Assembly: GCA_044892525.1 (NCBI GenBank)
Contig: CM097885.1
Coordinates: 55,986,001 to 56,050,000 of the forward strand
Origin: Schmidtea polychroa
Taxonomy: Eukaryota
DNA: 64,000 bases
Direction of reading: 5' to 3'
Positions 1 through 64,000 of this stretch are shown in pieces (the first letter of the stretch is position 1; each line of letters begins with the position of its first letter). A program made the translations under genes and the position numbers. The notes under the pieces were generated by a model. It worked only from the letters and a program-made list of their open reading frames with translations. It was not told the DNA's origin and made no database searches.

Positions 1-493
1 AGCCTAGCAAAATAACTTTAGTTTAAACAAAATTAAATACATTTGGCTTCATAATTGATTGTTATTTATTCGATTAGTTAGTCATTTAACTGGAAAATTT
101 ATCTATTTGCTTTTGGTATTTATACAAATCCTCCATCTACTTTAAAGTTAATCCAGCATTCCAAATTTTGCCCATAAAATATTGGGTTTATCTAAAATTA
201 AATAACTTATGCCTCATTTAGTCTGGCGTCCGGCTTTTCGAGACGCCGATACAATATTGGAGTTATATTCCCCAATTAATTTTATTGCCCATTTAACTGA
301 CTTCCTAGAGATTCTCCGTGATTTATGGGCTTGTTTGAAATAATCAATTAATTAATTTTATTATTCTTGGTCTGATACACTTGTTTGCATGGAATAAAAG
401 CATCTATAATATAAAAAATATTCTTATATTATTAAAACACACAAACTTATCTGTTAGTAGAATTTTAATGTTGCATGGTATAATACATATACT

Positions 494-1900
494 CAGTGAC
501 GTAGCTATGGTGGGGCGGGTGGGGCGTGCCGCCCCGGGCGGCATATTCTCGATGAGATCGTCTGTATGGTTCTTAAACCTGAATGCACTAAAATAAATAT
601 ATACGTATATATGTATCATATATGGTTTAACAAAAATATAAAAATATTACATAATAAGATATTTATTAAAATTGATGTGTTTACCCGTTATGAAATTCAA
701 TATATTTAAATTAATTTATAAATATTTAAATTAAATACCCTTTAGAGTTCGTAAGTACTCTTTGAGAGATTTTCCATAAAATAGGACAATCGAACCGACT
801 TTGCTTTGCAGAAACTTTTATCGAAATAGGTTAAAAAAATAAAATTTAATTATTTTATTGTACTTTAGAATCTGTTATTTTATTAGCTCTAGAATCTAAA
901 GTATCAAGTCAAACATATTTTAGCAAATAATATTGTAATCAATTAGTGGAAGTAGAATTATATGTTTATGTTACTAAACAATTATGTTTGTCTTTTAAGT
1001 TAGTACTAGTGACGCCCATGAAGAAAGTGCAATTTAGCAGTTTGAAAATTTATAATTTATAGTTTATAATAACGAAAAAGACATATTGAAAGAAAGCTCC
1101 TTTGAGCTTTTACAGTTCATTCAAAAATATAATCTTGGAAATTCCGTATCCAATATCGTCATTTTATTACGAATTTTCCTGACAATTGCTGTAAGTGTGG
1201 CTAGCTGTGAGAGAAGTTTTTCAAAATTAAAATTACTTAAGATCTTCTATGCACAGTTTACGGCTGAGAAATCTTGCCATATTATCAATAGAACATCAAT
1301 TAACGGAGGAAGCAGACGTCGATGATGTTATTGATGACTTTGCTAGACGAAAAGCAAGAAGAGTAATTATGTAGATTGTAGAATATAGTTTATGGGTATT
1401 AATGTTCTAAGACAATTAAAAAGTATCAGTTGATGATTGTTATATTATATTGTGTTTATTGTTATATTACATTAGTGTCCTTTTTATTTTAATACCAATT
1501 TATATAAACAACTTTTGTATACAATATTTTTAGTTGTTGGCTAATTTTATAATTAATTTATTTTGTGTTTTTTACTCTGTAATGATATGTTAATTTTGTC
1601 TTGTTTTATACTATTTGATATATTGCATTCTATTGTATTATTTAAAAATTAAATATAATGATAATTTGACAATGCTTAATTTATTATATGTTTTAATGTA
1701 TTATAAAACACTTTGTTTAAATAAGAAAGTAATATTTCATACAAGAATAAATAGTATGTATATGTGAAGGGTATGTAGCGTATTTAGAAAGTGAGGCAAA
1801 ATGGGCCGTCTGTTTTGGAAAGTTTTTATTTTAAAAAATGTACAGGGGGCGGCAATTTTAAGGATCGCCCCGGGCGGCACATACCCTAGCTACACCACTG
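494..1900 (+). mobile_element. Non-autonomous hAT DNA transposon with a C-terminal dimerisation-domain remnant
   Basis: Termini CAGTGACGTAGCTA (494) and TAGCTACACCACTG (1900) are imperfect inverted repeats. 8-bp TSD CATATACT at 486-493 and 1901-1908. Internal ORF 1086-1325 has LRIFLTIAVSVASCERSFSKLKLLK, the hAT dimerisation motif. CGCCCCGGGCGGCA subterminal motif near both ends. Confidence 0.9.
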
Positions 1901-2629
1901 CATATACTATAGAAAGTGAGAAAATGGAAAAAAATAAGAAAAAAATAATTTAACACACTATCACAGGATAATAAAATATGCATATAAACTTTTGATTTGT
2001 AGAATTGTTGCATGGAATAAAAGCATTATAAAACTTCATTGTTTAAAATTTATTGATTAACATGGCGGAAATATATTTTGTGCAAGAATCGAATAACTCT
2101 ACTTTGAGTTGAAAAAAAAATGACAAAAAAACTTCGTAATATTTATTTATAAAATTATATTGTAAATTTAATATTTCTGTTAAAACGCTGCCTTTCTGTG
2201 AAGGTGAAATTTCAAATATTCAACCAGGTCCTACTACGTCTTGATTTCGAGAAAAAAATCGTAAATTTTAATAACTTAATTTAAAAAATATAATATTTTG
2301 ACATAATTTCAGAACATGACAAAATTTGATTATTTGATATCTTCGAAAATGGCGAAGATTGCTGTTGTGAAGGTTCACGTGATTATGTGCTTATTATTTA
2401 AGTAATAGTATAATCACACAAGGAGCGATGTTATATCACTAGAAGCTTGAAGAGCCCGAAAGAGTCACCGTTTAGAAAAATATTGTAGCGGGACAATCGG
2501 AGTGCGTGTATGTATTGCTTTGCACAACCAAAAAAGGGCAATAATAAAAATAATATAATATAATATAATGGAACAATTAATTATTACAATATTTACTAAA
2601 AGTAAAATCAACTAATTAATCAACCTTGT

Positions 2630-2945
2630 TATTGTATCTTAAGTTTGTTTAGAATAGACCTTGTTATTTGGTGAAGATAGTTGATATTAAGTTTGGATGG
2701 AATATTCTTTGTTATTCGATAAGGGTTGTTGATATTAGGTTTGAACGGAATATTCCTTGTTATCTGGTGAAGATAGTTGATATTAGGTTTGGATGGAACA
2801 TTCTTTGTTATTTGGTGAGGATTGTTGATATTAAATTTTAATGGAATATTTCTTGTTATTCGATAAGGGTTGTTGATATTAGGTTTGAACGGAATATTCC
2901 TTGTTACCTGGTGAAGATTGCTGATATTAAATTTGAATGAAATTC
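2630..2945 (-). repeat. 48-bp tandem repeat (about 6 units), open on the minus strand as 16-aa repeats (NIPxKxNINxxxxITx); possible terminal exon
   Basis: TTGTTA recurs at 2661, 2709, 2757 and onward. One minus-strand frame is stop-free for about 105 codons after a TAG acceptor near 2946; the other frames are closed. Confidence 0.6.
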
Positions 2946-3634
2946 TATAATTTTTACAAATATTGTTGCTTTAATGTTATTGATTTTTTTCTTTTTTTTC
3001 AATTTTCTATAGCGATAATTTACCTAAGCTATAGTTTTTTTAATAAAAAAAATAAATAAAAAACAAATTCTTCTCCACGTGCAACGTGCGAGATTTTAGT
3101 TTACATTTAACCAATATTACCAACAAATAAAAAAAGTAAGATATTACAATACATTACAATTGCTATGGTTTTGCAAGATTGTTGAGAATCACTAAAAAAT
3201 CAATTGGAACAATAATTTACAGATACAAGAAATATGAAGAAATTTATGGACGGAAACAGAAAATTATCAGATTTATAAGATTCTGAATTGATATGAATTA
3301 GAAGGACAGGGGAGGTATGATCCATGGGATTGAAAATAAGAAATTTTAATTATCATTTTTATTTTATTTACAAAGCATAATTGTTCGGCAATTTGACTTA
3401 AATTTTTTAATTTAGACATAATTTTATTTTTGTAAATTAAATATTTAGATTATATGTTTTCAAGAATTTATCTTATATATTTTCAAAAAGGTATGATTTA
3501 TTAAATTTTTATTTAAATATAGATTTTTATAGTGCTTATAAAATACTCTTTTTTACTAATAATTTCTGAAAATTTTTTTATGTTAATATGATTGCAGTAA
3601 TTTTCTTCTCAGTTCCGTAAATTCAATCTTTTAA

Positions 3635-3855
3635 CCCTTAAATGCATGATGATGTATTTATACATCAGTGTATTTGTCCTTAAATAATTTCTAAACGGTA
3701 ACTCAAACACAGTATTTTTTGCTTTTATTTTGATATTATTAGTTTCTGAACGCAAGCTGTCACAATATGGCAGTTAACTTTTTCAATTGTCAAAATTTGA
3801 CAGCTTGGCGCAGCATTTTCGAATACGCACTTTGGAAAAATCATGCATTTAAGGG
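3635..3855. mobile_element. piggyBac-type MITE
   Basis: TIR CCCTTAAATGCATGA / TCATGCATTTAAGGG, flanked by TTAA at 3631-3634 and 3856-3859. Confidence 0.85.
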
Positions 3856-5274
3856 TTAATTCAATTTTTGAATAAGTAAATATATTAAACCTTAAATTTA
3901 ATATTTCAATTATAAATTACGTTTTCTAGTATCGTGGTTTCAAAACACGTTATAATTAATACTACCCAAATATTTTTGAATACAAAATTGTTGTGATGTA
4001 GTGATCGAATTTGATCTGATTGTGATATTCATTGAACTGTAGTCCTGGTACTGACTGATGAATTGCATCTGAATTTCTGGTATAATTTTGGTTTCTATAA
4101 TCCATCTTTTTATGCTTTGTTGTAGTATTTTTTGAACATGCATTTTTTGTTTATTAAATCAAGTCCTCTTTTTTTATATTTTAAATTATTGTACAATATA
4201 ATTTAGTATAATAAAATATTATATTATATTATCTATTTAAGTAAATATCTAAATACTAATAAAGCGGAGGCATTATATCTAGGCTTTTCTTCTATATTTC
4301 CCATGATTTCTGTTAATATATCATCATTTTCAAAATTTCTTAAAATCTTTTTAATTGGAATTTTATTGAATAAATTATAATTTACATTGCTTTCTTTTTC
4401 TTCTCTCCTACTTATGAAAAAGTGAAATGTGATAAAACGCTTGAAATATCCTCAAATTGTTTATTTTATTATTAAATATTACCTTAATAAGATATTTTGG
4501 CCATAATTTATGTTACTTGTGTATATATTTTATTATAGGGTTGTTGCGGTAGATTCTACTAATGATCCAAATAGTAATTGTTTAAACTTAAGAATTTTTA
4601 GTAAAATTAAAACTCAAAAATCAATACTTTTCGGGAGGAATAAATGAAGTAAGTATTTAATGATAGGCATAAACAAATTTAATAATTAATAATCGAATGG
4701 GATTCACTGGGAAGCTTATATTTTAAATTACAAGCAAATTAATTAAAAAATTGTTCACGCCATTTAATCATCAGCAATGAGCTACACGTATGCCAGGAAA
4801 AGGAATATTGTTTTAAATACACATAAATGGCAGCAGATTTATTGAAAGAAAGAAAAACTGCCAAAGGCTAGTTCAAGTTAAAAAATTCCTATTGCGAAAT
4901 CTTAATCATTGTAAGCAAAATATTTGAAGGAAATGGCTATTATATTATGCCTGGGAATCCGTTGTAATGACCTTCTACGGCGGACTTAGTGAGTAATAAT
5001 ACACCATACGGAGAAAAGGCGTTGATTCAGAGCTTTGATTGCTTATAAACTATTCTTGTATTTCAACAAGACAAATACCATCAAGTGTTCCTCTCTGTTG
5101 AAACTTTCAACTTTTGAGAAGTTATTGGAATAATAGGATGAATGGCATTTGAAGATTAGAAATAGGAATTTGATCTATGAAAAGATCCATGACAAGATCC
5201 ATGGTAAAAGAGTCATCCACGCCATCCCTTAGTCTATTATTAAAGTTACAATGTTAAAATATCAACTTCTTTTA

Positions 5275-8200
5275 TTAATTCATATTCATTTTACAAATAA
5301 ACTTCTGTTTAATGTCACAATTGGTGAATTTTGTCACCAAATCTTTGTCAAATTTGTTTACGAATGGGCATCGGTCCGAGGGGCTATCATTTGATTCAGC
5401 ACTATGAAAGAAATGATGATACAACGAAAATATTGAAAATAATTACCCATAGTATTTCAAAGTTTTCCTTCTCAAAATCATTTGATTATAAGCGAGAGCT
5501 CGTTGAATTTCTACAATGGCATTGGTAATCAAATTAGAACTTAGATTAAGATCGGAGAATTTATTTTGATTCAAAGATCGTCTTTTGCGAGTATGATCTT
5601 CTTCCACTACATTTTTGACCCAAGTCTTTGTTTCTGAATTGTATACATAGCCATTTGTAATTGCTTCATTAATTTTAGTAAACAATTCAACAATCTGACT
5701 GAACCAGTCAACGAATTGGCTGTCGACTTCGCCAAACTCTTCATTTTCAACGAAAACAATCATTTTTTTTACATCTGTTTTGACTTGTTGACGATTGCTC
5801 TCATCTATATACTTTATTAGACTTTCCCAGTTCCATTGTTTCAAAGAGTTGACGTTTTCTTTGATTTTGGTTTTCATTGATTCTGTCAAGACGAACTTTT
5901 CTTCACTTTTTGTCACTTGGGTGGTGATCAATTGCACTATCTTTTGCAGTTCATCAATCCATTTGAAATCTATTTTTTGATATTCTTTAGACTGAACTAA
6001 AGACAAAAGATTTTCTATTCTTGCAATCCATAGATTAACATCGATTCCTTCCACATTTTGAAGAAGTTCTTTCCAGTTGCTTGGTAAATTGATTTGAATC
6101 TTTTCAATGACTTTAACATTTTTAGTGTTATCAGTTTCTGTTAATTTTGTTTTCGTCTCCTTAATGTTTTGAATGATTTCAAAAACCCAGTTGAGAAATT
6201 CGGTGTCGATTTTATCGTATTCTCTATTTTGTACCAGGATTATGAATCTTTTGATTTTCTCTTTTATTTCCGGTTTGTTAACACCTTCAATTTCATCTAT
6301 GATATCAACCCACCTTAACTGATTCAAAATATCGACAAATTTATGAGACTTCTCCATTACTATCTTCAAATTTTCATCAATATTTTCTGTTTCTTTTGTA
6401 ATCTTCCTTACGGTTTCAAGTTGAGTTACAATAGTGCTGATCCACTTTAATAAGTCTTCATCTATGTTATCGTAATCTTTATTTTTGATAAGGAAAATAA
6501 TATATTTGATTTTCATAAGAGTGTCCCGTTTGTGATGATCGACAACATATTTTATTAAGTTCTCCCAGTTCCATTTTTCCAAATATTTAACCCTTTTGAT
6601 GACTTTATGGATGATTCTTTTCCTCTCTTTTGATATAAACTTTCGACGATGTTTTCGGTGAACCTTTTTCCAGTGAAATAAGTTACTAATATGAATTTTT
6701 TTGTGGAAATTGAAATTTTTGTGTGGTCTGAACTTGTTGATTTTACTAATATGTTTTTGGTTGTGAAAATTGAAATTTTTGTGCGGTCTGAACTTGTTGA
6801 TTTTTCGATACCCTTTAGAGGAACATCGTTTTTTTCGAATTTTATTTTCAACTTCAACTGTGTTTTTCGTCCAGGTTCTTGTGTTTGGGTCATAAACATA
6901 TCCATTCTCTATTGCGTAGTTGATTTTTTTGAATTCCTCAAAGATTTGAATGAACCAATCTATTGTATCGGGATCGAGTTTATCCGTTTCTCCGTTCTCA
7001 ATGACATATATTATTTTATTAATATTTGTTTGAATGGGTTCTCGTTTATCTTCATCGATATATTGAAGAAAGTTTTCCCAATTCCAGAGTTTCAAAGAGT
7101 TGATATTTGTTGTTACTGTTTGGATTGAAACCTGATTAAAGTTCGGTCTCGGTCGTCGTGGCTTACCTCCAATATTGATACCAATACTAATGTGAGGAAT
7201 AAGTTTTTTTGCAACACCATGCAATAAATTTAATAAAATACATCTTTTTTTTCTTATATTGTTCTCTACTTCAACAACTGTCTTTACCCATGTTTTTGTC
7301 TTTTCATCATAAACATAGCCATTGGTTGTTGCATAATACATTTTATTAAATACCTCAAACATTTGGTTAAACCAATCCACTGACTCAACATCCAATTTGT
7401 CATATTCTCCACTTTCAATAATTGTTATGACATTGTTTACACTTTTTCGAACTTCTTCTCTCTTATCCCCATCAATGTATTTCAAATACGTTTCCCAATT
7501 CCATTGTTTTAAGGAGTTTACGTTATCTTTCACGGTTTTAATTGTAACTTCATTAACTGTCGGCTTTTCCACAGTTTTTGTCGACTCTTCCGTTATTAAA
7601 TCAACCAAATTTTGGAGTTCGTCTATCCATTCAAAGTCAATTTTATCGAATTCTTTGAGTTCTATCATTGGCAGCAATAATTGAATTCTTTTTATCCAAA
7701 GATCGACATTGATATTCGGTAAATTTATTATCACTTCCATCCAATTGCTCGGTAAATTTACGAGCACTTTTTTGGCGATTTCGATTCGCTTCTGTTTTGT
7801 TGACCCGGTGAGTCGAATATTTGCGTTTTGTAGGGATATTATGATTTGAGAGACCCAGTTTAGGAATTTCCGATTGATTTTGTGATACTTTCCTTTGTTT
7901 ACGTAACTAATAAATTTGTTGATTTTCTTGAAAACCTTTCGCTTGTTAAATCCATCAATCGAGTCGATGAGCTCATTCCATCTCAATTCATTGAGAATTA
8001 CAAGATATTTATGGGACATGTCAATGATGAAATTAAGTTTATCTTTTCTTTTTAAATGGCCAAATCTTCCTAGGATGCTGATTCTCGGTCGATGTTTATG
8101 AAATCTTTTGAAAAGTTTAAATGAACATCGTTTCTTTCGGATTTTATTTTCAACTTCAACTGTGTTTTTCGTCCAAGTTCTTGTGTTTGGGTCATAAACA

Positions 8201-11200
8201 TATCCATTCTCTATTGCGTAGTTGATTTTTTTGAATTCCTCAAAGATTTGAATGAACCAATCTATTGTATCGGGATCGAGTTTATCCGTTTCTCCGTTCT
8301 CAATGACATATATTATTTTATTAATATTTGTTTGAATGGGTTCTCGTTTATCTTCATCGATATATTGAAGAAAGTTTTCCCAATTCCAGAGTTTCAAAAA
8401 GTTAATATTTGTTGTTACTGTTTGGATTGAAACCTGATTAAAGTTCGGTCTCGGTCGTCGTGGCTTACCTCCAATATTGATACCAACACTAATGTGAGGA
8501 ATAAGTTTCTTTGCTGCACCATGTAGCAAATTCAGCAATATGCATCTTCTTTTCCTCCTGGAGTTTCCATTTTGTGTTATATGTTTAACCCAGGTTTTTA
8601 TTTTGCTATCATAAACATATCCATTGTTCATGAATTCCTTTATTTTACTAAAAGTTTCAAAGATATTATAGAACCAATTGACTGTTTGAACTTCAAGTTT
8701 TTCGAAACTTCCGTTTTCTACAATTGAAATAAGGCCTTGAATTTCGCTTTGAATCTGTTGGCGATTATTCTCATCAATATATATTAACAAAGAATTCCAA
8801 TTCCAATTTTTTAACTGATTGACGAAACCTTTCAATTTTTCAATCGAAGCTTCATTTAGGAAAACTTCTTTTTTCATTTTTATCGATTCCTGAGAAATCA
8901 AATTGACAATTCTTTCCAATTCTCCAATCCATTCGAAATCTATTTTCTGATGATTCTTTGACTTCATAATTGTCAACAACTGTTGTATTCGGCTTGTCCA
9001 TAATTGAAAATCGATTCCATCAATTCTCTGCAAAAGTTCCTTCCAATTGCTTGGTAGAGTTAATTGGATATTCTCAGTAATTTTCAGAGTTTTATTTGCG
9101 GTGGTTTTTGATTGGTTGATTCTTTTTAAAATATTAATTATATCTGTTAACCAATTAATGAGATTTTCATCGATTTTATCAAAGTTTTTATTTTGGACGA
9201 AATTAATAAAAGTTTTGATTTTATTTATAACTTCTATTCTGTCGGTTGATTCGATTTGCTGAACTAATTCTTCCCATTTCAATTCAACTAAATAGTTGAA
9301 ATATTTATATGATATTTCAGTTAAAGTTTTTAAATTAGTCTTTTTCACCTTTTCATTGGCTGCGTTTATTTCATGCGCTTTTCGTAGAGTTTTGATTATT
9401 TCTAAGATCCAATTTAATAAATCAACGTCGATATTTTCAAATTGTTTATTTTCTACAAGTTGAATGAAAGTTTTTATTTTATTGATAACATTTTGTCGAT
9501 CCTTTTCGTCGATATATTTCGTTAACTCCTCCCATTTCAATTCGTGTAAAGCTTCAATATATTTTATTGATTTATCTGTAATTGATTTTATATTAGTTTT
9601 GTTTTCATTTGTAATTTTAGTTTCTTTGATTTTCTTAAATGTTAAAATAATTTCTTTAATGGAATTTATTGTTTCTTCATCGATATTTTTGTATTGCTTA
9701 TTTTTAACATTGGAAATAAATATTTTTATTTTATTTGTCACATCTCGTCGATTAGATTCGTGGATATATTTGATTAATTCTTCCCAGTTTAATTGATTTA
9801 AATCTGTAATTAAAGGATTTAATTTTTCAGTGACAACTGCCAAATCGATTGTTGGTTTTTCTCGGTCTGGTTCATCTGGAAGATTGAAGATTTCAAGCAA
9901 CTCAAGGAGCCAAGAATAATCTATTTTGTCAAGTTCGTTAGAATTAATAAGTTCATTTATTGTTTTTATTCTTCCTGTCCATTTTGTTTTATTAATGTTT
10001 CTAGACTCCTCAATAATTTTCATCCAATTTTCACTAAGAATTGGTTTGAGTTTTGTTATAATTTTCTCTTTTATTAAATGAATCTTTTCCTTGGGAATTT
10101 TGTCTATATTGATCTTGCGAAACTTTTTGAAGATGACTCGGATTCGTTTGTAAAGATTTTCATCGATTTCCTTGAATTTGTTTTCTTTTACTAATTTCAA
10201 TACTAATTCGATTTCTTTTTTAACGTTTTCTCTATCTTTTTCATCTATATTTTTGATAAGATCTGGCCAATTCCACTTGATCAATCTATTGACAAATTTT
10301 TTGACATTTCTTGTAATAACTGTAATTGTTATTGGTCCCTTAGTAGTAGGCTTTCTGATAATCTTGATTAATCTGTTGAATTTCTGTAACCATTTCAAAT
10401 CAATTTTATCTGGTTGATTAAGTTTGATCAATTGAATGAGTTTATTAATGCGATTGGTCCATTTGACTTTATCGATTCCTTTTGTTTCATTGATGACTTT
10501 CTGCCAGTTTGTATCGATGATGAATTTAAGTTTGTTCAATAATTTTTCTTTTTGAACTTGGATTTCTATTTTTGGTTTTTTGTTGTCTCTGATCTTTCGA
10601 ATAGTTTTGAAGATGACTCGGATTCGTTTGTAAAGATTCTCATCGATTTCCTTGAATTTGTTTTCTTTTACTAATTTCAATACTAATTCGATTTCTTTTT
10701 TAACGTTTTCTCTATCTTTTTCATCGATATTGTTGATAAGATCTGGCCAATTCCACTTGATCAATCTATTGACAAATTTTTTGACATTTCTTGTAATAAC
10801 TGTAATTGTTATTGGTCCCTTAGTAGTAGGCTTTCTGATAATCTTGATTAATCTGTTGAATTTCTGTAACCATTTCAAATCAATTTTATCTGGTTGATTA
10901 AGTTTGATCAATTGAATGAGTTTATTAATGCGATTGGTCCATTTGACTTTATCGATTCCTTTTGTTTCATTGATGACTTTCTGCCAGTTTGTATCGATGA
11001 TGAATTTAAGTTTGTTCAATAATTTTTCTTTTTGAACTTGGATTTCTATTTTTGGTTTTTTGTTGTCTCTGATCTTTCGAATAGTTTTGAAGATGACTCG
11101 GATTCGTTTGTAAAGATTCTCATCGATTTCCTTGAATTTGTTTTCTTTTACTAATTTCAATACTAATTCGATTTCTTTTTTAACGTTTTCTCTATCTTTT

Positions 11201-14200
11201 TCATCAATATTTTTGATAAGATCTGGCCAATTCCACTTGATCAATCTATTGACAAATTTTTTGACATTTCTTGTAATAACTGTAATTGTTATTGGTCCCT
11301 TAGTAGTAGGCTTTCTGATAATCTTGATTAATCTGTTGAATTTCTGTAACCATTTCAAATCAATTTTATCTGGTTGATTAAGTTTGATCAATTGAATGAG
11401 TTTATTAATGCGATTGGTCCATTTGACTTTATCGATTCCTTTTGTTTCATTGATGACTTTCTGCCAGTTTGTATCGATGATGAATTTAAGTTTGTTCAAT
11501 AATTTTTCTTTTTGAACTTGGATTTCTATTTTTGGTTTTTTGTTGTCTCTGATCTTTCGAATAGTTTTGAAGATGACTCGGATTCGTTTGTAAAGATTCT
11601 CATCGATTTCCTTGAATTTGTTTTCTTTTACTAATTTCAATACTAATTCGATTTCTTTTTTAACGTTTTCTCTATCTTTTTCATCGATATTGTTGATAAG
11701 ATCTGGCCAATTCCACTTGATCAATCTATTGACAAATTTTTTGACATTTCTTGTAATAACTGTAATTGTTATTGGTCCCTTAGTAGTAGGCTTTCTGATA
11801 ATCTTGATTAATCTGTTGAATTTCTGTAACCATTTCAAATCAATTTTATCTGGTTGATTAAGTTTGATCAATTGAATGAGTTTATTAATGCGATTGGTCC
11901 ATTTGACTTTATCGATTCCTTTTGTTTCATTGATGACTTTCTGCCAGTTTGTATCGATGATGAATTTAAGTTTGTTCAATAATTTTTCTTTTTGAACTTG
12001 GATTTCTATTTTTGGTTTTTTATTGTCTTTGATCTTTCGAATAGTTTTGAAGATGACTCGGATTCGTTTGTAAAGATTTTCATCGATTTCCTTGAATTTG
12101 TTTTCTTTTACTAATTTCAATACTAATTCAATTTCTTTTTTAACGTTTTCTCTATCTTTTTCATCAATATTTTTGATAAGATCTGGCCAATTCCATTTGA
12201 TCAATCTATTGACAAATTTTTTAATAAAGCTGAGTTTTGGTTTCATTGGATATGATTTTCTGTGAATTAATTTTAGAATTCGTCTAAATTTCAGTAACCA
12301 ATTGAAATCGATTTTATCTATTTCGTTGTTGTTGATCAATTGAATGAGTTTATTGAAGCGCGTGGTCCACTTGACTTTATCGACTCTCTCTAAACCATTA
12401 ATAATATTCAACCAGTTAGAATCGATAATTAATTTTATCTTTTTCAGTAAAACTTCTTTCCTAACTTTGACATTTCCTTTCGGATATTTGGTTTGTTTGA
12501 ATTTGCGTAAAATTTTAAAAATCACTCTAAACTGTTTTAACCAATCAATATTGATTTCATTGAAACGTTTCTCTTTAATAATTCTTTTCAATAATTCTAT
12601 CTCTTTGGTTATATGGCTCTTTTCCTTTTCATTTAGGTCAACTATTAAATTTCTCCAGTTCCATTTTTTCAAAAGTCGTAAATAAAATTTCAATTTTTTT
12701 ATTTGTCGCTCTTGATGAATATAATTGATTTTTATTTTCCCATTGAATTTTTCAATTATTGGTTTAAATTCCGTCAACCAATTAACATCAATTTCGTTGT
12801 AGCGTTTTAATTTGATTAAATTTATCAATTTATTAAATCTTTCAATCCATTGATTTTTATCGATTCCTTCTAATTCATTAATAATTCTCCTCCAATCTAT
12901 CGATAAAATAAGTTTTAGACGTCGAATTAGGTTTGCTTTGGTTCGAGAGCCATATTTTATATGAATCCTCCATAGTCGTTTTAGCAGCCTCATCACGAAG
13001 TTAACATTTTCTATCAACTCTAGATTGATGCTGTCAAATTCTTGTCTGTCGGTTAAAAGAAACAATTTATTAATAGTTTCTGTGACACGTTCTTTGTACT
13101 TCCCACTGACAAATTTCAAAAGTTCAGTCCATTTCCACTTTTTCAGCCATTCAATGTGAGTTTTCCATTGAAATAGTAAACGTTTTTTGTAACTCTCTTT
13201 TCCGTGGATTTTTAATCGTAATTTATATATTATCTTTTTCCATTCGTTTAGTGAATTCAAATCGAGTTTGTTAAATTGTTTGTTTTTTACGAACCATTTT
13301 ACTTTAGATAATTTATTATTCCACTCTCCTTGCAATTTTGGATCCAAAGTTGATAAAAAGCTTTTAATTTGACCATTGCCTAACTCATCAATCAATTCGG
13401 TCCATTGGTCACTAGTGCGAATAATTTGTTGGTGAATTCGAGATTTTCTTAATATTTCATAAGTGGACTTCCATTTCTTCAACAGGTTAGGATCAAGGTT
13501 TTTATTTCCATTTGTTTTAACAGCTTCAAATATTTTTTTAATGTTTCTTTTAATTGCAACTTGATCTGTGTCTTTTGTGTTTTCTACGAGTTGTTCCCAA
13601 TTCCAATTTTTTACTTGTTCAACAGTTGTGATAATTGTTTCGCTCTCAGGTTCTTCTATCTGGAACATTTATTACTAGATTTGTGAAATTTGGATGCTAT
13701 TTACTTACCACAAATGACCTTCGTTTACGATTGAGAATAATTGTTATTTTGTGAGGTCTAAAATAAAATATATATTTTATCTTGAAGTAATAATCTTATT
13801 AATTTTAAAAATGCTTTATGTGTGCTTTAGAAAAAACATCGTTTATTGCATTGTATGCTATGAAATCTACATTGGAAGTACACTCAGAACCTTGCACCAA
13901 AGAGTTAAAGAACATCTAGATCCTGGTGGAAAATCCTCGATAAACAGACATCTCCAACAATGTTAACCAGCAAAGTAAAGAAAAATATTTCAATCAAAAT
14001 CGTAGCCAATAGAAACATCCAAAAAAATGTCAAATTCGAAGAAGCAATTCTCATTATAAACAGAAAAATCAACACTAAAGAAGAAATCAATGAAATCGAC
14101 AATTTGATCTGTTGTCATTGACCTTGAGAATAACTGATAATATATAAAAAATATAAAAAAAGTAATAGATAAAATAATATAGAAATTTTAAGAAATATGC

Positions 14201-15335
14201 TTTCAAAAGATATGAATTAAAAATCAAAATTGACACATTAAAATATTTAAATCGCCTATAATATACACCGTATTTTTATAAATATTTTAAAATATTTTAT
14301 TAAAGTAGGTTTCTAGGAGCTAATTATAGAAGCTTTAAAAATTTAAAAATTTTAGTTGGTGTCATTTTGAATTTTAAATGATATTTATCTTAATTTTAAA
14401 TAAAATTTTTAAAAATTCAGAAAAAGAAAATATATCATTATATTATATTTATAACCAATGAGAAGTAAGAAAAAGAAAATAAAAGAAATATAGAAATGTA
14501 TATTCGCGAAAAAGATTGCTAAATTCCAGGTGATTGGCCAGGACGATCTTATAGTCGGAAATTTTTTCATTAAATACATTATTCGCAACAAAAGGCTTTA
14601 TTATTGTTTTAAATAATAAATGCTGCTACCAAGNNNNNNNNNNNNNNNNNNNNNNNNNNNNNNNNNNNNNNNNNNNNNNNNNNNNNNNNNNNNNNNNNNN
14701 NNNNNNNNNNNNNNNNNNNNNNNNNNNNNNNNNNNNNNNNNNNNNNNNNNNNNNNNNNNNNNNNNNNNNNNNNNNNNNNNNNNNNNNNNNNNNNNNNNNN
14801 NNNNNNNNNNNNNNNNNNNNNNNNNNNNNNNNNNNNNNNNNNNNNNNNNNNNNNNNNNNNNNNNNNNNNNNNNNNNNNNNNNNNNNNNNAATTAAAATCA
14901 ACTTACTTTTGAATAGCTGATCTTTCAGGTTCGACAACCCAATATCTTTTTGTTTCCATGTTACTAATAAATGGATTTAATATATTCTTAAATAAATTAT
15001 AATTTAACAATAATCATATATTCTTACTTTGTTTGTTTCATTAAATTTTAAAAGATTTTCATGGGTCTTTGCCAAACACATTTCCTTCGCTGTCTGCCAA
15101 CTAGTTTTGAATTTTGAAACAAAATAACAAGCTCTCTGTGGAATGCAAATTGTTTCTAAATATTTAACATGATTTAAATAAATATAAATAGTAAAAGTTT
15201 ATATTTTTTACCGAAAGCATTATATGGATTATCAGCACCTATAGTGGACCCTGTATTATAAATTTAAAAAAATATTGTATAATTTAAAAAATATTTACAA
15301 GTCACTAAAAATAGCAAAATTATCTTTTTTAACAT
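5275..15335 (-). CDS. Gene A: secreted giant preproprotein (about 2890 aa): signal peptide, N-half CTLD, RKRR, helical repeat modules with internal furin sites, RKRR, C-half CTLD
   Basis: Exons (minus): 15335-15299, 15250-15212, 15155-15028, 14986-14907, 13757-13709, 13659-5447, 5401-5275. All introns are GT-AG, phases are consistent and the total is 8673 nt (2891 codons with stop). N-terminus MLKKIILLFLVTWSTIGA-DNPYNAFETICIPQRACYFVSKFKTSWQTAKEMC...KRYWV. C-terminus RCPFVNKFDKDLVTKFTNCDIKQKFICKMNMN*. AATAAA overlaps the stop. The intron 13758-14906 contains an N-gap, so an extra exon there cannot be excluded. Confidence 0.85.
6821..8552 (-). repeat. Internal duplication in gene A: about 430-bp copies at 6821-7250 and 8123-8552 (offset 1302 bp)
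   Basis: Near-identical segment encoding RCILLNLLHG.AKKLIPHIS...NGYVYDPNTRTWTKNTVEVENKIRKKRCS occurs twice. Confidence 0.9.
10125..12225 (-). repeat. Coding tandem array in gene A: 480-bp (160-aa) unit, about 4.4 copies
   Basis: Exact 480-bp spacing of landmarks (antisense ORFs at 10172, 10652, 11132, 11612). The unit begins KKFVNRLIKWNWPDL. Confidence 0.97.
13830..14633 (+). mobile_element. Penelope-like element 3' fragment (GIY-YIG endonuclease end plus tail) inside an intron of gene A, antisense to the gene
   Basis: IVYCIVCYEIYIGSTLRTLHQRVKEH matches the PLE GIY-YIG motif. The downstream tail resembles 22.85-23.63 kb (shared TTGACCTTGAGAATA, AACCAATGAGAAGTAAG, AATGCTG(C/A)TACCAAG). Runs into the gap at 14634. 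Confidence 0.8.
14634..14889. other. Assembly gap (further gaps at 41344-41486, 54084-54249, 55330-55641)
   Basis: Runs of N. Confidence 1.
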
Positions 15336-15539
15336 TTTTAATAATTATTTGATATTTTTCACTTATTTATATTAGCTTACACACGTGTTACAGTTAAAAT
15401 TATACATTGTATTTTGTAACATAATTATTTATTTAATATTTTGTGTAAACTAAAGAAATTGTTGGTATTAACATATATATTATTAATTTTTAACATTTAT
15501 TTCATAAAGGACTTTTATCGTGTTTTTTAAAAACCTCAT

Positions 15540-18500
15540 TTTGAAGATATATTTTAAATTAAAATAAAAAATTAAAATAAACTCTAAATGAAAAAGATAA
15601 TATATAATTTATTAGTGCAAAATAAATATAAATGAAATGAATGATTGTAATTGATAGAGGTATTTTGAGATTATTTACGCCTGTTGCGGTAATGTAAAAA
15701 AGCACAAAATAAAACGGAAGTAGAATAAAAATCAATAAAAACACCAGATTAACAAAAGTACAAAAATTAATTAAAAAATAAATAAAATGTAAAAATTAAT
15801 ATCAATCGGAGGAAATGGGTATGGTTGAACGCAAAGACATGAGACAAATCCAGAAACAGTAATAAAAATTTAGTGAGAGGTCCCTAGAAAAGGTTATAAT
15901 AAAATAACAAACTAATTAAAAATTAATTAATCGCTAATGGAAAGCCCGAGCTAATGAGATGCCCAAGACAAGGGGAAACCCGGAGCGCACTATTACCCGT
16001 CTAATTAGATAGTAAAGCGAATTTGACCTAGCGGCCGTGTAGAAAGGAAATTAGTAGGATAACAAATAATCCCTCCCAGAAGATTAAAATAACGGGTAAT
16101 TAATATGTTAGAGAAATTGTGGTAATCCCTACAATGATTAAAATAACGGTTGGGTAAATGCCAATAATTATTAGGAAATGTCGGTAATTTCCAGAGGAAT
16201 TAATGTAATATTGATAATACCTTTTAGAAAAGTATTAAAGGAAAAGCTGAAAGAGACGAGTTGCCAGTTGGTCGAAGAAACAAAATTAGCGTGGACTTAC
16301 GAAATTAAAGATAATATAAGAGCAAATAATTCAAGTTTATCTAAAAACATTATAACTTATCGTACCAGAAAGATGATTACCTCCTGGGCAACCTACCTTA
16401 CAATAACGATCGTCGACGAAAGAAAGGTGCAAATCGCGTGACTACTTGTAATTGTGATAAAGATTGAATAAAGTTGTTCTGTGTTGTGTTTTAGTTATTT
16501 GATTGCAATTGAACATGAGGAGTTTGAAACTATCCGACATATTAAATAATAACCCAATATTTTGGTGAGCCCGGCGTGATCCAAGTCGCCGATGAATATT
16601 ACAAAAATTTGTTACAGTACTGTGAATATTCCGACGTGATTAAAGATGATGAATTATTATTGAATTTGTGAAAATATTGAAGTGAACAGTTGATTTTAAA
16701 GTGGAAAGCTATTGAGAAGTTAGAAACCAGATTGTTAAAGAGAAAATAAATTGAAAAAATTAAAAGAAAGTAAATTAAAGTGACCGAATTGTAGCAAGAC
16801 TAATTTTTGAAGGGAGTGAAAAAGGAGATCAAAAAGGCTTTATGTTATGTCGATTTCAACAACTTCGATGAATAGATTAAAAAAGCAATGAAAATTGAAC
16901 TAATTTTAAAAACTTCTCAATTACAGAAGAATCTTTTGTAACTATTAATGAGCCAAGATAAAGATCAATAACGCCAGTTAGATATAATTTACTCCAGAAA
17001 TCAACAAGCCCATCACTAAAGTGTAAGCTCAGAAAATCAACAATTAGCCCAATTGATGAGACAGAAAGATCAATTCAATGCAGTCATTGTAACAGACTTA
17101 GACATCACTTAAATCAATGTTGGTTTAAAATTAATTCACGCATAAGCTCAAGTACAGTTCAGTGTGATTATTGTCAAAGTAAAGAACATTGTGACTCTCA
17201 ATGTTAGTTTAAAATAAATAGACAACAAAGTCCAAAGAGAATGTGGCCAGAGTAGTTGAAAGGTAATGGTAAGAGGAGCCTCAATAAAATGAACACCAAT
17301 GGTCAGAGAACTAATGACAATATATAGTGTTATAATCGTGGAAGGAAAGTGCATGTGTCACGAAATTGTTTTGCAATGTCAACATCTCGATAAACATCAC
17401 CATCACTACAGAGAGATAGAGTCAACCTACAAGGTCAAATTCAATGCCATTCCTGTAGACTCTAGTTGAAAGGTCTAATGGAACACTAATCAACATGGCA
17501 TCATCATACATTAATAAAAAGCAAAAGGATTAAGATTTATTTATTAAACCATTCTTATTTGCATAGGCTCCTATTTATTCGCTATGTATTTTTTACTAAA
17601 CGCTATGTATTTTATTAGTGCCTTTATGTATTTTTTTCTAAGTAAATATTTATAAAATGCTAAGTATTATATTAATTATATAAGTAAAAAATAGAATTCA
17701 TTAGGTATTTAATTATTTTATTATAGGTAATATTTTTAATTTTTATAGGTAAAAAAATACAAAAACTAAGTAAAACAATGAAAAATTCATAAGAATAAAC
17801 AAAAAGTGACACAATAAAAAATCCATAAAAATACAAAGACTATTTCACAAAGACTATTATAAAAATATTTGAAATTATTGTTTTAATAAGGCTTTTTTAG
17901 CTTTAGTTGGTCTTCCTCTTGCTAGTTTACTTCCAATAGAAGTATTCTTAGCTACTGCCAGTACTTTGCAATATTTAAATCTGATTGAAATGCCGACAAC
18001 ATGCTTGCAAATAAATTTTTAAAAAAATGCTGGACAATTGCACTGACCGTCGGCCCAATCGGCTTTATCGTTTGGTAAATTAATGCGCCAGCAGTAAAAG
18101 CTCACTTTGTAAATTGATCGAATGTTGTCCAGCGCATTTTTTCAACTTTGTCAATGTCTTCTTGAGTTATAGTTGAGTCACTAGCTGAAACATAGTAGTT
18201 TGTCAACTGTTCTTGGGGCACCGAAAGAATTGCTTTGCTTTCTTTAGCCCATTGATAAGACTGTGTCCATAATGCTGTGTCGATTGAATGTTTTGTAATA
18301 AACTCCTTCAGACTTTGAGGATATGCTAGTGACCACTTTTTAACAATATCTAAAGCTTGTTTGCTAAATCTAGATAATGGCGTGCGTTCTCTAATAGTTT
18401 CTTCGTCTTTAAGAACTCGATTATTTGACTCTAGATTATTGTTAGTACTTGGCGTGAAGATCATGTATCCTTCATACCAAGTATTGTGTGTCGTAAGCCA

Positions 18501-20480
18501 CATCATATTCATATAGTCTAAAAACTCAGTCGCTTTTTTTGTCTCCATTTTTTAACAAATAGAGAACTTGCTTTTTCAAAAATGACTTGGCTTTGTGACA
18601 ATTGAAGTTGATCTACATCTTCAATTATTTCGTTTTGATCTTCTTTAGCTACTAAAGACTTGATTTTTTTGACACAATTTCTACGCATTTGTGCCCAACA
18701 CATCACAATTTCATTTTTATTAAAAACTTGTGAATAAGCTTTACGTATAGCGTTAGAAGCATCAGAAATCAATACACGAGGATTGAATAATGATTCATTT
18801 ATTTTTTTCAAGCCAATATTGATACTTGAAAAAATAAAATTAAAATCAGCAGTTTTTTCATTGGTACATATACCTAGGCCATACGAATGAAAATGCCTAT
18901 CTAAATCGGTTGTACCAATGATTAAAATTAAATAGCCCTGCCAAACCAGTTTATAAGTTGCATCAGCATTTAAAATTGTTTCTTATTGTAATCTTATTGT
19001 ACTTATAAAAAATCTAAATTTAGAGCCGTGGTTTTCTTCATCTTCATCGCTTTCTTCATTACTCTCTTCACACTCATATTCATCGGCATAAGTTATTTTA
19101 TAATTGACTACAAAGGCTTCATCTTCTAACTCTGGTATAGAAGATGATGATTGAAGCCAATTTTCAAGCTCACGTAAACTTATTACTGGTGGCCCGTAAA
19201 CTTCATTTCTAATCTTGTTTAATTGATTTCTTAATTGTATAGTAGTAGGAACAGGCTTTATACCTCGTTCATGAAAGATTTCTAACATTCTCTTAGGTTT
19301 TATTTTAAGCTTAAACAACTCTTTAATCAGTTCTTTAGCTTCGTTAGATATTGCAGATTTAAACATGTTTTCTTCATGCTTATGCTCAGCTTCTGCCCTA
19401 AAATGAATAACTTCGTCTGATCTTGAGTCGTAAAGTAAATGTAATGCAGAATCACATTGCTTGCCTTTAAATTTAACTTTATTGCATCGATAGTAAACTT
19501 TTTTACCATCTTCAGTTTTGTTGGAATAAGAGTAACTCCATATCTTCTCTTCTTTAACTGCATATTTTGCTTCTTCAGCACTTTTAAATACTTTTTCATG
19601 AGTCCAAACTTTGGAAACTTTTTTTGGCTCGTGGTTTCTTTAAACTTGTAACTTCAACATCAAACTCAAGATCAGACTGATAATCTTCAACTTCTGCAAA
19701 ATTATTAGCCATTATAAGTTCAGTATTTGTTTTAATTTTGTTTATAATAAATAAATAAACAAAATGATTAGATTTCTAAGACTTTACGTAGAAAAACATA
19801 CCGCTTTATTGAAAGTTTGTAATAATTGTCGAAAAAAATAAGATCTAAGAACATCTTAGAAAAAATTAAGATTTATTGATGGATTTTATTAATTGACATA
19901 TCATTTTTTTATTTTACTTATAACTTGTTTTCTTGACTTGGCATTTATTTATTTTACATAGTTTTTAATTAATTACTTAGCGAATGTATTAAAAATCTAG
20001 AATTAATTAATTAACATAGAAGTGTTTTACTCTACTGATACTGTGTATTTATCTACATAGAAAGTGTTTATAAAATACATAGCGTTTAGTAAAAAATACA
20101 TAGCGAATAAATAGTTCTCATTTGCATATCGAAATGCAGTAAATGAAAATACCAGTGAAACACCTTTGTATCTTATGTATTTACGACGTGATAACATGCC
20201 AATTGATTTAAAGTTTCAAGCACCTATTACAAAGTACATGGAAATATATCTAATTATAAAATAATTGTGAAGTAAAGATTACAGTCAGTGTGGACTCAAT
20301 CTGGACTTAAAATAAGACATCATCAGGAAGTGTATAAAGACTGTTACGACTAGCGAGCATATGCTCATAATATTAAAGTTAGAGATTTGGTCTACGTAAA
20401 CAAGCCGGAACCAGCAAAGGGTTTGTCACCAAAGTTACAACGACCATATAAAGGATCATATTTAATGTGTGATACCACGG
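15540..20480 (+). mobile_element. Degenerate Ty3/Gypsy LTR element: LTR-like segment, tRNA-Trp PBS, gag remnant joined to an integrase C-terminal remnant, interrupted by a MULE
   Basis: PBS TGGTGAGCCCGGCGTGAT at 16563-16580. 16810-17460 aligns to the Gag at 47654 (EIKxALCxV.xxNFDE; CYNRGRKVHVSRNC). Integrase LVERSNGTLINMASSY..KD*DLFIKPFLFA at 17462-17565 continues as YRNAVNENTSETPLYLMY and DLVYVNKP...SPKLQRPYKGSY after 20128. The 5' boundary is approximate. Confidence 0.8.
17566..20119 (-). mobile_element. Mutator-like (MULE) DNA transposon with a frameshifted transposase
   Basis: About 45-bp TIRs (CTATTTATTCGCTATGTATTTTTTACTAAACGCTATGTATTTTAT). 9-bp TSD ATTTGCATA at 17557-17565 and 20120-20128. 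Minus-strand fragments (about 19712-17875) carry LISDASNAI, CWAQM, TNNNLESNNRVLK, a SWIM finger CNCP..CKH and a RGRP AT-hook. Confidence 0.93.
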
Positions 20481-20679
20481 AAACCAATCTAAAACTACGC
20501 CCACAAAATAATAAAAAGATAGGGGCGATTGGCATTCATGTTAATTGATGTATAAAGGTGCCAGCTACAGATGATAGCAGATAACAATTGAGATAAAAAC
20601 ACGAACAAAAAAGGAGAAATGGCAGTCAAACAAAAACCCACAAAAAATCTCGAGCCATTGGGATGTATCAACAGAAAGC

Positions 20680-21930
20680 ATTCTTGAACGTTTATGGAAT
20701 TCCTGGTATGTCATCGGCTTTTGCGCTCACGACATTACAAGAACCAATAGAAGTTCTATAGGATATGGAAATGTATATTCTGAAAATACAGAGCTTCTTT
20801 ATATAGACATTAATAAGTTGTATGGTTGGGCGATTAGAAAAAGAATCTGCGTATAGTGATTTTATTTGGGTGAATGATAATCTGAATGATGTTCTGAGTG
20901 AATGCGTGAATGCTGGTATTAAAAACCTTCCATATGGTTATACTATGGAGGTTGATATAAATATTCCTGATTGCTTGCGTGACTTTCTGAAAGATTTTCC
21001 TCATGCTACGGAAAAATTGTGCCCACCTGATTCTAAAGTTGAGAAGCTAATGCTTACGCATTGGTCCAAGAAGAACCAAGTTCTTCATTGAAGGCTTCTT
21101 AAACTGTATATAGAATTAGGTGCGGTTGTTGTGAATATACATAGGGCAATTAAATTTAAACAATTGCCAATTTTTAAAACCTACATAGATAGGAACACAA
21201 ATTTACACTCAAATTTTACGTGTAAGCTGTATAGAGATTTATATAAATTATTTAATAATAGTTTGTATGAGAAATCCGTAGAGAATTTGAAAAAACAGAT
21301 GAAAAGATGATTGTATAAGTCTTAAAACCGGGATTGAGAAAATTCATCAAAATTGATGATGATTTGACTATCGCGCATCTAAATAAGGATTCTATTTGTT
21401 TAGATAGACCTAGATACATCGGTCAACCAGTGCTAGATCTATCTAAACTACAGAAGTACCATCTACAATATAATGAATTATCTAAATATAGAGCGGAATT
21501 CAACTGTGATATTAATATCATTGCCAGAAATCTAGATTCGTTTATTCTTGAAGTTAAGAACTGTAAGCTTAACATTCCTTTGTCGGCAATGATTTGAGAC
21601 AACCTTTTAGATACCTTGAATTATGACGCCACACATCCGCTATACTTGAGAAACCTTGATTCTGTGATAGGTAAATTTTAGGACGAAATTAAAGGTCTCG
21701 GTTATTCGAATGGATTTACTTAAGGCCCAAGTGTTATAGTTTATAAGGTTTCAAAGATACCATGAAGGCTAAAAGGGTTAAATTAGTGGGGACAGAGATT
21801 GGGCACTAGTCATATTTAGACTGCTACAATAATATTGTAGATTTTACTGTGCCACAAACTAGGATAGTGGCACGTAACCACTACCTTTACATGTTTAAAA
21901 ATAGCAAGATCGCCTTGTCAAACAACAATT
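20680..21930 (+). pseudogene. Degenerate family-B DNA polymerase of Polinton/Maverick type
   Basis: GYTMEVDINIP...KVEKLMLT, IHRAIKFKQ..FKTYIDRNT, LYKLFNNSLYEKSVEN, RPRYIGQPVLDLSK, NLDSFILEV; multiple stops and frameshifts. Confidence 0.75.
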
Positions 21931-22019
21931 AATTGATTAATTAAACTATATAAAATGTATGTGTGTGTATTATTTAAACTCTATTTTTGAGAGGCACAAA
22001 AACGAGATGAAAATCAATA

Positions 22020-22300
22020 AAACCTAAAATTCGCAATAATAATTTAAAGTACAAAAATTTTAAGTAAAAATTAAAAAATTAAAAAGGAATATTTTGGGGG
22101 AAACTAATATGGGCGGATGCCGAACAATGACACAAATTCAAATATATTAAAAATAATGTTAATGGGGTCCTTAGACGGAAATAATTACAAAAAACTAAAA
22201 TTAATTAAAAAATTAATTAGCTAATAGAAACCCGAGCTAATGGAAAACACGAACTAATGGAAAACACGAGCTAATCGAAAACCCGAGCAGTGTAAGAGGA
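22020..22300 (+). mobile_element. LTR-like fragment related to 15.75-16.0 kb
   Basis: Shared motifs AAAGTACAAAAATT, GGTCC(C/T)TAGA and GCTAATGGAAA..CCGAGCTAATG by visual comparison. Confidence 0.55.
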
Positions 22301-22399
22301 CACTAGTGGTCAATCAAATTAGCCTACGAGTAATTAAATTGGGGCAAACTATCAAAAATTGAATAAATCACCCAAACCAATTAGGTCGGTAAGAGGAAG

Positions 22400-23630
22400 C
22401 CCGAAGAAAAGAATCCAAAGTAGCTTGATAAGGAAATAATAAAATTACAAGAAAAGTATAAAAACGACCGGTAAGTGAACAGAAAACCAGCTTGCAAAGA
22501 AATATTTATGCACCAAAGATCAGCGCTTCCATACTTACAGAAAGTACACGTCATAAAAAACGAGAAACAAAGGATAGCCAATCGATGTATGGAAGAAAAC
22601 GAGAACTATAAACAGCAATTAAACTTCAATAAAATACTACAGAGAAACGGATATCAAGGTAAGGACATTGAAAGAATGAATTCTACCCCAAAAAGATCTA
22701 GGGAAATAACACAAAAAAGAAGAAATATTTTTATCTGAATATCCCATTCATCAGTGACATACTCGACTCCAAGATCCTGAAAAAACGGAAACGCATTGGC
22801 CTTTCAATTCGTATACCACATAAATCTTGGAAATTGAGAAAAACCTTCAAAAAAAAACATTGTCTATTGCATCACGGCAATGTATGCAAAGAAATATACG
22901 CTCAGGACCTTGCACCAAAGAGTTAAAGAACATCTATTTCCTGATAGCAAATCCTCGGTATACAGAGATATCCAACAATTTCAACCAAAGAAGGAAAGAA
23001 AAAATTTTTTCAAATAAAATCTTAGCCAATGGAAACATCCAAAAAATGTCAGATTTAAGGAAGCAATTCTCATAATAAACTGACGGCCAACAATCAGCAC
23101 TAAAGAAGAGATCAATGAAATCATCAGTTTAATTTGTTGTTATTGACCTTGAGAATAGATTTAAAAAAAATTAAATTAAAAAATAAAAAATAATTTTAAA
23201 ATAATATAGAAAAATAGGTCAAATATACTTTTAAAAGATCATTAAGAATAAAAATCAAAATAGAAACTTTTTTTAAAATATTTAAATTACGTATAAAATT
23301 GTTATTGAAAACTATATTTTAAAAAAGCTTTATAAATTTTAAAAAATTTTTATTTTTTTGTTTAAAATTTTAGAAGATATTTAATTTAAAAAAATTTTAA
23401 ATTCTTCAGAAAAAAAGTTGATTGCTATTTTTAACCAATGAGAAGTAAGTAAAAGGAAATAAAAGTGAAGTTTGAAAAGCATTTTGAAAATGGAAGAAAC
23501 TAAATTCCAGGAAATTGACAAGGCTATCTTATAAACGAAAGTTTTTCATTTGTATTAAATATATTATTCGCATCAAAAGGCCTTAATTATCATTTAATTG
23601 TTTAAAATTTAATTAATGCTGATACCAAGA
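22400..23630 (+). mobile_element. Penelope-like element 3' portion (RT C-terminal/thumb region, GIY-YIG and tail), decayed
   Basis: NRKPACKEIFMHQRSALP..NEKQRIANRC..ILQRNGY (22475-22738), followed by RTLHQRVKEH-like sequence near 22905 and a tail homologous to 13.8-14.6 kb. Confidence 0.75.
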
Positions 23631-25639
23631 AATCATCACTTTAAAATTTCAACAATAATAGTGATAATAACGTTGTTGTTATATGTAATAAAAGAGAGTA
23701 ATGAAATAATTACATACTATTGTCAAAACCCGAAGTTGGAGCAAAAATATTCATAATCGTGTTAATAAAGAATAGTAAAGCTCGTATTTACATTTGAAGG
23801 AGCTATGTCAAAAAGTGCAGAATTTCAGAAATAAAAATAATAAAAAATTTCCGATCTAACGGAATTTTAGTTTTATGTACGTTGTACGTTAATTTATATT
23901 TGTGTTTTAACGTAATTTCTATGATAATAAATTCTTCATGTTATTTCTTTTCTTTTTAATAAGTTTTCTAGGAATTTTATTCATTATGAAACAGTTCCAA
24001 ATAATGAAAGAAGGGTAAATAATTGGAGTCTTTTGATACGAAAATGGATTGGCTCGAAAGAGACACTTCGTCTAGTATCATAGGAAATCATTTCGCGGTC
24101 CCGAGTACCGGCTTCTGTGGGCGATTAGCATTATTGTGGTGCAAATAATGCAGGGGACGTTAGGTTAATAACTATTATCATTATTTTTTGTAGCGAAACT
24201 GAAACCCATTACGTTCGAGGAACAATTGTATGTAGATGACAGTAGCAACATTAATTTTATGACAAATTGAAGAAAGTTCATCCACCTTTTTATTTTTCTT
24301 TTTCACACATTGCGCAGTTTGACTATCGATTTCAAGTTCACACTGATTTTTTATATGACGTTCTAGACTGCTTTTAAGCATATTCCAGTCAGCTGTTTCC
24401 ATTTGTTTATAAACAAGGCATTTACTGATGGTTGTTAAATTTCTTTTTTTTTGATTTGATTATTTTGGATAAACTATCTCGTTTTCAGTGCAAGATTACA
24501 AGATTTTTAATAACTTATAAAGCACAAGAAAATATCTTATAGAAATGCAATCAACAGTGTAATGTCAAACAGGTGTATTTGAATGAAGAAACTATCCTCA
24601 TCTCCTGAACAGAAAAGGAATCCAAGCATTGCATCTGTTGAAAAGCTAACCAATCTCACATAGATGCCGACAAACTGTCAAATTTTTGGAAACTTCACTT
24701 TTCTGTTCAATAGCAAAAAACAGCGACTGGATCGAATCAAAATTATGATTACGGATATAGAATTGCTCTGGCGGGAAATGCTAGACTTTCCACTACTATT
24801 CAGCGCACTCATCATAAAGAAACTCAATAGTCTGATTGATTTATTTGACAAAACCAAAATGAAACCATCTGATAAGTTCACTGCAACACTTTCTCAGTTA
24901 TTTGATATCACCAACGTTAATGAAGAATGGAAAAGCACGAGAGATTACCAAAGGCAAGTTAAGAGTAAAGGAAAGATTGTTTATTCAATGGTCAAACTGG
25001 ACGTCTCAAATTGACCGATTAAAACCACTGGGTCCAGTGATTTTAGAAGTTTTGATGAGAGTCTAGTTAGTATTAAAATCTTGCAACCTAACACAATAGT
25101 TAGCCAAATATCCTGCCTTGAGGAGTTAGAATTCAGAATTTCACATTAACCGAAACGAGACAAACCATTATGATGGTAAATGATCACAAATATGCTCACA
25201 ACGAAAACTATGCGTAGCTAATAACAATCATTGTAAAAATTCTAATAATACAATTTTCAAAATGAGAAATTTCTTTCTCAAAATCTTAAAATAACGTTGT
25301 ATAACAATAAAAAATGAAGACCGTAACTAAATGGACAAGAAGGAACAATAAGCAAAAAATATATGTATGATGGTAAAGCGACATAAGACCTTCTATCGGC
25401 AGTCATGGACACAAAAATAAAAATGTATTGAGGACTAGATAAAGTAGTGGAGCTCCCTACTCATTGATTTTCAGTCATTGTGTTCATTACAAACACGGAT
25501 GTCGCATTGGTTTAAATTGGTTTAAACATTTAAACAACAAGCGCCAACACAATGCATGCACTTCTGCCTTGTAAGTATTTTATTAACAGTTGATTTCAAT
25601 TTTTTATTTGATGCGAAAATGTCTTTAACCTCAGATAAA

Positions 25640-26100
25640 ATGAGTGCAAAACGCAAAAGCTATAGTGTCAAATATAAAAAGTTGAATTGTGGAGAATTCC
25701 AGTATCAAGAATCTTAAAAGCTTTACAATGTTGGATCTTTAAATGATACGAAAATGGTGAATAGAATATAGTTACTTGAGTCAAAAATAGACCAGGAAAA
25801 TGTTTTGAAAATTCAATTGTAGATTAAGTGGGCAATAATCATTTCCTGAATTAGGAAATATCACCTATATTAGATCACTAAAAAATTCATAGCTTTGTTT
25901 GTATACAAGGCTAATTCAAGCATTTGACTTTACAATGGTATCATAATTATATATACTTCCAGAGGAATTCGAATCATGACAATACTAACTAGATGTCTTC
26001 CTTCAGTGAAATGAACTTTTTATAAGAAGATCGACAACACTTTTGAAGCTATTAAACGCGCACTGGTATTCAAGTTAATTATGTAAAATAAGTTGACGTA
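25640..26100 (+). mobile_element. Possible pogo/Tigger transposase remnant
   Basis: Begins MSAKRKSYSVKYK, resembling pogo N-terminal DNA-binding domains, with an IRRST-like motif near 26025; heavily decayed and no TIR established. Confidence 0.35.
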
Positions 26101-27231
26101 AACCCTCAAGTTATTTACATAGACCTTTTCAAATGCCAACTCTCCAACATGATCACCATGGATAAATTGCGATATTTATGATCCAAGAGAATTAAACTAT
26201 GATTTACCATAGTTGAGTCTCGTCAATTTACAATCAGGGAAGAATTCGATTTTTGATGAGTTATTAAAATGTTGCAGAAGAAAATGATAGGAATGTGTTA
26301 AAATAAATGTTTTGTGATACCTGAAAAACAAGGCATTCTTTATAAAGGCTGGATGCGTATTTTGAACTAAAAATTGAATTTAAATGAGATCTTATTTTCA
26401 GGGACACACGTTTTATATGAGGAAGCGATGCGCAAAAATTTAATAAAATTTGACAAATTAATGGTGCAATAATTACGAGTAATATATAAGATTTAGAAAT
26501 ACAATAAAATATTTTAACCTTTTCAATTAAGTTCTTTGTTAGCAATTATTGATAAGATATTCTAAAATTAATAAACGACCACATTTAACTGGTTTCATCA
26601 TTATGAACTTTCATTAAAATACCATGCAAATCTAACATTTAGTGATTGCCACCCAAATCACATTAGTTAAAGGTCTGCAAATGCAAGGACGGAAAGGGTT
26701 AAAATATATTATAATAATCTAGTAAGAAAACAGAAAACTTAAGTTATTTTCGATTTTTAATTTTGAAAAATCCCGTATTTATAGACTGCAAAAGTATAAA
26801 TTTGATGTCATTTTTAATAACAGATTTTGTGTCTATTAAAAGATTGGAAAATCATAAATATAATTCATTGGATTGTTTTGTGTTATAACTGCTATTTAAT
26901 ATCGTAAATTATTCCACCATAAAATATTTAAAGAATATGAAAATTTGAAAATATTGAAATAATTTATATCTATTATACTTTAAATTCAAACATTAATTTT
27001 CTCAACATTAATTTTAGTTATGTTAAAGTGGAAAAAACTACAACTTTAATTTTCAAGTAAATTTTTAATATTTTATTAATGCTTTTAATTTTAATATTTT
27101 TTGTGGTCTAAGAATTTTTAATTTATTCGATTGGTAATCTGATGTTATTTGTAATTTGAATATAATAAATTTTCGAATTAAAATGAAAATAATAAAATTT
27201 CATATAATAATATAGTTTCAAAGATGTTTTA

Positions 27232-30200
27232 TTAATTCAATTGTCTTTTGCATATAAATCTTTGTTTCATTTCACAATTTGTCAATTTTGTTGTTAGCTT
27301 GTTATTAACCTTTCCAATAAATGGGCACAAGTGAGATTGATTATCATTTTTATCGGTTTTACTGTAAAATAGTTAATTAAAAATAGTTAATAATAAATGT
27401 TGCTTACATGACAGATTCTTGATTGTTATTACCCAAAATCATCATGTTGTACATTAATGCTTTTTTGAGAGCTTCAATCGACTGGTTCAGTAATTCGACA
27501 TTCATTTTTGCTTGAGATTCGTCTGGATAATTTAATCCAGCTGATCTTCTCATTCTCGATCTGGCATGAACTACAATGTTTTTCACCCATGTTCTTTTTG
27601 CTGAATCATAAACATAACCGTTTTTAATCGCGTCATTAATTTTTGTAAATATTTGGAAAATTTGTTCAAACCAATTAACGAGTTGAATTTCTAGTTTTTC
27701 AAATTGCCCACTTTCAACAATTGATATAATTTCCTTAACATCTTTTTCAACTTGTTGGCGGTTATTTTCATCAATATATGCTAAATAGGATTCCCACTTC
27801 CATTCATGTAATTGTTTGACATTACTTTTTAATTTATCGAGTGAACCTTTATTGAGAATAACTTCTTTCTTTAATTTGATTTCTTCTTCAGATATTAAGC
27901 TAATAATTTTTTGCAATTCTTCAATCCAATCAAAATTAATTTTTTGATATTCCTTGGATTCCATCATAGACAAAAGCATTTTAATACGCCCAATCCATAA
28001 ATTATGATCCACTCCTTTAATGCGTCTAACAAGTTCTATCCAATTTCCAGGCAACTTGATCTGTATTTTCTTAATGATGTCTTTTCTACTTGATGTGAAT
28101 TTCGTTACCCTTATCTGTTGTAATGTCGTGATTATTTGACCGATATAGTTAACTAGATCTATCTCAATGTTTTCATACTTTTTGTTTTCTACATTATAAA
28201 TGAACTCGTTGATCTTTTTAATGACTTCTGGTCGACTGTTTTCATCAATATATTGCATCAATTCTAACCATTTTAGTTCATTCAACATGACTATGTATTT
28301 ATCTGAAGTTTTGATAATAACGTCAAGATTTTGTTTTTTAATTTCCTCATTCTTAATGTGAATGATTCTTACTTGTTTTAATGTGCTTAAAATTTGGGCG
28401 ATAAAATTTATTAAATCAGCATCGATTTTTTCATATTCTTTATTTTTAACATAGACAATGAACATTTTTATTTTGTTGACAACTTCCGGTCGATTGCTTT
28501 CATCAATGTATTTCATTAATACTTCCCATTCCAATTCGTTTAATACGTTAATATAACTGTTTGATGTTTCGGTTATTATTTTCAAATTTTCTTCTGTTAC
28601 TTTTGCGTTTTTATTATGAACATGTCTAACCTTTCTCAATGTATCTATAATTGTAGTTAGCCAGTTGATTAGATCCACATCTATCTTTTCATATTGGTTA
28701 CTTTGAACAAATGTGATAAATGTCTTTATTTTCTTGATCACTTCGGGCCGACTGCTTTCATCTATGTATTTCACTAATTCTTCCCAGTTTAATTCTATCA
28801 AGAAATTAATGTATTTGTTTGATGTTTCAGTTATTGTTTTCAAATTTTCTTCTGTTACTTTCGCGTTTTTATTATGAACCTCTCTAACCTTTCTCAATGT
28901 ATTTATAATTGTAGTTAGCCAGTTGATTAGATCTATATCTATCTTTTCATATTGCTTACTCTGAATTAGTGTGATAAAAGTTTTGATTTTGTTGATCACT
29001 TCTGGTCTATTACTTTCATCTATGTATTTAACCAGTTCTTCCCACTTCAATTCATTTAGAATGACAATATACTTATTTGACGTATCAGTGATTGTTTTAC
29101 GATTTTCTTCTTTTGTTTTTTCATTGGTTATATGAACTTCTTTAACTTGTCTCAATGTAGTTAAGATTTTCGTTAGCCAGTTGATTAGATCCACATCTAT
29201 CTTTTCATATTGCTTATTTTGAACAAATGTGATAAATGTCTTTATTTTCTTGATCACTTCAGAACGATTGGTTTCATCTATATATTTCATTAGTTCTTCC
29301 CAATTTAATTCTATCAAGAAATTGATGTATTTGTTTGATGTTTCAGTTATTGTTTTCAAATTTTCTTCTGTTACTTTCGCGTTTTTATTATGAACCTCTC
29401 TAACCTTTCTCAATGTATTTATAATTGTAGTTAGCCAGTTGATTAGATCTACATCTATCTTTTCATATTGCTTACTCTGAATTAGTGTGATAAAAGTTTT
29501 GATTTTGTTGATCACTTCTGGTCTATTACTTTCATCTATGTATTTAACCAGTTCTTCCCACTTCAATTCATTTAGAATGACAATATACTTATTTGACGTA
29601 TCAGTGATTGTTTTACGATTTTCTTCTTTTGTTTTTTCATTGGTTATATGAACTTCTTTAACTTGTCTCAATGTAGTTAAGATTTTCGTTAGCCAGTTGA
29701 TTAGATCCACATCTATCTTTTCATATTGCTTATTTTGAACAAATGTGATAAATGTCTTTATTTTCTTGATCACTTCAGAACGATTGGTTTCATCTATATA
29801 TTTCATTAGTTCTTCCCAATTTAATTCTATCAAGAAATTGATGTATTTGTTTGATGTTTCAGTTATTGTTTTCAAATTTTCTTCTGTTACTTTCGCGTTT
29901 TTATTATGAACCTCTCTAACTTTTCTCAATGTATTTATAATTGTAGTTAGCCAGTTGATTAGATCCACATCTATCTTTTCATATTGCTTATTTTGAACAA
30001 GTGTGATAAATGTCTTTATTTTCTTGATCACTTCAGAACGATTGGTTTCATCTATGTATTTCACTAATTCTTCCCAGTTTAATTCTATCAAGAAATTAAT
30101 GTATTTGTTTGATGTTTCAGTTATTGTTTTCAAATTTTCTTCTGTAACTTTTCCGTTTTTAATATGAACTTCTCTAATTTTTCTCAATGTAGGTATAATT

Positions 30201-33200
30201 TCGGTTAACCAGTTGATTAGATCTACATCTATCTTTTCATATTGTTTGTTTTGAACGTATGTAATAAAGGTTTTTATTTTTTTTGTAAATTCTGGCCTAT
30301 TCTTTTCATCAATGTAGTTAATCAATTCCTCCCATTTTAAATCAATTAAGTAATTTACGTATTTATTTGATGTTTCTGTTATTATTTTTTTATTTTGAGT
30401 CGTCACTTCCTCATTTTTAATGTGAATGTTTTTAACATCTTTTAATGTTGTGATGATTCGAGTAATCCAATTTATTAAATCTGTGTCGATTTGTTCGAAT
30501 TGCTTATTTTGAACAAATTTGATAAATGTTTTAATTTTGTCAAATACTTCCGGTCTGCTTTTATCATCAATGTATTGCATAAGTTCTTCCCATTTCAATT
30601 CATTTAGTATCTGGATATATTGAATTGAAAGTTCAGTAATTACTTTAAGAATTTGTTGTTTATTATTTGCGTTTGTGATATTAATTTCTCTGATTCTTCT
30701 TAGCATGACAATTATCTGATTTACCCAGTTGAGTAATGTTGAATCAATTTCCTCGTACTTTTTGTTTTGAGCTAATATTATGAAGTTTTTTATTTTTTTA
30801 TTGATGTCAGGCTTGCTCTGTTCATCGATGTATTTCATGAGTTCTTCCCATTTTTCTTCATTCAAAATTTCCAAATAATTATCTGTCAATTTAATGATTC
30901 TTTCTTTGTAACTTAAATTTGCTTTTTCATTTTGAATTTTTATTTTAACTTCTCTTAATGTATTTATGATTTCAACAATCAAGTTAAGTAATTCAGAATC
31001 AATTTTCTCATATTGTTTGTTTTGAACAAGTGTGATAAAGGTCTTTATTTTCTTTGTCATTTCCGGTCTTTTGGTTTCTTCGATCTGTTTTACTAGTTCT
31101 TCCCAATTTAGTTCTATTAAGAAATTGACGTATTTAATAGATGTATCTGTTATTAATTTTCGATTATCGTTTGTAATTTTTTCATTTTTTACGTGAACCT
31201 CCTTGATTTGTCGCAAAATTATAATAATATGATTAATCCATTTTATCAAATCAGTGTCGATTTTTTCGTATTGCTTATTTTTAACAAAGGTTATGAAGGT
31301 ATTTATTTTATTTATCACCTCCGGCCTGTTACTTTGATCAATATACTTCACCAATTCTTCCCATTTAATCTCTACGAGCACATTAATGAATTTATTTGAT
31401 GTTTCAGTTATTTCTTTTAAATTTGCTTCTTCTGTTTTTGTGTTTTTGATTTGTACTTCTTTAACTTTCTTCAATGTGTTAATTATTTCAGTGATCCAGG
31501 TAATTAAATCTATATCAATTTTTTCAAATTGCTTATTTTCGACAAGAGTAATAAATGTTTTTATTTTATTTAATACTTCTAGTCTGTTGTCGATATTTTT
31601 AAGCAATTCTTCCCATTTCAATTCATTTAGAGTAATAAGCAAGTTATTCGACTTATCGGTTACTGTTTTAATGTCAACAATATTTTCTTCTGTAATTGGT
31701 ATTTCTTTCACTTTAAAGATTTTTTCTAATTCCTTTAACCAAATCAAATCAATTTTTTCTATTTCGTTTAACTTAACAAGTTTGATAATTGTATTAATTC
31801 TTTCTGTCCATTTCGCTTTATCAATATTTTTCGTTTCGTTAATTATTTTCAGCCAATTGGTATTGATAATTGGTTTCAATTTTTCTAAAGAATTTTCTTT
31901 TTGAATTTGTATCTCAAATTTAGGCAACTTATCCTTTATAACTTTTCTTATTGTTTTATAAATAACACGAATTTTTTTATATAAATTTTCATCTATTTTG
32001 TTAAATTTATTTTCTTTCACTAATTTTAAAACTATATCTATTTCTTTTTTAACGTTTTCTCTATCTTTTTCATCGATATTTTTGATAAGATCTGGCCAAT
32101 TCCACTTGATCAATCTATTGACAAATTTTTTGACATTTCTTGTAATAACTGTAATTGTTATTGGTCGCCTAGTAGTAGGTTTTCTGATAATCTTGATTAA
32201 TCTGTTGAATTTCTGTAACCATTTCAAATCAATTTTATCTGGTTGATTAAGTTTGATCAATTGAATGAGTTTATTAATGCGATTGGTCCATTTGACTTTA
32301 TCGATTCCTTTTGTTTCATTGATGACTTTCTGCCAGTTTGTATCGATGATGAGTTTAAGTTTGTTCAATAATTTTTCTTTTTGAACTTGGATTTCTATTT
32401 TTGGTTTTTTATTGTCTTTGATCTTTCGAATAGTTTTGAAGATGACTCGGATTCGTTTGTAAAGATTTTCATCGATTTCCTTGAATTTGTTTTCTTTTAC
32501 TAATTTCAATACTAATTCAATTTCTTTTTTAACGTTTTCTCTATCTTTTTCATCAATATTTTTGATAAGATCTGGCCAATTCCACTTGATCAATCTATTG
32601 ACAAATTTTTTGACATTTCTTGTAATAACTGTAATTGTTATTGGTCCCTTAGTAGTAGGCTTTCTGATAATCTTGATTAATCTGTTGAATTTCTGTAACC
32701 ATTTCAAATCAATTTTATCTGGTTGATTAAGTTTGATCAATTGAATGAGTTTATTAATGCGATTGGTCCATTTGACTTTATCGATTCCTTTTGTTTCATT
32801 GATGACTTTCTGCCAGTTTGTATCGATGATGAATTTAAGTTTGTTCAATAATTTTTCTTTTTGAACTTGGATTTCTATTTTTGGTTTTTTATTGTCTTTG
32901 ATCTTTCGAATAGTTTTGAAGATGACTCGGATTCGTTTGTAAAGATTTTCATCGATTTCCTTGAATTTGTTTTCTTTTACTAATTTCAATACTAATTCAA
33001 TTTCTTTTTTAACGTTTTCTCTATCTTTTTCATCAATATTTTTGATAAGATCTGGCCAATTCCACTTGATCAATCTATTGACAAATTTTTTGACATTTCT
33101 TGTAATAACTGTAATTGTTATTGGTCGCCTAGTAGTAGGTTTTCTGATAATCTTGATTAATCTGTTGAATTTCTGTAACCATTTCAAATCAATTTTATCT

Positions 33201-36200
33201 GGTTGATTAAGTTTGATCAATTGAATGAGTTTATTAATGCGATTGGTCCATTTGACTTTATCGATTCCTTTTGTTTCATTGATGACTTTCTGCCAGTTTG
33301 TATCGATGATGAATTTAAGTTTGTTCAATAATTTTTCTTTTTGAACTTGGATTTCTATTTTTGGTTTTTTATTGTCTTTGATCTTTCGAATAGTTTTGAA
33401 GATGACTCGGATTCGTTTGTAAAGATTTTCATCGATTTCCTTGAATTTGTTTTCTTTTACTAATTTCAATACTAATTCAATTTCTTTTTTAACGTTTTCT
33501 CTATCTTTTTCATCAATATTTTTGATAAGATCTGGCCAATTCCACTTGATCAATCTATTGACAAATTTTTTGACATTTCTTGTAATAACTGTAATTGTTA
33601 TTGGTCCCTTAGTAGTAGGCTTTCTGATAATCTTGATTAATCTGTTGAATTTCTGTAACCATTTCAAATCAATTTTATCTGGTTGATTAAGTTTGATCAA
33701 TTGAATGAGTTTATTAATGCGATTGGTCCATTTGACTTTATCGATTCCTTTTGTTTCATTGATGACTTTCTGCCAGTTTGTATCGATGATGAATTTAAGT
33801 TTGTTCAATAATTTTTCTTTTTGAACTTGGATTTCTATTTTTGGTTTTTTATTGTCTTTGATCTTTCGAATAGTTTTGAAGATGACTCGGATTCGTTTGT
33901 AAAGATTTTCATCGATTTCCTTGAATTTGTTTTCTATTACTAATTTCAATACTAATTCAATTTCTTTTTTAACGTTTTCTCTATCTTTTTCATCAATATT
34001 TTTGATAAGATCTGGCCAATTCCACTTGATCAATCTATTGACAAATTTTTTGACATTTCTTGTAATAACTGTAATTGTTATTGGTCGCCTAGTAGTAGGT
34101 TTTCTGATAATCTTGATTAATCTGTTGAATTTCTGTAACCATTTCAAATCAATTTTATCTGGTTGATTAAGTTTGATCAATTGAATGAGTTTATTAATGC
34201 GATTGGTCCATTTGACTTTATCGATTCCTTTTGTTTCATTGATGACTTTCTGCCAGTTTGTATCGATGATGAGTTTAAGTTTGTTCAATAATTTTTCTTT
34301 TTGAACTTGGATTTCTATTTTTGGTTTTTTATTGTCTTTGATCTTTCGAATAGTTTTGAAGATGACTCGGATTCTTTTATAAAGATTTTCATCGATTTCC
34401 TTGAATTTGTTTTCTTTTACTAATTTCAATACTAATTCAATTTCTTTTTTAACGTTTTCTCTATCTTTTTCATCAATATTTTTGATAAGATCTGGCCAAT
34501 TCCACTTGATCAATCTATTGACAAATTTTTTGACATTTCTTGTAATAACTGTAATTGTTATTGGTCGCCTAGTAGTAGGTTTTCTGATAATCTTGATTAA
34601 TCTGTTGAATTTCTGTAACCATTTCAAATCAATTTTATCTGGTTGATTAAGTTTGATCAATTGAATGAGTTTATTAATGCGATTGGTCCATTTGACTTTA
34701 TCGATTCCTTTTGTTTCATTGATGACTTTCTGCCAGTTTGTATCGATGATGAGTTTAAGTTTGTTCAATAATTTTTCTTTTTGAACTTGGATTTCTATTT
34801 TTGGTTTTTTATTGTCTTTGATCTTTCGAATAGTTTTGAAGATGACTCGGATTCGTTTGTAAAGATTTTCATCGATTTCCTTGAATTTGTTTTCTTTTAC
34901 TAATTTCAATACTAATTCAATTTCTTTTTTAACGTTTTCTCTATCTTTTTCATCAATATTTTTGATCAGATCTGGCCAATTCCACTTGATCAATCTATTG
35001 ACAAATTTTTTGACATTTCTTGTAATAACTGTAATTGTTATTGGTCCCTTAGTAGTAGGCTTTCTGATAATCTTGATTAATCTGTTGAATTTCTGTAACC
35101 ATTTCAAATCAATTTTATCTGGTTGATTAAGTTTGATCAATTGAATGAGTTTATTAATGCGATTGGTCCATTTGACTTTATCGATTCCTTTTGTTTCATT
35201 GATGACTTTCTGCCAGTTTGTATCGATGATGAATTTAAGTTTGTTCAATAATTTTTCTTTTTGAACTTGGATTTCTATTTTTGGTTTTTTATTGTCTTTG
35301 ATCTTTCGAATAGTTTTGAAGATGACTCGGATTCGTTTGTAAAGATTTTCATCGATTTCCTTGAATTTGTTTTCTTTTACTAATTTCAATACTAATTCAA
35401 TTTCTTTTTTAACGTTTTCTCTATCTTTTTCATCAATATTTTTGATAAGATCTGGCCAATTCCACTTGATCAATCTATTGACAAATTTTTTGACATTTCT
35501 TGTAATAACTGTAATTGTTATTGGTCGCCTAGTAGTAGGTTTTCTGATAATCTTGATTAATCTGTTGAATTTCTGTAACCATTTCAAATCAATTTTATCT
35601 GGTTGATTAAGTTTGATCAATTGAATGAGTTTATTAATGCGATTGGTCCATTTGACTTTATCGATTCCTTTTGTTTCATTGATGACTTTCTGCCAGTTTG
35701 TATCGATGATGAATTTAAGTTTGTTCAATAATTTTTCTTTTTGAACTTGGATTTCTATTTTTGGTTTTTTATTGTCTTTGATCTTTCGAATAGTTTTGAA
35801 GATGACTCGGATTCGTTTGTAAAGATTTTCATCGATTTCCTTGAATTTGTTTTCTTTTACTAATTTCAATACTAATTCAATTTCTTTTTTAACGTTTTCT
35901 CTATCTTTTTCATCAATATTTTTGATAAGATCTGGCCAATTCCACTTGATCAATCTATTGACAAATTTTTTGACATTTCTTGTAATAACTGTAATTGTTA
36001 TTGGTCCCTTAGTAGTAGGCTTTCTGATAATCTTGATTAATCTGTTGAATTTCTGTAACCATTTCAAATCAATTTTATCTGGTTGATTAAGTTTGATCAA
36101 TTGAATGAGTTTATTAATGCGATTGGTCCATTTGACTTTATCGATTCCTTTTGTTTCATTGATGACTTTCTGCCAGTTTGTATCGATGATGAATTTAAGT

Positions 36201-39200
36201 TTGTTCAATAATTTTTCTTTTTGAACTTGGATTTCTATTTTTGGTTTTTTATTGTCTTTGATCTTTCGAATAGTTTTGAAGATGACTCGGATTCGTTTGT
36301 AAAGATTTTCATCGATTTCCTTGAATTTGTTTTCTTTTACTAATTTCAATACTAATTCAATTTCTTTTTTAACGTTTTCTCTATCTTTTTCATCAATATT
36401 TTTGATAAGATCTGGCCAATTCCACTTGATCAATCTATTGACAAATTTTTTGACATTTCTTGTAATAACTGTAATTGTTATTGGTCGCCTAGTAGTAGGT
36501 TTTCTGATAATCTTGATTAATCTGTTGAATTTCTGTAACCATTTCAAATCAATTTTATCTGGTTGATTAAGTTTGATCAATTGAATGAGTTTATTAATGC
36601 GATTGGTCCATTTGACTTTATCGATTCCTTTTGTTTCATTGATGACTTTCTGCCAGTTTGTATCGATGATGAGTTTAAGTTTGTTCAATAATTTTTCTTT
36701 TTGAACTTGGATTTCTATTTTTGGTTTTTTATTGTCTTTGATCTTTCGAATAGTTTTGAAGATGACTCGGATTCTTTTATAAAGATTTTCATCGATTTCC
36801 TTGAATTTGTTTTCTTTTACTAATTTCAATACTAATTCAATTTCTTTTTTAACGTTTTCTCTATCTTTTTCATCAATATTTTTGATAAGATCTGGCCAAT
36901 TCCACTTGATCAATCTATTGACAAATTTTTTGACATTTCTTGTAATAACTGTAATTGTTATTGGTCGCCTAGTAGTAGGTTTTCTGATAATCTTGATTAA
37001 TCTGTTGAATTTCTGTAACCATTTCAAATCAATTTTATCTGGTTGATTAAGTTTGATCAATTGAATGAGTTTATTAATGCGATTGGTCCATTTGACTTTA
37101 TCGATTCCTTTTGTTTCATTGATGACTTTCTGCCAGTTTGTATCGATGATGAGTTTAAGTTTGTTCAATAATTTTTCTTTTTGAACTTGGATTTCTATTT
37201 TTGGTTTTTTATTGTCTTTGATCTTTCGAATAGTTTTGAAGATGACTCGGATTCGTTTGTAAAGATTTTCATCGATTTCCTTGAATTTGTTTTCTTTTAC
37301 TAATTTCAATACTAATTCAATTTCTTTTTTAACGTTTTCTCTATCTTTTTCATCAATATTTTTGATCAGATCTGGCCAATTCCACTTGATCAATCTATTG
37401 ACAAATTTTTTGACATTTCTTGTAATAACTGTAATTGTTATTGGTCGCCTAGTAGTAGGTTTTCTGATAATCTTGATTAATCTGTTGAATTTCTGTAACC
37501 ATTTCAAATCAATTTTATCTGGTTGATTAAGTTTGATCAATTGAATGAGTTTATTAATGCGATTGGTCCATTTGACTTTATCGATTCCTTTTGTTTCATT
37601 GATGACTTTCTGCCAGTTTGTATCGATGATGAGTTTAAGTTTGTTCAATAATTTTTCTTTTTGAACTTGGATTTCTATTTTTGGTTTTTTATTGTCTTTG
37701 ATCTTTCGAATAGTTTTGAAGATGACTCGGATTCGTTTGTAAAGATTTTCATCGATTTCCTTGAATTTGTTTTCTTTTACTAATTTCAATACTAATTCAA
37801 TTTCTTTTTTAACGTTTTCTCTATCTTTTTCATCAATATTTTTGATAAGATCTGGCCAATTCCACTTGATCAATCGGTTGACAAATTTTTTGACATTTCT
37901 TGTGATTATATTTATTGTTAGCGGTCTTTTTTTTTCGTTTCTGTATTTTATTTTCCTCAGAAATCTCACAATGAATCGCAGCCTTTGAATGAAATTATTA
38001 TCAATTTCCTTGTATCGTTTTTGATCTACAACTCCAATCATTTTTTCTATTGCGATGATCAAATTATTTCTTTCTTTTTGATCTACGAAATTCATTAGTT
38101 CAGGCCAATTCCATTTTTTTAATAGTTTTACATATCTTCCAATCAAAATAATTCTTCTTTCTGATATTATTGGTTTTATTTTTGTCACTTCTCTTATTTT
38201 CGTTATGATCGGTTTAAGTTCTAATAAGAATGTTGAATCTATTTCGTTGTAACGCTTGGCTTTTATTAATTCTATTACTTGTTTAAATCGAGGAATCCAT
38301 TTATCTTTTTCTACTCCTAATTTTTCCAGAATCTTAATCCAATCAATAGTTAATATCAATTTTATTTCACGTATAATTTCCGCTTTTTCTCTTCCCCCAT
38401 ATACTATATGAATTTTCCACAATCTCTTTAATATTCTTATTGCAAAGTTCACATTGTCTATTAATTCTAAATTAATTTTTTCGTGTTCATTATTTTTCAC
38501 TATTATTATCAATTCATTTAGAGCTTTGATTACTCTTTCTTTGTATTTTTCACTAACATATTGCAATAAATCTGTCCATTTGAATTTCAGTAACCAATCG
38601 ACATGATTTTTCCAGCTTACTAAAATCTTTTGTTTGTAGTTATGTTTACCGTGCATTTTTAGCCTTAATTTATAAATAATTTGTTTCCATTTTAACAGCA
38701 ATTTTGGATCTAGTCTATTAAATTGTTTGTTTTTAATTAAAAGCATAACTTTGTTCAATTTGTTTTTCCATAATATTCTTAATTTTGGATCAAGTTGATT
38801 TATATATCGTTTCATTTGTTCTTTTCCGAATTCATCAGTTAATATATTCCATCTCTCAAATGTATGAATGAATTTTCGATGAGTTCTTGTTCTACTTAAT
38901 ACTTTATATGTTCTTTTCCATTGTTTAACTGTACCTTCATTTAATTTACTGCCACCATCACTTATTTGTTTGAATACTTTTTCAATAGTTTGTCTCATTT
39001 CAGGTCTGTTTTCATTGGTAGATTTATCTATTAAATTCTGCCAATTCCAGTTTTTTACTTGTCGTACTGTTGTTACAAGTGAATGTCTATTCGGACGATG
39101 AATCTAGAGAAATAATTCAATTTTCAATTTATTTTTAGTTACAAATACCATAAATGATCTTCGTTTTCTGTTTAATATAATTGTTATTTTTCGTGGTTGC

Positions 39201-40774
39201 CTAAAATTAAGTTTAAAATTAATTTAGAATTTGAAAAGAAAAAGAAATGCACTTTTTATGCACTTGATGTTATTCGTGATTTTATTTATTTTAGTAATTT
39301 CATTTCAATATTTTAATTATCATTTTCCTTTATTTTCATTTTATAACACTTAGAATTATTGTTAAATAAATAAAATAACTGATCTATAGTCTGAAATGAG
39401 GATAAAGAAAATTGATTATAAGATAAATAAGTTAATAGACAATTGATGAAAATGATAAAGGATTTTACCGGTAGTTTTTCATTTTCCGTTTTTTGAATTG
39501 TCTCAGTTAAATGTAGTTGTTGAAAATTTTTTATTTTTTTTATTAGTTGACAGTATATCAATATTTTTTAGAAAAATAACAGAAACATTTAACACTAAAA
39601 ATACTGTTTTCGAAAATTCGCAGTTTTTTAAATATTTAAATATATAACAAATATTTATCATAACAGAACACTTTCATACTATTAGAATAAAAATTTTAAT
39701 TTAAAATATTTACATTATTTGTACTTTTTTTTATTTTCAAAGCTTTTTTATGAATTATCTCGAATAATTTTTAAATTTAGTTTTTTGTGCTTTGGTTTAT
39801 TAAAAATAATTTTTAAAGCATTAATTTTTATTATTTACCCTATTAACTAATAACGTAATCTCAGATTAGTTTTATACGAAATAAGTAGATTTTCATTCAC
39901 ATTAATGATCCATAAAGGCATATTATTAATAAACTAGTTGTGCTCAACAGTTTTATTATAAATTACATGTTATAACATGTTTATAAGAACAATTATTTTT
40001 ATAGTTCGTTTTGAATTCAATGATTAAAATTTATTTGTGTTTCCTGGGCCCTATTGGATATGTAAAAGTTATTTGATTTTCATATTTTACTATTACATAA
40101 ACTTCTCAACATTTGGAGTCCAATTATAATAATTTTGATATTTTTGGTTGGAGTATTATATTATTTCCATTGCTTAAATTCAATTTTTTTTAGTCTTATA
40201 TTTTTATTTTAAATTTGCTATTGGAAAGCGAAGTTAGAACTTATTAAAATATTTAATAATAATTATTTATGGGTTACTCATTTATAAATATAAAATAAAA
40301 AGGTTATTTTCTATCACTTTCTAAATTGGTTAATTTCTTAAAAATTTTAATCGATTTCAGAATATTTTTTCATTTAAATTGTCACTTACTCTTTCACAAC
40401 ATCATTTTTGTTTTCTAGAACCCAATATCTTTTTGACAATAAATTGTCAGCTAATGGATTAAGGATTGCATTGTCCGATGAATTGAATGGAATAGAATGT
40501 TGTCGAATCTTTTCTTGACACATTTCTTGAGCGTTTTCCCAACTTGTTTTGAATTTGGATACATAATAACATGCTTGGCCAGGAATACAAATTGTTTCTA
40601 AAATTTTATCATTTGTTATGTTATTTTATTTCACTATTCAAAAAATACCGAATCCATCGTTTGAATTATCAGCCTGTATATTTGTACCTGAAATCAAATA
40701 TTATTACACAAATCCATTATCAATTATTATTTCTTACATAGCGCCAATAAGGACAGAAATGCTATTTTAAACAT
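27232..40774 (-). CDS. Gene B: paralog of gene A, secreted giant preproprotein (about 4053 aa) with split CTLD halves around a repeat insert
   Basis: Exons (minus): 40774-40738, 40687-40649, 40597-40390, 39200-39149, 39103-27408, 27361-27232. GT-AG introns, consistent phases, 12162 nt (4054 codons with stop). N-terminus MFKIAFLSLLALCTNIQA-DNSNDGFETICIPGQACYYVSKFKTSWENAQEMC...KRYWV...KITIILNRKRRSF. C-terminus RMRRSAG...HLCPFIGKVNNKLTTKLTNCEMKQRFICKRQLN*. AATAAA overlaps the stop. Confidence 0.87.
28700..30200 (-). repeat. 258-bp (86-aa) module array in gene B with a 516-bp near-exact duplication
   Basis: LNWEELMKYIDETNRSEVIKKIKTFITFVQNKQYEKID occurs twice; GAACAAATGT at 29221 and 29737. Confidence 0.9.
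32040..37905 (-). repeat. Coding tandem array in gene B: 480-bp (160-aa) unit, about 12.3 copies
   Basis: Landmarks every 480 bp from 32481 to 37761; units differ at only a few sites (TTRRP/TTKGP, LKLII/LKFII). Confidence 0.98.
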
Positions 40775-43325
40775 TTCTATAATTATTAATATTGTCATTT
40801 TTGAATCTTTCAACATTTTTATACTCACTTACTTTAAACATGTTACTGTTTAATTTACACATTGTACACAGTACCATAAATGTTTACTCTAATTTTATGA
40901 ACCAAAATTTAGAATTTTTAACATTTCAAATTTCAATTAAATTATTTTTTTGTAATTAATGTTACTTTTAATTAAATAAATAAATGCATTTTAGAGGTGA
41001 CGCACAAATGATTTAGTCTTGGGGGAGGTGGAAGAATTGGAAGTGCTAAAAATATTTAATGCAAATTCAATAAAATTTATTTAGTGCTTATACAAATTTA
41101 TTTAACCCTTAAATACATGATTTTTAAAAAACCTGTTTTATCTAAAAAAATGTTGGATTATTATTTAAGTCAATGGAAAAAATAATGAAAAAAATCAAAT
41201 ATAATAAAAAACATGCTTTTTTATTAAAATATCGGTTGTTGTCAAATAACTACATTATGTGTTTAGGAAATGTATATATTTAAAATATATTTAAAATGAA
41301 ACATTTAAAAAATAAAAACATTCAAAAAAAGCGAAACGATTTANNNNNNNNNNNNNNNNNNNNNNNNNNNNNNNNNNNNNNNNNNNNNNNNNNNNNNNNN
41401 NNNNNNNNNNNNNNNNNNNNNNNNNNNNNNNNNNNNNNNNNNNNNNNNNNNNNNNNNNNNNNNNNNNNNNNNNNNNNNNNNNNNNNTTGAAGTGATTATA
41501 ATTGTTTCGATTTGCATTCATTTCTAGACATAGCTGTTGCAATACGCATTTGACGAATCTTATAGTGACCGTAGGCATGGCTTTCATTAGAATTGAACCA
41601 ATAACTTTTATCATACAAACATTGCAGTGCTCGTTTTTCTGCCATGAAAGTATACAACTTATGATTGACACTTCCTATTCTTTTTTGTGGGATGCTCACT
41701 GTTCCACCATCAGTATCTACGCTATATATCCATATCTAATTTTCGAAATATTTATTAAATTGTTGCCATTCATCGAAATAATGTATTACTTTATTGCAAT
41801 TTACTTACATTATTTTATTAATTTGTTGTAATATTTTATAACCTTGTTACAATTTGCTTAAATATTTTACAACTGTTGAAATTTTCAGAAATATGTTATT
41901 ACTTTGTTGCAATTTGATGAAAAATGAAATGATTATAATTTGTGTATGTCATTTTGAATGTTCTATACACATGTTTTATACTAAATTTGAATTTTTCATC
42001 AATTTAGCATAGTTTTAAAGAATTTTGTAGTATAATGATGAACAAATAAAATTTAATTCTCTATAAAGTAGTCTAAATATAATTTTATTTGCACACTTGT
42101 TTTATTATTGAATTTTTCTCTATTTTGCTGTTTTGTGGATAAATACATCAATGATTAGTTATGATTTTCTAGATTTATCCATCAAATATCTTATTTATTC
42201 TGTATGCCATATATTTTGTTTTAATTATTGAATCTTTAATCAAATAATTTTAGTTTTATTATGTCTTTGTTAAATAAGTCAACTTTAGCGTCAAAATGTG
42301 TTTTTAAAATATATTTAAGTTTTAAAATACCACAACATGTTTTTATTTTTTCCTACGCCTTCCTTGATTTTTATTGGTTAGAATTTAGTTATGTGTAATA
42401 TATAAACAGTAACTTTTCAATTGTTTGTCATTTAAACTTTTAATTTAACATATATTAGTGAATAATTTATTCTCTATTGTATCTATTATTCACCATTATT
42501 TTTGTTTAGTGAACGGATGAAGTTTATATATTTTGTATTGCCGAAAGTCATGAAGATGTTGACAACTGTAAATCAGTTATATCATCATATTTCAAGATAA
42601 ATTACTCTACCTTATTGGGTTACGTATGTCCGGAATGTCTCATTATAACACCAAATAGGTGGTTAATGTTTGTACGACAACACGGACACCATTTTAGAAG
42701 ATTCAATAAAACGAAGAGCACTATGATCACTAAAAGTAATACTCTTTCTACTACTAACATTTATTATTTTTTATAGTACAATCGAAAATTAATACATCTT
42801 ACGATCCTATGCAGATTAAAGAATATGTTACAAGTTATTTTATTTAATTTGTTTAATATTAATTATAAATATTGTTAGACAAGACTCTGGCACTATAAAA
42901 CGAAAGTCAATATTTTAAGGAAATGGAGAGTCTAACATACAATTTTGTCCACGCCGGGAGTCTGACTTAAATGGTTCTCGTGTTGAATATACAAGCGATG
43001 TATCTGCAATTAATTCTCCTGACATTATTGTCTCATATAAAGAAAAAGAAGGTCGTATTCAACGAATGGGGACAGTAAAAATACAATTTGGACTTTGTGC
43101 TGAATTTATCAAAGAAGATAGTGAAATTAAAAAATGGTGTTTGTCAAATAAAGCAATTACGATGTAATCTTCATTTATATATGATGGAATTGAAAAATTA
43201 AAAGAAAAGTTGGAGAAATACATTCAAAAAAGTAATGGGTAAAGAATTCATAAAATATTAAAAGTTATTATAATTTTAACTAAATTATCAAACATAATAA
43301 ATGTATCTGGTTAGTTTTATTATTA

Positions 43326-43326
<1 letters not shown>

Positions 43327-43400
<74 letters not shown>
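43327..43400. repeat. (AT)n microsatellite
   Basis: Direct observation. Confidence 0.95.
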
Positions 43401-43403
<3 letters not shown>

Positions 43404-43489
43404 AGTTATTTACTTAGGTTCAAGTTTCATTAAAACGGCAAATTACCTGAAAAACTGTCAAGCTTTAGTTGATGTACAAAATAAAGATC

Positions 43490-44680
43490 AATTTTACTTT
43501 TTATATTGCATACTGGCTGTATTATATATATATATATATATAAAAATATTATTTTATTTAGTTAAAATGGAAATCAAATTGGTTTCCAATAAAATTGGCT
43601 AATATTTGTCAATTTGAGACGATGAATATTTTCAAGAATCTATTCGTTAATTTAGTTTATTTTTGTTGATTTAATTTATATGGATCGGCATTATCTCAGA
43701 AACTTCCTGTTTGTGAGTTCAGATGGTTAGAAGATCAGACTGAAATAGATAGTATTATTATAAGATGTGCGAATGCAGATGACTTTGATGGAGATTGTGG
43801 ATATGTTTTGGAGTTTGACATCGTCATTCTTGATAGTATACAAGATAAACTAGATGATTTGTCTATAGGATCTAAACTTTATTATCCACCTGTTAGTAAA
43901 GTTATTATTAAAACACGAACCAAAGAACAATTAAGTGATTAATAGTAGAGTTTTGACAGAATGGTTGAGTTACGGCGCAAAAGTCACAGAAGTTAATCGT
44001 GCTGTAGAGTTTAAGCAGGTAGTTATTTTCAAAAAATATATTAATTGCAATACACAAATGAGAGCAGTTAGTACAAATTCGTTCCAGAAAGATTATTTTA
44101 AGTTTAAACAGTGCTTTTTTCTGAACGAACGGCGTTCCGGCACCTTTTTTTTGCTGAATAATTTTAAAAAATTGACATGATTTGGTTTTTTGTCATATTT
44201 CTATTTCTAACATTTCAAATAGTCAATTACAATCAAATTAAAAGTATTAGTCGTACGCCAGAGCGAGTGAATCATAACTATTATATAAAACTATTATATA
44301 AAACACGCTCACGGTAAATATACGCCATTAATATACTACGTCATTAAAATCGTTTCCTGTTGTCTGTAATAAGTGTATATTTTGTGTCCTGCATAATTAT
44401 TTTATTTGTTAGCTGATTTCAGCGTCATTTTTTTTACATATAAAGGATAGTACAGATACGTTCCGGCACCTTTTTTCCCAGAACAAAGCACTGAGTTTAA
44501 GAACAATAGTTTATTCTGTAAAACTGTTGAAAACTTGAAGAAGCGTATAAAATTGAGATTACAACAAAAGCAAAAAATTGATTGTAGCCATCCTATGTTT
44601 CGTAGAATCAAGATTGCGGATGATTTCATTGCTGTTATACTCGATAAAGAAACAGTGTGTTTACACCATCTCTAGGCAAT
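43490..44680 (+). pseudogene. Second degenerate Polinton-type PolB remnant, split by a hAT MITE
   Basis: NLYGSALSQKLPVCEFRW, GYVLEFDI, VNRAVEFKQ..FKKYINCNT. Removing 44109-44493 restores DYFKFKNNSLFCKTVEN (PolB motif B-like). Confidence 0.7.
44109..44493. mobile_element. hAT-type MITE
   Basis: Ends CAGTGCTTTTTTCTG / CAGAACAAAGCACTG; TSD AGTTTAAA (44101-44108) / AGTTTAAG (44494-44501). Confidence 0.8.
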
Positions 44681-44763
44681 AAATAGGATTAGAAATGATG
44701 TAAGTTATGTAGTAAATCAATAACACTGCGTATCAACTTAAAATCTACTTCACATATACTTCT

Positions 44764-44836
<73 letters not shown>
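44764..44836. repeat. (CA)n(TA)n compound microsatellite
   Basis: Direct observation. Confidence 0.95.
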
Positions 44837-44837
<1 letters not shown>

Positions 44838-46495
44838 GAAAGCAGCACTCAAACATTCGTTTTATGATATATCCATAAGTTTTCCAGTCATCAAGCACGA
44901 AAGACATAAATATTATAGATTTTAGAAACTTCATTAATTTTTTATAAAAATATTATTTAATTTAAACAATCTTTTACTGTTCAATTTTAAAATATTTTAA
45001 TAATCTATAAATTATGAAATAAAAAACTGAAATTTAAATTATTTAACATAATAATTTATTTGATTTAAAAACAATAACAATCCACATACCCACAATTTAC
45101 GACCCAAACTACTTAAAAACATACAAACATGTTGTATATCAATTTTCGGATCCAATGATTTGAGTGTCAAAGCTTCACAAATTACAAGTTCCCAATAATT
45201 AATACAATTTTTAATAACATTTAATTTACTAATACAACTGTTGGAAGTTTCCGTATGTTTTATATGTTGGATTATTATTTTTTTCTTGTTATTGTTTAAT
45301 GTCTAGAAAGGTTGTAGAGCCCATCCGAGTCTCCTGTAAAAAAATACTGTTTCGGGACAGCTGGGGTGAATGTGTATTATTTATAGTATTATGACTACAA
45401 TTAAATATAAAATAAAATAACTGTTAGATAAAATTACAAAATTTTATTAACAAAAAGAAATTACTATTTCGTATAACTTTATTTGTAGTAGAAATAATAC
45501 AGATATTCCGTAGAACTATTGACTGAATATAATCAACGTAACCAATGAATTCGTTTATTATTGAACGGACTTTAAGATTGATTGTAGTACTTTGCTTTAA
45601 TAATAAAGGTAGATGATTAGATAAAGGATTTTGAGATTGGAATTTCACTGATTAAACTCTTGATGGTTTTGTTTTGACTCACACTAATATAGTAATTATT
45701 AATGAGTTATATCCTCTTCCTTTTTATAATAGTCTTATGGATAACCTTTCTTCTCCTTTGTATTTAGTATGATTCCCAATTATATCTTCTGTTTTTTGTA
45801 TTGTTTGGTTTCTTGGAATTTCTTAATCTTTTACTGACTTTAAATTTCAATTTTTTAATGATCTTTTTGTATTTTGTTATTTTACTATGGTGATAATTTA
45901 CTATAGTAAGTTATCGCTGTATAGTTTTTTTTTAAATTTCCTTTCCCCGACGCTACGGGAACGATAATGATAAAAAACAGAACCTAATTGGTGTATTGTT
46001 AAAAGCAACAATAACGATAAAAATACAACAATCTACTGCAACAACCATTATTACTGTTGTTGCCAACCTTTGGCTCGTGATCCTAACAAGGATATCTTGA
46101 GACCTTATGAAAATTAATTTTTTTTAATAAAAAATGAGATTTTTGTAGAATTTTATAAATTTTCATTTCGAAGTTACTAGATTATACAACTTTGTGGTTT
46201 CTTACTATCATTTTAATTAAAGCTATACTACTGTTATTACTTTGACTGCACTGCAGCTACGTAATGATAGATAATTCGATAGATAAATTATTATGATTCA
46301 ATTATATAAAATTTGTAACTAAAATATTGTAACTATAAATTATCAGATATTTTAGAATTCAAATTCATTATATTTAGCTGCACAAAGGCAGAGAAGAAGA
46401 GACCCGATTAATGTTATAGTTTGAGTCACCGAAACTTGGTAAATGTTATTAAGGGGTTACAGATCCAGAGAGGTTGGGAACCTCTGCATTAATGT

Positions 46496-47475
46496 TGTTG
46501 AGGATACCTAAATAATAATTCATAAAGAAATAAATAAAATTACCTGGGGGAAGATCGCCATGACAAACGGGACGATCTATAGAGACTCAGAAAAGAAAAC
46601 GGAAGTGAAAAGAAATCAAAAATGAGAAAGAGAAAGGAAATAAAAGTTATCAAACAGGAAAATAAAAATCAAGGTCAGTACTAATTAATTAGTACAAAAA
46701 GGAAAAAGGAAAACAACAATATCCTTATCTCGACAGCTTGCCGGTGATAATAGAATTGATGGGAGAAGGCGGTCGAACAAGAAAGGAAAAAGGGAAAAAC
46801 AACTTGACAGCTGTCAGAGATAAAAATGGTACAGTCGGGGAAAGCAGGAGATGGAAAGTGGAAAAACACTCAATTATCTGGAGTGTCACAAGCAAAAACA
46901 ACTATATAAAGAAAGCTGGTGGACGAGAAATCAGAACAGATTGGGAACAGATTGGGAACAGATTGAGAACAGATTGGGAACAGATTGGGAACAGATTGAG
47001 AACAGATTGGGAACAGATTGGGAACAAATTGGGAACAGATTGGGAATAGATTGAGAGGCAAAAGTGGAGTAAAATTAGAGACGACAGCGTAAAAAGAGGA
47101 ATCAAAGCCGAGTGAAAAGAGAAGTGACAAGAATCTTTTATAAAATTGAATATAAAGTAAAAGTGGACTAGATAAGTTGTGTGGTCAAAGCAAATAGAAC
47201 AATCGATCAATATATCCTGTAATTGAGTAGTTGACGGCTAGTGATTATTGTTGTGGTTACAGAAAGGGCTATTCTTCACGTAGTGTCGAAATAAGCTCTG
47301 TGTGGTAAATTGGTTTATAGTCAATTGGTTTTAATTGAAATTTGTACTATTACGTGTGGATATTAATAAAGCTTATTGTGTTCGAGAGTGTTGAATTGCA
47401 ATTTAATAAACACGCTTTGGAGCCAGATTAAAGGTTTGAATTTACAAATATTGTCACCAACTATATAACACAACA
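46496..47475 (+). repeat. 5' LTR
   Basis: TGTTGAGGATACC...ATAACACAACA; same length as the 3' LTR; one substitution noticed (47400 A vs 56737 G). Confidence 0.97.
46934..47054 (+). repeat. 11 x 11-bp tandem GAACAGATTG(G/A) inside the LTR (also 56271-56391)
   Basis: Direct count; most units contain ATTGG (reverse CCAAT). Confidence 0.95.
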
Positions 47476-47480
47476 TATTT

Positions 47481-47498
47481 TGGTGAGCCCGACGTGAT
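47481..47498 (+). promoter_or_regulatory. Primer-binding site complementary to the tRNA-Trp 3' end
   Basis: TGGTGAGCCCGACGTGAT; the reverse complement ATCACGTCGGGCTCACCA matches the metazoan tRNA-Trp 3' end (ATCACGTCGGGGTCACCA) at 17/18. Lies 5 nt after the LTR. Confidence 0.88.
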
Positions 47499-47653
47499 GA
47501 AAAGTTGGTGAAGAGATTGTGAAAAAGAAAATTGGAAAAATAAAGTGTGTTAAATTGAAATTATTAGAGTGATTTTGGAAAGGTAAATTGTTTATTGTAA
47601 TAATAATTTGAGATTTAGATTTTGTGAAATTTGAAAAGAAATAATTTATTAAA

Positions 47654-50600
47654 GTGAACCGATATTATTTGCGAAGCCAGAGTAAAAAGGAAGCTATAAT
47701 GAGCAGTGAAGATTTACCAGTTTCAGTTATTAAAGAAAATAATGATTTTGCCAGTTGTCAAAGATTGCCAGTAGAGCAATATGGAGGAGATCCAATTATT
47801 TTTGTTGATTTTATGAGCGATTACTATATGTATGCAACGGCTTATGGATGGTCTCAAGCAATAATGATTCAAAGATTACCCTTATATCTTAAAGGAGCTG
47901 CTAGAGAGGTTTGGCAACAAATCGACAGGAAAACAATCGGCAATGATTGGGCCAAATTAAAAGATGCATTGGCTGCTAAACTTATTGGAGGAGATATAAA
48001 GAGATTAATGCGTCAGAAATTTTATAATAGAGTTCAAAATCCAAATGAAACAGTGAGCGAATTTGCATATCATTTATCGACCCTTGCCAGCAAATCCTTT
48101 GAGGAAGATTCAAAACAACCAGGATTAGCCCAACAGATGCAGGAACTGATTCAAGATCAATTTTTGTCCGGAGTAAATAAAGAAATAAAAACGGCATTAT
48201 GTTTTGTAGAGTATGACAATTTCGATGAACTAGTTAAAAAGGCAATGAAAATCGAATTGAATCTAAAGAGCTCTAAAAGTAAATCTGAGGTATTTGCAAT
48301 AATTCCAGTACAAAGAGAGAGATCAGTAACCCCAACCCAAGACAATTGGGAATCAGGAAATAGATTTCAACGATCAAAGAGCCCATCACCAAAATGGAGA
48401 AACGATAATAATATGAACAGAGCAAGCCAAAATTCACCAGGCACCGAGAGAGCTAAAGTTATTCAGTGTGATATTTGTAAGAAAATTGGCCATTATACAA
48501 ATCAGTGTTGGTTTAAAAATAATTCTGAAAGAGTACCCAGGAGATTGAGCCCAGATTGGCAAAGAGATAATAGAGGAACGAATTTTCGGAGAGCAATTGC
48601 TAATGTGAAGTCAAATTTTAATGAAGTACAATGTTATCGCTGTGGTAGAAAAGGACATGTTTCTAGAAATTGTTTTTCAAGATCAAGATCACCATCAATG
48701 TCACCATCACCACAAAGAGATAATGTGAATTTAAATGGACAAATTCGATGTCATTTATGCAGAAATTACGGGCATATTGCAAGATCTTGTCCCAGGAATT
48801 CCGATAAATTTCAAAGACCGAGTTTGAAACGAACAATTAGATTTCAGGATGAAAACCAATCAAAGAATAATGTTGCTTATGTTCAGAAAGATAAATTTAG
48901 AGAGAAAATTGAGAACGATGTCAAACAATTGAATCAAAAATTGAATAAATTGATGGCGAAATTTGAATCAGATGAAGAAACAGATTCTCATATGATGACA
49001 AGACGAAAAGTGAAGACAGATGAATCCAAACTTGATGATGTTACAAGAAACAGAGTTAAAACGGATATGCAAAGTGAAAAGAGTACAATACTTATTGCTA
49101 AGGACAGAAAATTAGTAACAGAACCTGATGCAAATTCTCAGAAATTGACAGAAGTGTTGATGAAGCTAACGGAAATACCGTTGAGTTTAACCAAAATTAA
49201 AACTGTTATTAAACTTTGTACGAAATGTTATGCAGCGAGTGTGGAAAAGCGAGATGTATTTGGAAAGTATATGAAAGAATTTGGCCAAACTTTACGAAAA
49301 TTCACATGGTTAGACCCGATATTTATTAAGGCAAATACATCAGACGCCATCAAATCCGAGTATCAAATTGAAGCATACGAAAAAATACGCGAACTAAAAA
49401 GAGAAATAATGCACAAATGTGAAGTTTGGGCAGTAGAACTTAGATTTATGAATCGAGTGTTGGAAGACGACGAATTTTTGATAGATTGTGGATTGATCCC
49501 CGGCGTTGAAAATGAGATACAAATAGTGAGCATGATTGCCAATGAAAAACCAGTCAAATATGATGTCAATAAAATTAAATTTGAATTAAATGAAGCATTG
49601 ATCAAGGGAGATACAGGTGATATTATTGATAAATTGAATAATATTTTGAATTTAGAATTTGAAGTGGAAGATAAATTGAAAATTTTAGATTGTGTCAGAC
49701 CCTATGTAAATTATGATAATGAATATAGTGAAATGATAAAAAAGCTTATTCGTAAATTTGGACAAGAATTTAGAGAAAAAGGAGTTTATATTGAGCCATT
49801 CGTAATAATGTTAAAAATAAATGATCAAGAAGTGGAATGTACCAACGAGCATTGGTGTACGAAAGTGAGTAAACTACGACGAAGAGCAGCAGATATTATG
49901 GGCAATGATGGAATAATTGTATTGGTATACAAAGGTTTTGAGTTAGATGATGATGAGTATTTATTTGATTGTGGCTGCGTACCACGAAAATTTGATAAAA
50001 ATGGATCTTTGGCGAATCAGGAAACGTTTATTAATGATTTAGTTGCGATGAAACAATTTGAATCAAACGAAGTAGAAGAAAGCTTTAAAATGGAATTACC
50101 AAACTGGAAAAATGAGATAATGAGTAATGATGATGAGATGCACGATGAACAAGAAATGAGAAGAGATGAAATAGAAAATGAAACTGGAGAGATTATTGTT
50201 AAAAATGAGATGAAGACTGAAAAAGATGAAATAGAAAATGAAGCGGAGCAGATTATTGTTGAAAATGAAATGAGAACTGAAGTTAAAAATGAGGCATATA
50301 TGACCAAGATGACGATTGATAATGATATTAAAGAAAAACAATGCAGAAATTTGTATGAATTAAGATGTAAAATAATACAGAAATTTCAAGAGGAGAAAGA
50401 TCAGAAAGACTCAAAGGGAACTGAGAAAATTGTACGTGCTCTAGTAAACGAATTATATGGTGAATCAATAGAGAGAATACAAGTTGAGAAATATGTGAGG
50501 AAAATTGCAAAGAAAATTAAAAAGAGATTTTGTGTAGTGTTAAAACAAGCAAAAGAAAGTATGGAATTTTGTGATGACAATGTGATAACTGAGATGATGA

Positions 50601-51646
50601 CAAGAAAAATAGATAGAGATATGGTATTAACAATTATGAGTTATATTTTGTTAGAAATCGGAACCTATGATTGCTCAGATATGGAAAAACAAGAGGAAAT
50701 AATTAAAACGGCAAGTAAAGTTTTACATAAACATGTTGGCAAATGGATAAAAGAGAATGGAGGTTGGAAGAAGCTGATTAAACAAAAATTTGAACCAGTT
50801 GTAAAAATAAGAGAAAATTATGATGGTGTATTAAAAAGAAAACCCGTAAAAGTTCCGTTTTTAATGTCTATGATCTTAATATTATGTGCAATTATAACTA
50901 AAACCTCTTCGTTAATTGCATATGATTGCACTCAAATAAAGATTGGGAAAGTTTATTCTATGGTGGATTGGCAGTTCGCAACAAAATTAAAGACAATTCA
51001 AAAACTGTATAATTTCATACACATTCATCTTTGGACAAAAGTGTGGAGGAATCTTGTCGTAATAGAACCGATGATGAAGAAAGTTTATATGTATTGGACA
51101 GCCAAAGAACAGCAGAAAATCAAAATAATTTTTCAATACCCTGTAATTGAGATATTGAGTAAAGGAAAATCTTTTGTCAAAAATGGGAATCTACAGAAAT
51201 CTTTTCATGGTTATGAAACCTGTACGAACAATCATTGGTCAAAATTAGAATCTAAAGCTGAAATAAAATACGTTAATAACAAAGGAAATCGTGTTCAAAT
51301 GCAGATTTATAAAGAAATAATTGTATTTAACAAGACAAAAGTCGGAAAAGGGGTAAATGTTTTTATAAATGATAAAATTCAGGTAGTGTGGGACGAACAT
51401 CGACAACAAGCAAAGAGTAGCCTTCAAAATTCAAAACCGAAAGCAACATTAAATGAATTAATGACAAGAATTATGCATTGCAAGCGAAAAACTAACGCTG
51501 ACCGGTGGCATATTGTGTTAATCGAAAAAAGACATATTGATCTTCATAATAATAAATTCTTTGAGAACATAACTATTAATCAAAAGTTAAAGTTGTCTTT
51601 GACATTCTCACGTGTAAAAACCAAACAGTCTATCATTAAACAATGA
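47654..51646 (+). CDS. gag: Gag polyprotein fused to two ubiquitin-like domains, a Bcl-2-like domain and the start of an env-like glycoprotein
   Basis: First in-frame ATG at 47699. Capsid-like AYGW..LPLYLKGAAREVW..Q..NETVSEF..L. CCHC at about 48467, 48632 and 48749. UBL1 about 49318-49533, UBL2 about 49798-49990. BH2-like KWIKENGGWKKL at about 50741-50776. Hydrophobic segment then LIAYDC at about 50856-50930. Confidence 0.88.
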   Translation: MNRYYLRSQSKKEAIMSSEDLPVSVIKENNDFASCQRLPVEQYGGDPIIFVDFMSDYYMYATAYGWSQAIMIQRLPLYLKGAAREVWQQIDRKTIGNDWAKLKDALAAKLIGGDIKRLMRQKFYNRVQNPNETVSEFAYHLSTLASKSFEEDSKQPGLAQQMQELIQDQFLSGVNKEIKTALCFVEYDNFDELVKKAMKIELNLKSSKSKSEVFAIIPVQRERSVTPTQDNWESGNRFQRSKSPSPKWRNDNNMNRASQNSPGTERAKVIQCDICKKIGHYTNQCWFKNNSERVPRRLSPDWQRDNRGTNFRRAIANVKSNFNEVQCYRCGRKGHVSRNCFSRSRSPSMSPSPQRDNVNLNGQIRCHLCRNYGHIARSCPRNSDKFQRPSLKRTIRFQDENQSKNNVAYVQKDKFREKIENDVKQLNQKLNKLMAKFESDEETDSHMMTRRKVKTDESKLDDVTRNRVKTDMQSEKSTILIAKDRKLVTEPDANSQKLTEVLMKLTEIPLSLTKIKTVIKLCTKCYAASVEKRDVFGKYMKEFGQTLRKFTWLDPIFIKANTSDAIKSEYQIEAYEKIRELKREIMHKCEVWAVELRFMNRVLEDDEFLIDCGLIPGVENEIQIVSMIANEKPVKYDVNKIKFELNEALIKGDTGDIIDKLNNILNLEFEVEDKLKILDCVRPYVNYDNEYSEMIKKLIRKFGQEFREKGVYIEPFVIMLKINDQEVECTNEHWCTKVSKLRRRAADIMGNDGIIVLVYKGFELDDDEYLFDCGCVPRKFDKNGSLANQETFINDLVAMKQFESNEVEESFKMELPNWKNEIMSNDDEMHDEQEMRRDEIENETGEIIVKNEMKTEKDEIENEAEQIIVENEMRTEVKNEAYMTKMTIDNDIKEKQCRNLYELRCKIIQKFQEEKDQKDSKGTEKIVRALVNELYGESIERIQVEKYVRKIAKKIKKRFCVVLKQAKESMEFCDDNVITEMMTRKIDRDMVLTIMSYILLEIGTYDCSDMEKQEEIIKTASKVLHKHVGKWIKENGGWKKLIKQKFEPVVKIRENYDGVLKRKPVKVPFLMSMILILCAIITKTSSLIAYDCTQIKIGKVYSMVDWQFATKLKTIQKLYNFIHIHLWTKVWRNLVVIEPMMKKVYMYWTAKEQQKIKIIFQYPVIEILSKGKSFVKNGNLQKSFHGYETCTNNHWSKLESKAEIKYVNNKGNRVQMQIYKEIIVFNKTKVGKGVNVFINDKIQVVWDEHRQQAKSSLQNSKPKATLNELMTRIMHCKRKTNADRWHIVLIEKRHIDLHNNKFFENITINQKLKLSLTFSRVKTKQSIIKQ

Positions 51647-52090
51647 AGAGAACTCATCTCGTAACAATTGTATTGAATTACTATTCATATGTATCATTGT
51701 GAGAATAATAAGCAGCATCATACTCATCTATATCATCATCAAAGTGAAAACAAAAGGAAAGAACAATCATGTTCATCAATCGCGATATTCAAAACCACAG
51801 ACAATGATGTGGTTAGAAACATTTGTTTAGTAAGATATCATGTTATTGCATGTTATTGACCTAACATTTCTTTCATACTCCTTCAGTGATCATTGCTTTA
51901 TTTAAACAAATAATTGTATAATATTTAATATTTCTAATGAATATACGGGTCATGTAATTTGATTGGGTAAATAATCACACACCGTCACGAAAATATTTGG
52001 GGATAAAAGTGAAAATTGTTCAAATGCTTTGACGACAAAAGAAATTTTTGAAAAAAGAAAATTTTTACAAAAGAAAATTCAAATTACCAA

Positions 52091-53515
52091 ATGGAAGAAA
52101 TTAAGAGAAGCACGAAGCTTTATGAAAACTATGACAGAGAAAGAAGAAGTCGAACAGAGAAAAGCATAGTAGTAGAAGAAAATTTAAAAATACCGAATTG
52201 GGCGAGAATAGGAAATGAAGAGATGAGGCTATGCCTTTTTGAGTTAGAAAGAAAATCGAACATAAAATTGGCAGAGCTATTAGTAAGGAAAAACGAAGAG
52301 CAATGGCAAATCCACATAGTTAGAGGAACGGTAGAAATTGTGGAGAATGATGGATCTAATTACAAAACAGTACCGGAAAAATCGTCGTGGCAAATTAGGA
52401 AAGAAGTGTGGCACAAAAAATTAAGAGCGGCAAACGGAATTGCGTGGATGGCATTGGAATGCCGAATAAAAACAAAAGCAAATCTCGAATATCAAAGAAT
52501 TCTGTCAAAGGAAGAAGAAAGCGAGTTGCTCCCAATAACAAGAGATATGCTGAAGTTAAAAAAATCATTTATCAGAAGGAAAATGTCCAATGAGGAGATC
52601 AGAAGAAACATCATATTCATGGACGCGGAATATGGTGTAAGTGAAGAAAACCGGATGATCCCGTTGTCGATATGCCTAATAGCATATACCGGGAAAATTT
52701 TATATAATTCATTAATAACCCCAAGAGAAAAACTGAAGAATTTCGTTACCCAAATTCACGGGATAACAGAAAAGATGACAAGAAACCAAGAAGATCAATA
52801 CCAAAGCATTTAGAAAGTGCGAGAACTGACAGCCAGAAAAATTCTAGTTGGACATGATCTGCAGAATGAGTTGGCATATAGTGGGGTGCAGGTTAATGAA
52901 TTGTGGGGAATACGAGATTTGGCAGCAGCTAAAGCATTAGAAAAAAGGAAAGTGACAAGAAATGGACAATGGTTCAAGTTGTCGATCGTAGCTGAAGAAC
53001 TGTGCGGGATAAAAATGCAGAAGGGACATCACTCTGCAGTGGAAGATACCGAAGCAGTTAGGAGAATCTATTTGGCTCTCGAAAGTCATTGGAAAGATGA
53101 TATTGTATATGAAGAACAAATGGTTAAGAAAACATGTTCCTTGGAGGATTATAGAAAAAGGAAATTAGTGGTGGCAAACGAAAAATCAGAAGAACCACGA
53201 GAGAAAAGAGGTGTTGAGATACGAGAGCTGGAGCCGATTTTCCATAGCATCGAACTAATAAAGAACATTGAATGGCATGAAGCGACTGTAGAAACGGAAA
53301 ACGAATTGAAAATGGCGAGAAAAACGGAGCTGCGTATAAAGAAGATGGCAAAACGAAGACGCAGAGATATAGAAACCCAAACGATAACTACGGAAACTCC
53401 GGTAGGAAATACGATCATTGTCAACGGGGAAGAATGGAAGCTTAAAAAAATTTTAGCTACCTATCAAAGAGGTAATGAAAAGATAAGAATTACGAAGCTA
53501 CCCGGCAGAAGATGA
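52091..53515 (+). CDS. DEDDh 3'-5' exonuclease (REX4/ISG20-like) ORF with one in-frame TAG at 52811-52813
   Basis: ExoI IFMDAEY, IHGIT, ExoII ILVGHDLQNEL, IRDLA, ExoIII HSAVEDT. The two listed ORFs are in the same frame, separated only by TAG-AAA. Confidence 0.85.
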
Positions 53516-55214
53516 ATGAATAATTGTAATAAATAAATAAAATTTACTATTCATAATTGTTTATTTTTTTTGTACCCCAAAAATCTTGATACCAAATAAA
53601 TAATAAAGTAGTGAGATGGCAAAGGCAAATTAATTAAATCATAGGTATAAGTCGAAAATTTAATAATATAATATTATATAGTATAATAAAAATTTCAATA
53701 CTAATACGGTTGTAGTAAGAACCCTACGGGAGCTACTCAAATAAATAAAAAATATGAATAAATAAATATATATATAATTTTGAATTAATAAAAAGGCCTT
53801 GAAGTTTCCAGATCACGAACTTCGGGATCTGAAGACTTCATGGCAAAATTACCTCGCCGCCTGCAGCATGGCGTAACCAGCGTGCGAGGTAATTTGGAAA
53901 AGACAAGATAAATAATAAACCCTATATAGAGAGGAAGAGGCATTATTACAGAATCATTATTTCAATTAATTATTATTATTGCAATTATTGATTAATTAAT
54001 ATTATTATCATCATCATTAGAATCATTGTAATTATTGAAAGTATTATTATAGTATTTTGCTACCTTTATTACTACTACTGTTANNNNNNNNNNNNNNNNN
54101 NNNNNNNNNNNNNNNNNNNNNNNNNNNNNNNNNNNNNNNNNNNNNNNNNNNNNNNNNNNNNNNNNNNNNNNNNNNNNNNNNNNNNNNNNNNNNNNNNNNN
54201 NNNNNNNNNNNNNNNNNNNNNNNNNNNNNNNNNNNNNNNNNNNNNNNNNGATAACCTGTTTCCAATTGGAAAATAACTAATGAGCATCGCTTTAAACTTT
54301 GACTAATTAATGCTATTAACATAATTGTTCCATTTACCAAATAAGGCACTTTATTTCTAATAATAGGATAACCAAAAAAAAAATTTTTTTTCTGAGAAAT
54401 AATTTTATCCCTTTTCACCACCGATATTTCTAATCCTTGAATATTGTAACATGATATGGCTTTTCTTAACAATTTATTAACCTTTTCCGCGTGGCTCCAT
54501 CGGTCAATTTGTAAGGAAATAGTCACGGGAATTTGTCAAATTAACATAATAATAATTAGAGCATTCAAATTTAAAATATTTTTTTTATCAAATTAATGAA
54601 CAATTAGAAAAGTGCCGTTCATTTTATAATTTATAATTTTTCGTACTGACGAATGTTGAAATTCCTCAAGGTAGCCAATCAGAATGTTAAAATTCCGCAT
54701 GCTAGCCAATCAGAAAACAAATGCGGACCAATCTCAATTCTTCATGCGCAATGAACATAAAAATTAGGCACATAAGTGCAACTTTGATAAAAACCTCGCT
54801 ATCTGGACACCTGTCCAGATAGCGGCAAATAAGTAAAAATAAAAGAGGAAAAAAGAAATTGAATTAAAAGGCACAAAGTGCCGATGCAAAATTAATTGAT
54901 AAAGACACATAAGTGCCAATTTAGATAATTTCAAATTTACATAATAGATTCGCAAAATTTCACTTGGAAATATTTATAGACATTGAAGAAAATAATGTCG
55001 TGTCTAAACACTTATTCGGAAATTTGGGTTTCAAAAAGGCGACAGAATCAATTTATTTAGTTTTTGATAAGCTTGGCAGTATTGCAATACAGGTCGAGAT
55101 TTTTAAGTTTCCTATTTTTATCAAAATAATTTTTCAAATAAATTTATAGTCTAGATTTATAAAGCAGATAAATCTGCAAAATTAATATTTTCCTCGAAGA
55201 GGAATTTTTTAATT

Positions 55215-55233
55215 AATAATTATTATTATTATA

Positions 55234-55301
<68 letters not shown>

Positions 55302-55329
55302 TCTTGTTACTATTATTATTACTATAATT
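55215..55329. repeat. (ATT)n microsatellite abutting an assembly gap
   Basis: Direct observation. Confidence 0.95.
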
Positions 55330-55818
55330 NNNNNNNNNNNNNNNNNNNNNNNNNNNNNNNNNNNNNNNNNNNNNNNNNNNNNNNNNNNNNNNNNNNNNNN
55401 NNNNNNNNNNNNNNNNNNNNNNNNNNNNNNNNNNNNNNNNNNNNNNNNNNNNNNNNNNNNNNNNNNNNNNNNNNNNNNNNNNNNNNNNNNNNNNNNNNNN
55501 NNNNNNNNNNNNNNNNNNNNNNNNNNNNNNNNNNNNNNNNNNNNNNNNNNNNNNNNNNNNNNNNNNNNNNNNNNNNNNNNNNNNNNNNNNNNNNNNNNNN
55601 NNNNNNNNNNNNNNNNNNNNNNNNNNNNNNNNNNNNNNNNNACATAGAGGATATTGATATGTATTAAATTAAAAGGGAGATTAATGTGTTGCGCAATAAA
55701 ATCAAACAACTATGGGAAGGGATAATTATTTTATTGTAGAATTTTAAAACAAAGAAGGTAGCTAAAAAAAATAAATAGATTTCAAAATCTTAATTTATTT
55801 CGAGGACGAAATTTTTTT

Positions 55819-55830
55819 AAAGGGGGGAGA
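55819..55830 (+). promoter_or_regulatory. Polypurine tract
   Basis: AAAGGGGGGAGA ending 2 nt before the 3' LTR. Confidence 0.9.
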
Positions 55831-55832
55831 TA

Positions 55833-56812
55833 TGTTGAGGATACCTAAATAATAATTCATAAAGAAATAAATAAAATTACCTGGGGGAAGATCGCCATGA
55901 CAAACGGGACGATCTATAGAGACTCAGAAAAGAAAACGGAAGTGAAAAGAAATCAAAAATGAGAAAGAGAAAGGAAATAAAAGTTATCAAACAGGAAAAT
56001 AAAAATCAAGGTCAGTACTAATTAATTAGTACAAAAAGGAAAAAGGAAAACAACAATATCCTTATCTCGACAGCTTGCCGGTGATAATAGAATTGATGGG
56101 AGAAGGCGGTCGAACAAGAAAGGAAAAAGGGAAAAACAACTTGACAGCTGTCAGAGATAAAAATGGTACAGTCGGGGAAAGCAGGAGATGGAAAGTGGAA
56201 AAACACTCAATTATCTGGAGTGTCACAAGCAAAAACAACTATATAAAGAAAGCTGGTGGACGAGAAATCAGAACAGATTGGGAACAGATTGGGAACAGAT
56301 TGAGAACAGATTGGGAACAGATTGGGAACAGATTGAGAACAGATTGGGAACAGATTGGGAACAAATTGGGAACAGATTGGGAATAGATTGAGAGGCAAAA
56401 GTGGAGTAAAATTAGAGACGACAGCGTAAAAAGAGGAATCAAAGCCGAGTGAAAAGAGAAGTGACAAGAATCTTTTATAAAATTGAATATAAAGTAAAAG
56501 TGGACTAGATAAGTTGTGTGGTCAAAGCAAATAGAACAATCGATCAATATATCCTGTAATTGAGTAGTTGACGGCTAGTGATTATTGTTGTGGTTACAGA
56601 AAGGGCTATTCTTCACGTAGTGTCGAAATAAGCTCTGTGTGGTAAATTGGTTTATAGTCAATTGGTTTTAATTGAAATTTGTACTATTACGTGTGGATAT
56701 TAATAAAGCTTATTGTGTTCGAGAGTGTTGAATTGCGATTTAATAAACACGCTTTGGAGCCAGATTAAAGGTTTGAATTTACAAATATTGTCACCAACTA
56801 TATAACACAACA
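55833..56812 (+). repeat. 3' LTR
   Basis: Matches 46496-47475 at an offset of 9337. Confidence 0.97.
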
Positions 56813-57170
56813 ATGTGTTCACTAATATTGGTCAATCCGTTCAGTTGGCAATGTTCACGAACCCGATTACAGAGATGAAGGGAAGTCTCTCCGAAGTACT
56901 CATTGCATTGCACTCATTATATGGAAATTGATAAATGAGATCTGAACACAATCCACCGGAGTTTAAGATTTATTAATAAAAATATTGCATATTTAACACG
57001 AATTTTACACTTGGCAAGATTGTTTAATAAAAATGATTTTGGATATTCATTTTTCATCAAAAATTCAACCAATTTATTAAAAATATTTACTGAATTTTCA
57101 ATAGTAGAAGATAAAGACAATGAACGATAAATCAATCCCTTCACCATTGTTCATTATGGGTTTTGAATCA
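56813..57170 (-). mobile_element. Penelope-like element remnant that is the insertion target of the LTR element (continues at about 46380-46495)
   Basis: MVKGLIYRSL..LMKNEYP (RT C-terminal region), then CNEYFGETSLHLCNRVREH..ISEH|INAE, which reads through the empty site once one TSD copy is removed. Confidence 0.7.
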
Positions 57171-60100
57171 GAAAAAATGTGAGTAGTAAAAATATTTAAT
57201 GATTAAAATAATAGACTAAAATATTGTGATTGGTAATTTAAACATAATTAGAACCAATTTGACTCATATAGTTGCTAGGAGGATAGAGAATACTTTGTTT
57301 ATTTACACAATGAGTCACTAAAATATATAAAATTTATTCTTTTTATTTTGGAGAAATGTGTGTGGAATATAAACAAAATTCATTTATCTAAAATATTTAA
57401 TTGCTATTATTCTTTAATATCTTTGTTAACAAACCTTGTTTTAACTTTTTCAATCTTCACATTTTCATGGTTTATTAATCATTGAGCACATCTTTGACAT
57501 TTATTTCTTGATGTTGAGTCTGTATTTCTATGTTCCTAGTGCATATCTAAACTGCCCCAAAAATTAATATGAAATTGAACCGTGATTGGCTTTTTATGTT
57601 ATCATAAATGCTATTTCTTTATAGTCTCTTAAATAAATATTTGAAATATTAAGTGAAAAAATATTTCTAATAATTTATATAATAGATTTCATAAACAGTT
57701 ATTTTATGAGATATATAAGTAACGGCTCTTTTTTTCATCTTCATCGTTTTGTGATAATGACTCTCTTGTTGTCAAACTGAAAATCGCGCACGGCACACTA
57801 AATAAACATGAAATCTGTCACGGCTCTTTCGAAAAAACCTAAAATATTTTATAAGAAAAAACTTGAATAAGCGTTCACATTGAATGAGATACTTGAGCGT
57901 TTTGTTTTGTGCATATAAGCTCAAAGCGCGGCTCGTTGCTTCATAGGCACACTCTTAATTCACTGTTAATAATCTTTAATCTTTCACGTTTTTTTTGATT
58001 TTACAGTTTGTCTTTATTTTTATCCTGGTTTGAATCTTTCTCTTTTCTTTTTAATAATTTATCCATGGTATTTACTAAATCTTAATATTTAAATTAGCAA
58101 TAGCATGAAAAAATTTTACTTCAATTGCTAGGGCGATTTAAAATTTGCACTTTAAAAATTGCGACGTAAAACAAGAAAATTGCATTTCAAACGAAAATAA
58201 ATTGAATTTTTAAAAAGTTTTTAAATAATTATAATTTTTAATTTCTTATATTATTATAGGTAAATTCATTAGAAATTTTAGATTTAAATTCATTTTTAGC
58301 TACCATCGTGCAGAAAAAGAAACAAGTGATATATTTATTTTTATATACAACTCAAAAGTACTAAAACTTTAGTAATTTTAAATTTTTACAGATTTTTTCG
58401 CCGCGACACACATCTTGAAAAACAATGATATAAAAAATGAATGTCTTACAATTTTTTTATATTAGCCAACGCTATTTTTAGTTCATGGAATGTTTTTTCA
58501 CATAAATCAATCCATTTAATCTTGTCATTAATTCAACACATTGATTCCAATTAACTTATAAATTTTGAAATTTTTTATCAACTATAATAATTACAACTAC
58601 AAAAATTCTTATCAAGTTTTTATACATTTTGATTTCTCAAAATCTTTAGACGCTTCTAATTGTTCTTTACCTACTTGTTGCTTATATAAAATTTGATTTA
58701 ATTTCTTTCGTAAATACACATTTATCTCAATTTATCTTTAAACCCAGCCCTTTAATTATTTTAAACATATTTTTGATTTTATTTAGACGATCTTCTTTAG
58801 TCCAAATATTTAAATATAGTCTCGTTATACACCTGCCTCTTTCCACGAGATCACTTCAAATCATTCCCATTAATTTTCGAAACGTCGGTGCTGCAGCAAT
58901 AACAAAAGTCTACAATTTGAATAGGAAATACTAAGATATTCATTTCTCATATGCTCCTATACTATTCGCGCATAATGAAACTTGTTTCTTTTTTGGCTTT
59001 TAAAATGGCATCTACCGAAAAGTAGCACGACTTGGTCTTCTATTTGATGCACTGGTTAATTACAATTCCAACAATTAATATTTCTTATTATTTTGTTTGA
59101 TTTTTTGTTTTTTTTTTGTCTCACATATTCCATTGGATTTCGGATTCAAATTCTTGTAAATTTTTCATTACATTTACTTGTTTCTCTTCTTTGAGCTGAT
59201 TCAATTGAAACAATTTCCATATTAACTGCAATAAACGTTTATAATTTCTTTGTTTTATTCAAACTTCTTGGATTATGTACTAAAATATGTACTTAATTCT
59301 TCTTTGTCCAAACTATGTTTTATTAATTTTTTGATTAGGTTTTCAAATTTTTTGAAATATGTTTTTCATTCTGTATCTTTTTCATAGTTGTAGATTTCCA
59401 AAATATGTTAGTTCAAAGATGTTGGTTTCAATAATGCTTCTCTCAATTTATTCTCAAATTATTAACCTGTTTCTGTAATTGCTTCGTAAATTCGCAATAT
59501 TTCCTTTTTCATGTTTCGATGATGTTCTTCTAGGCAGCAAAACTCAAATTAACGGTGCTGTCTGTTATGAATATTTCGCCATCATAGTCCGACTGAAATC
59601 AAATTTTCTGCGATATTCATTCTTGTAAAATTCGTTAAAAGAATGAGATCAAATTTGTTAATCTAATATTTATTTAAATTCAAAATCTGTCACTGTATCA
59701 ATAAATAATACACGACGAATTTCTCAATAATGATACTTACGATACCAATACTTATTTCTTGTATGTTTTAATTTAATTTAATATATTATTTAATTATTCA
59801 ATGTAATTTTCACACAATAAAAACAATATTCCACGGCAAACAGTACATTTGTTTAATTATTGGTTAATATTTAAGCGAACCACCTTGCAATGTAAAAGAA
59901 AATGCTTAATAACGAGATAATTTTTGGCTTGCTCGTACGATATCTGTTTATTGGGATAACGATGATGACTTATAACTTTAAATCAAAATTATCAATTAGA
60001 AAATCTTATTCGATCTTATTTACTTGTCATCGTTTATCGCTGTTAATGTGATGTTGGTGTTGGTAAATTTTATTGAACTCGCTTTTCGTGTTTATCTTAG

Positions 60101-60619
60101 GTACATACTTTGTTCGACTGCGAATCTTGGACTACTTTTAGCATAACTATTTAATAACTATTGAGGCTATATATTTCATTTATATCGGAATTTCGTAGCA
60201 AATCACCACACATTATTAGTAACCGCATGCAGTTTTTGATCAAATTTCTCATTTCTTTATCTTAGTAGATTGTTTTACTCTCATATTGAGGCACTGTAAC
60301 GTCATATAACATATAGCCCGCATATGCAGACAATCCGCACTATCATATACCCAGTGGGTTTTCAAGTTTTATGTAAAAATTAACTAATATATTAAAATAA
60401 CCAATATGTGTAAAAAAGATTTGATAAAACCCCCGTCCATATATATTCACAGCACCCCCACCGTGGGGTATGTAATATTCGGTATAACCCGCGGGTTATA
60501 TCGGGAAAATACGGTACACGTGCACTACAGGTGTCTCGCCAAGCAAAATACATTCTAAGGTCTTCAGTAATACCATTAGATTGGAATTCCGAATGCTTGA
60601 TCTAGAAGGCGGCACAGTG

Positions 60620-61290
60620 AATGATATTGTGAAGATTTTTAGCGTTGCAATGAATAAACGCATTTAGTATAAAAAGTGAGGAAGTGATAGAAAAAATAAA
60701 CTGACACACAAACACAACACATAGTAAAAAATGCACGTTAAATTTCTGTATGTAGAATTGTTGTAATGAATAGACGCATTATAATAAATCATTTGCAGGA
60801 ATTTTTAGAAAAAATTGACGAAAGAAATTTTCAACGAAAATTCCGAAAACCCAATTTTGAGATAATAAATTTCATTCATTGTAGATCAATTTCTTTTCTC
60901 TCCATCCTTCTTCCAGGAATTGAGTTACAAACTGGAATCTCATTTCCATGACACGAATAATAAACTTAATTTTAACTTTAAAATAAATCTTACGGTGATA
61001 TTTCATCATTTTCATAACAAATTTTAACGTAGATTCTTCATAAATGGATTTAAAAAAATTTTCAGCCATCTTTTCCCCCAAAATTGTCTGAAATAAAGTT
61101 ATTATAGAAACGTATCTCAGCGGCACTTTTCTATATATTGAAAGTTTGTATGCGTTTTTAGTAAGCGTTGTGTTTGTGTGCAGTATTTAATTTTTCTACT
61201 ACTTTGGATTTTTATAATGTAAAGCGCATTTAATTGATTTGTTGAATCTGTTTTCGCAGAATAAACGCATATATAATGCAGGTTGGTCTG
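60620..61290. mobile_element. Non-coding element with about 100-bp imperfect inverted repeats; a further inverted copy at about 62590-62810
   Basis: 60660-60745 is the approximate reverse complement of 61140-61230, and about 60620-60860 of about 62590-62810, by visual alignment. Confidence 0.55.
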
Positions 61291-61479
61291 TACACCAATA
61301 ATAGATGACTCACCATTTGTGATGTAATGGAGTTTATTTATTTTAGCCTTTTATTTATTTATATTTTATTGTTGCGAATTTTTAGGTAATTAATCAAAAT
61401 TTGGATTTATTTCGATACAACGTGAGTTTTATTATTTTTACAGTAATTAATTGACAGTAGAGTCAAGTGTGCATCATGA

Positions 61480-61853
61480 CTTATCGTTTTACCCCCTCCC
61501 AATGACTCATCGTTATGACTCATAGATTTATCACCAAGGCACGTGACTCATCGATGACTCACCAAGGGCATTCTATTTTTTAGTAACAAAGACATCTATT
61601 TTAGTAACATTTTGGATCTATTTTTAGTAACATTTTAATCCGAACATTGATTCTATCACTGATAAGATGACTCTTTAAGGTCATTCAAGGACATATAACT
61701 CATCATTTTGTAGAACAAAGACACTGACTCATCGATTACTCATTATGAATTATGAAACAAATTTATGAATTATGAAGAAAATGAATATGTTTTTTTGAAG
61801 AAAATTATGAAACCAATATCAGAAATGATTATGTTTTTATGAAATTACTTGAA

Positions 61854-61898
<45 letters not shown>

Positions 61899-61971
61899 TC
61901 GCTTGAAAAAGTCAGTGCCGAAAATATATATTACTGATTTATAATCTTCAAACTCTCTTTTTAATAAATTC

Positions 61972-62038
<67 letters not shown>

Positions 62039-62335
62039 TTACTTTGAAAAATAGTAATAATACATTGAAAATAATAATAACATATTTGTTCTAGTGGAGC
62101 CCTGTTTTTATGATTCATTGTCTTTCTTCTAAAAAAATAGATGATGAGTTGTGTGATGAGTCTTTGTTCTAAAAATAAATGATGCATTGTCTTTGTTCTA
62201 AAAATAGATGAGTCATTGTCTTTATTTAAATTTCTTCCTGTTCTCACATGTTCTTTAATGACCTTGATGAGTCATCAAAAAATAAAACGAAAGAATTTTG
62301 AGAGTCATCGTGGTGGTAGGGAAGGAGTTTGAGGA
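61480..62335. mobile_element. Foldback-like element with TGACTCA-rich arms and central (AAT)n tracts
   Basis: The left arm has repeated GACTCATC and AACAAAGACA; the right arm has the complements GATGAGTC and TCTTTGTTCT. (AAT)n at about 61854-61897 and 61971-62036. Confidence 0.55.
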
Positions 62336-62959
62336 GCACACTTCTCTCTACTATTAACAAATATAATTTAAATAGTTTTTACAACATTTAGGGAAAACTT
62401 ATATAGAAATATTAATTTTTAAATTTAGGTTAATAAAATTTACGATTTTCTAGTTTTCCCCCAAAATCAACATTTGAAAACTAAGTTGATAAAGAGATTT
62501 TAGGACAATGTGAAGTACTAAAAACTATTAAATTTATTAAAAATTGAAGTTAAATCTCACGAAATTGTCATCATTATCTATACAACTCAAATTTGAGTTT
62601 TCGGAATTTTCGTCCAATATTTCTTTCCCCCATTTTTTCTAAACATTTCTGCAAATGATTTATTATAATGCGTCTATTCATTACAATGATATTACATATC
62701 GAAATTTAACGTGTATTTTTTACTGTGTTGTGTTTGAGTGTCAGTTTTTTTCTATCACATCCTCACTTTTTATATTAAATGCGTGTATTCACTGCACCGT
62801 TAAAAATTAACACATGGGTTAGTTTATGTATTTATATAATATAAACTTATTGATTTTTTCAAACATATGTGTCTATTCATTGCAAACGGGTGTATAAATG
62901 AGAACATCTAAGTGAGTTTGTATGTTTGTATAATACACCAAAGCGCAATTGATAAGTGT

Positions 62960-63500
62960 TTTATTGACATTTATATCTAATTCGGTTCTTGAGAGATTGT
63001 CGGCTGCTATGTTTGCTGCTCCCGCTACATAATTGATTCTACAATTAAATTGGGATATGTAATTTAATTGCCTTATTTGTCTTGGTGATGGATTTTTCAT
63101 TTGAATCGCGTTTATAAGAGGTTCGTAGTCCGTATAAATCTTTAAGTTCCTCACCTCTAGTAGATGTTGAAAGTGTTTTATAGCCTCATAAATTGCGAGC
63201 AGTTCTCAATCGAATGTAGAGTATCTTGTCTGGTGTATTTTTAATTTATTGGAGAAGAAACAGATCGGTTTTTTTACCGAATTCATTGTCTTGGTAAAGA
63301 GTGGCTCCCATTGCGAAACCGGCACAGTCTGTTGTAAGGTTGTAGTCTAGTCTTGAATCCGGGTATCCAAGTAGTGTAGCTTGAGACAGACTTGGTTTTG
63401 CTTTTTCCAATTTTTAAATTGCTTCCCCAGTCCAGCTTATTTTGACCAGTCTTGTTTTGATTAGGTCGTTTAGGGGGCTAAGAGCTGACTATAGTTTGGT
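62960..63500 (-). pseudogene. Ty3/Gypsy RT-connection/RNase H remnant
   Basis: LTTDCAGFAMGATLYQ..PICFFSNKL..RYSTFD*ELLAIYEAIKHF..LKIYTDYEPL..RQIRQLNYISQFNCRINYVAGAANIAADNLSR. Confidence 0.85.
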
Positions 63501-64000
63501 ATATCAGAGTAGTAGAAGATCGTCTGAGTTCTCTATTTGTGTTTTGTAGTTTGAATTGTTGGATGGAGTTTTATTTTCGATTGGCTTTGTGCCTTTTTGT
63601 TTCTGCTTAACTTCTGAAACAAGTTGTTGAAACGATCTTTTGTTATTAATATACACTAACCTTAATATACAAAATGATTAACACCATACTAAGATATCCT
63701 AATTACAAATTAAAAGAATTTACACCACACTACAATATGCATAATAATAAAATAATTACCACACTAAATATGGATTTCTTGAGATGGAATTAAATAATTC
63801 CAAAGAAGCATCTGATATATACTTATACACAGTGGTGATATTCGAATTTTTTAACAACCGGTACGCATGGAAAAAAATCTATTGTAGGTTATATTTACTT
63901 CATAATAGTTATTTATTTACATATTTACATAAGAAATACATATATTATATATAATAGTATAAAAAATAGTATATAAAATTAATTAAATAATTTTGGGACG

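Follow-up and report, generated by a model that had tools for sequence, protein, structure and literature searches.

How can the two ends of a small C-type lectin-like domain (CTLD) come to lie at opposite extremities of a protein thousands of residues long? The question is raised by two adjoining minus-strand paralogs, genes A and B, in AT-rich animal DNA from Schmidtea polychroa, which were examined within a 64,000-nt stretch (the window). Both genes have GT-AG introns throughout, identical intron phases, and a predicted uninterrupted reading frame (2,890 aa in A and 4,053 aa in B). From the N- to the C-terminus, each encodes a signal peptide, an N-terminal half-CTLD, a micro-exon reading KITIILNRKRR|SF, a long series of modules, a beta-hairpin, an R-x-R/K-R site, and a terminal exon with three cysteines. 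It is supported at the sequence level that these genes encode secreted giant proteins in which a small CTLD is split by 2,700 to 3,900 residues of helical repeats. The motifs and coordinates of an earlier note on this DNA were all reproduced in the assembled gene models. Literature searches on split, discontinuous, or interrupted CTLDs found no paper describing such a layout, and searches covering the rhabdites and marginal adhesive glands of planarians led to nothing that identifies genes A or B.

Gene structure

Gene B begins with a 37-nt exon (40738-40774; this and all following exons are on the minus strand) in which ATG is followed by MFKIAFLSLLAL and a phase 1 GTAAGA donor, and which encodes the hydrophobic core of the signal peptide. 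The 39-nt exon 2 (40649-40687), with AG/GT borders, encodes the signal-peptide end (I-x-A|DN) and aligns with exon 2 of gene A. Exon 3 (40390-40597, 208 nt) carries the N-terminal half of the CTLD (C-x5-C-YY, SW..A.EMC, and KRYWV), and an ungapped intron of 1,189 nt (39201-40389) separates it from the 52-nt exon 4 (39149-39200), which encodes KITIILNRKRR|SF with RKRR at 39169-39158. The giant exon (27408-39103) comprises 11,696 nt and 47 Cys-free helical modules of ~80 aa, and its end consists of an NGYVYD..TWVK hairpin followed by RMRR|SA (27556-27545). The terminal exon (27232-27361, 130 nt) encodes the C-terminal CTLD strands with CPF-x14-C-x7-C-K.

In gene A, exon 1 (15299-15335; signal peptide) equals its counterpart in both size (37 nt) and phase, exon 2 (15212-15250) is likewise 39 nt long, and the CTLD N-half (14907-15155) again amounts to 208 nt. 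The earlier claim that exon sizes and phases are common to the paralogs holds for the 37-, 39-, and 208-nt lengths and for the phases, but it overlooked an extra 41-nt GT-AG intron (15027-14987) that divides the N-half of A into 128 nt (15155-15028) and 80 nt (14986-14907). An assembly gap (14634-14889) begins 17 nt past the donor of exon 14986-14907 and is therefore intronic, and the exons flanking the gap-bearing intron splice in frame. The gene continues with the KITIILNRKRR|SF exon (13709-13757, 49 nt; RKRR at 13729-13718), a giant exon of 8,213 nt (5447-13659) with 30 modules and a final RKRR|SL at 5589-5578, and a 127-nt terminal exon (5275-5401) encoding the C-terminal CTLD strands and CPF-x14-C-x7-C-K. 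Four additional internal cassettes of NGYVYD..TW.K plus R(K/R)KR|C are present in the giant exon of A (about 6795-8625). The terminal exons of both genes have an AATAAA overlapping the stop codon.

A hidden exon completing the CTLD locally was ruled out for gene B. The best score of a CTLD HMM against all stop-free pieces of the intron at 39201-40389 was only 2.7 bits, and comparison of this intron with its equivalent in A revealed no conserved island. The predicted junction between the giant and terminal exons of B (27408/27361) is borne out by the database sequence P0001 (UniParc UPI00060D9370, 90% identical), which runs unbroken across it, though the P0001 record could represent a gene model instead of a cDNA. 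No database fragments spanning the N-terminal junction (exons 1-4 to the giant exon) were found, and no giant-length relatives were present among a set of 5.8 billion proteins. Exact contig look-ups of P0001 and of the giant ORF of B returned no record, and a metagenome contig scan with P0001 gave no match.

The N-terminal half resembles the start of a CTLD

Entry into the secretory pathway is predicted for both proteins from signal peptides identified by inspection, each with a Met-basic start and a hydrophobic core of 9 to 10 residues, followed by I-x-A|DN. The N-half, which is 57% identical between A and B and has a conserved N-x-S/T sequon, includes sequences matching strand 1, helix 1 with C1, helix 2, and the WIGL-type strand 2 of CTLDs. 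When the B N-half was searched against the PDB with phmmer, 33 of the 36 matches were CTLDs, aligned at their residues ~13-70. Among 1.84 billion representatives, phmmer gave 16 matches at E<=1e-3 (best E 3.4e-10), and nine of the ten scanned were multi-Lectin_C proteins. Lectin_C was also present in 87 of 100 ESM Atlas matches, and hhalign gave 97%. By these comparisons, the N-half is significantly related to the N-terminal segment of a Lectin_C-type domain. Our own CTLD HMM, constructed from 67 Lectin_C domains, aligned with the N-halves of B (positions 5-59, 31 bits) and A (positions 6-59, 28 bits), but these scores are circular because the profile proteins were chosen by the N-half.

The terminal exon as the end of the same domain

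The members of the CTLD HMM were picked without reference to the terminal exon, which aligned with positions 89/93-124 (93-124 in B) at 12.2 bits for B and 9.8 bits for A. These scores were reached by none of 3000 composition shuffles in either gene and by about 0.5% of Cys-fixed shuffles (12 of 3000 for B and 18 of 3000 for A). The B terminal exon matched snaclec 7qaj_C (residues 96-129) in the PDB, and Lectin_C was found in 90 (B) and 91 (A) of 100 ESM Atlas matches; identity between the two exons is 49%. With the terminal exon alone, hhalign gave 70% across 14 columns, a PDB search with a profile of three terminal exons found no CTLD, and the C fragment had a pLDDT < 50 in AF2. There is modest support from sequence for the terminal exon being CTLD strands 3-5, with C2, C3, and C4 canonically spaced and an FICK end.

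Joining the halves yielded one domain over positions 5-124 of the same HMM, whose proteins were N-half-picked, at 38.9 and 30.8 bits, and hhalign gave 97% across 113 columns. Positions ~60-90 of the profile, the long-loop region, have no counterpart in either gene. The earlier proposal that the ends are two halves of one CTLD is supported at the sequence level by this division of the profile, with the N-half at 5-59, the terminal exon at 89/93-124, and the long loop missing. Recognition of each half by the Lectin_C profile (PF00059) did not follow, since Pfam gave no match to either half alone even at E<=10 and the gathering score was not reached. A further feature that had been overlooked is that the WND position reads LTN or FTN and that every sugar/Ca2+-binding motif of CTLDs is absent.

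Cysteines, basic sites, and selection

Each half has three cysteines, and the 3,850-aa insert of B has none. A C1-C4 bridge between the halves requires an odd number of cysteines in each, which is matched by three per half, and the spare cysteines correspond by alignment exactly to the canonical partners C1 and C4. Conserved furin-type motifs bound the giant insert at both borders in A and B, as the earlier note had put forward. The first is RKRR in both genes, and the second is RMRR in B and RKRR in A. The 4,053 aa of B contain only two R-x-[KR]-R motifs, each at one border of the lectin-like halves; these border sites are kept in A, and the second is also present in P0001. AF2 places the second site in a stretch with pLDDT < 50, after the predicted hairpin.

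Thirteen residues of exon 4, KITIILNRKRRSF, are identical in A and B although there are several synonymous differences. Synonymous sites are saturated between the paralogs (pS 0.68-0.83), and pN is 0.27-0.28 in both halves; judged from these values, purifying selection is acting on both CTLD halves. The giant exon has a dN/dS of about 0.12 between A and B, indicating strong purifying selection.

The insert and its modules

Within the giant exon of B, the modules form arrays of a 480-nt unit (x 12.3 at 31985-37903) and a 258-nt unit (x 7.4 at 28467-30388). AF2 predicts helices for the modules (block-mean pLDDT mostly 64-92) and strands for the hairpin, whereas the linkers have pLDDT < 50. A 33-residue helix ahead of the terminal exon does not correspond to any element of a CTLD. 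The insert carries a charge of about +24 per 160 aa over its first ~60%, and the remainder is neutral. Electrostatic fold-back of a cationic half onto an anionic half was considered and rejected, since the remainder is neutral rather than acidic. In 400-aa samples from each end of the giant exon of B, Pfam returned only sub-threshold noise and no family reached the cutoff. Foldseek searches of the PDB and AFDB clusters with the module model found only generic helical bundles (E > 0.1), as did other fold searches (VIA wide Z <= 6.5, Atlas TM <= 0.26). The ~80-aa module would represent a new family without recognisable relatives.

Proposed mechanism

The best explanation, to which we assign a probability of about 0.5, is that each gene produces one secreted precursor whose ends dock into a single CTLD and from which a convertase releases the insert. 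The sequence itself shows the structure of the genes, what the two halves are, their conservation, where the cysteines lie, and where the basic sites are placed; we infer the docking, the disulphide, the cleavage, and any role of the proteins. The N-half, with one local Cys pair and an unpaired C1, would supply the opening portion of a compact, non-sugar-binding CTLD, the 30 to 47 Cys-free modules would stand where the long-loop region would be, and the last three strands, with C2, C3, and C4, would be supplied by the extreme C-terminus. After the complete chain has entered the ER, its ends would dock as a CTLD-like domain locked by a C1-C4 disulphide. A furin-type convertase would later cut at RKRR|S and R-x-R/K-R|S, freeing the module polymer as a secreted payload (in gene A, several sub-fragments as well) and leaving a two-chain, disulphide-linked, lectin-like remnant. 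Our guess is that the insert serves as polycationic secretory or adhesive material; the packaging or targeting of a secretion, suggested in the earlier note, would be another putative role. One point against this explanation is that the N-half would need to stay unfolded while ~4,000 residues are made. An extension that we regard as distinctly unlikely is that the split CTLD is a molecular clasp, whose docking, either intramolecular (closing a ring of ~4,000 residues) or intermolecular (giving a head-to-tail polymer), governs the packing of the giant, rod-like, polycationic protein into secretory granules, and which convertase cuts at the borders open during maturation.

Alternative explanations

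The ends may instead be relics of an old CTLD gene, in which a repeat cassette entered a phase 2 intron and the halves no longer fold together. They would then function separately, the N-terminal end as a pro-region and the C-terminal end as a Cys module, with the spare cysteines used for intermolecular multimerisation, as in the ends of mucins and VWF. An odd cysteine at each end suits intermolecular bonding equally well, and the failure of AF2 to model the C fragment as folded, the failure of Pfam to recognise either half, and the helix foreign to CTLDs before the terminal exon all fit this reading. We nevertheless consider it doubtful, since CTLD-specific residues and Cys spacing have been kept in both halves despite saturated synonymous sites, and the spare cysteines are precisely the C1 and C4 partners.

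Docking could also occur in trans, with N- and C-halves from different molecules pairing to link giant cationic rods into head-to-tail chains or rings that cleavage would mature or dismantle. Across ~4,000 residues this is topologically no less plausible than pairing in cis. For both halves the top PDB matches are snaclecs, CTLD dimers held together by disulphides, and the modelled modules resemble beads joined by flexible linkers (pTM 0.31). Cuts at both borders would undo such a polymer, and we judge this arrangement improbable.

The combined length of exon 4 and the giant exon is a multiple of 3 in both genes (B, 11,748 nt; A, 8,262 nt), with phase 2 on each side. As an in-frame cassette they could be skipped to leave a compact CTLD of about 137 aa, a point overlooked in the earlier note. 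The giant form could then be one isoform of a gene with an optional insert, and the joined N-half and terminal exon do score as a single CTLD. This is quite improbable as the full account, given that a length divisible by 3 is expected by chance one time in three and was inherited by both paralogs, that the giant exon is under strong purifying selection, and that P0001 joins it to the terminal exon; optional skipping does not exclude the main reading. Finally, a gene-model artefact, in which an unrelated giant gene lies in an intron of a small CTLD gene and continuity is coincidental, would agree with the lack of any sequence found to span the exon 3, exon 4, and giant exon junctions, but is highly improbable because the giant exon lacks its own signal peptide, its frame is conserved upstream of the first ATG up to the AG acceptor, the strictly conserved exon 4 keeps the reading frame, the giant and terminal exons are joined in P0001, and the arrangement and phases are alike in both old paralogs.

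Comparison with known systems

The preferred reading, a single precursor closed by its two ends, can be set beside several known systems. Canonical CTLDs (Lectin_C) share with the N-half the CYY/F strand, the SW..A..C helix with C1, the second helix, and the WIGL-type strand, and with the C-half the spacing of C2, C3, and C4 and the FICK end; the best PDB matches among CTLDs are snaclecs, CD69, and Ly49. They differ in that the domain of A and B is discontinuous, with the long loop and its EPN/QPD and WND motifs replaced by 2,700 to 3,900 residues, and in that neither half alone reaches the Pfam threshold. Link modules, intimin/invasin, and endostatin are compact contiguous CTLDs without a long loop, and the joined halves of A and B would similarly be a core lacking the long-loop region and carbohydrate site, though the halves of A and B are discontinuous. 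Insulin- and relaxin-type precursors have disulphide-linked end segments and a middle piece between basic convertase sites. By analogy, the ends of A and B would be disulphide-linked around a middle bounded by basic sites, but this middle comprises thousands of residues and is probably product rather than by-product, the retained part is lectin-like, and there is no homology. SMC and Rad50 proteins, which are ATPases acting inside the cell and have an antiparallel coiled coil, are neither secreted nor cleaved and are unrelated to the A and B proteins.

Among flatworm proteins, Mlig-ap1 and Mlig-ap2 are giant secreted proteins of temporary adhesion with long Lys/Arg-rich or repeated regions (PMC6410801). 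Compared by layout, A and B are likewise giant secreted flatworm proteins with cationic repeats and a lectin-like domain. Mlig-ap1 has a contiguous mid-protein C-type lectin domain in addition to vWD, TIL, and EGF domains, and neither a split domain nor furin sites beside the domain have been described in it (PMC6410801). Pfam scans of the 400-aa samples from each end of the giant exon of B detected no vWD, TIL, EGF, or TSP1 domains.

Implications

Discontinuous domains are common, and their inserts are mostly one or two further domains. In these genes an extracellular fold of ~125 residues is broken by up to 3,900 residues, with a convertase motif placed precisely at each seam. Should the halves dock, the genes would provide a natural test case for a secreted chain that keeps an N-terminal half-domain unfolded for minutes, as well as the first lectin-fold two-chain product made around an excised giant middle piece. 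The clasp, if true, would be a principle of assembly and release with no described precedent among secreted proteins. If the halves do not dock, the locus would still be a clear case of a repeat cassette captured within an intron of a lectin gene. It also gives planarian gland biology a defined candidate in a modular protein that is huge, cationic, and Cys-free and carries its own processing system.

Gene structure of the tandem paralogs

The window is composed of AT-rich eukaryotic DNA (GC 0.20 to 0.35), and its minus strand contains two giant open frames, at 5443-13668 and 27404-38998. Exons were put together from the flanks of these frames, read as DNA and in three frames, and the motifs and coordinates reported in the earlier note were all correct on rechecking. 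Both genes are complete and all of their introns are GT..AG, with an intron length in the window genes of about 45 to 55 nt. Gene B (27232-40774) has six minus-strand exons of 37, 39, 208, 52, 11,696, and 130 nt and a product of 4,053 aa; gene A (5275-15335), also on the minus strand, has the same plan and phases and a product of 2,890 aa. An additional 41-nt GT-AG intron in gene A (14987-15027) splits the counterpart of the single 208-nt exon of gene B, and leaving it unspliced would frameshift the N-terminal half of A. A stop codon overlaps the AATAAA signal in both genes. The 13 residues of exon 4, KITIILNRKRRSF, do not differ between A and B, although their codons differ synonymously at several positions. 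Exon 4 and the giant exon (39149-39200 and 27408-39103 in B; 13709-13757 and 5447-13659 in A) constitute a symmetric phase-2/phase-2 unit, which resembles the trace left when a cassette enters an intron; skipping the unit would bring the two terminal halves together in frame. On the plus strand, the region 46496-56812 differs in composition and has a 1,330-aa ORF (47654-51646) as well as further ORFs.

The sole relative found among 5.8 billion proteins is P0001 (UniParc UPI00060D9370), a 311-aa protein 90% identical to the C-terminus of the gene B product. Its sequence continues unbroken from the last insert modules through RMKR/SA, passes the 27408/27361 junction, and reaches FICKRQLN. Since an intron of 46 nt, containing an in-frame stop, occupies this junction in the window, P0001 is a spliced product, from cDNA or gene prediction, in which a junction listed for checking in the earlier note is contiguous. 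P0001 derives either from an orthologue in a close relative or sister species or from a further (third) paralog. A search of database proteins for the N-terminal junctions found nothing comparable to P0001, and these are predicted from splice sites, exon lengths, and phases that are conserved, and from coding conservation up to the AG acceptor upstream of the first ATG of B.

Relationship of the two ends to C-type lectin-like domains

When the N-terminal half of gene B (a 68-aa exon) was compared to PDB with phmmer, 33 of the 36 sequences returned were C-type lectin-like domains (CTLDs), aligned at about residues 13 to 70. HMMER run in full against 1.84 billion representatives gave 16 matches at E <= 1e-3 (best 3.4e-10), nine of the ten scanned being multi-Lectin_C proteins, and 87 of 100 neighbours in ESM Atlas features were Lectin_C. 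We constructed a 127-position CTLD profile from 67 full CTLDs cut out of these matched representative proteins. The N-terminal halves align with positions 5-59 at 28 to 31 bits, a score that is partly circular because the N-half selected the profile proteins. The terminal exons had no part in that selection, making their test independent; over positions 89/93-124 the exon of B scores 12.2 bits and that of A 9.8 bits. These scores were reached by 0 of 3,000 composition shuffles and, with the three cysteines fixed, by 12 and 18 of 3,000 for the two exons, and no 42-aa window across the inserts scored above 2.7 bits. Lectin_C clusters occur in 90 of 100 ESM Atlas neighbours of the P0001 C fragment and in 91 of 100 for the terminal exon of gene A, which is 49% identical to that of B.

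The joined halves give one domain alignment with the profile (positions 5-124; 38.9 and 30.8 bits). In hhalign (97% probability, 113 columns), CPF falls on the Cys of strand 3, the Cys that follows strand 4 is matched by TNC, and FICK lines up with FICE. The part without a counterpart coincides exactly with the long-loop region, where the EPN/QPD and WND sugar/Ca2+ motifs lie, which makes the domain lectin-like rather than a true lectin. In the HMMER comparison with Lectin_C proposed in the earlier note, neither half, searched singly, was recovered by the Pfam model or reached its threshold, and the single alignment of the joined halves was obtained with our own profile. The non-Pfam evidence is consistent with the original claim that the ends are two halves of one CTLD, and by sequence both are members of the CTLD superfamily. 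The N-halves of the two genes have an N-x-S/T sequon at the same position in the helix-2 region (FNSS in B, 40450-40470; FNET in A, 15040-15050), which fits a lumenal or secreted domain.

The assembly gap in gene A (14634-14889) starts 17 nt past the donor of exon 14986-14907 and is thus intronic; since the flanking exons join in frame by splicing, reading-frame continuity through it is not needed. The equivalent intron of gene B lacks a gap. It has no conserved island in common with that of gene A, and its best stop-free piece scores at most 2.7 bits against the CTLD profile, so no extra exon completing the CTLD, as the earlier note had considered, was seen there.

Insert modules and basic sites

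With an iterated profile, the insert of A resolves into 30 modules and that of B into 47, spaced about 82 aa apart; they occupy the insert from about 13 residues past the first basic site up to the hairpin preceding the second. AlphaFold2 models the module as a small four-helix bundle (block-mean pLDDT mostly 64-92) and NGYV..TWVK as a beta-hairpin; the low confidence of the Pro/Lys-rich linkers (pLDDT below 50) and a pTM of 0.31 suggest that the modules may be arranged as beads on a string. Module fold and family searches yielded generic helical bundles at best. Net charge is about +24 per 160 aa over the first ~60% of the insert and neutral in the remainder. Much of the insert length is recent tandem expansion of a 480-nt unit (160 aa, two modules), present in 12.3 copies in B and 4.4 in A at 98% identity. 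The units of A (10110-12222) and B (31985-37903) are 96 to 98.5% identical, whereas synonymous sites elsewhere in the two genes are saturated, which points to concerted evolution, recent exchange between the paralogs, or an assembly mix-up.

R-x-[KR]-R motifs occur only twice among the 4,053 residues of B, 25 residues past the WIGL-type strand and 58 residues ahead of the strand-3 Cys. A retains both motifs and P0001 has the second as well; that second motif lies in a low-confidence stretch of the model and is presumably exposed. Gene A has four additional R(K/R)KR sites (about 6795-8625, residues 1790-2400), each behind an extra NGYVYD..TW.K hairpin copy and followed by a Cys, the only cysteines of its insert, and then by a short cationic stretch of one of two alternating kinds. 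Furin-type convertases are found across Metazoa, and the basic sites may be convertase cleavage sites. PCSK2 has been reported in planarians (bioRxiv 10.1101/802215).

Possible processing and comparison with known proteins

Each half has three cysteines (29, 35, and 52, and 4023, 4040, and 4048 in B), and the 3,850-residue insert of B has none. With the canonical local pairs made, C1 and C4 remain over; in every CTLD these form the disulphide that bridges the halves. At synonymous sites A and B differ to saturation (pS 0.68-0.83), against non-synonymous differences of 0.27 for the N-half and 0.28 for the terminal exon, indicating that selection has kept both halves since an old duplication. 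In the most likely mechanism, to which we assign a probability of roughly one half, the two ends of a secreted precursor would join into one compact CTLD-like domain secured by the C1-C4 disulphide, convertase cuts at both seams would free the module polymer, which is cationic, and a remnant of two chains would stay behind. The halves could instead be leftovers that have taken up separate roles, perhaps in disulphide links between molecules, which we consider rather unlikely, and docking of halves in trans to build polymers is less probable still. Exon 4 and the giant exon total 11,748 nt in B and 8,262 nt in A, both divisible by 3, as would suit an optional in-frame cassette with a small compact CTLD made as well; this is improbable, and compatible with the compact-domain precursor. 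That the gene model is an artefact is very improbable.

No paper on a CTLD that is split, discontinuous, or interrupted turned up in a full-text literature search. The window proteins lack two features of the canonical Lectin_C domain, namely a contiguous course that includes the long loop and a score for either half that reaches the Pfam threshold. Giant Lys-rich flatworm adhesion proteins combine a contiguous lectin domain with other modules (PMC6410801). The likeness to SMC heads lies in the proposed end-to-end domain, and the processing logic is like that of insulin-type precursors.

Follow-up and report, generated by a model that had tools for sequence, protein, structure and literature searches.

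Burro (GYPSM1) elements are giant planarian Ty3/gypsy retrotransposons whose order Gag-3xCCHC-Ubi/SUMO-BCL2-Env-pol has already been published, together with the proposal that their cargo meddles with the apoptosis and ubiquitin systems of the host (PMC6431247). For Burro1, a captured IAP is reported to protect stem cells and to aid planarian regeneration, as summarised in PMC13465017. Elements with reduced coding capacity are also known, and PMC11302176 describes RLG_Quinta as a Gag-only non-autonomous partner of RLG_Cereba, with an open Gag, no RT or IN, a primer-binding site (PBS) and LTR termini identical to those of the autonomous partner, and recombination between the two lineages. Among gypsy-type elements of rotifers, PMC5408684 presents Juno and Vesta, which have a paramyxovirus-like env and an extra 3' ORF with a DEDD exonuclease, and TelKA2n, a pol-deleted non-autonomous partner.

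Here, we analyse a 64-kb stretch of the Schmidtea polychroa genome (hereafter the window), which holds an LTR element at 46496..56812. The element is not in itself a new kind of system but a pol-less offshoot of a compact Burro-type retrotransposon. We consider it highly probable that it is a young member of a pol-less subfamily, that this subfamily originated when a compact Burro-type Ty3/gypsy element (~16 kb) of the same genome lost 5.9 kb in frame, and that the element is likely mobilised by pol-bearing copies. It shares with RLG_Quinta the features listed above from PMC11302176, and differs from RLG_Quinta, as portrayed there, in being an animal element of an env-derived lineage whose frame also holds two ubiquitin-like (UBL) folds and a Bcl-2 fold. 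Like TelKA2n it is a pol-deleted partner, but the rotifer element keeps env and not Bcl-2 (PMC5408684).

The element is a real and recently inserted LTR element. Its 5' LTR (46496..47475) and 3' LTR (55833..56812), which like all stranded features below lie on the + strand, are 980 bp long with TG..CA ends and differ by 1 mismatch in 980 positions, and the unstranded target-site duplication ATGT is present on both sides (46492..46495 and 56813..56816). The PBS (47481..47498) is complementary to tRNA-Trp(CCA) of the same genome, its first 18 bases being identical in 6/6 elements compared (the window's and those of families A, B, D, S and T), and a polypurine tract (PPT) lies at 55819..55830. 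The LTR pair, target duplication, PBS and PPT by which a Ty3/gypsy LTR element is recognised are thus all present, as the preliminary description had listed them. No tRNA genes or Rfam families were found within the 64-kb window.

ORF1 (47645..51646) comprises 1333 codons from stop to stop, or 1315 counted from the first ATG at 47699. The Gag capsid and three CCHC knuckles occupy 47699..48790 (Pfam Retrotrans_gag E 9e-8, zf-CCHC E 8e-7), the knuckles being placed by motif at 48467-48508, 48632-48673 and 48749-48790. In the same Pfam scan ubiquitin (E 0.006) and Bcl-2 (E 0.007) stayed under the cut-off, and both folds were later backed by a confident structure model. Behind Gag follow two units of helical bundle plus UBL, the first at 49058..49537 (UBL part 49313-49537; model pLDDT ~90) and the second, an internal duplicate, at 49565..49993, with 27% identity between them over 100 aa (E 6e-8). 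In structure comparisons of the models, the UBL of unit 1 aligned with the Rad23 UBL (Z 11.9, rmsd 1.7, 76 aligned) and that of unit 2 with Fubi (Z 10.3, rmsd 1.7, 72 aligned); for the helical domain ahead of UBL2, an ESM Atlas search gave no usable match. The Bcl-2-fold domain (50393..50788) was recognised by model, structure comparison (Bfl-1, Z 12.7, rmsd 3.0, 132 aligned; KSHV Bcl-2, Z 12.0) and the profile of the family's domain, which retrieves a canonical Bcl-2 protein (E 7.8e-5). The analysis thus supports two ubiquitin folds and one Bcl-2 fold in the element, along with one REX4/ISG20-like DEDDh domain outside ORF1. By alignment the Bcl-2 domain retains a BH2-like WIKENGGW and has a degenerate BH1-like motif. 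The BH1 consensus of anti-apoptotic Bcl-2 proteins usually has Gly-Arg, which is missing from this stretch, and because the motif is degenerate BH3 binding is not assured.

Downstream of the Bcl-2 domain, a hydrophobic helix (50843..50908; hydropathy, helix in the model) is predicted to be the env signal peptide and is a likely membrane anchor of the polyprotein upstream of env. It is followed by an env stub of the first ~20 codons (50909..50968), which aligns collinearly with where Pfam Monjiviricetes_fusion begins in the pol-bearing copies, and by part of a beta-rich post-integrase domain (50969..51646; 43% identity to the parent domain), until a frameshift near 51620 terminates ORF1 before the membrane helix found at the C-terminus in sister pol-less copies. 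The frame of ~1330 codons that the preliminary description had read as Gag-3xCCHC-UBL-UBL-Bcl-2-like-env start therefore stands in length and domains, except that only ~20 residues are env and the last ~225 are the different domain found after the integrase in the parent. For this post-integrase domain no Pfam family matched, no homologue was found among 5646 candidates of 123-723 aa, and its structure model (pLDDT 37) had no Foldseek match at E<=0.001. The ESM Atlas returned clusters containing FN3 at 0.90-0.91, but recognition was low, so this is a lead only.

The search for autonomous relatives yielded pol-bearing copies in the same genome: 7/20 fetched gag-matching loci, as well as L041/L042, carry an RT, and these RTs are 96-100% identical among themselves. 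These copies encode env (Pfam PF24664, Monjiviricetes_fusion, E 7e-89), PR, RT, RH and IN in one frame, in the order Gag-3xCCHC-UBL-Bcl2-Env-PR-RT-RH-IN, and the family measures 14-17 kb (16.1 kb in one measure) with an ORF1 of 3346-3437 aa. The Ty3/gypsy pol order PR-RT-RH-IN is thus present in these copies and deleted from the window's, and the two kinds of element match in PBS, PPT and LTR termini. Descent from an env-bearing element, which the preliminary description had worded as "possibly once-infectious", is supported. Between PR and RT, where Burro-like elements have a dUTPase-like domain (PMC6431247), the parent has a ~200-aa spacer in which Pfam gave no dUTPase match.

The parent's domain order is the published Burro order (PMC6431247), which is in part the outcome that the preliminary description had itself named as counting against it, and the idea of a new architecture is not supported. 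Shared with Burro (PMC6431247) are a Gag followed by CCHC knuckles (three here, 2-3 in Burro-like elements), a UBL ahead of BCL2, PR-RT-RH-IN and, in the parent, an env of mononegavirus type that lies between gag and pol without a break in frame. Of this env the window's copy keeps ~20 codons. The genome also contains a Burro1-like element with MATH, ankyrin, a TRAF ORF and a BIR-RING ORF. Compact family D is collinear with it from Bcl-2 through integrase at 36% identity, its RT is the nearest to that of the compact family among the RTs compared (51.5%), and an RT tree of 19 rows places the two as sisters (support 93/87, not starred). Omega values between families are rough, as synonymous distances at that level approach saturation. 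The parent nevertheless falls outside the strict definition of Burro1 (>30 kb, ORF1 ~4900 aa, MATH/BIR/ankyrin): it is about half the size, its ORF1 is 3346-3437 aa against 4873 in Burro, its post-integrase membrane domain is a different one, and neither its ORF1 pieces nor its ORF2 gave a Pfam match to MATH, BIR or ankyrin, all of which the same scan detects in L081-L082. Compact families A-E, though not T, further differ from Burro in having a DEDDh ORF2, and the window's copy differs in lacking pol and the body of env. We thus describe a compact clade without the Burro1-type IAP yet with Bcl-2 and UBL domains; the clade, its DEDDh ORF and its post-integrase membrane domain were not found in the published Burro descriptions consulted, and supplements of the Burro literature may list compact families. 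The same genome offers a deletion series (pol with DEDDh; pol only; pol-less twice), which makes the PMC6431247 idea on Burro cargo testable.

The window's copy is itself a mosaic. Across 282 informative sites a pol-less-type run extends over 49874-51719, and from 51865 to 55767 26/26 sites are of the pol-bearing type, which places the switch at 51719..51865; identities are 99.5% versus 84-85% in the first run and 99.4-99.6% versus 91-96% in the second. This structure suggests that pol-less and pol-bearing RNAs were co-packaged, with template switching between them in one particle presumably producing the mosaic. The mosaic could alternatively stem from gene conversion or from an assembly chimera, since the contig holds a pol-bearing copy ~190 kb from the element. 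The pol-less RNA would share particles with pol-bearing copies of this genome and be copied by their enzymes. The earlier view of a young, non-autonomous element that is likely mobilised in trans is supported. That the frame has remained open is probably due mainly to the Gag which the element provides for packaging its own RNA, with the UBL and Bcl-2 domains travelling along. The env signal helix would likely anchor the Bcl-2 domain to a membrane by its tail, and from there the domain may lessen death of the producing cell.

Whether anything besides Gag is maintained was addressed by comparing variants across copies of this lineage and of a second pol-less family, S. In the Gag capsid, pN/pS of shared variants is 0.09 in the window's lineage and 0.14 in S (singletons 0.59 and 0.51), which points to purifying selection in both. 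Stops are rarer among shared than single variants (5/414 vs 37/776; in S, 1/164 vs 17/381). It is quite possible, at somewhat less than an even chance, that only Gag matters and that UBL, Bcl-2 and tail stay open through the shared frame and recombinational refreshing from pol-bearing copies, and not through any use that the pol-less element makes of them. Family S argues for this, as purifying selection there appears clear only in the capsid: Bcl-2 looks neutral (pN/pS 0.99; 3 synonymous and 12 other shared variants, 28 copies), tail and linker stand at 0.95 and 1.32, and shared variants in the UBL units are no different from singletons. The recombinant nature of the window's copy and the RLG_Quinta precedent (PMC11302176) agree with this. 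Against it, UBL1+UBL2+Bcl-2 in the window's lineage have pN/pS 0.23 among variants in >=3 pol-less copies (20 synonymous, 20 not, 0 stops; only variants absent from 7 pol-bearing copies counted), compared with 0.82 for singletons (p 0.0007). For Bcl-2 alone the values are 0.27 and 0.98, and on the branch to young pol-less copies 6/9 polarised Bcl-2 changes are synonymous (p 0.002-0.01); of the changes in UBL2 on that branch, 1 is synonymous and 4 are non-synonymous. Both lineages also break just past the same hydrophobic helix. The suggested retention of an accessory toolkit thus has mixed backing for UBL and Bcl-2, selection on Bcl-2 being visible in the window's lineage and not in S. Moreover, selection may have acted on the shared variants in pol-bearing lineages outside the sample, with recombination importing them afterwards.

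Both pol-less lineages appear to have been recently active, with LTR pairs 99.1-99.8% identical in 8/10 S copies and 99.6-99.9% in several copies of the window's lineage. An autonomous parent of S was not found among the 150/1474 candidates scored, the first 68 matches (73-100% identity) holding no frame >1333 aa, and the closest family with pol has 59% identity. We regard it as rather doubtful that Burro-type elements repeatedly shed pol-less lineages selected for a membrane-anchored Gag-UBL-UBL-Bcl-2, while their partners carry an ISG20-like nuclease and an FN3-like surface protein against RNA sensing. If true, the role of defective elements would be to promote cell survival on behalf of the element community or of host stem cells; two independent pol-less lineages with such an open frame were not found in the Burro literature consulted, and its supplements may list them. 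Unlikely, too, is that host benefit partly keeps the pol-less lineages, a membrane-anchored Bcl-2-like protein protecting stem cells. Two independent, recently active lineages with the same module and the Burro1 IAP precedent, as summarised in PMC13465017, would fit, but copies decay after insertion as selfish elements do (singleton pN/pS 0.81, 37 stops, 27 copies), no locus is shown to be conserved, S Bcl-2 looks neutral and BH1 is degenerate.

A pol-less subfamily mobilised by pol-bearing copies remains the preferred reading, and the deletion itself is well placed. The in-frame junction at 50968..50977 lacks ~5.9 kb comprising most of env and all of pol, and, as the preliminary description had stated for the enzymes, the family's env body, PR, RT, RH and IN were not found inside the window's element. 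The junction is spanned at 91-100% identity by 40/40 scored loci (of 136 candidates; window included) spread over all four large contigs, which makes the deletion a subfamily trait rather than a gap, and in 16/16 further fetched loci the junction connects the same two points of the parental sequence. That pol is missing through a gap or mis-join of the assembly at this single locus, a concern raised by two N stretches (166 and 312 N) inside the element, is refuted, short of a systematic assembly error, since the junction is N-free and common to these loci and the N stretches lie behind ORF2, where the pol-bearing parent has only about 200 and 330 bp. The deletion did not show signs of splicing, which was rejected because in the parent the lost sequence has no GT..AG ends.

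The earlier DEDDh call for ORF2 (52091..53515) holds, in that it is a DEDDh (REX4/ISG20-like) exonuclease gene with three catalytic motifs (52616-52636, 52850-52870 and 53030-53047: D-x-E, an E substituting the ExoII D, and H..D), but it is not open, an in-frame stop at 52811-52813 separating the first motif from the second. The frame is uninterrupted in families A, B and D, and the open sister ORF2 matches ISG20L2 (E 2.3e-7) and ISG20 (E 3e-6), with Pfam RNase_T above the cut-off. According to PMC5408684, ORF3 of Juno and Vesta is RNase D-like DEDDy, whereas the planarian ORF2 is of the DEDDh type, with ISG20L2, ISG20 and a REX4-type protein closest to it, so a separate capture is likely. The gene occurs in pol-bearing families A-E and is absent from T, and its core was detected in 2/27 junction-bearing pol-less copies. 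In the window it sits in the segment 99% identical to pol-bearing copies, and its stop is shared with 1/5 pol-bearing copies covering that site. Because of the stop, the 2/27 occurrence and this identity, the idea of a kept toolkit is only partly right, and the DEDDh gene is a property of the pol-bearing families and a broken passenger in the window's element.

The LTR element at 46496-56812 of the window is genuine, young and non-autonomous, and it belongs to a compact Burro-like clade of Ty3/gypsy elements. Its 980-bp LTRs differ by one mismatch, have TG..CA ends and are flanked on both sides by ATGT, while an 18-base primer site lies behind the 5' LTR and the 3' LTR has a purine tract ahead of it, bearing out the preliminary description of a young element with intact cis-signals. 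A pattern search placed the primer-site complement in a tRNA context at 821 points of the genome, and ARAGORN called tRNA-Trp(CCA) six times in one of two loci scanned. At L102 and L103 (G000:C4 near 55.02 Mb), tRNA-Trp(CCA) genes stand in a tandem array with a 284-bp period. ORF1, which includes Gag, two ubiquitin-like domains (UBLs) and a Bcl-2-like domain, is 1333 codons long. An in-frame stop at 52811-52813 divides ORF2, the DEDDh exonuclease gene, into parts of 253 and 233 codons. Only Retrotrans_gag and zf-CCHC exceed the Pfam cut-off in the element; ubiquitin, Bcl-2 and RNase_T fall below it.

A genome search for autonomous relatives and copy number, suggested in the preliminary description, found pol-bearing copies and placed the window's junction (50968/50977, the in-frame deletion point of env and pol in ORF1) in many loci. 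Searching with gag DNA gave 1146 candidates, of which 40 were scored and 20 of these fetched at 20 kb each, with pol in seven, the junction in nine and another truncation or interruption in four. In one frame of a pol-bearing copy, Pfam recognised a fusion glycoprotein of the Monjiviricetes type (E 7e-89) as well as protease, RT, RNase H and integrase. Behind integrase lie a hydrophobic stretch that resembles a signal, a beta-rich part of about 300 residues and a membrane helix, and after these ORF2. A further pol-bearing copy spans 16.1 kb, with LTRs 99.9% identical and ORF2 open at 513 codons. The pol-bearing sister families B/C and D/E stand at about 61% amino-acid identity, with an ORF1 of 3419-3437 codons and the same ORF2; in family T (ORF1 3346 codons) no ORF of at least 150 codons lies behind ORF1. 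Between families, and with dS near saturation, omega is 0.06-0.09 for env, indicating strong conservation, and 0.09-0.28 for the less conserved DEDDh core. The post-integrase domain of signal, ectodomain and membrane helix in the pol-bearing families (L010:308-1507) evolves fast (omega 0.35-0.48). A homologue search with it over 5646 candidates came back empty, and there is a weak FN3-like lead.

Compared with the 16.1-kb copy, the window's element lacks positions 5446-11391 of the latter, about 5.9 kb, in frame, and the first 20 env codons run straight into the post-integrase domain, about midway along it. The concern that assembly gaps might hide pol can be set aside, as both N stretches sit behind ORF2, unconnected with the missing pol, and the junction is spanned by 40 of 40 scored loci (136 candidates; 91-100% identity; the list contains the window plus some tandem or duplicate copies), the same two places being joined in all 16 additional fetched loci.

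The suggestion that the exonuclease is kept as an accessory gene did not hold: ORF2 is stop-split here, most pol-less copies carry a second deletion across it, and the DEDDh core was found in two of 27 junction-bearing copies (19 skip the ORF2 core; six are unscorable through truncation or nested insertions). The pol-less lineage thus does not keep the exonuclease. Among 282 informative sites, those at 49874-51719 are nearly all of pol-less type, and those from 51865 to 55767 are of pol-bearing type (26/26). The first stretch is 99.5% identical to young pol-less copies versus 84-85% to pol-bearing ones, and the second, from 51865 onward, is 99.4-99.6% identical to two pol-bearing copies. Template switching between two co-packaged RNAs would be the simplest reading of this mosaic; gene conversion, or a chimera with a copy 190 kb away, would be the rival account of the same two stretches. 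The exonuclease would then have come in from a pol-bearing template, likely in an already broken state; the ORF2 stop also occurs in one of five pol-bearing copies covering that site.

The domain calls themselves (two ubiquitin-like, Bcl-2-like, DEDDh) are backed by profile search, modelling with fold comparison, and ISG20L2 and ISG20 matches. A six-row UBL-Bcl-2 profile run against 1.84 billion proteins matched 30, and the 18 that were scanned included one canonical Bcl-2 protein, six poly-ubiquitin-like proteins and several Gag/Bcl-2/env polyprotein pieces from other assemblies. The structure model, built from an alignment of 22 rows, has a mean pLDDT of 74, with about 90 in both repeats and 70-88 across most of the Bcl-2 part. 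It contains a helical bundle plus beta-grasp unit twice, with a helical domain and a last helix behind them. ISG15 and di-ubiquitin are its top Foldseek rows, and VIA-align gave Z 11.9 for the Rad23 UBL and 10.3 for the second UBL against Fubi. For Bfl-1 the Z was 12.7 (rmsd 3.0, 132 aligned), and the Bcl-2 part reached 12.0 with KSHV Bcl-2 and 11.8 with BHRF1, values under 13 that helical bundles commonly reach, though sequence evidence concurs with Bcl-2 here. Two predicted ubiquitin folds and a predicted Bcl-2 fold in ORF1 are therewith supported. By sequence comparison, the two helical bundle plus UBL units are an internal duplication of each other; the bundle ahead of each UBL (49058-49300, 49565-49780) is confidently modelled and kept in distant relatives, and fits no assigned family. 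The Bcl-2 domain retains a BH2-like motif, and its BH1-like stretch is without the Gly-Arg typical of the BH1 consensus. A sister ORF2 whose frame is open matches both ISG20L2 (E 2.3e-7) and ISG20 (E 3e-6), and has four homologues among 7617 candidates, one of which appears REX4-like on reading its sequence.

Searching the genome with the Bcl-2 domain gave matches at 38-39% whose open frames are close to 1320 codons long; they belong to S, a recently active, independent pol-less family (L061-L080, L106-L123). Ten copies were picked for frames of this length and are therefore a sample biased towards open ones; all ten have Gag-2xCCHC-UBL-UBL-Bcl-2-helix plus remnants, none has pol or DEDDh, and eight have two LTRs, 99.1-99.8% alike. 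An unbiased search gave at least 68 matches at 73-100% identity, and among the best 68, 14 have a frame of at least 1300 codons and none exceeds 1333. The 10 kb read from each of 18 further copies held no pol of this family. The nearest pol-bearing family found is T (59%; dS about 0.8-1.2, omega 0.06-0.37 over all domains), with no closer parent among those recovered. The primer site and purine tract of S are the same as in the window's lineage.

Across the 27 junction-bearing copies, pN/pS is 0.33 for shared variants (in two or more copies) versus 0.81 for singletons, with shared values of 0.09 in capsid, 0.33 in UBL1, 0.25 in UBL2, 0.27 in Bcl-2 and 0.53 in the tail. In a stricter set, minus two near-duplicate copies and all variants occurring in seven pol-bearing copies, UBL1, UBL2 and Bcl-2 together give 0.23 versus 0.82 (p 0.0007). 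Along the branch leading to the youngest six pol-less copies, synonymous changes make up 6/9 in Bcl-2 (p 0.002-0.01), 1/5 in UBL2 and 15/55 in the tail. Among 28 S copies capsid alone is clearly constrained (0.14), and of the shared Bcl-2 variants 3 are synonymous against 12 non-synonymous. In both lineages stop codons are rarer among shared variants than among singletons, which together with the capsid constraint argues for selection on the open frame and Gag. That pol-less copies make use of their Bcl-2 and UBL cargo is supported in the window's lineage and not in S.

The architecture itself proved largely published for Burro, whose ORF1 encodes Gag, three CCHC knuckles, MATH, Ubi/SUMO-like and BCL-2 domains, a mononegavirus-like env in frame and then PR, dUTPase-like, RT, RH and IN; meddling with host apoptosis and ubiquitination has been proposed, and no DEDD ORF is named (PMC6431247). 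The RT of this genome's Burro1-like element is sister to the compact clade (19-row tree, support 93/87). This giant element adjoins an S copy (L081:3050 to L083) and carries MATH, a Bcl-2-like region, env, pol and ankyrin, besides a TRAF-like ORF and a BIR-RING ORF; its presence would point to a planarian host. Rotifer LTR elements have DEDDy ORFs (PMC5408684), whereas the compact clade has a DEDDh ORF, and non-autonomous partners in wheat retain Gag (PMC11302176), as does the window's lineage; passages of PMC8532177 and PMC11410931 hold nothing further on element structure. Literature searches on Burro and its non-autonomous forms, DEDD-bearing LTR elements and flatworm gypsy elements with Bcl-2 turned up no account of the compact clade, its DEDDh ORF or the pol-less lineages; this covers papers rather than repeat databases, and we do not claim that these things are unpublished. 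The remaining interest is at the family level, in a Burro clade of half the usual size that carries an ISG20-like ORF and a post-integrase membrane domain, and in two independent pol-less lineages that both end shortly after the hydrophobic helix of the Bcl-2 domain.

Beyond the element, the window contains a short integrase-like fragment (17462-17563; 82% over 34 aa), an RT/RNase H-like fragment (62948-63265; 32%) and a 218-aa frame (18983-19639, minus strand) that, by a putative motif, resembles a Mutator-type transposase fragment. Two related giant open frames of 2741 and 3899 aa (5443-13668 and 27404-39103, both minus strand) carry near-identical 160-aa (480-nt) tandem repeats and several RKRR-type sites. 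They are probably genes of the host that encode a structural or storage protein which undergoes processing.
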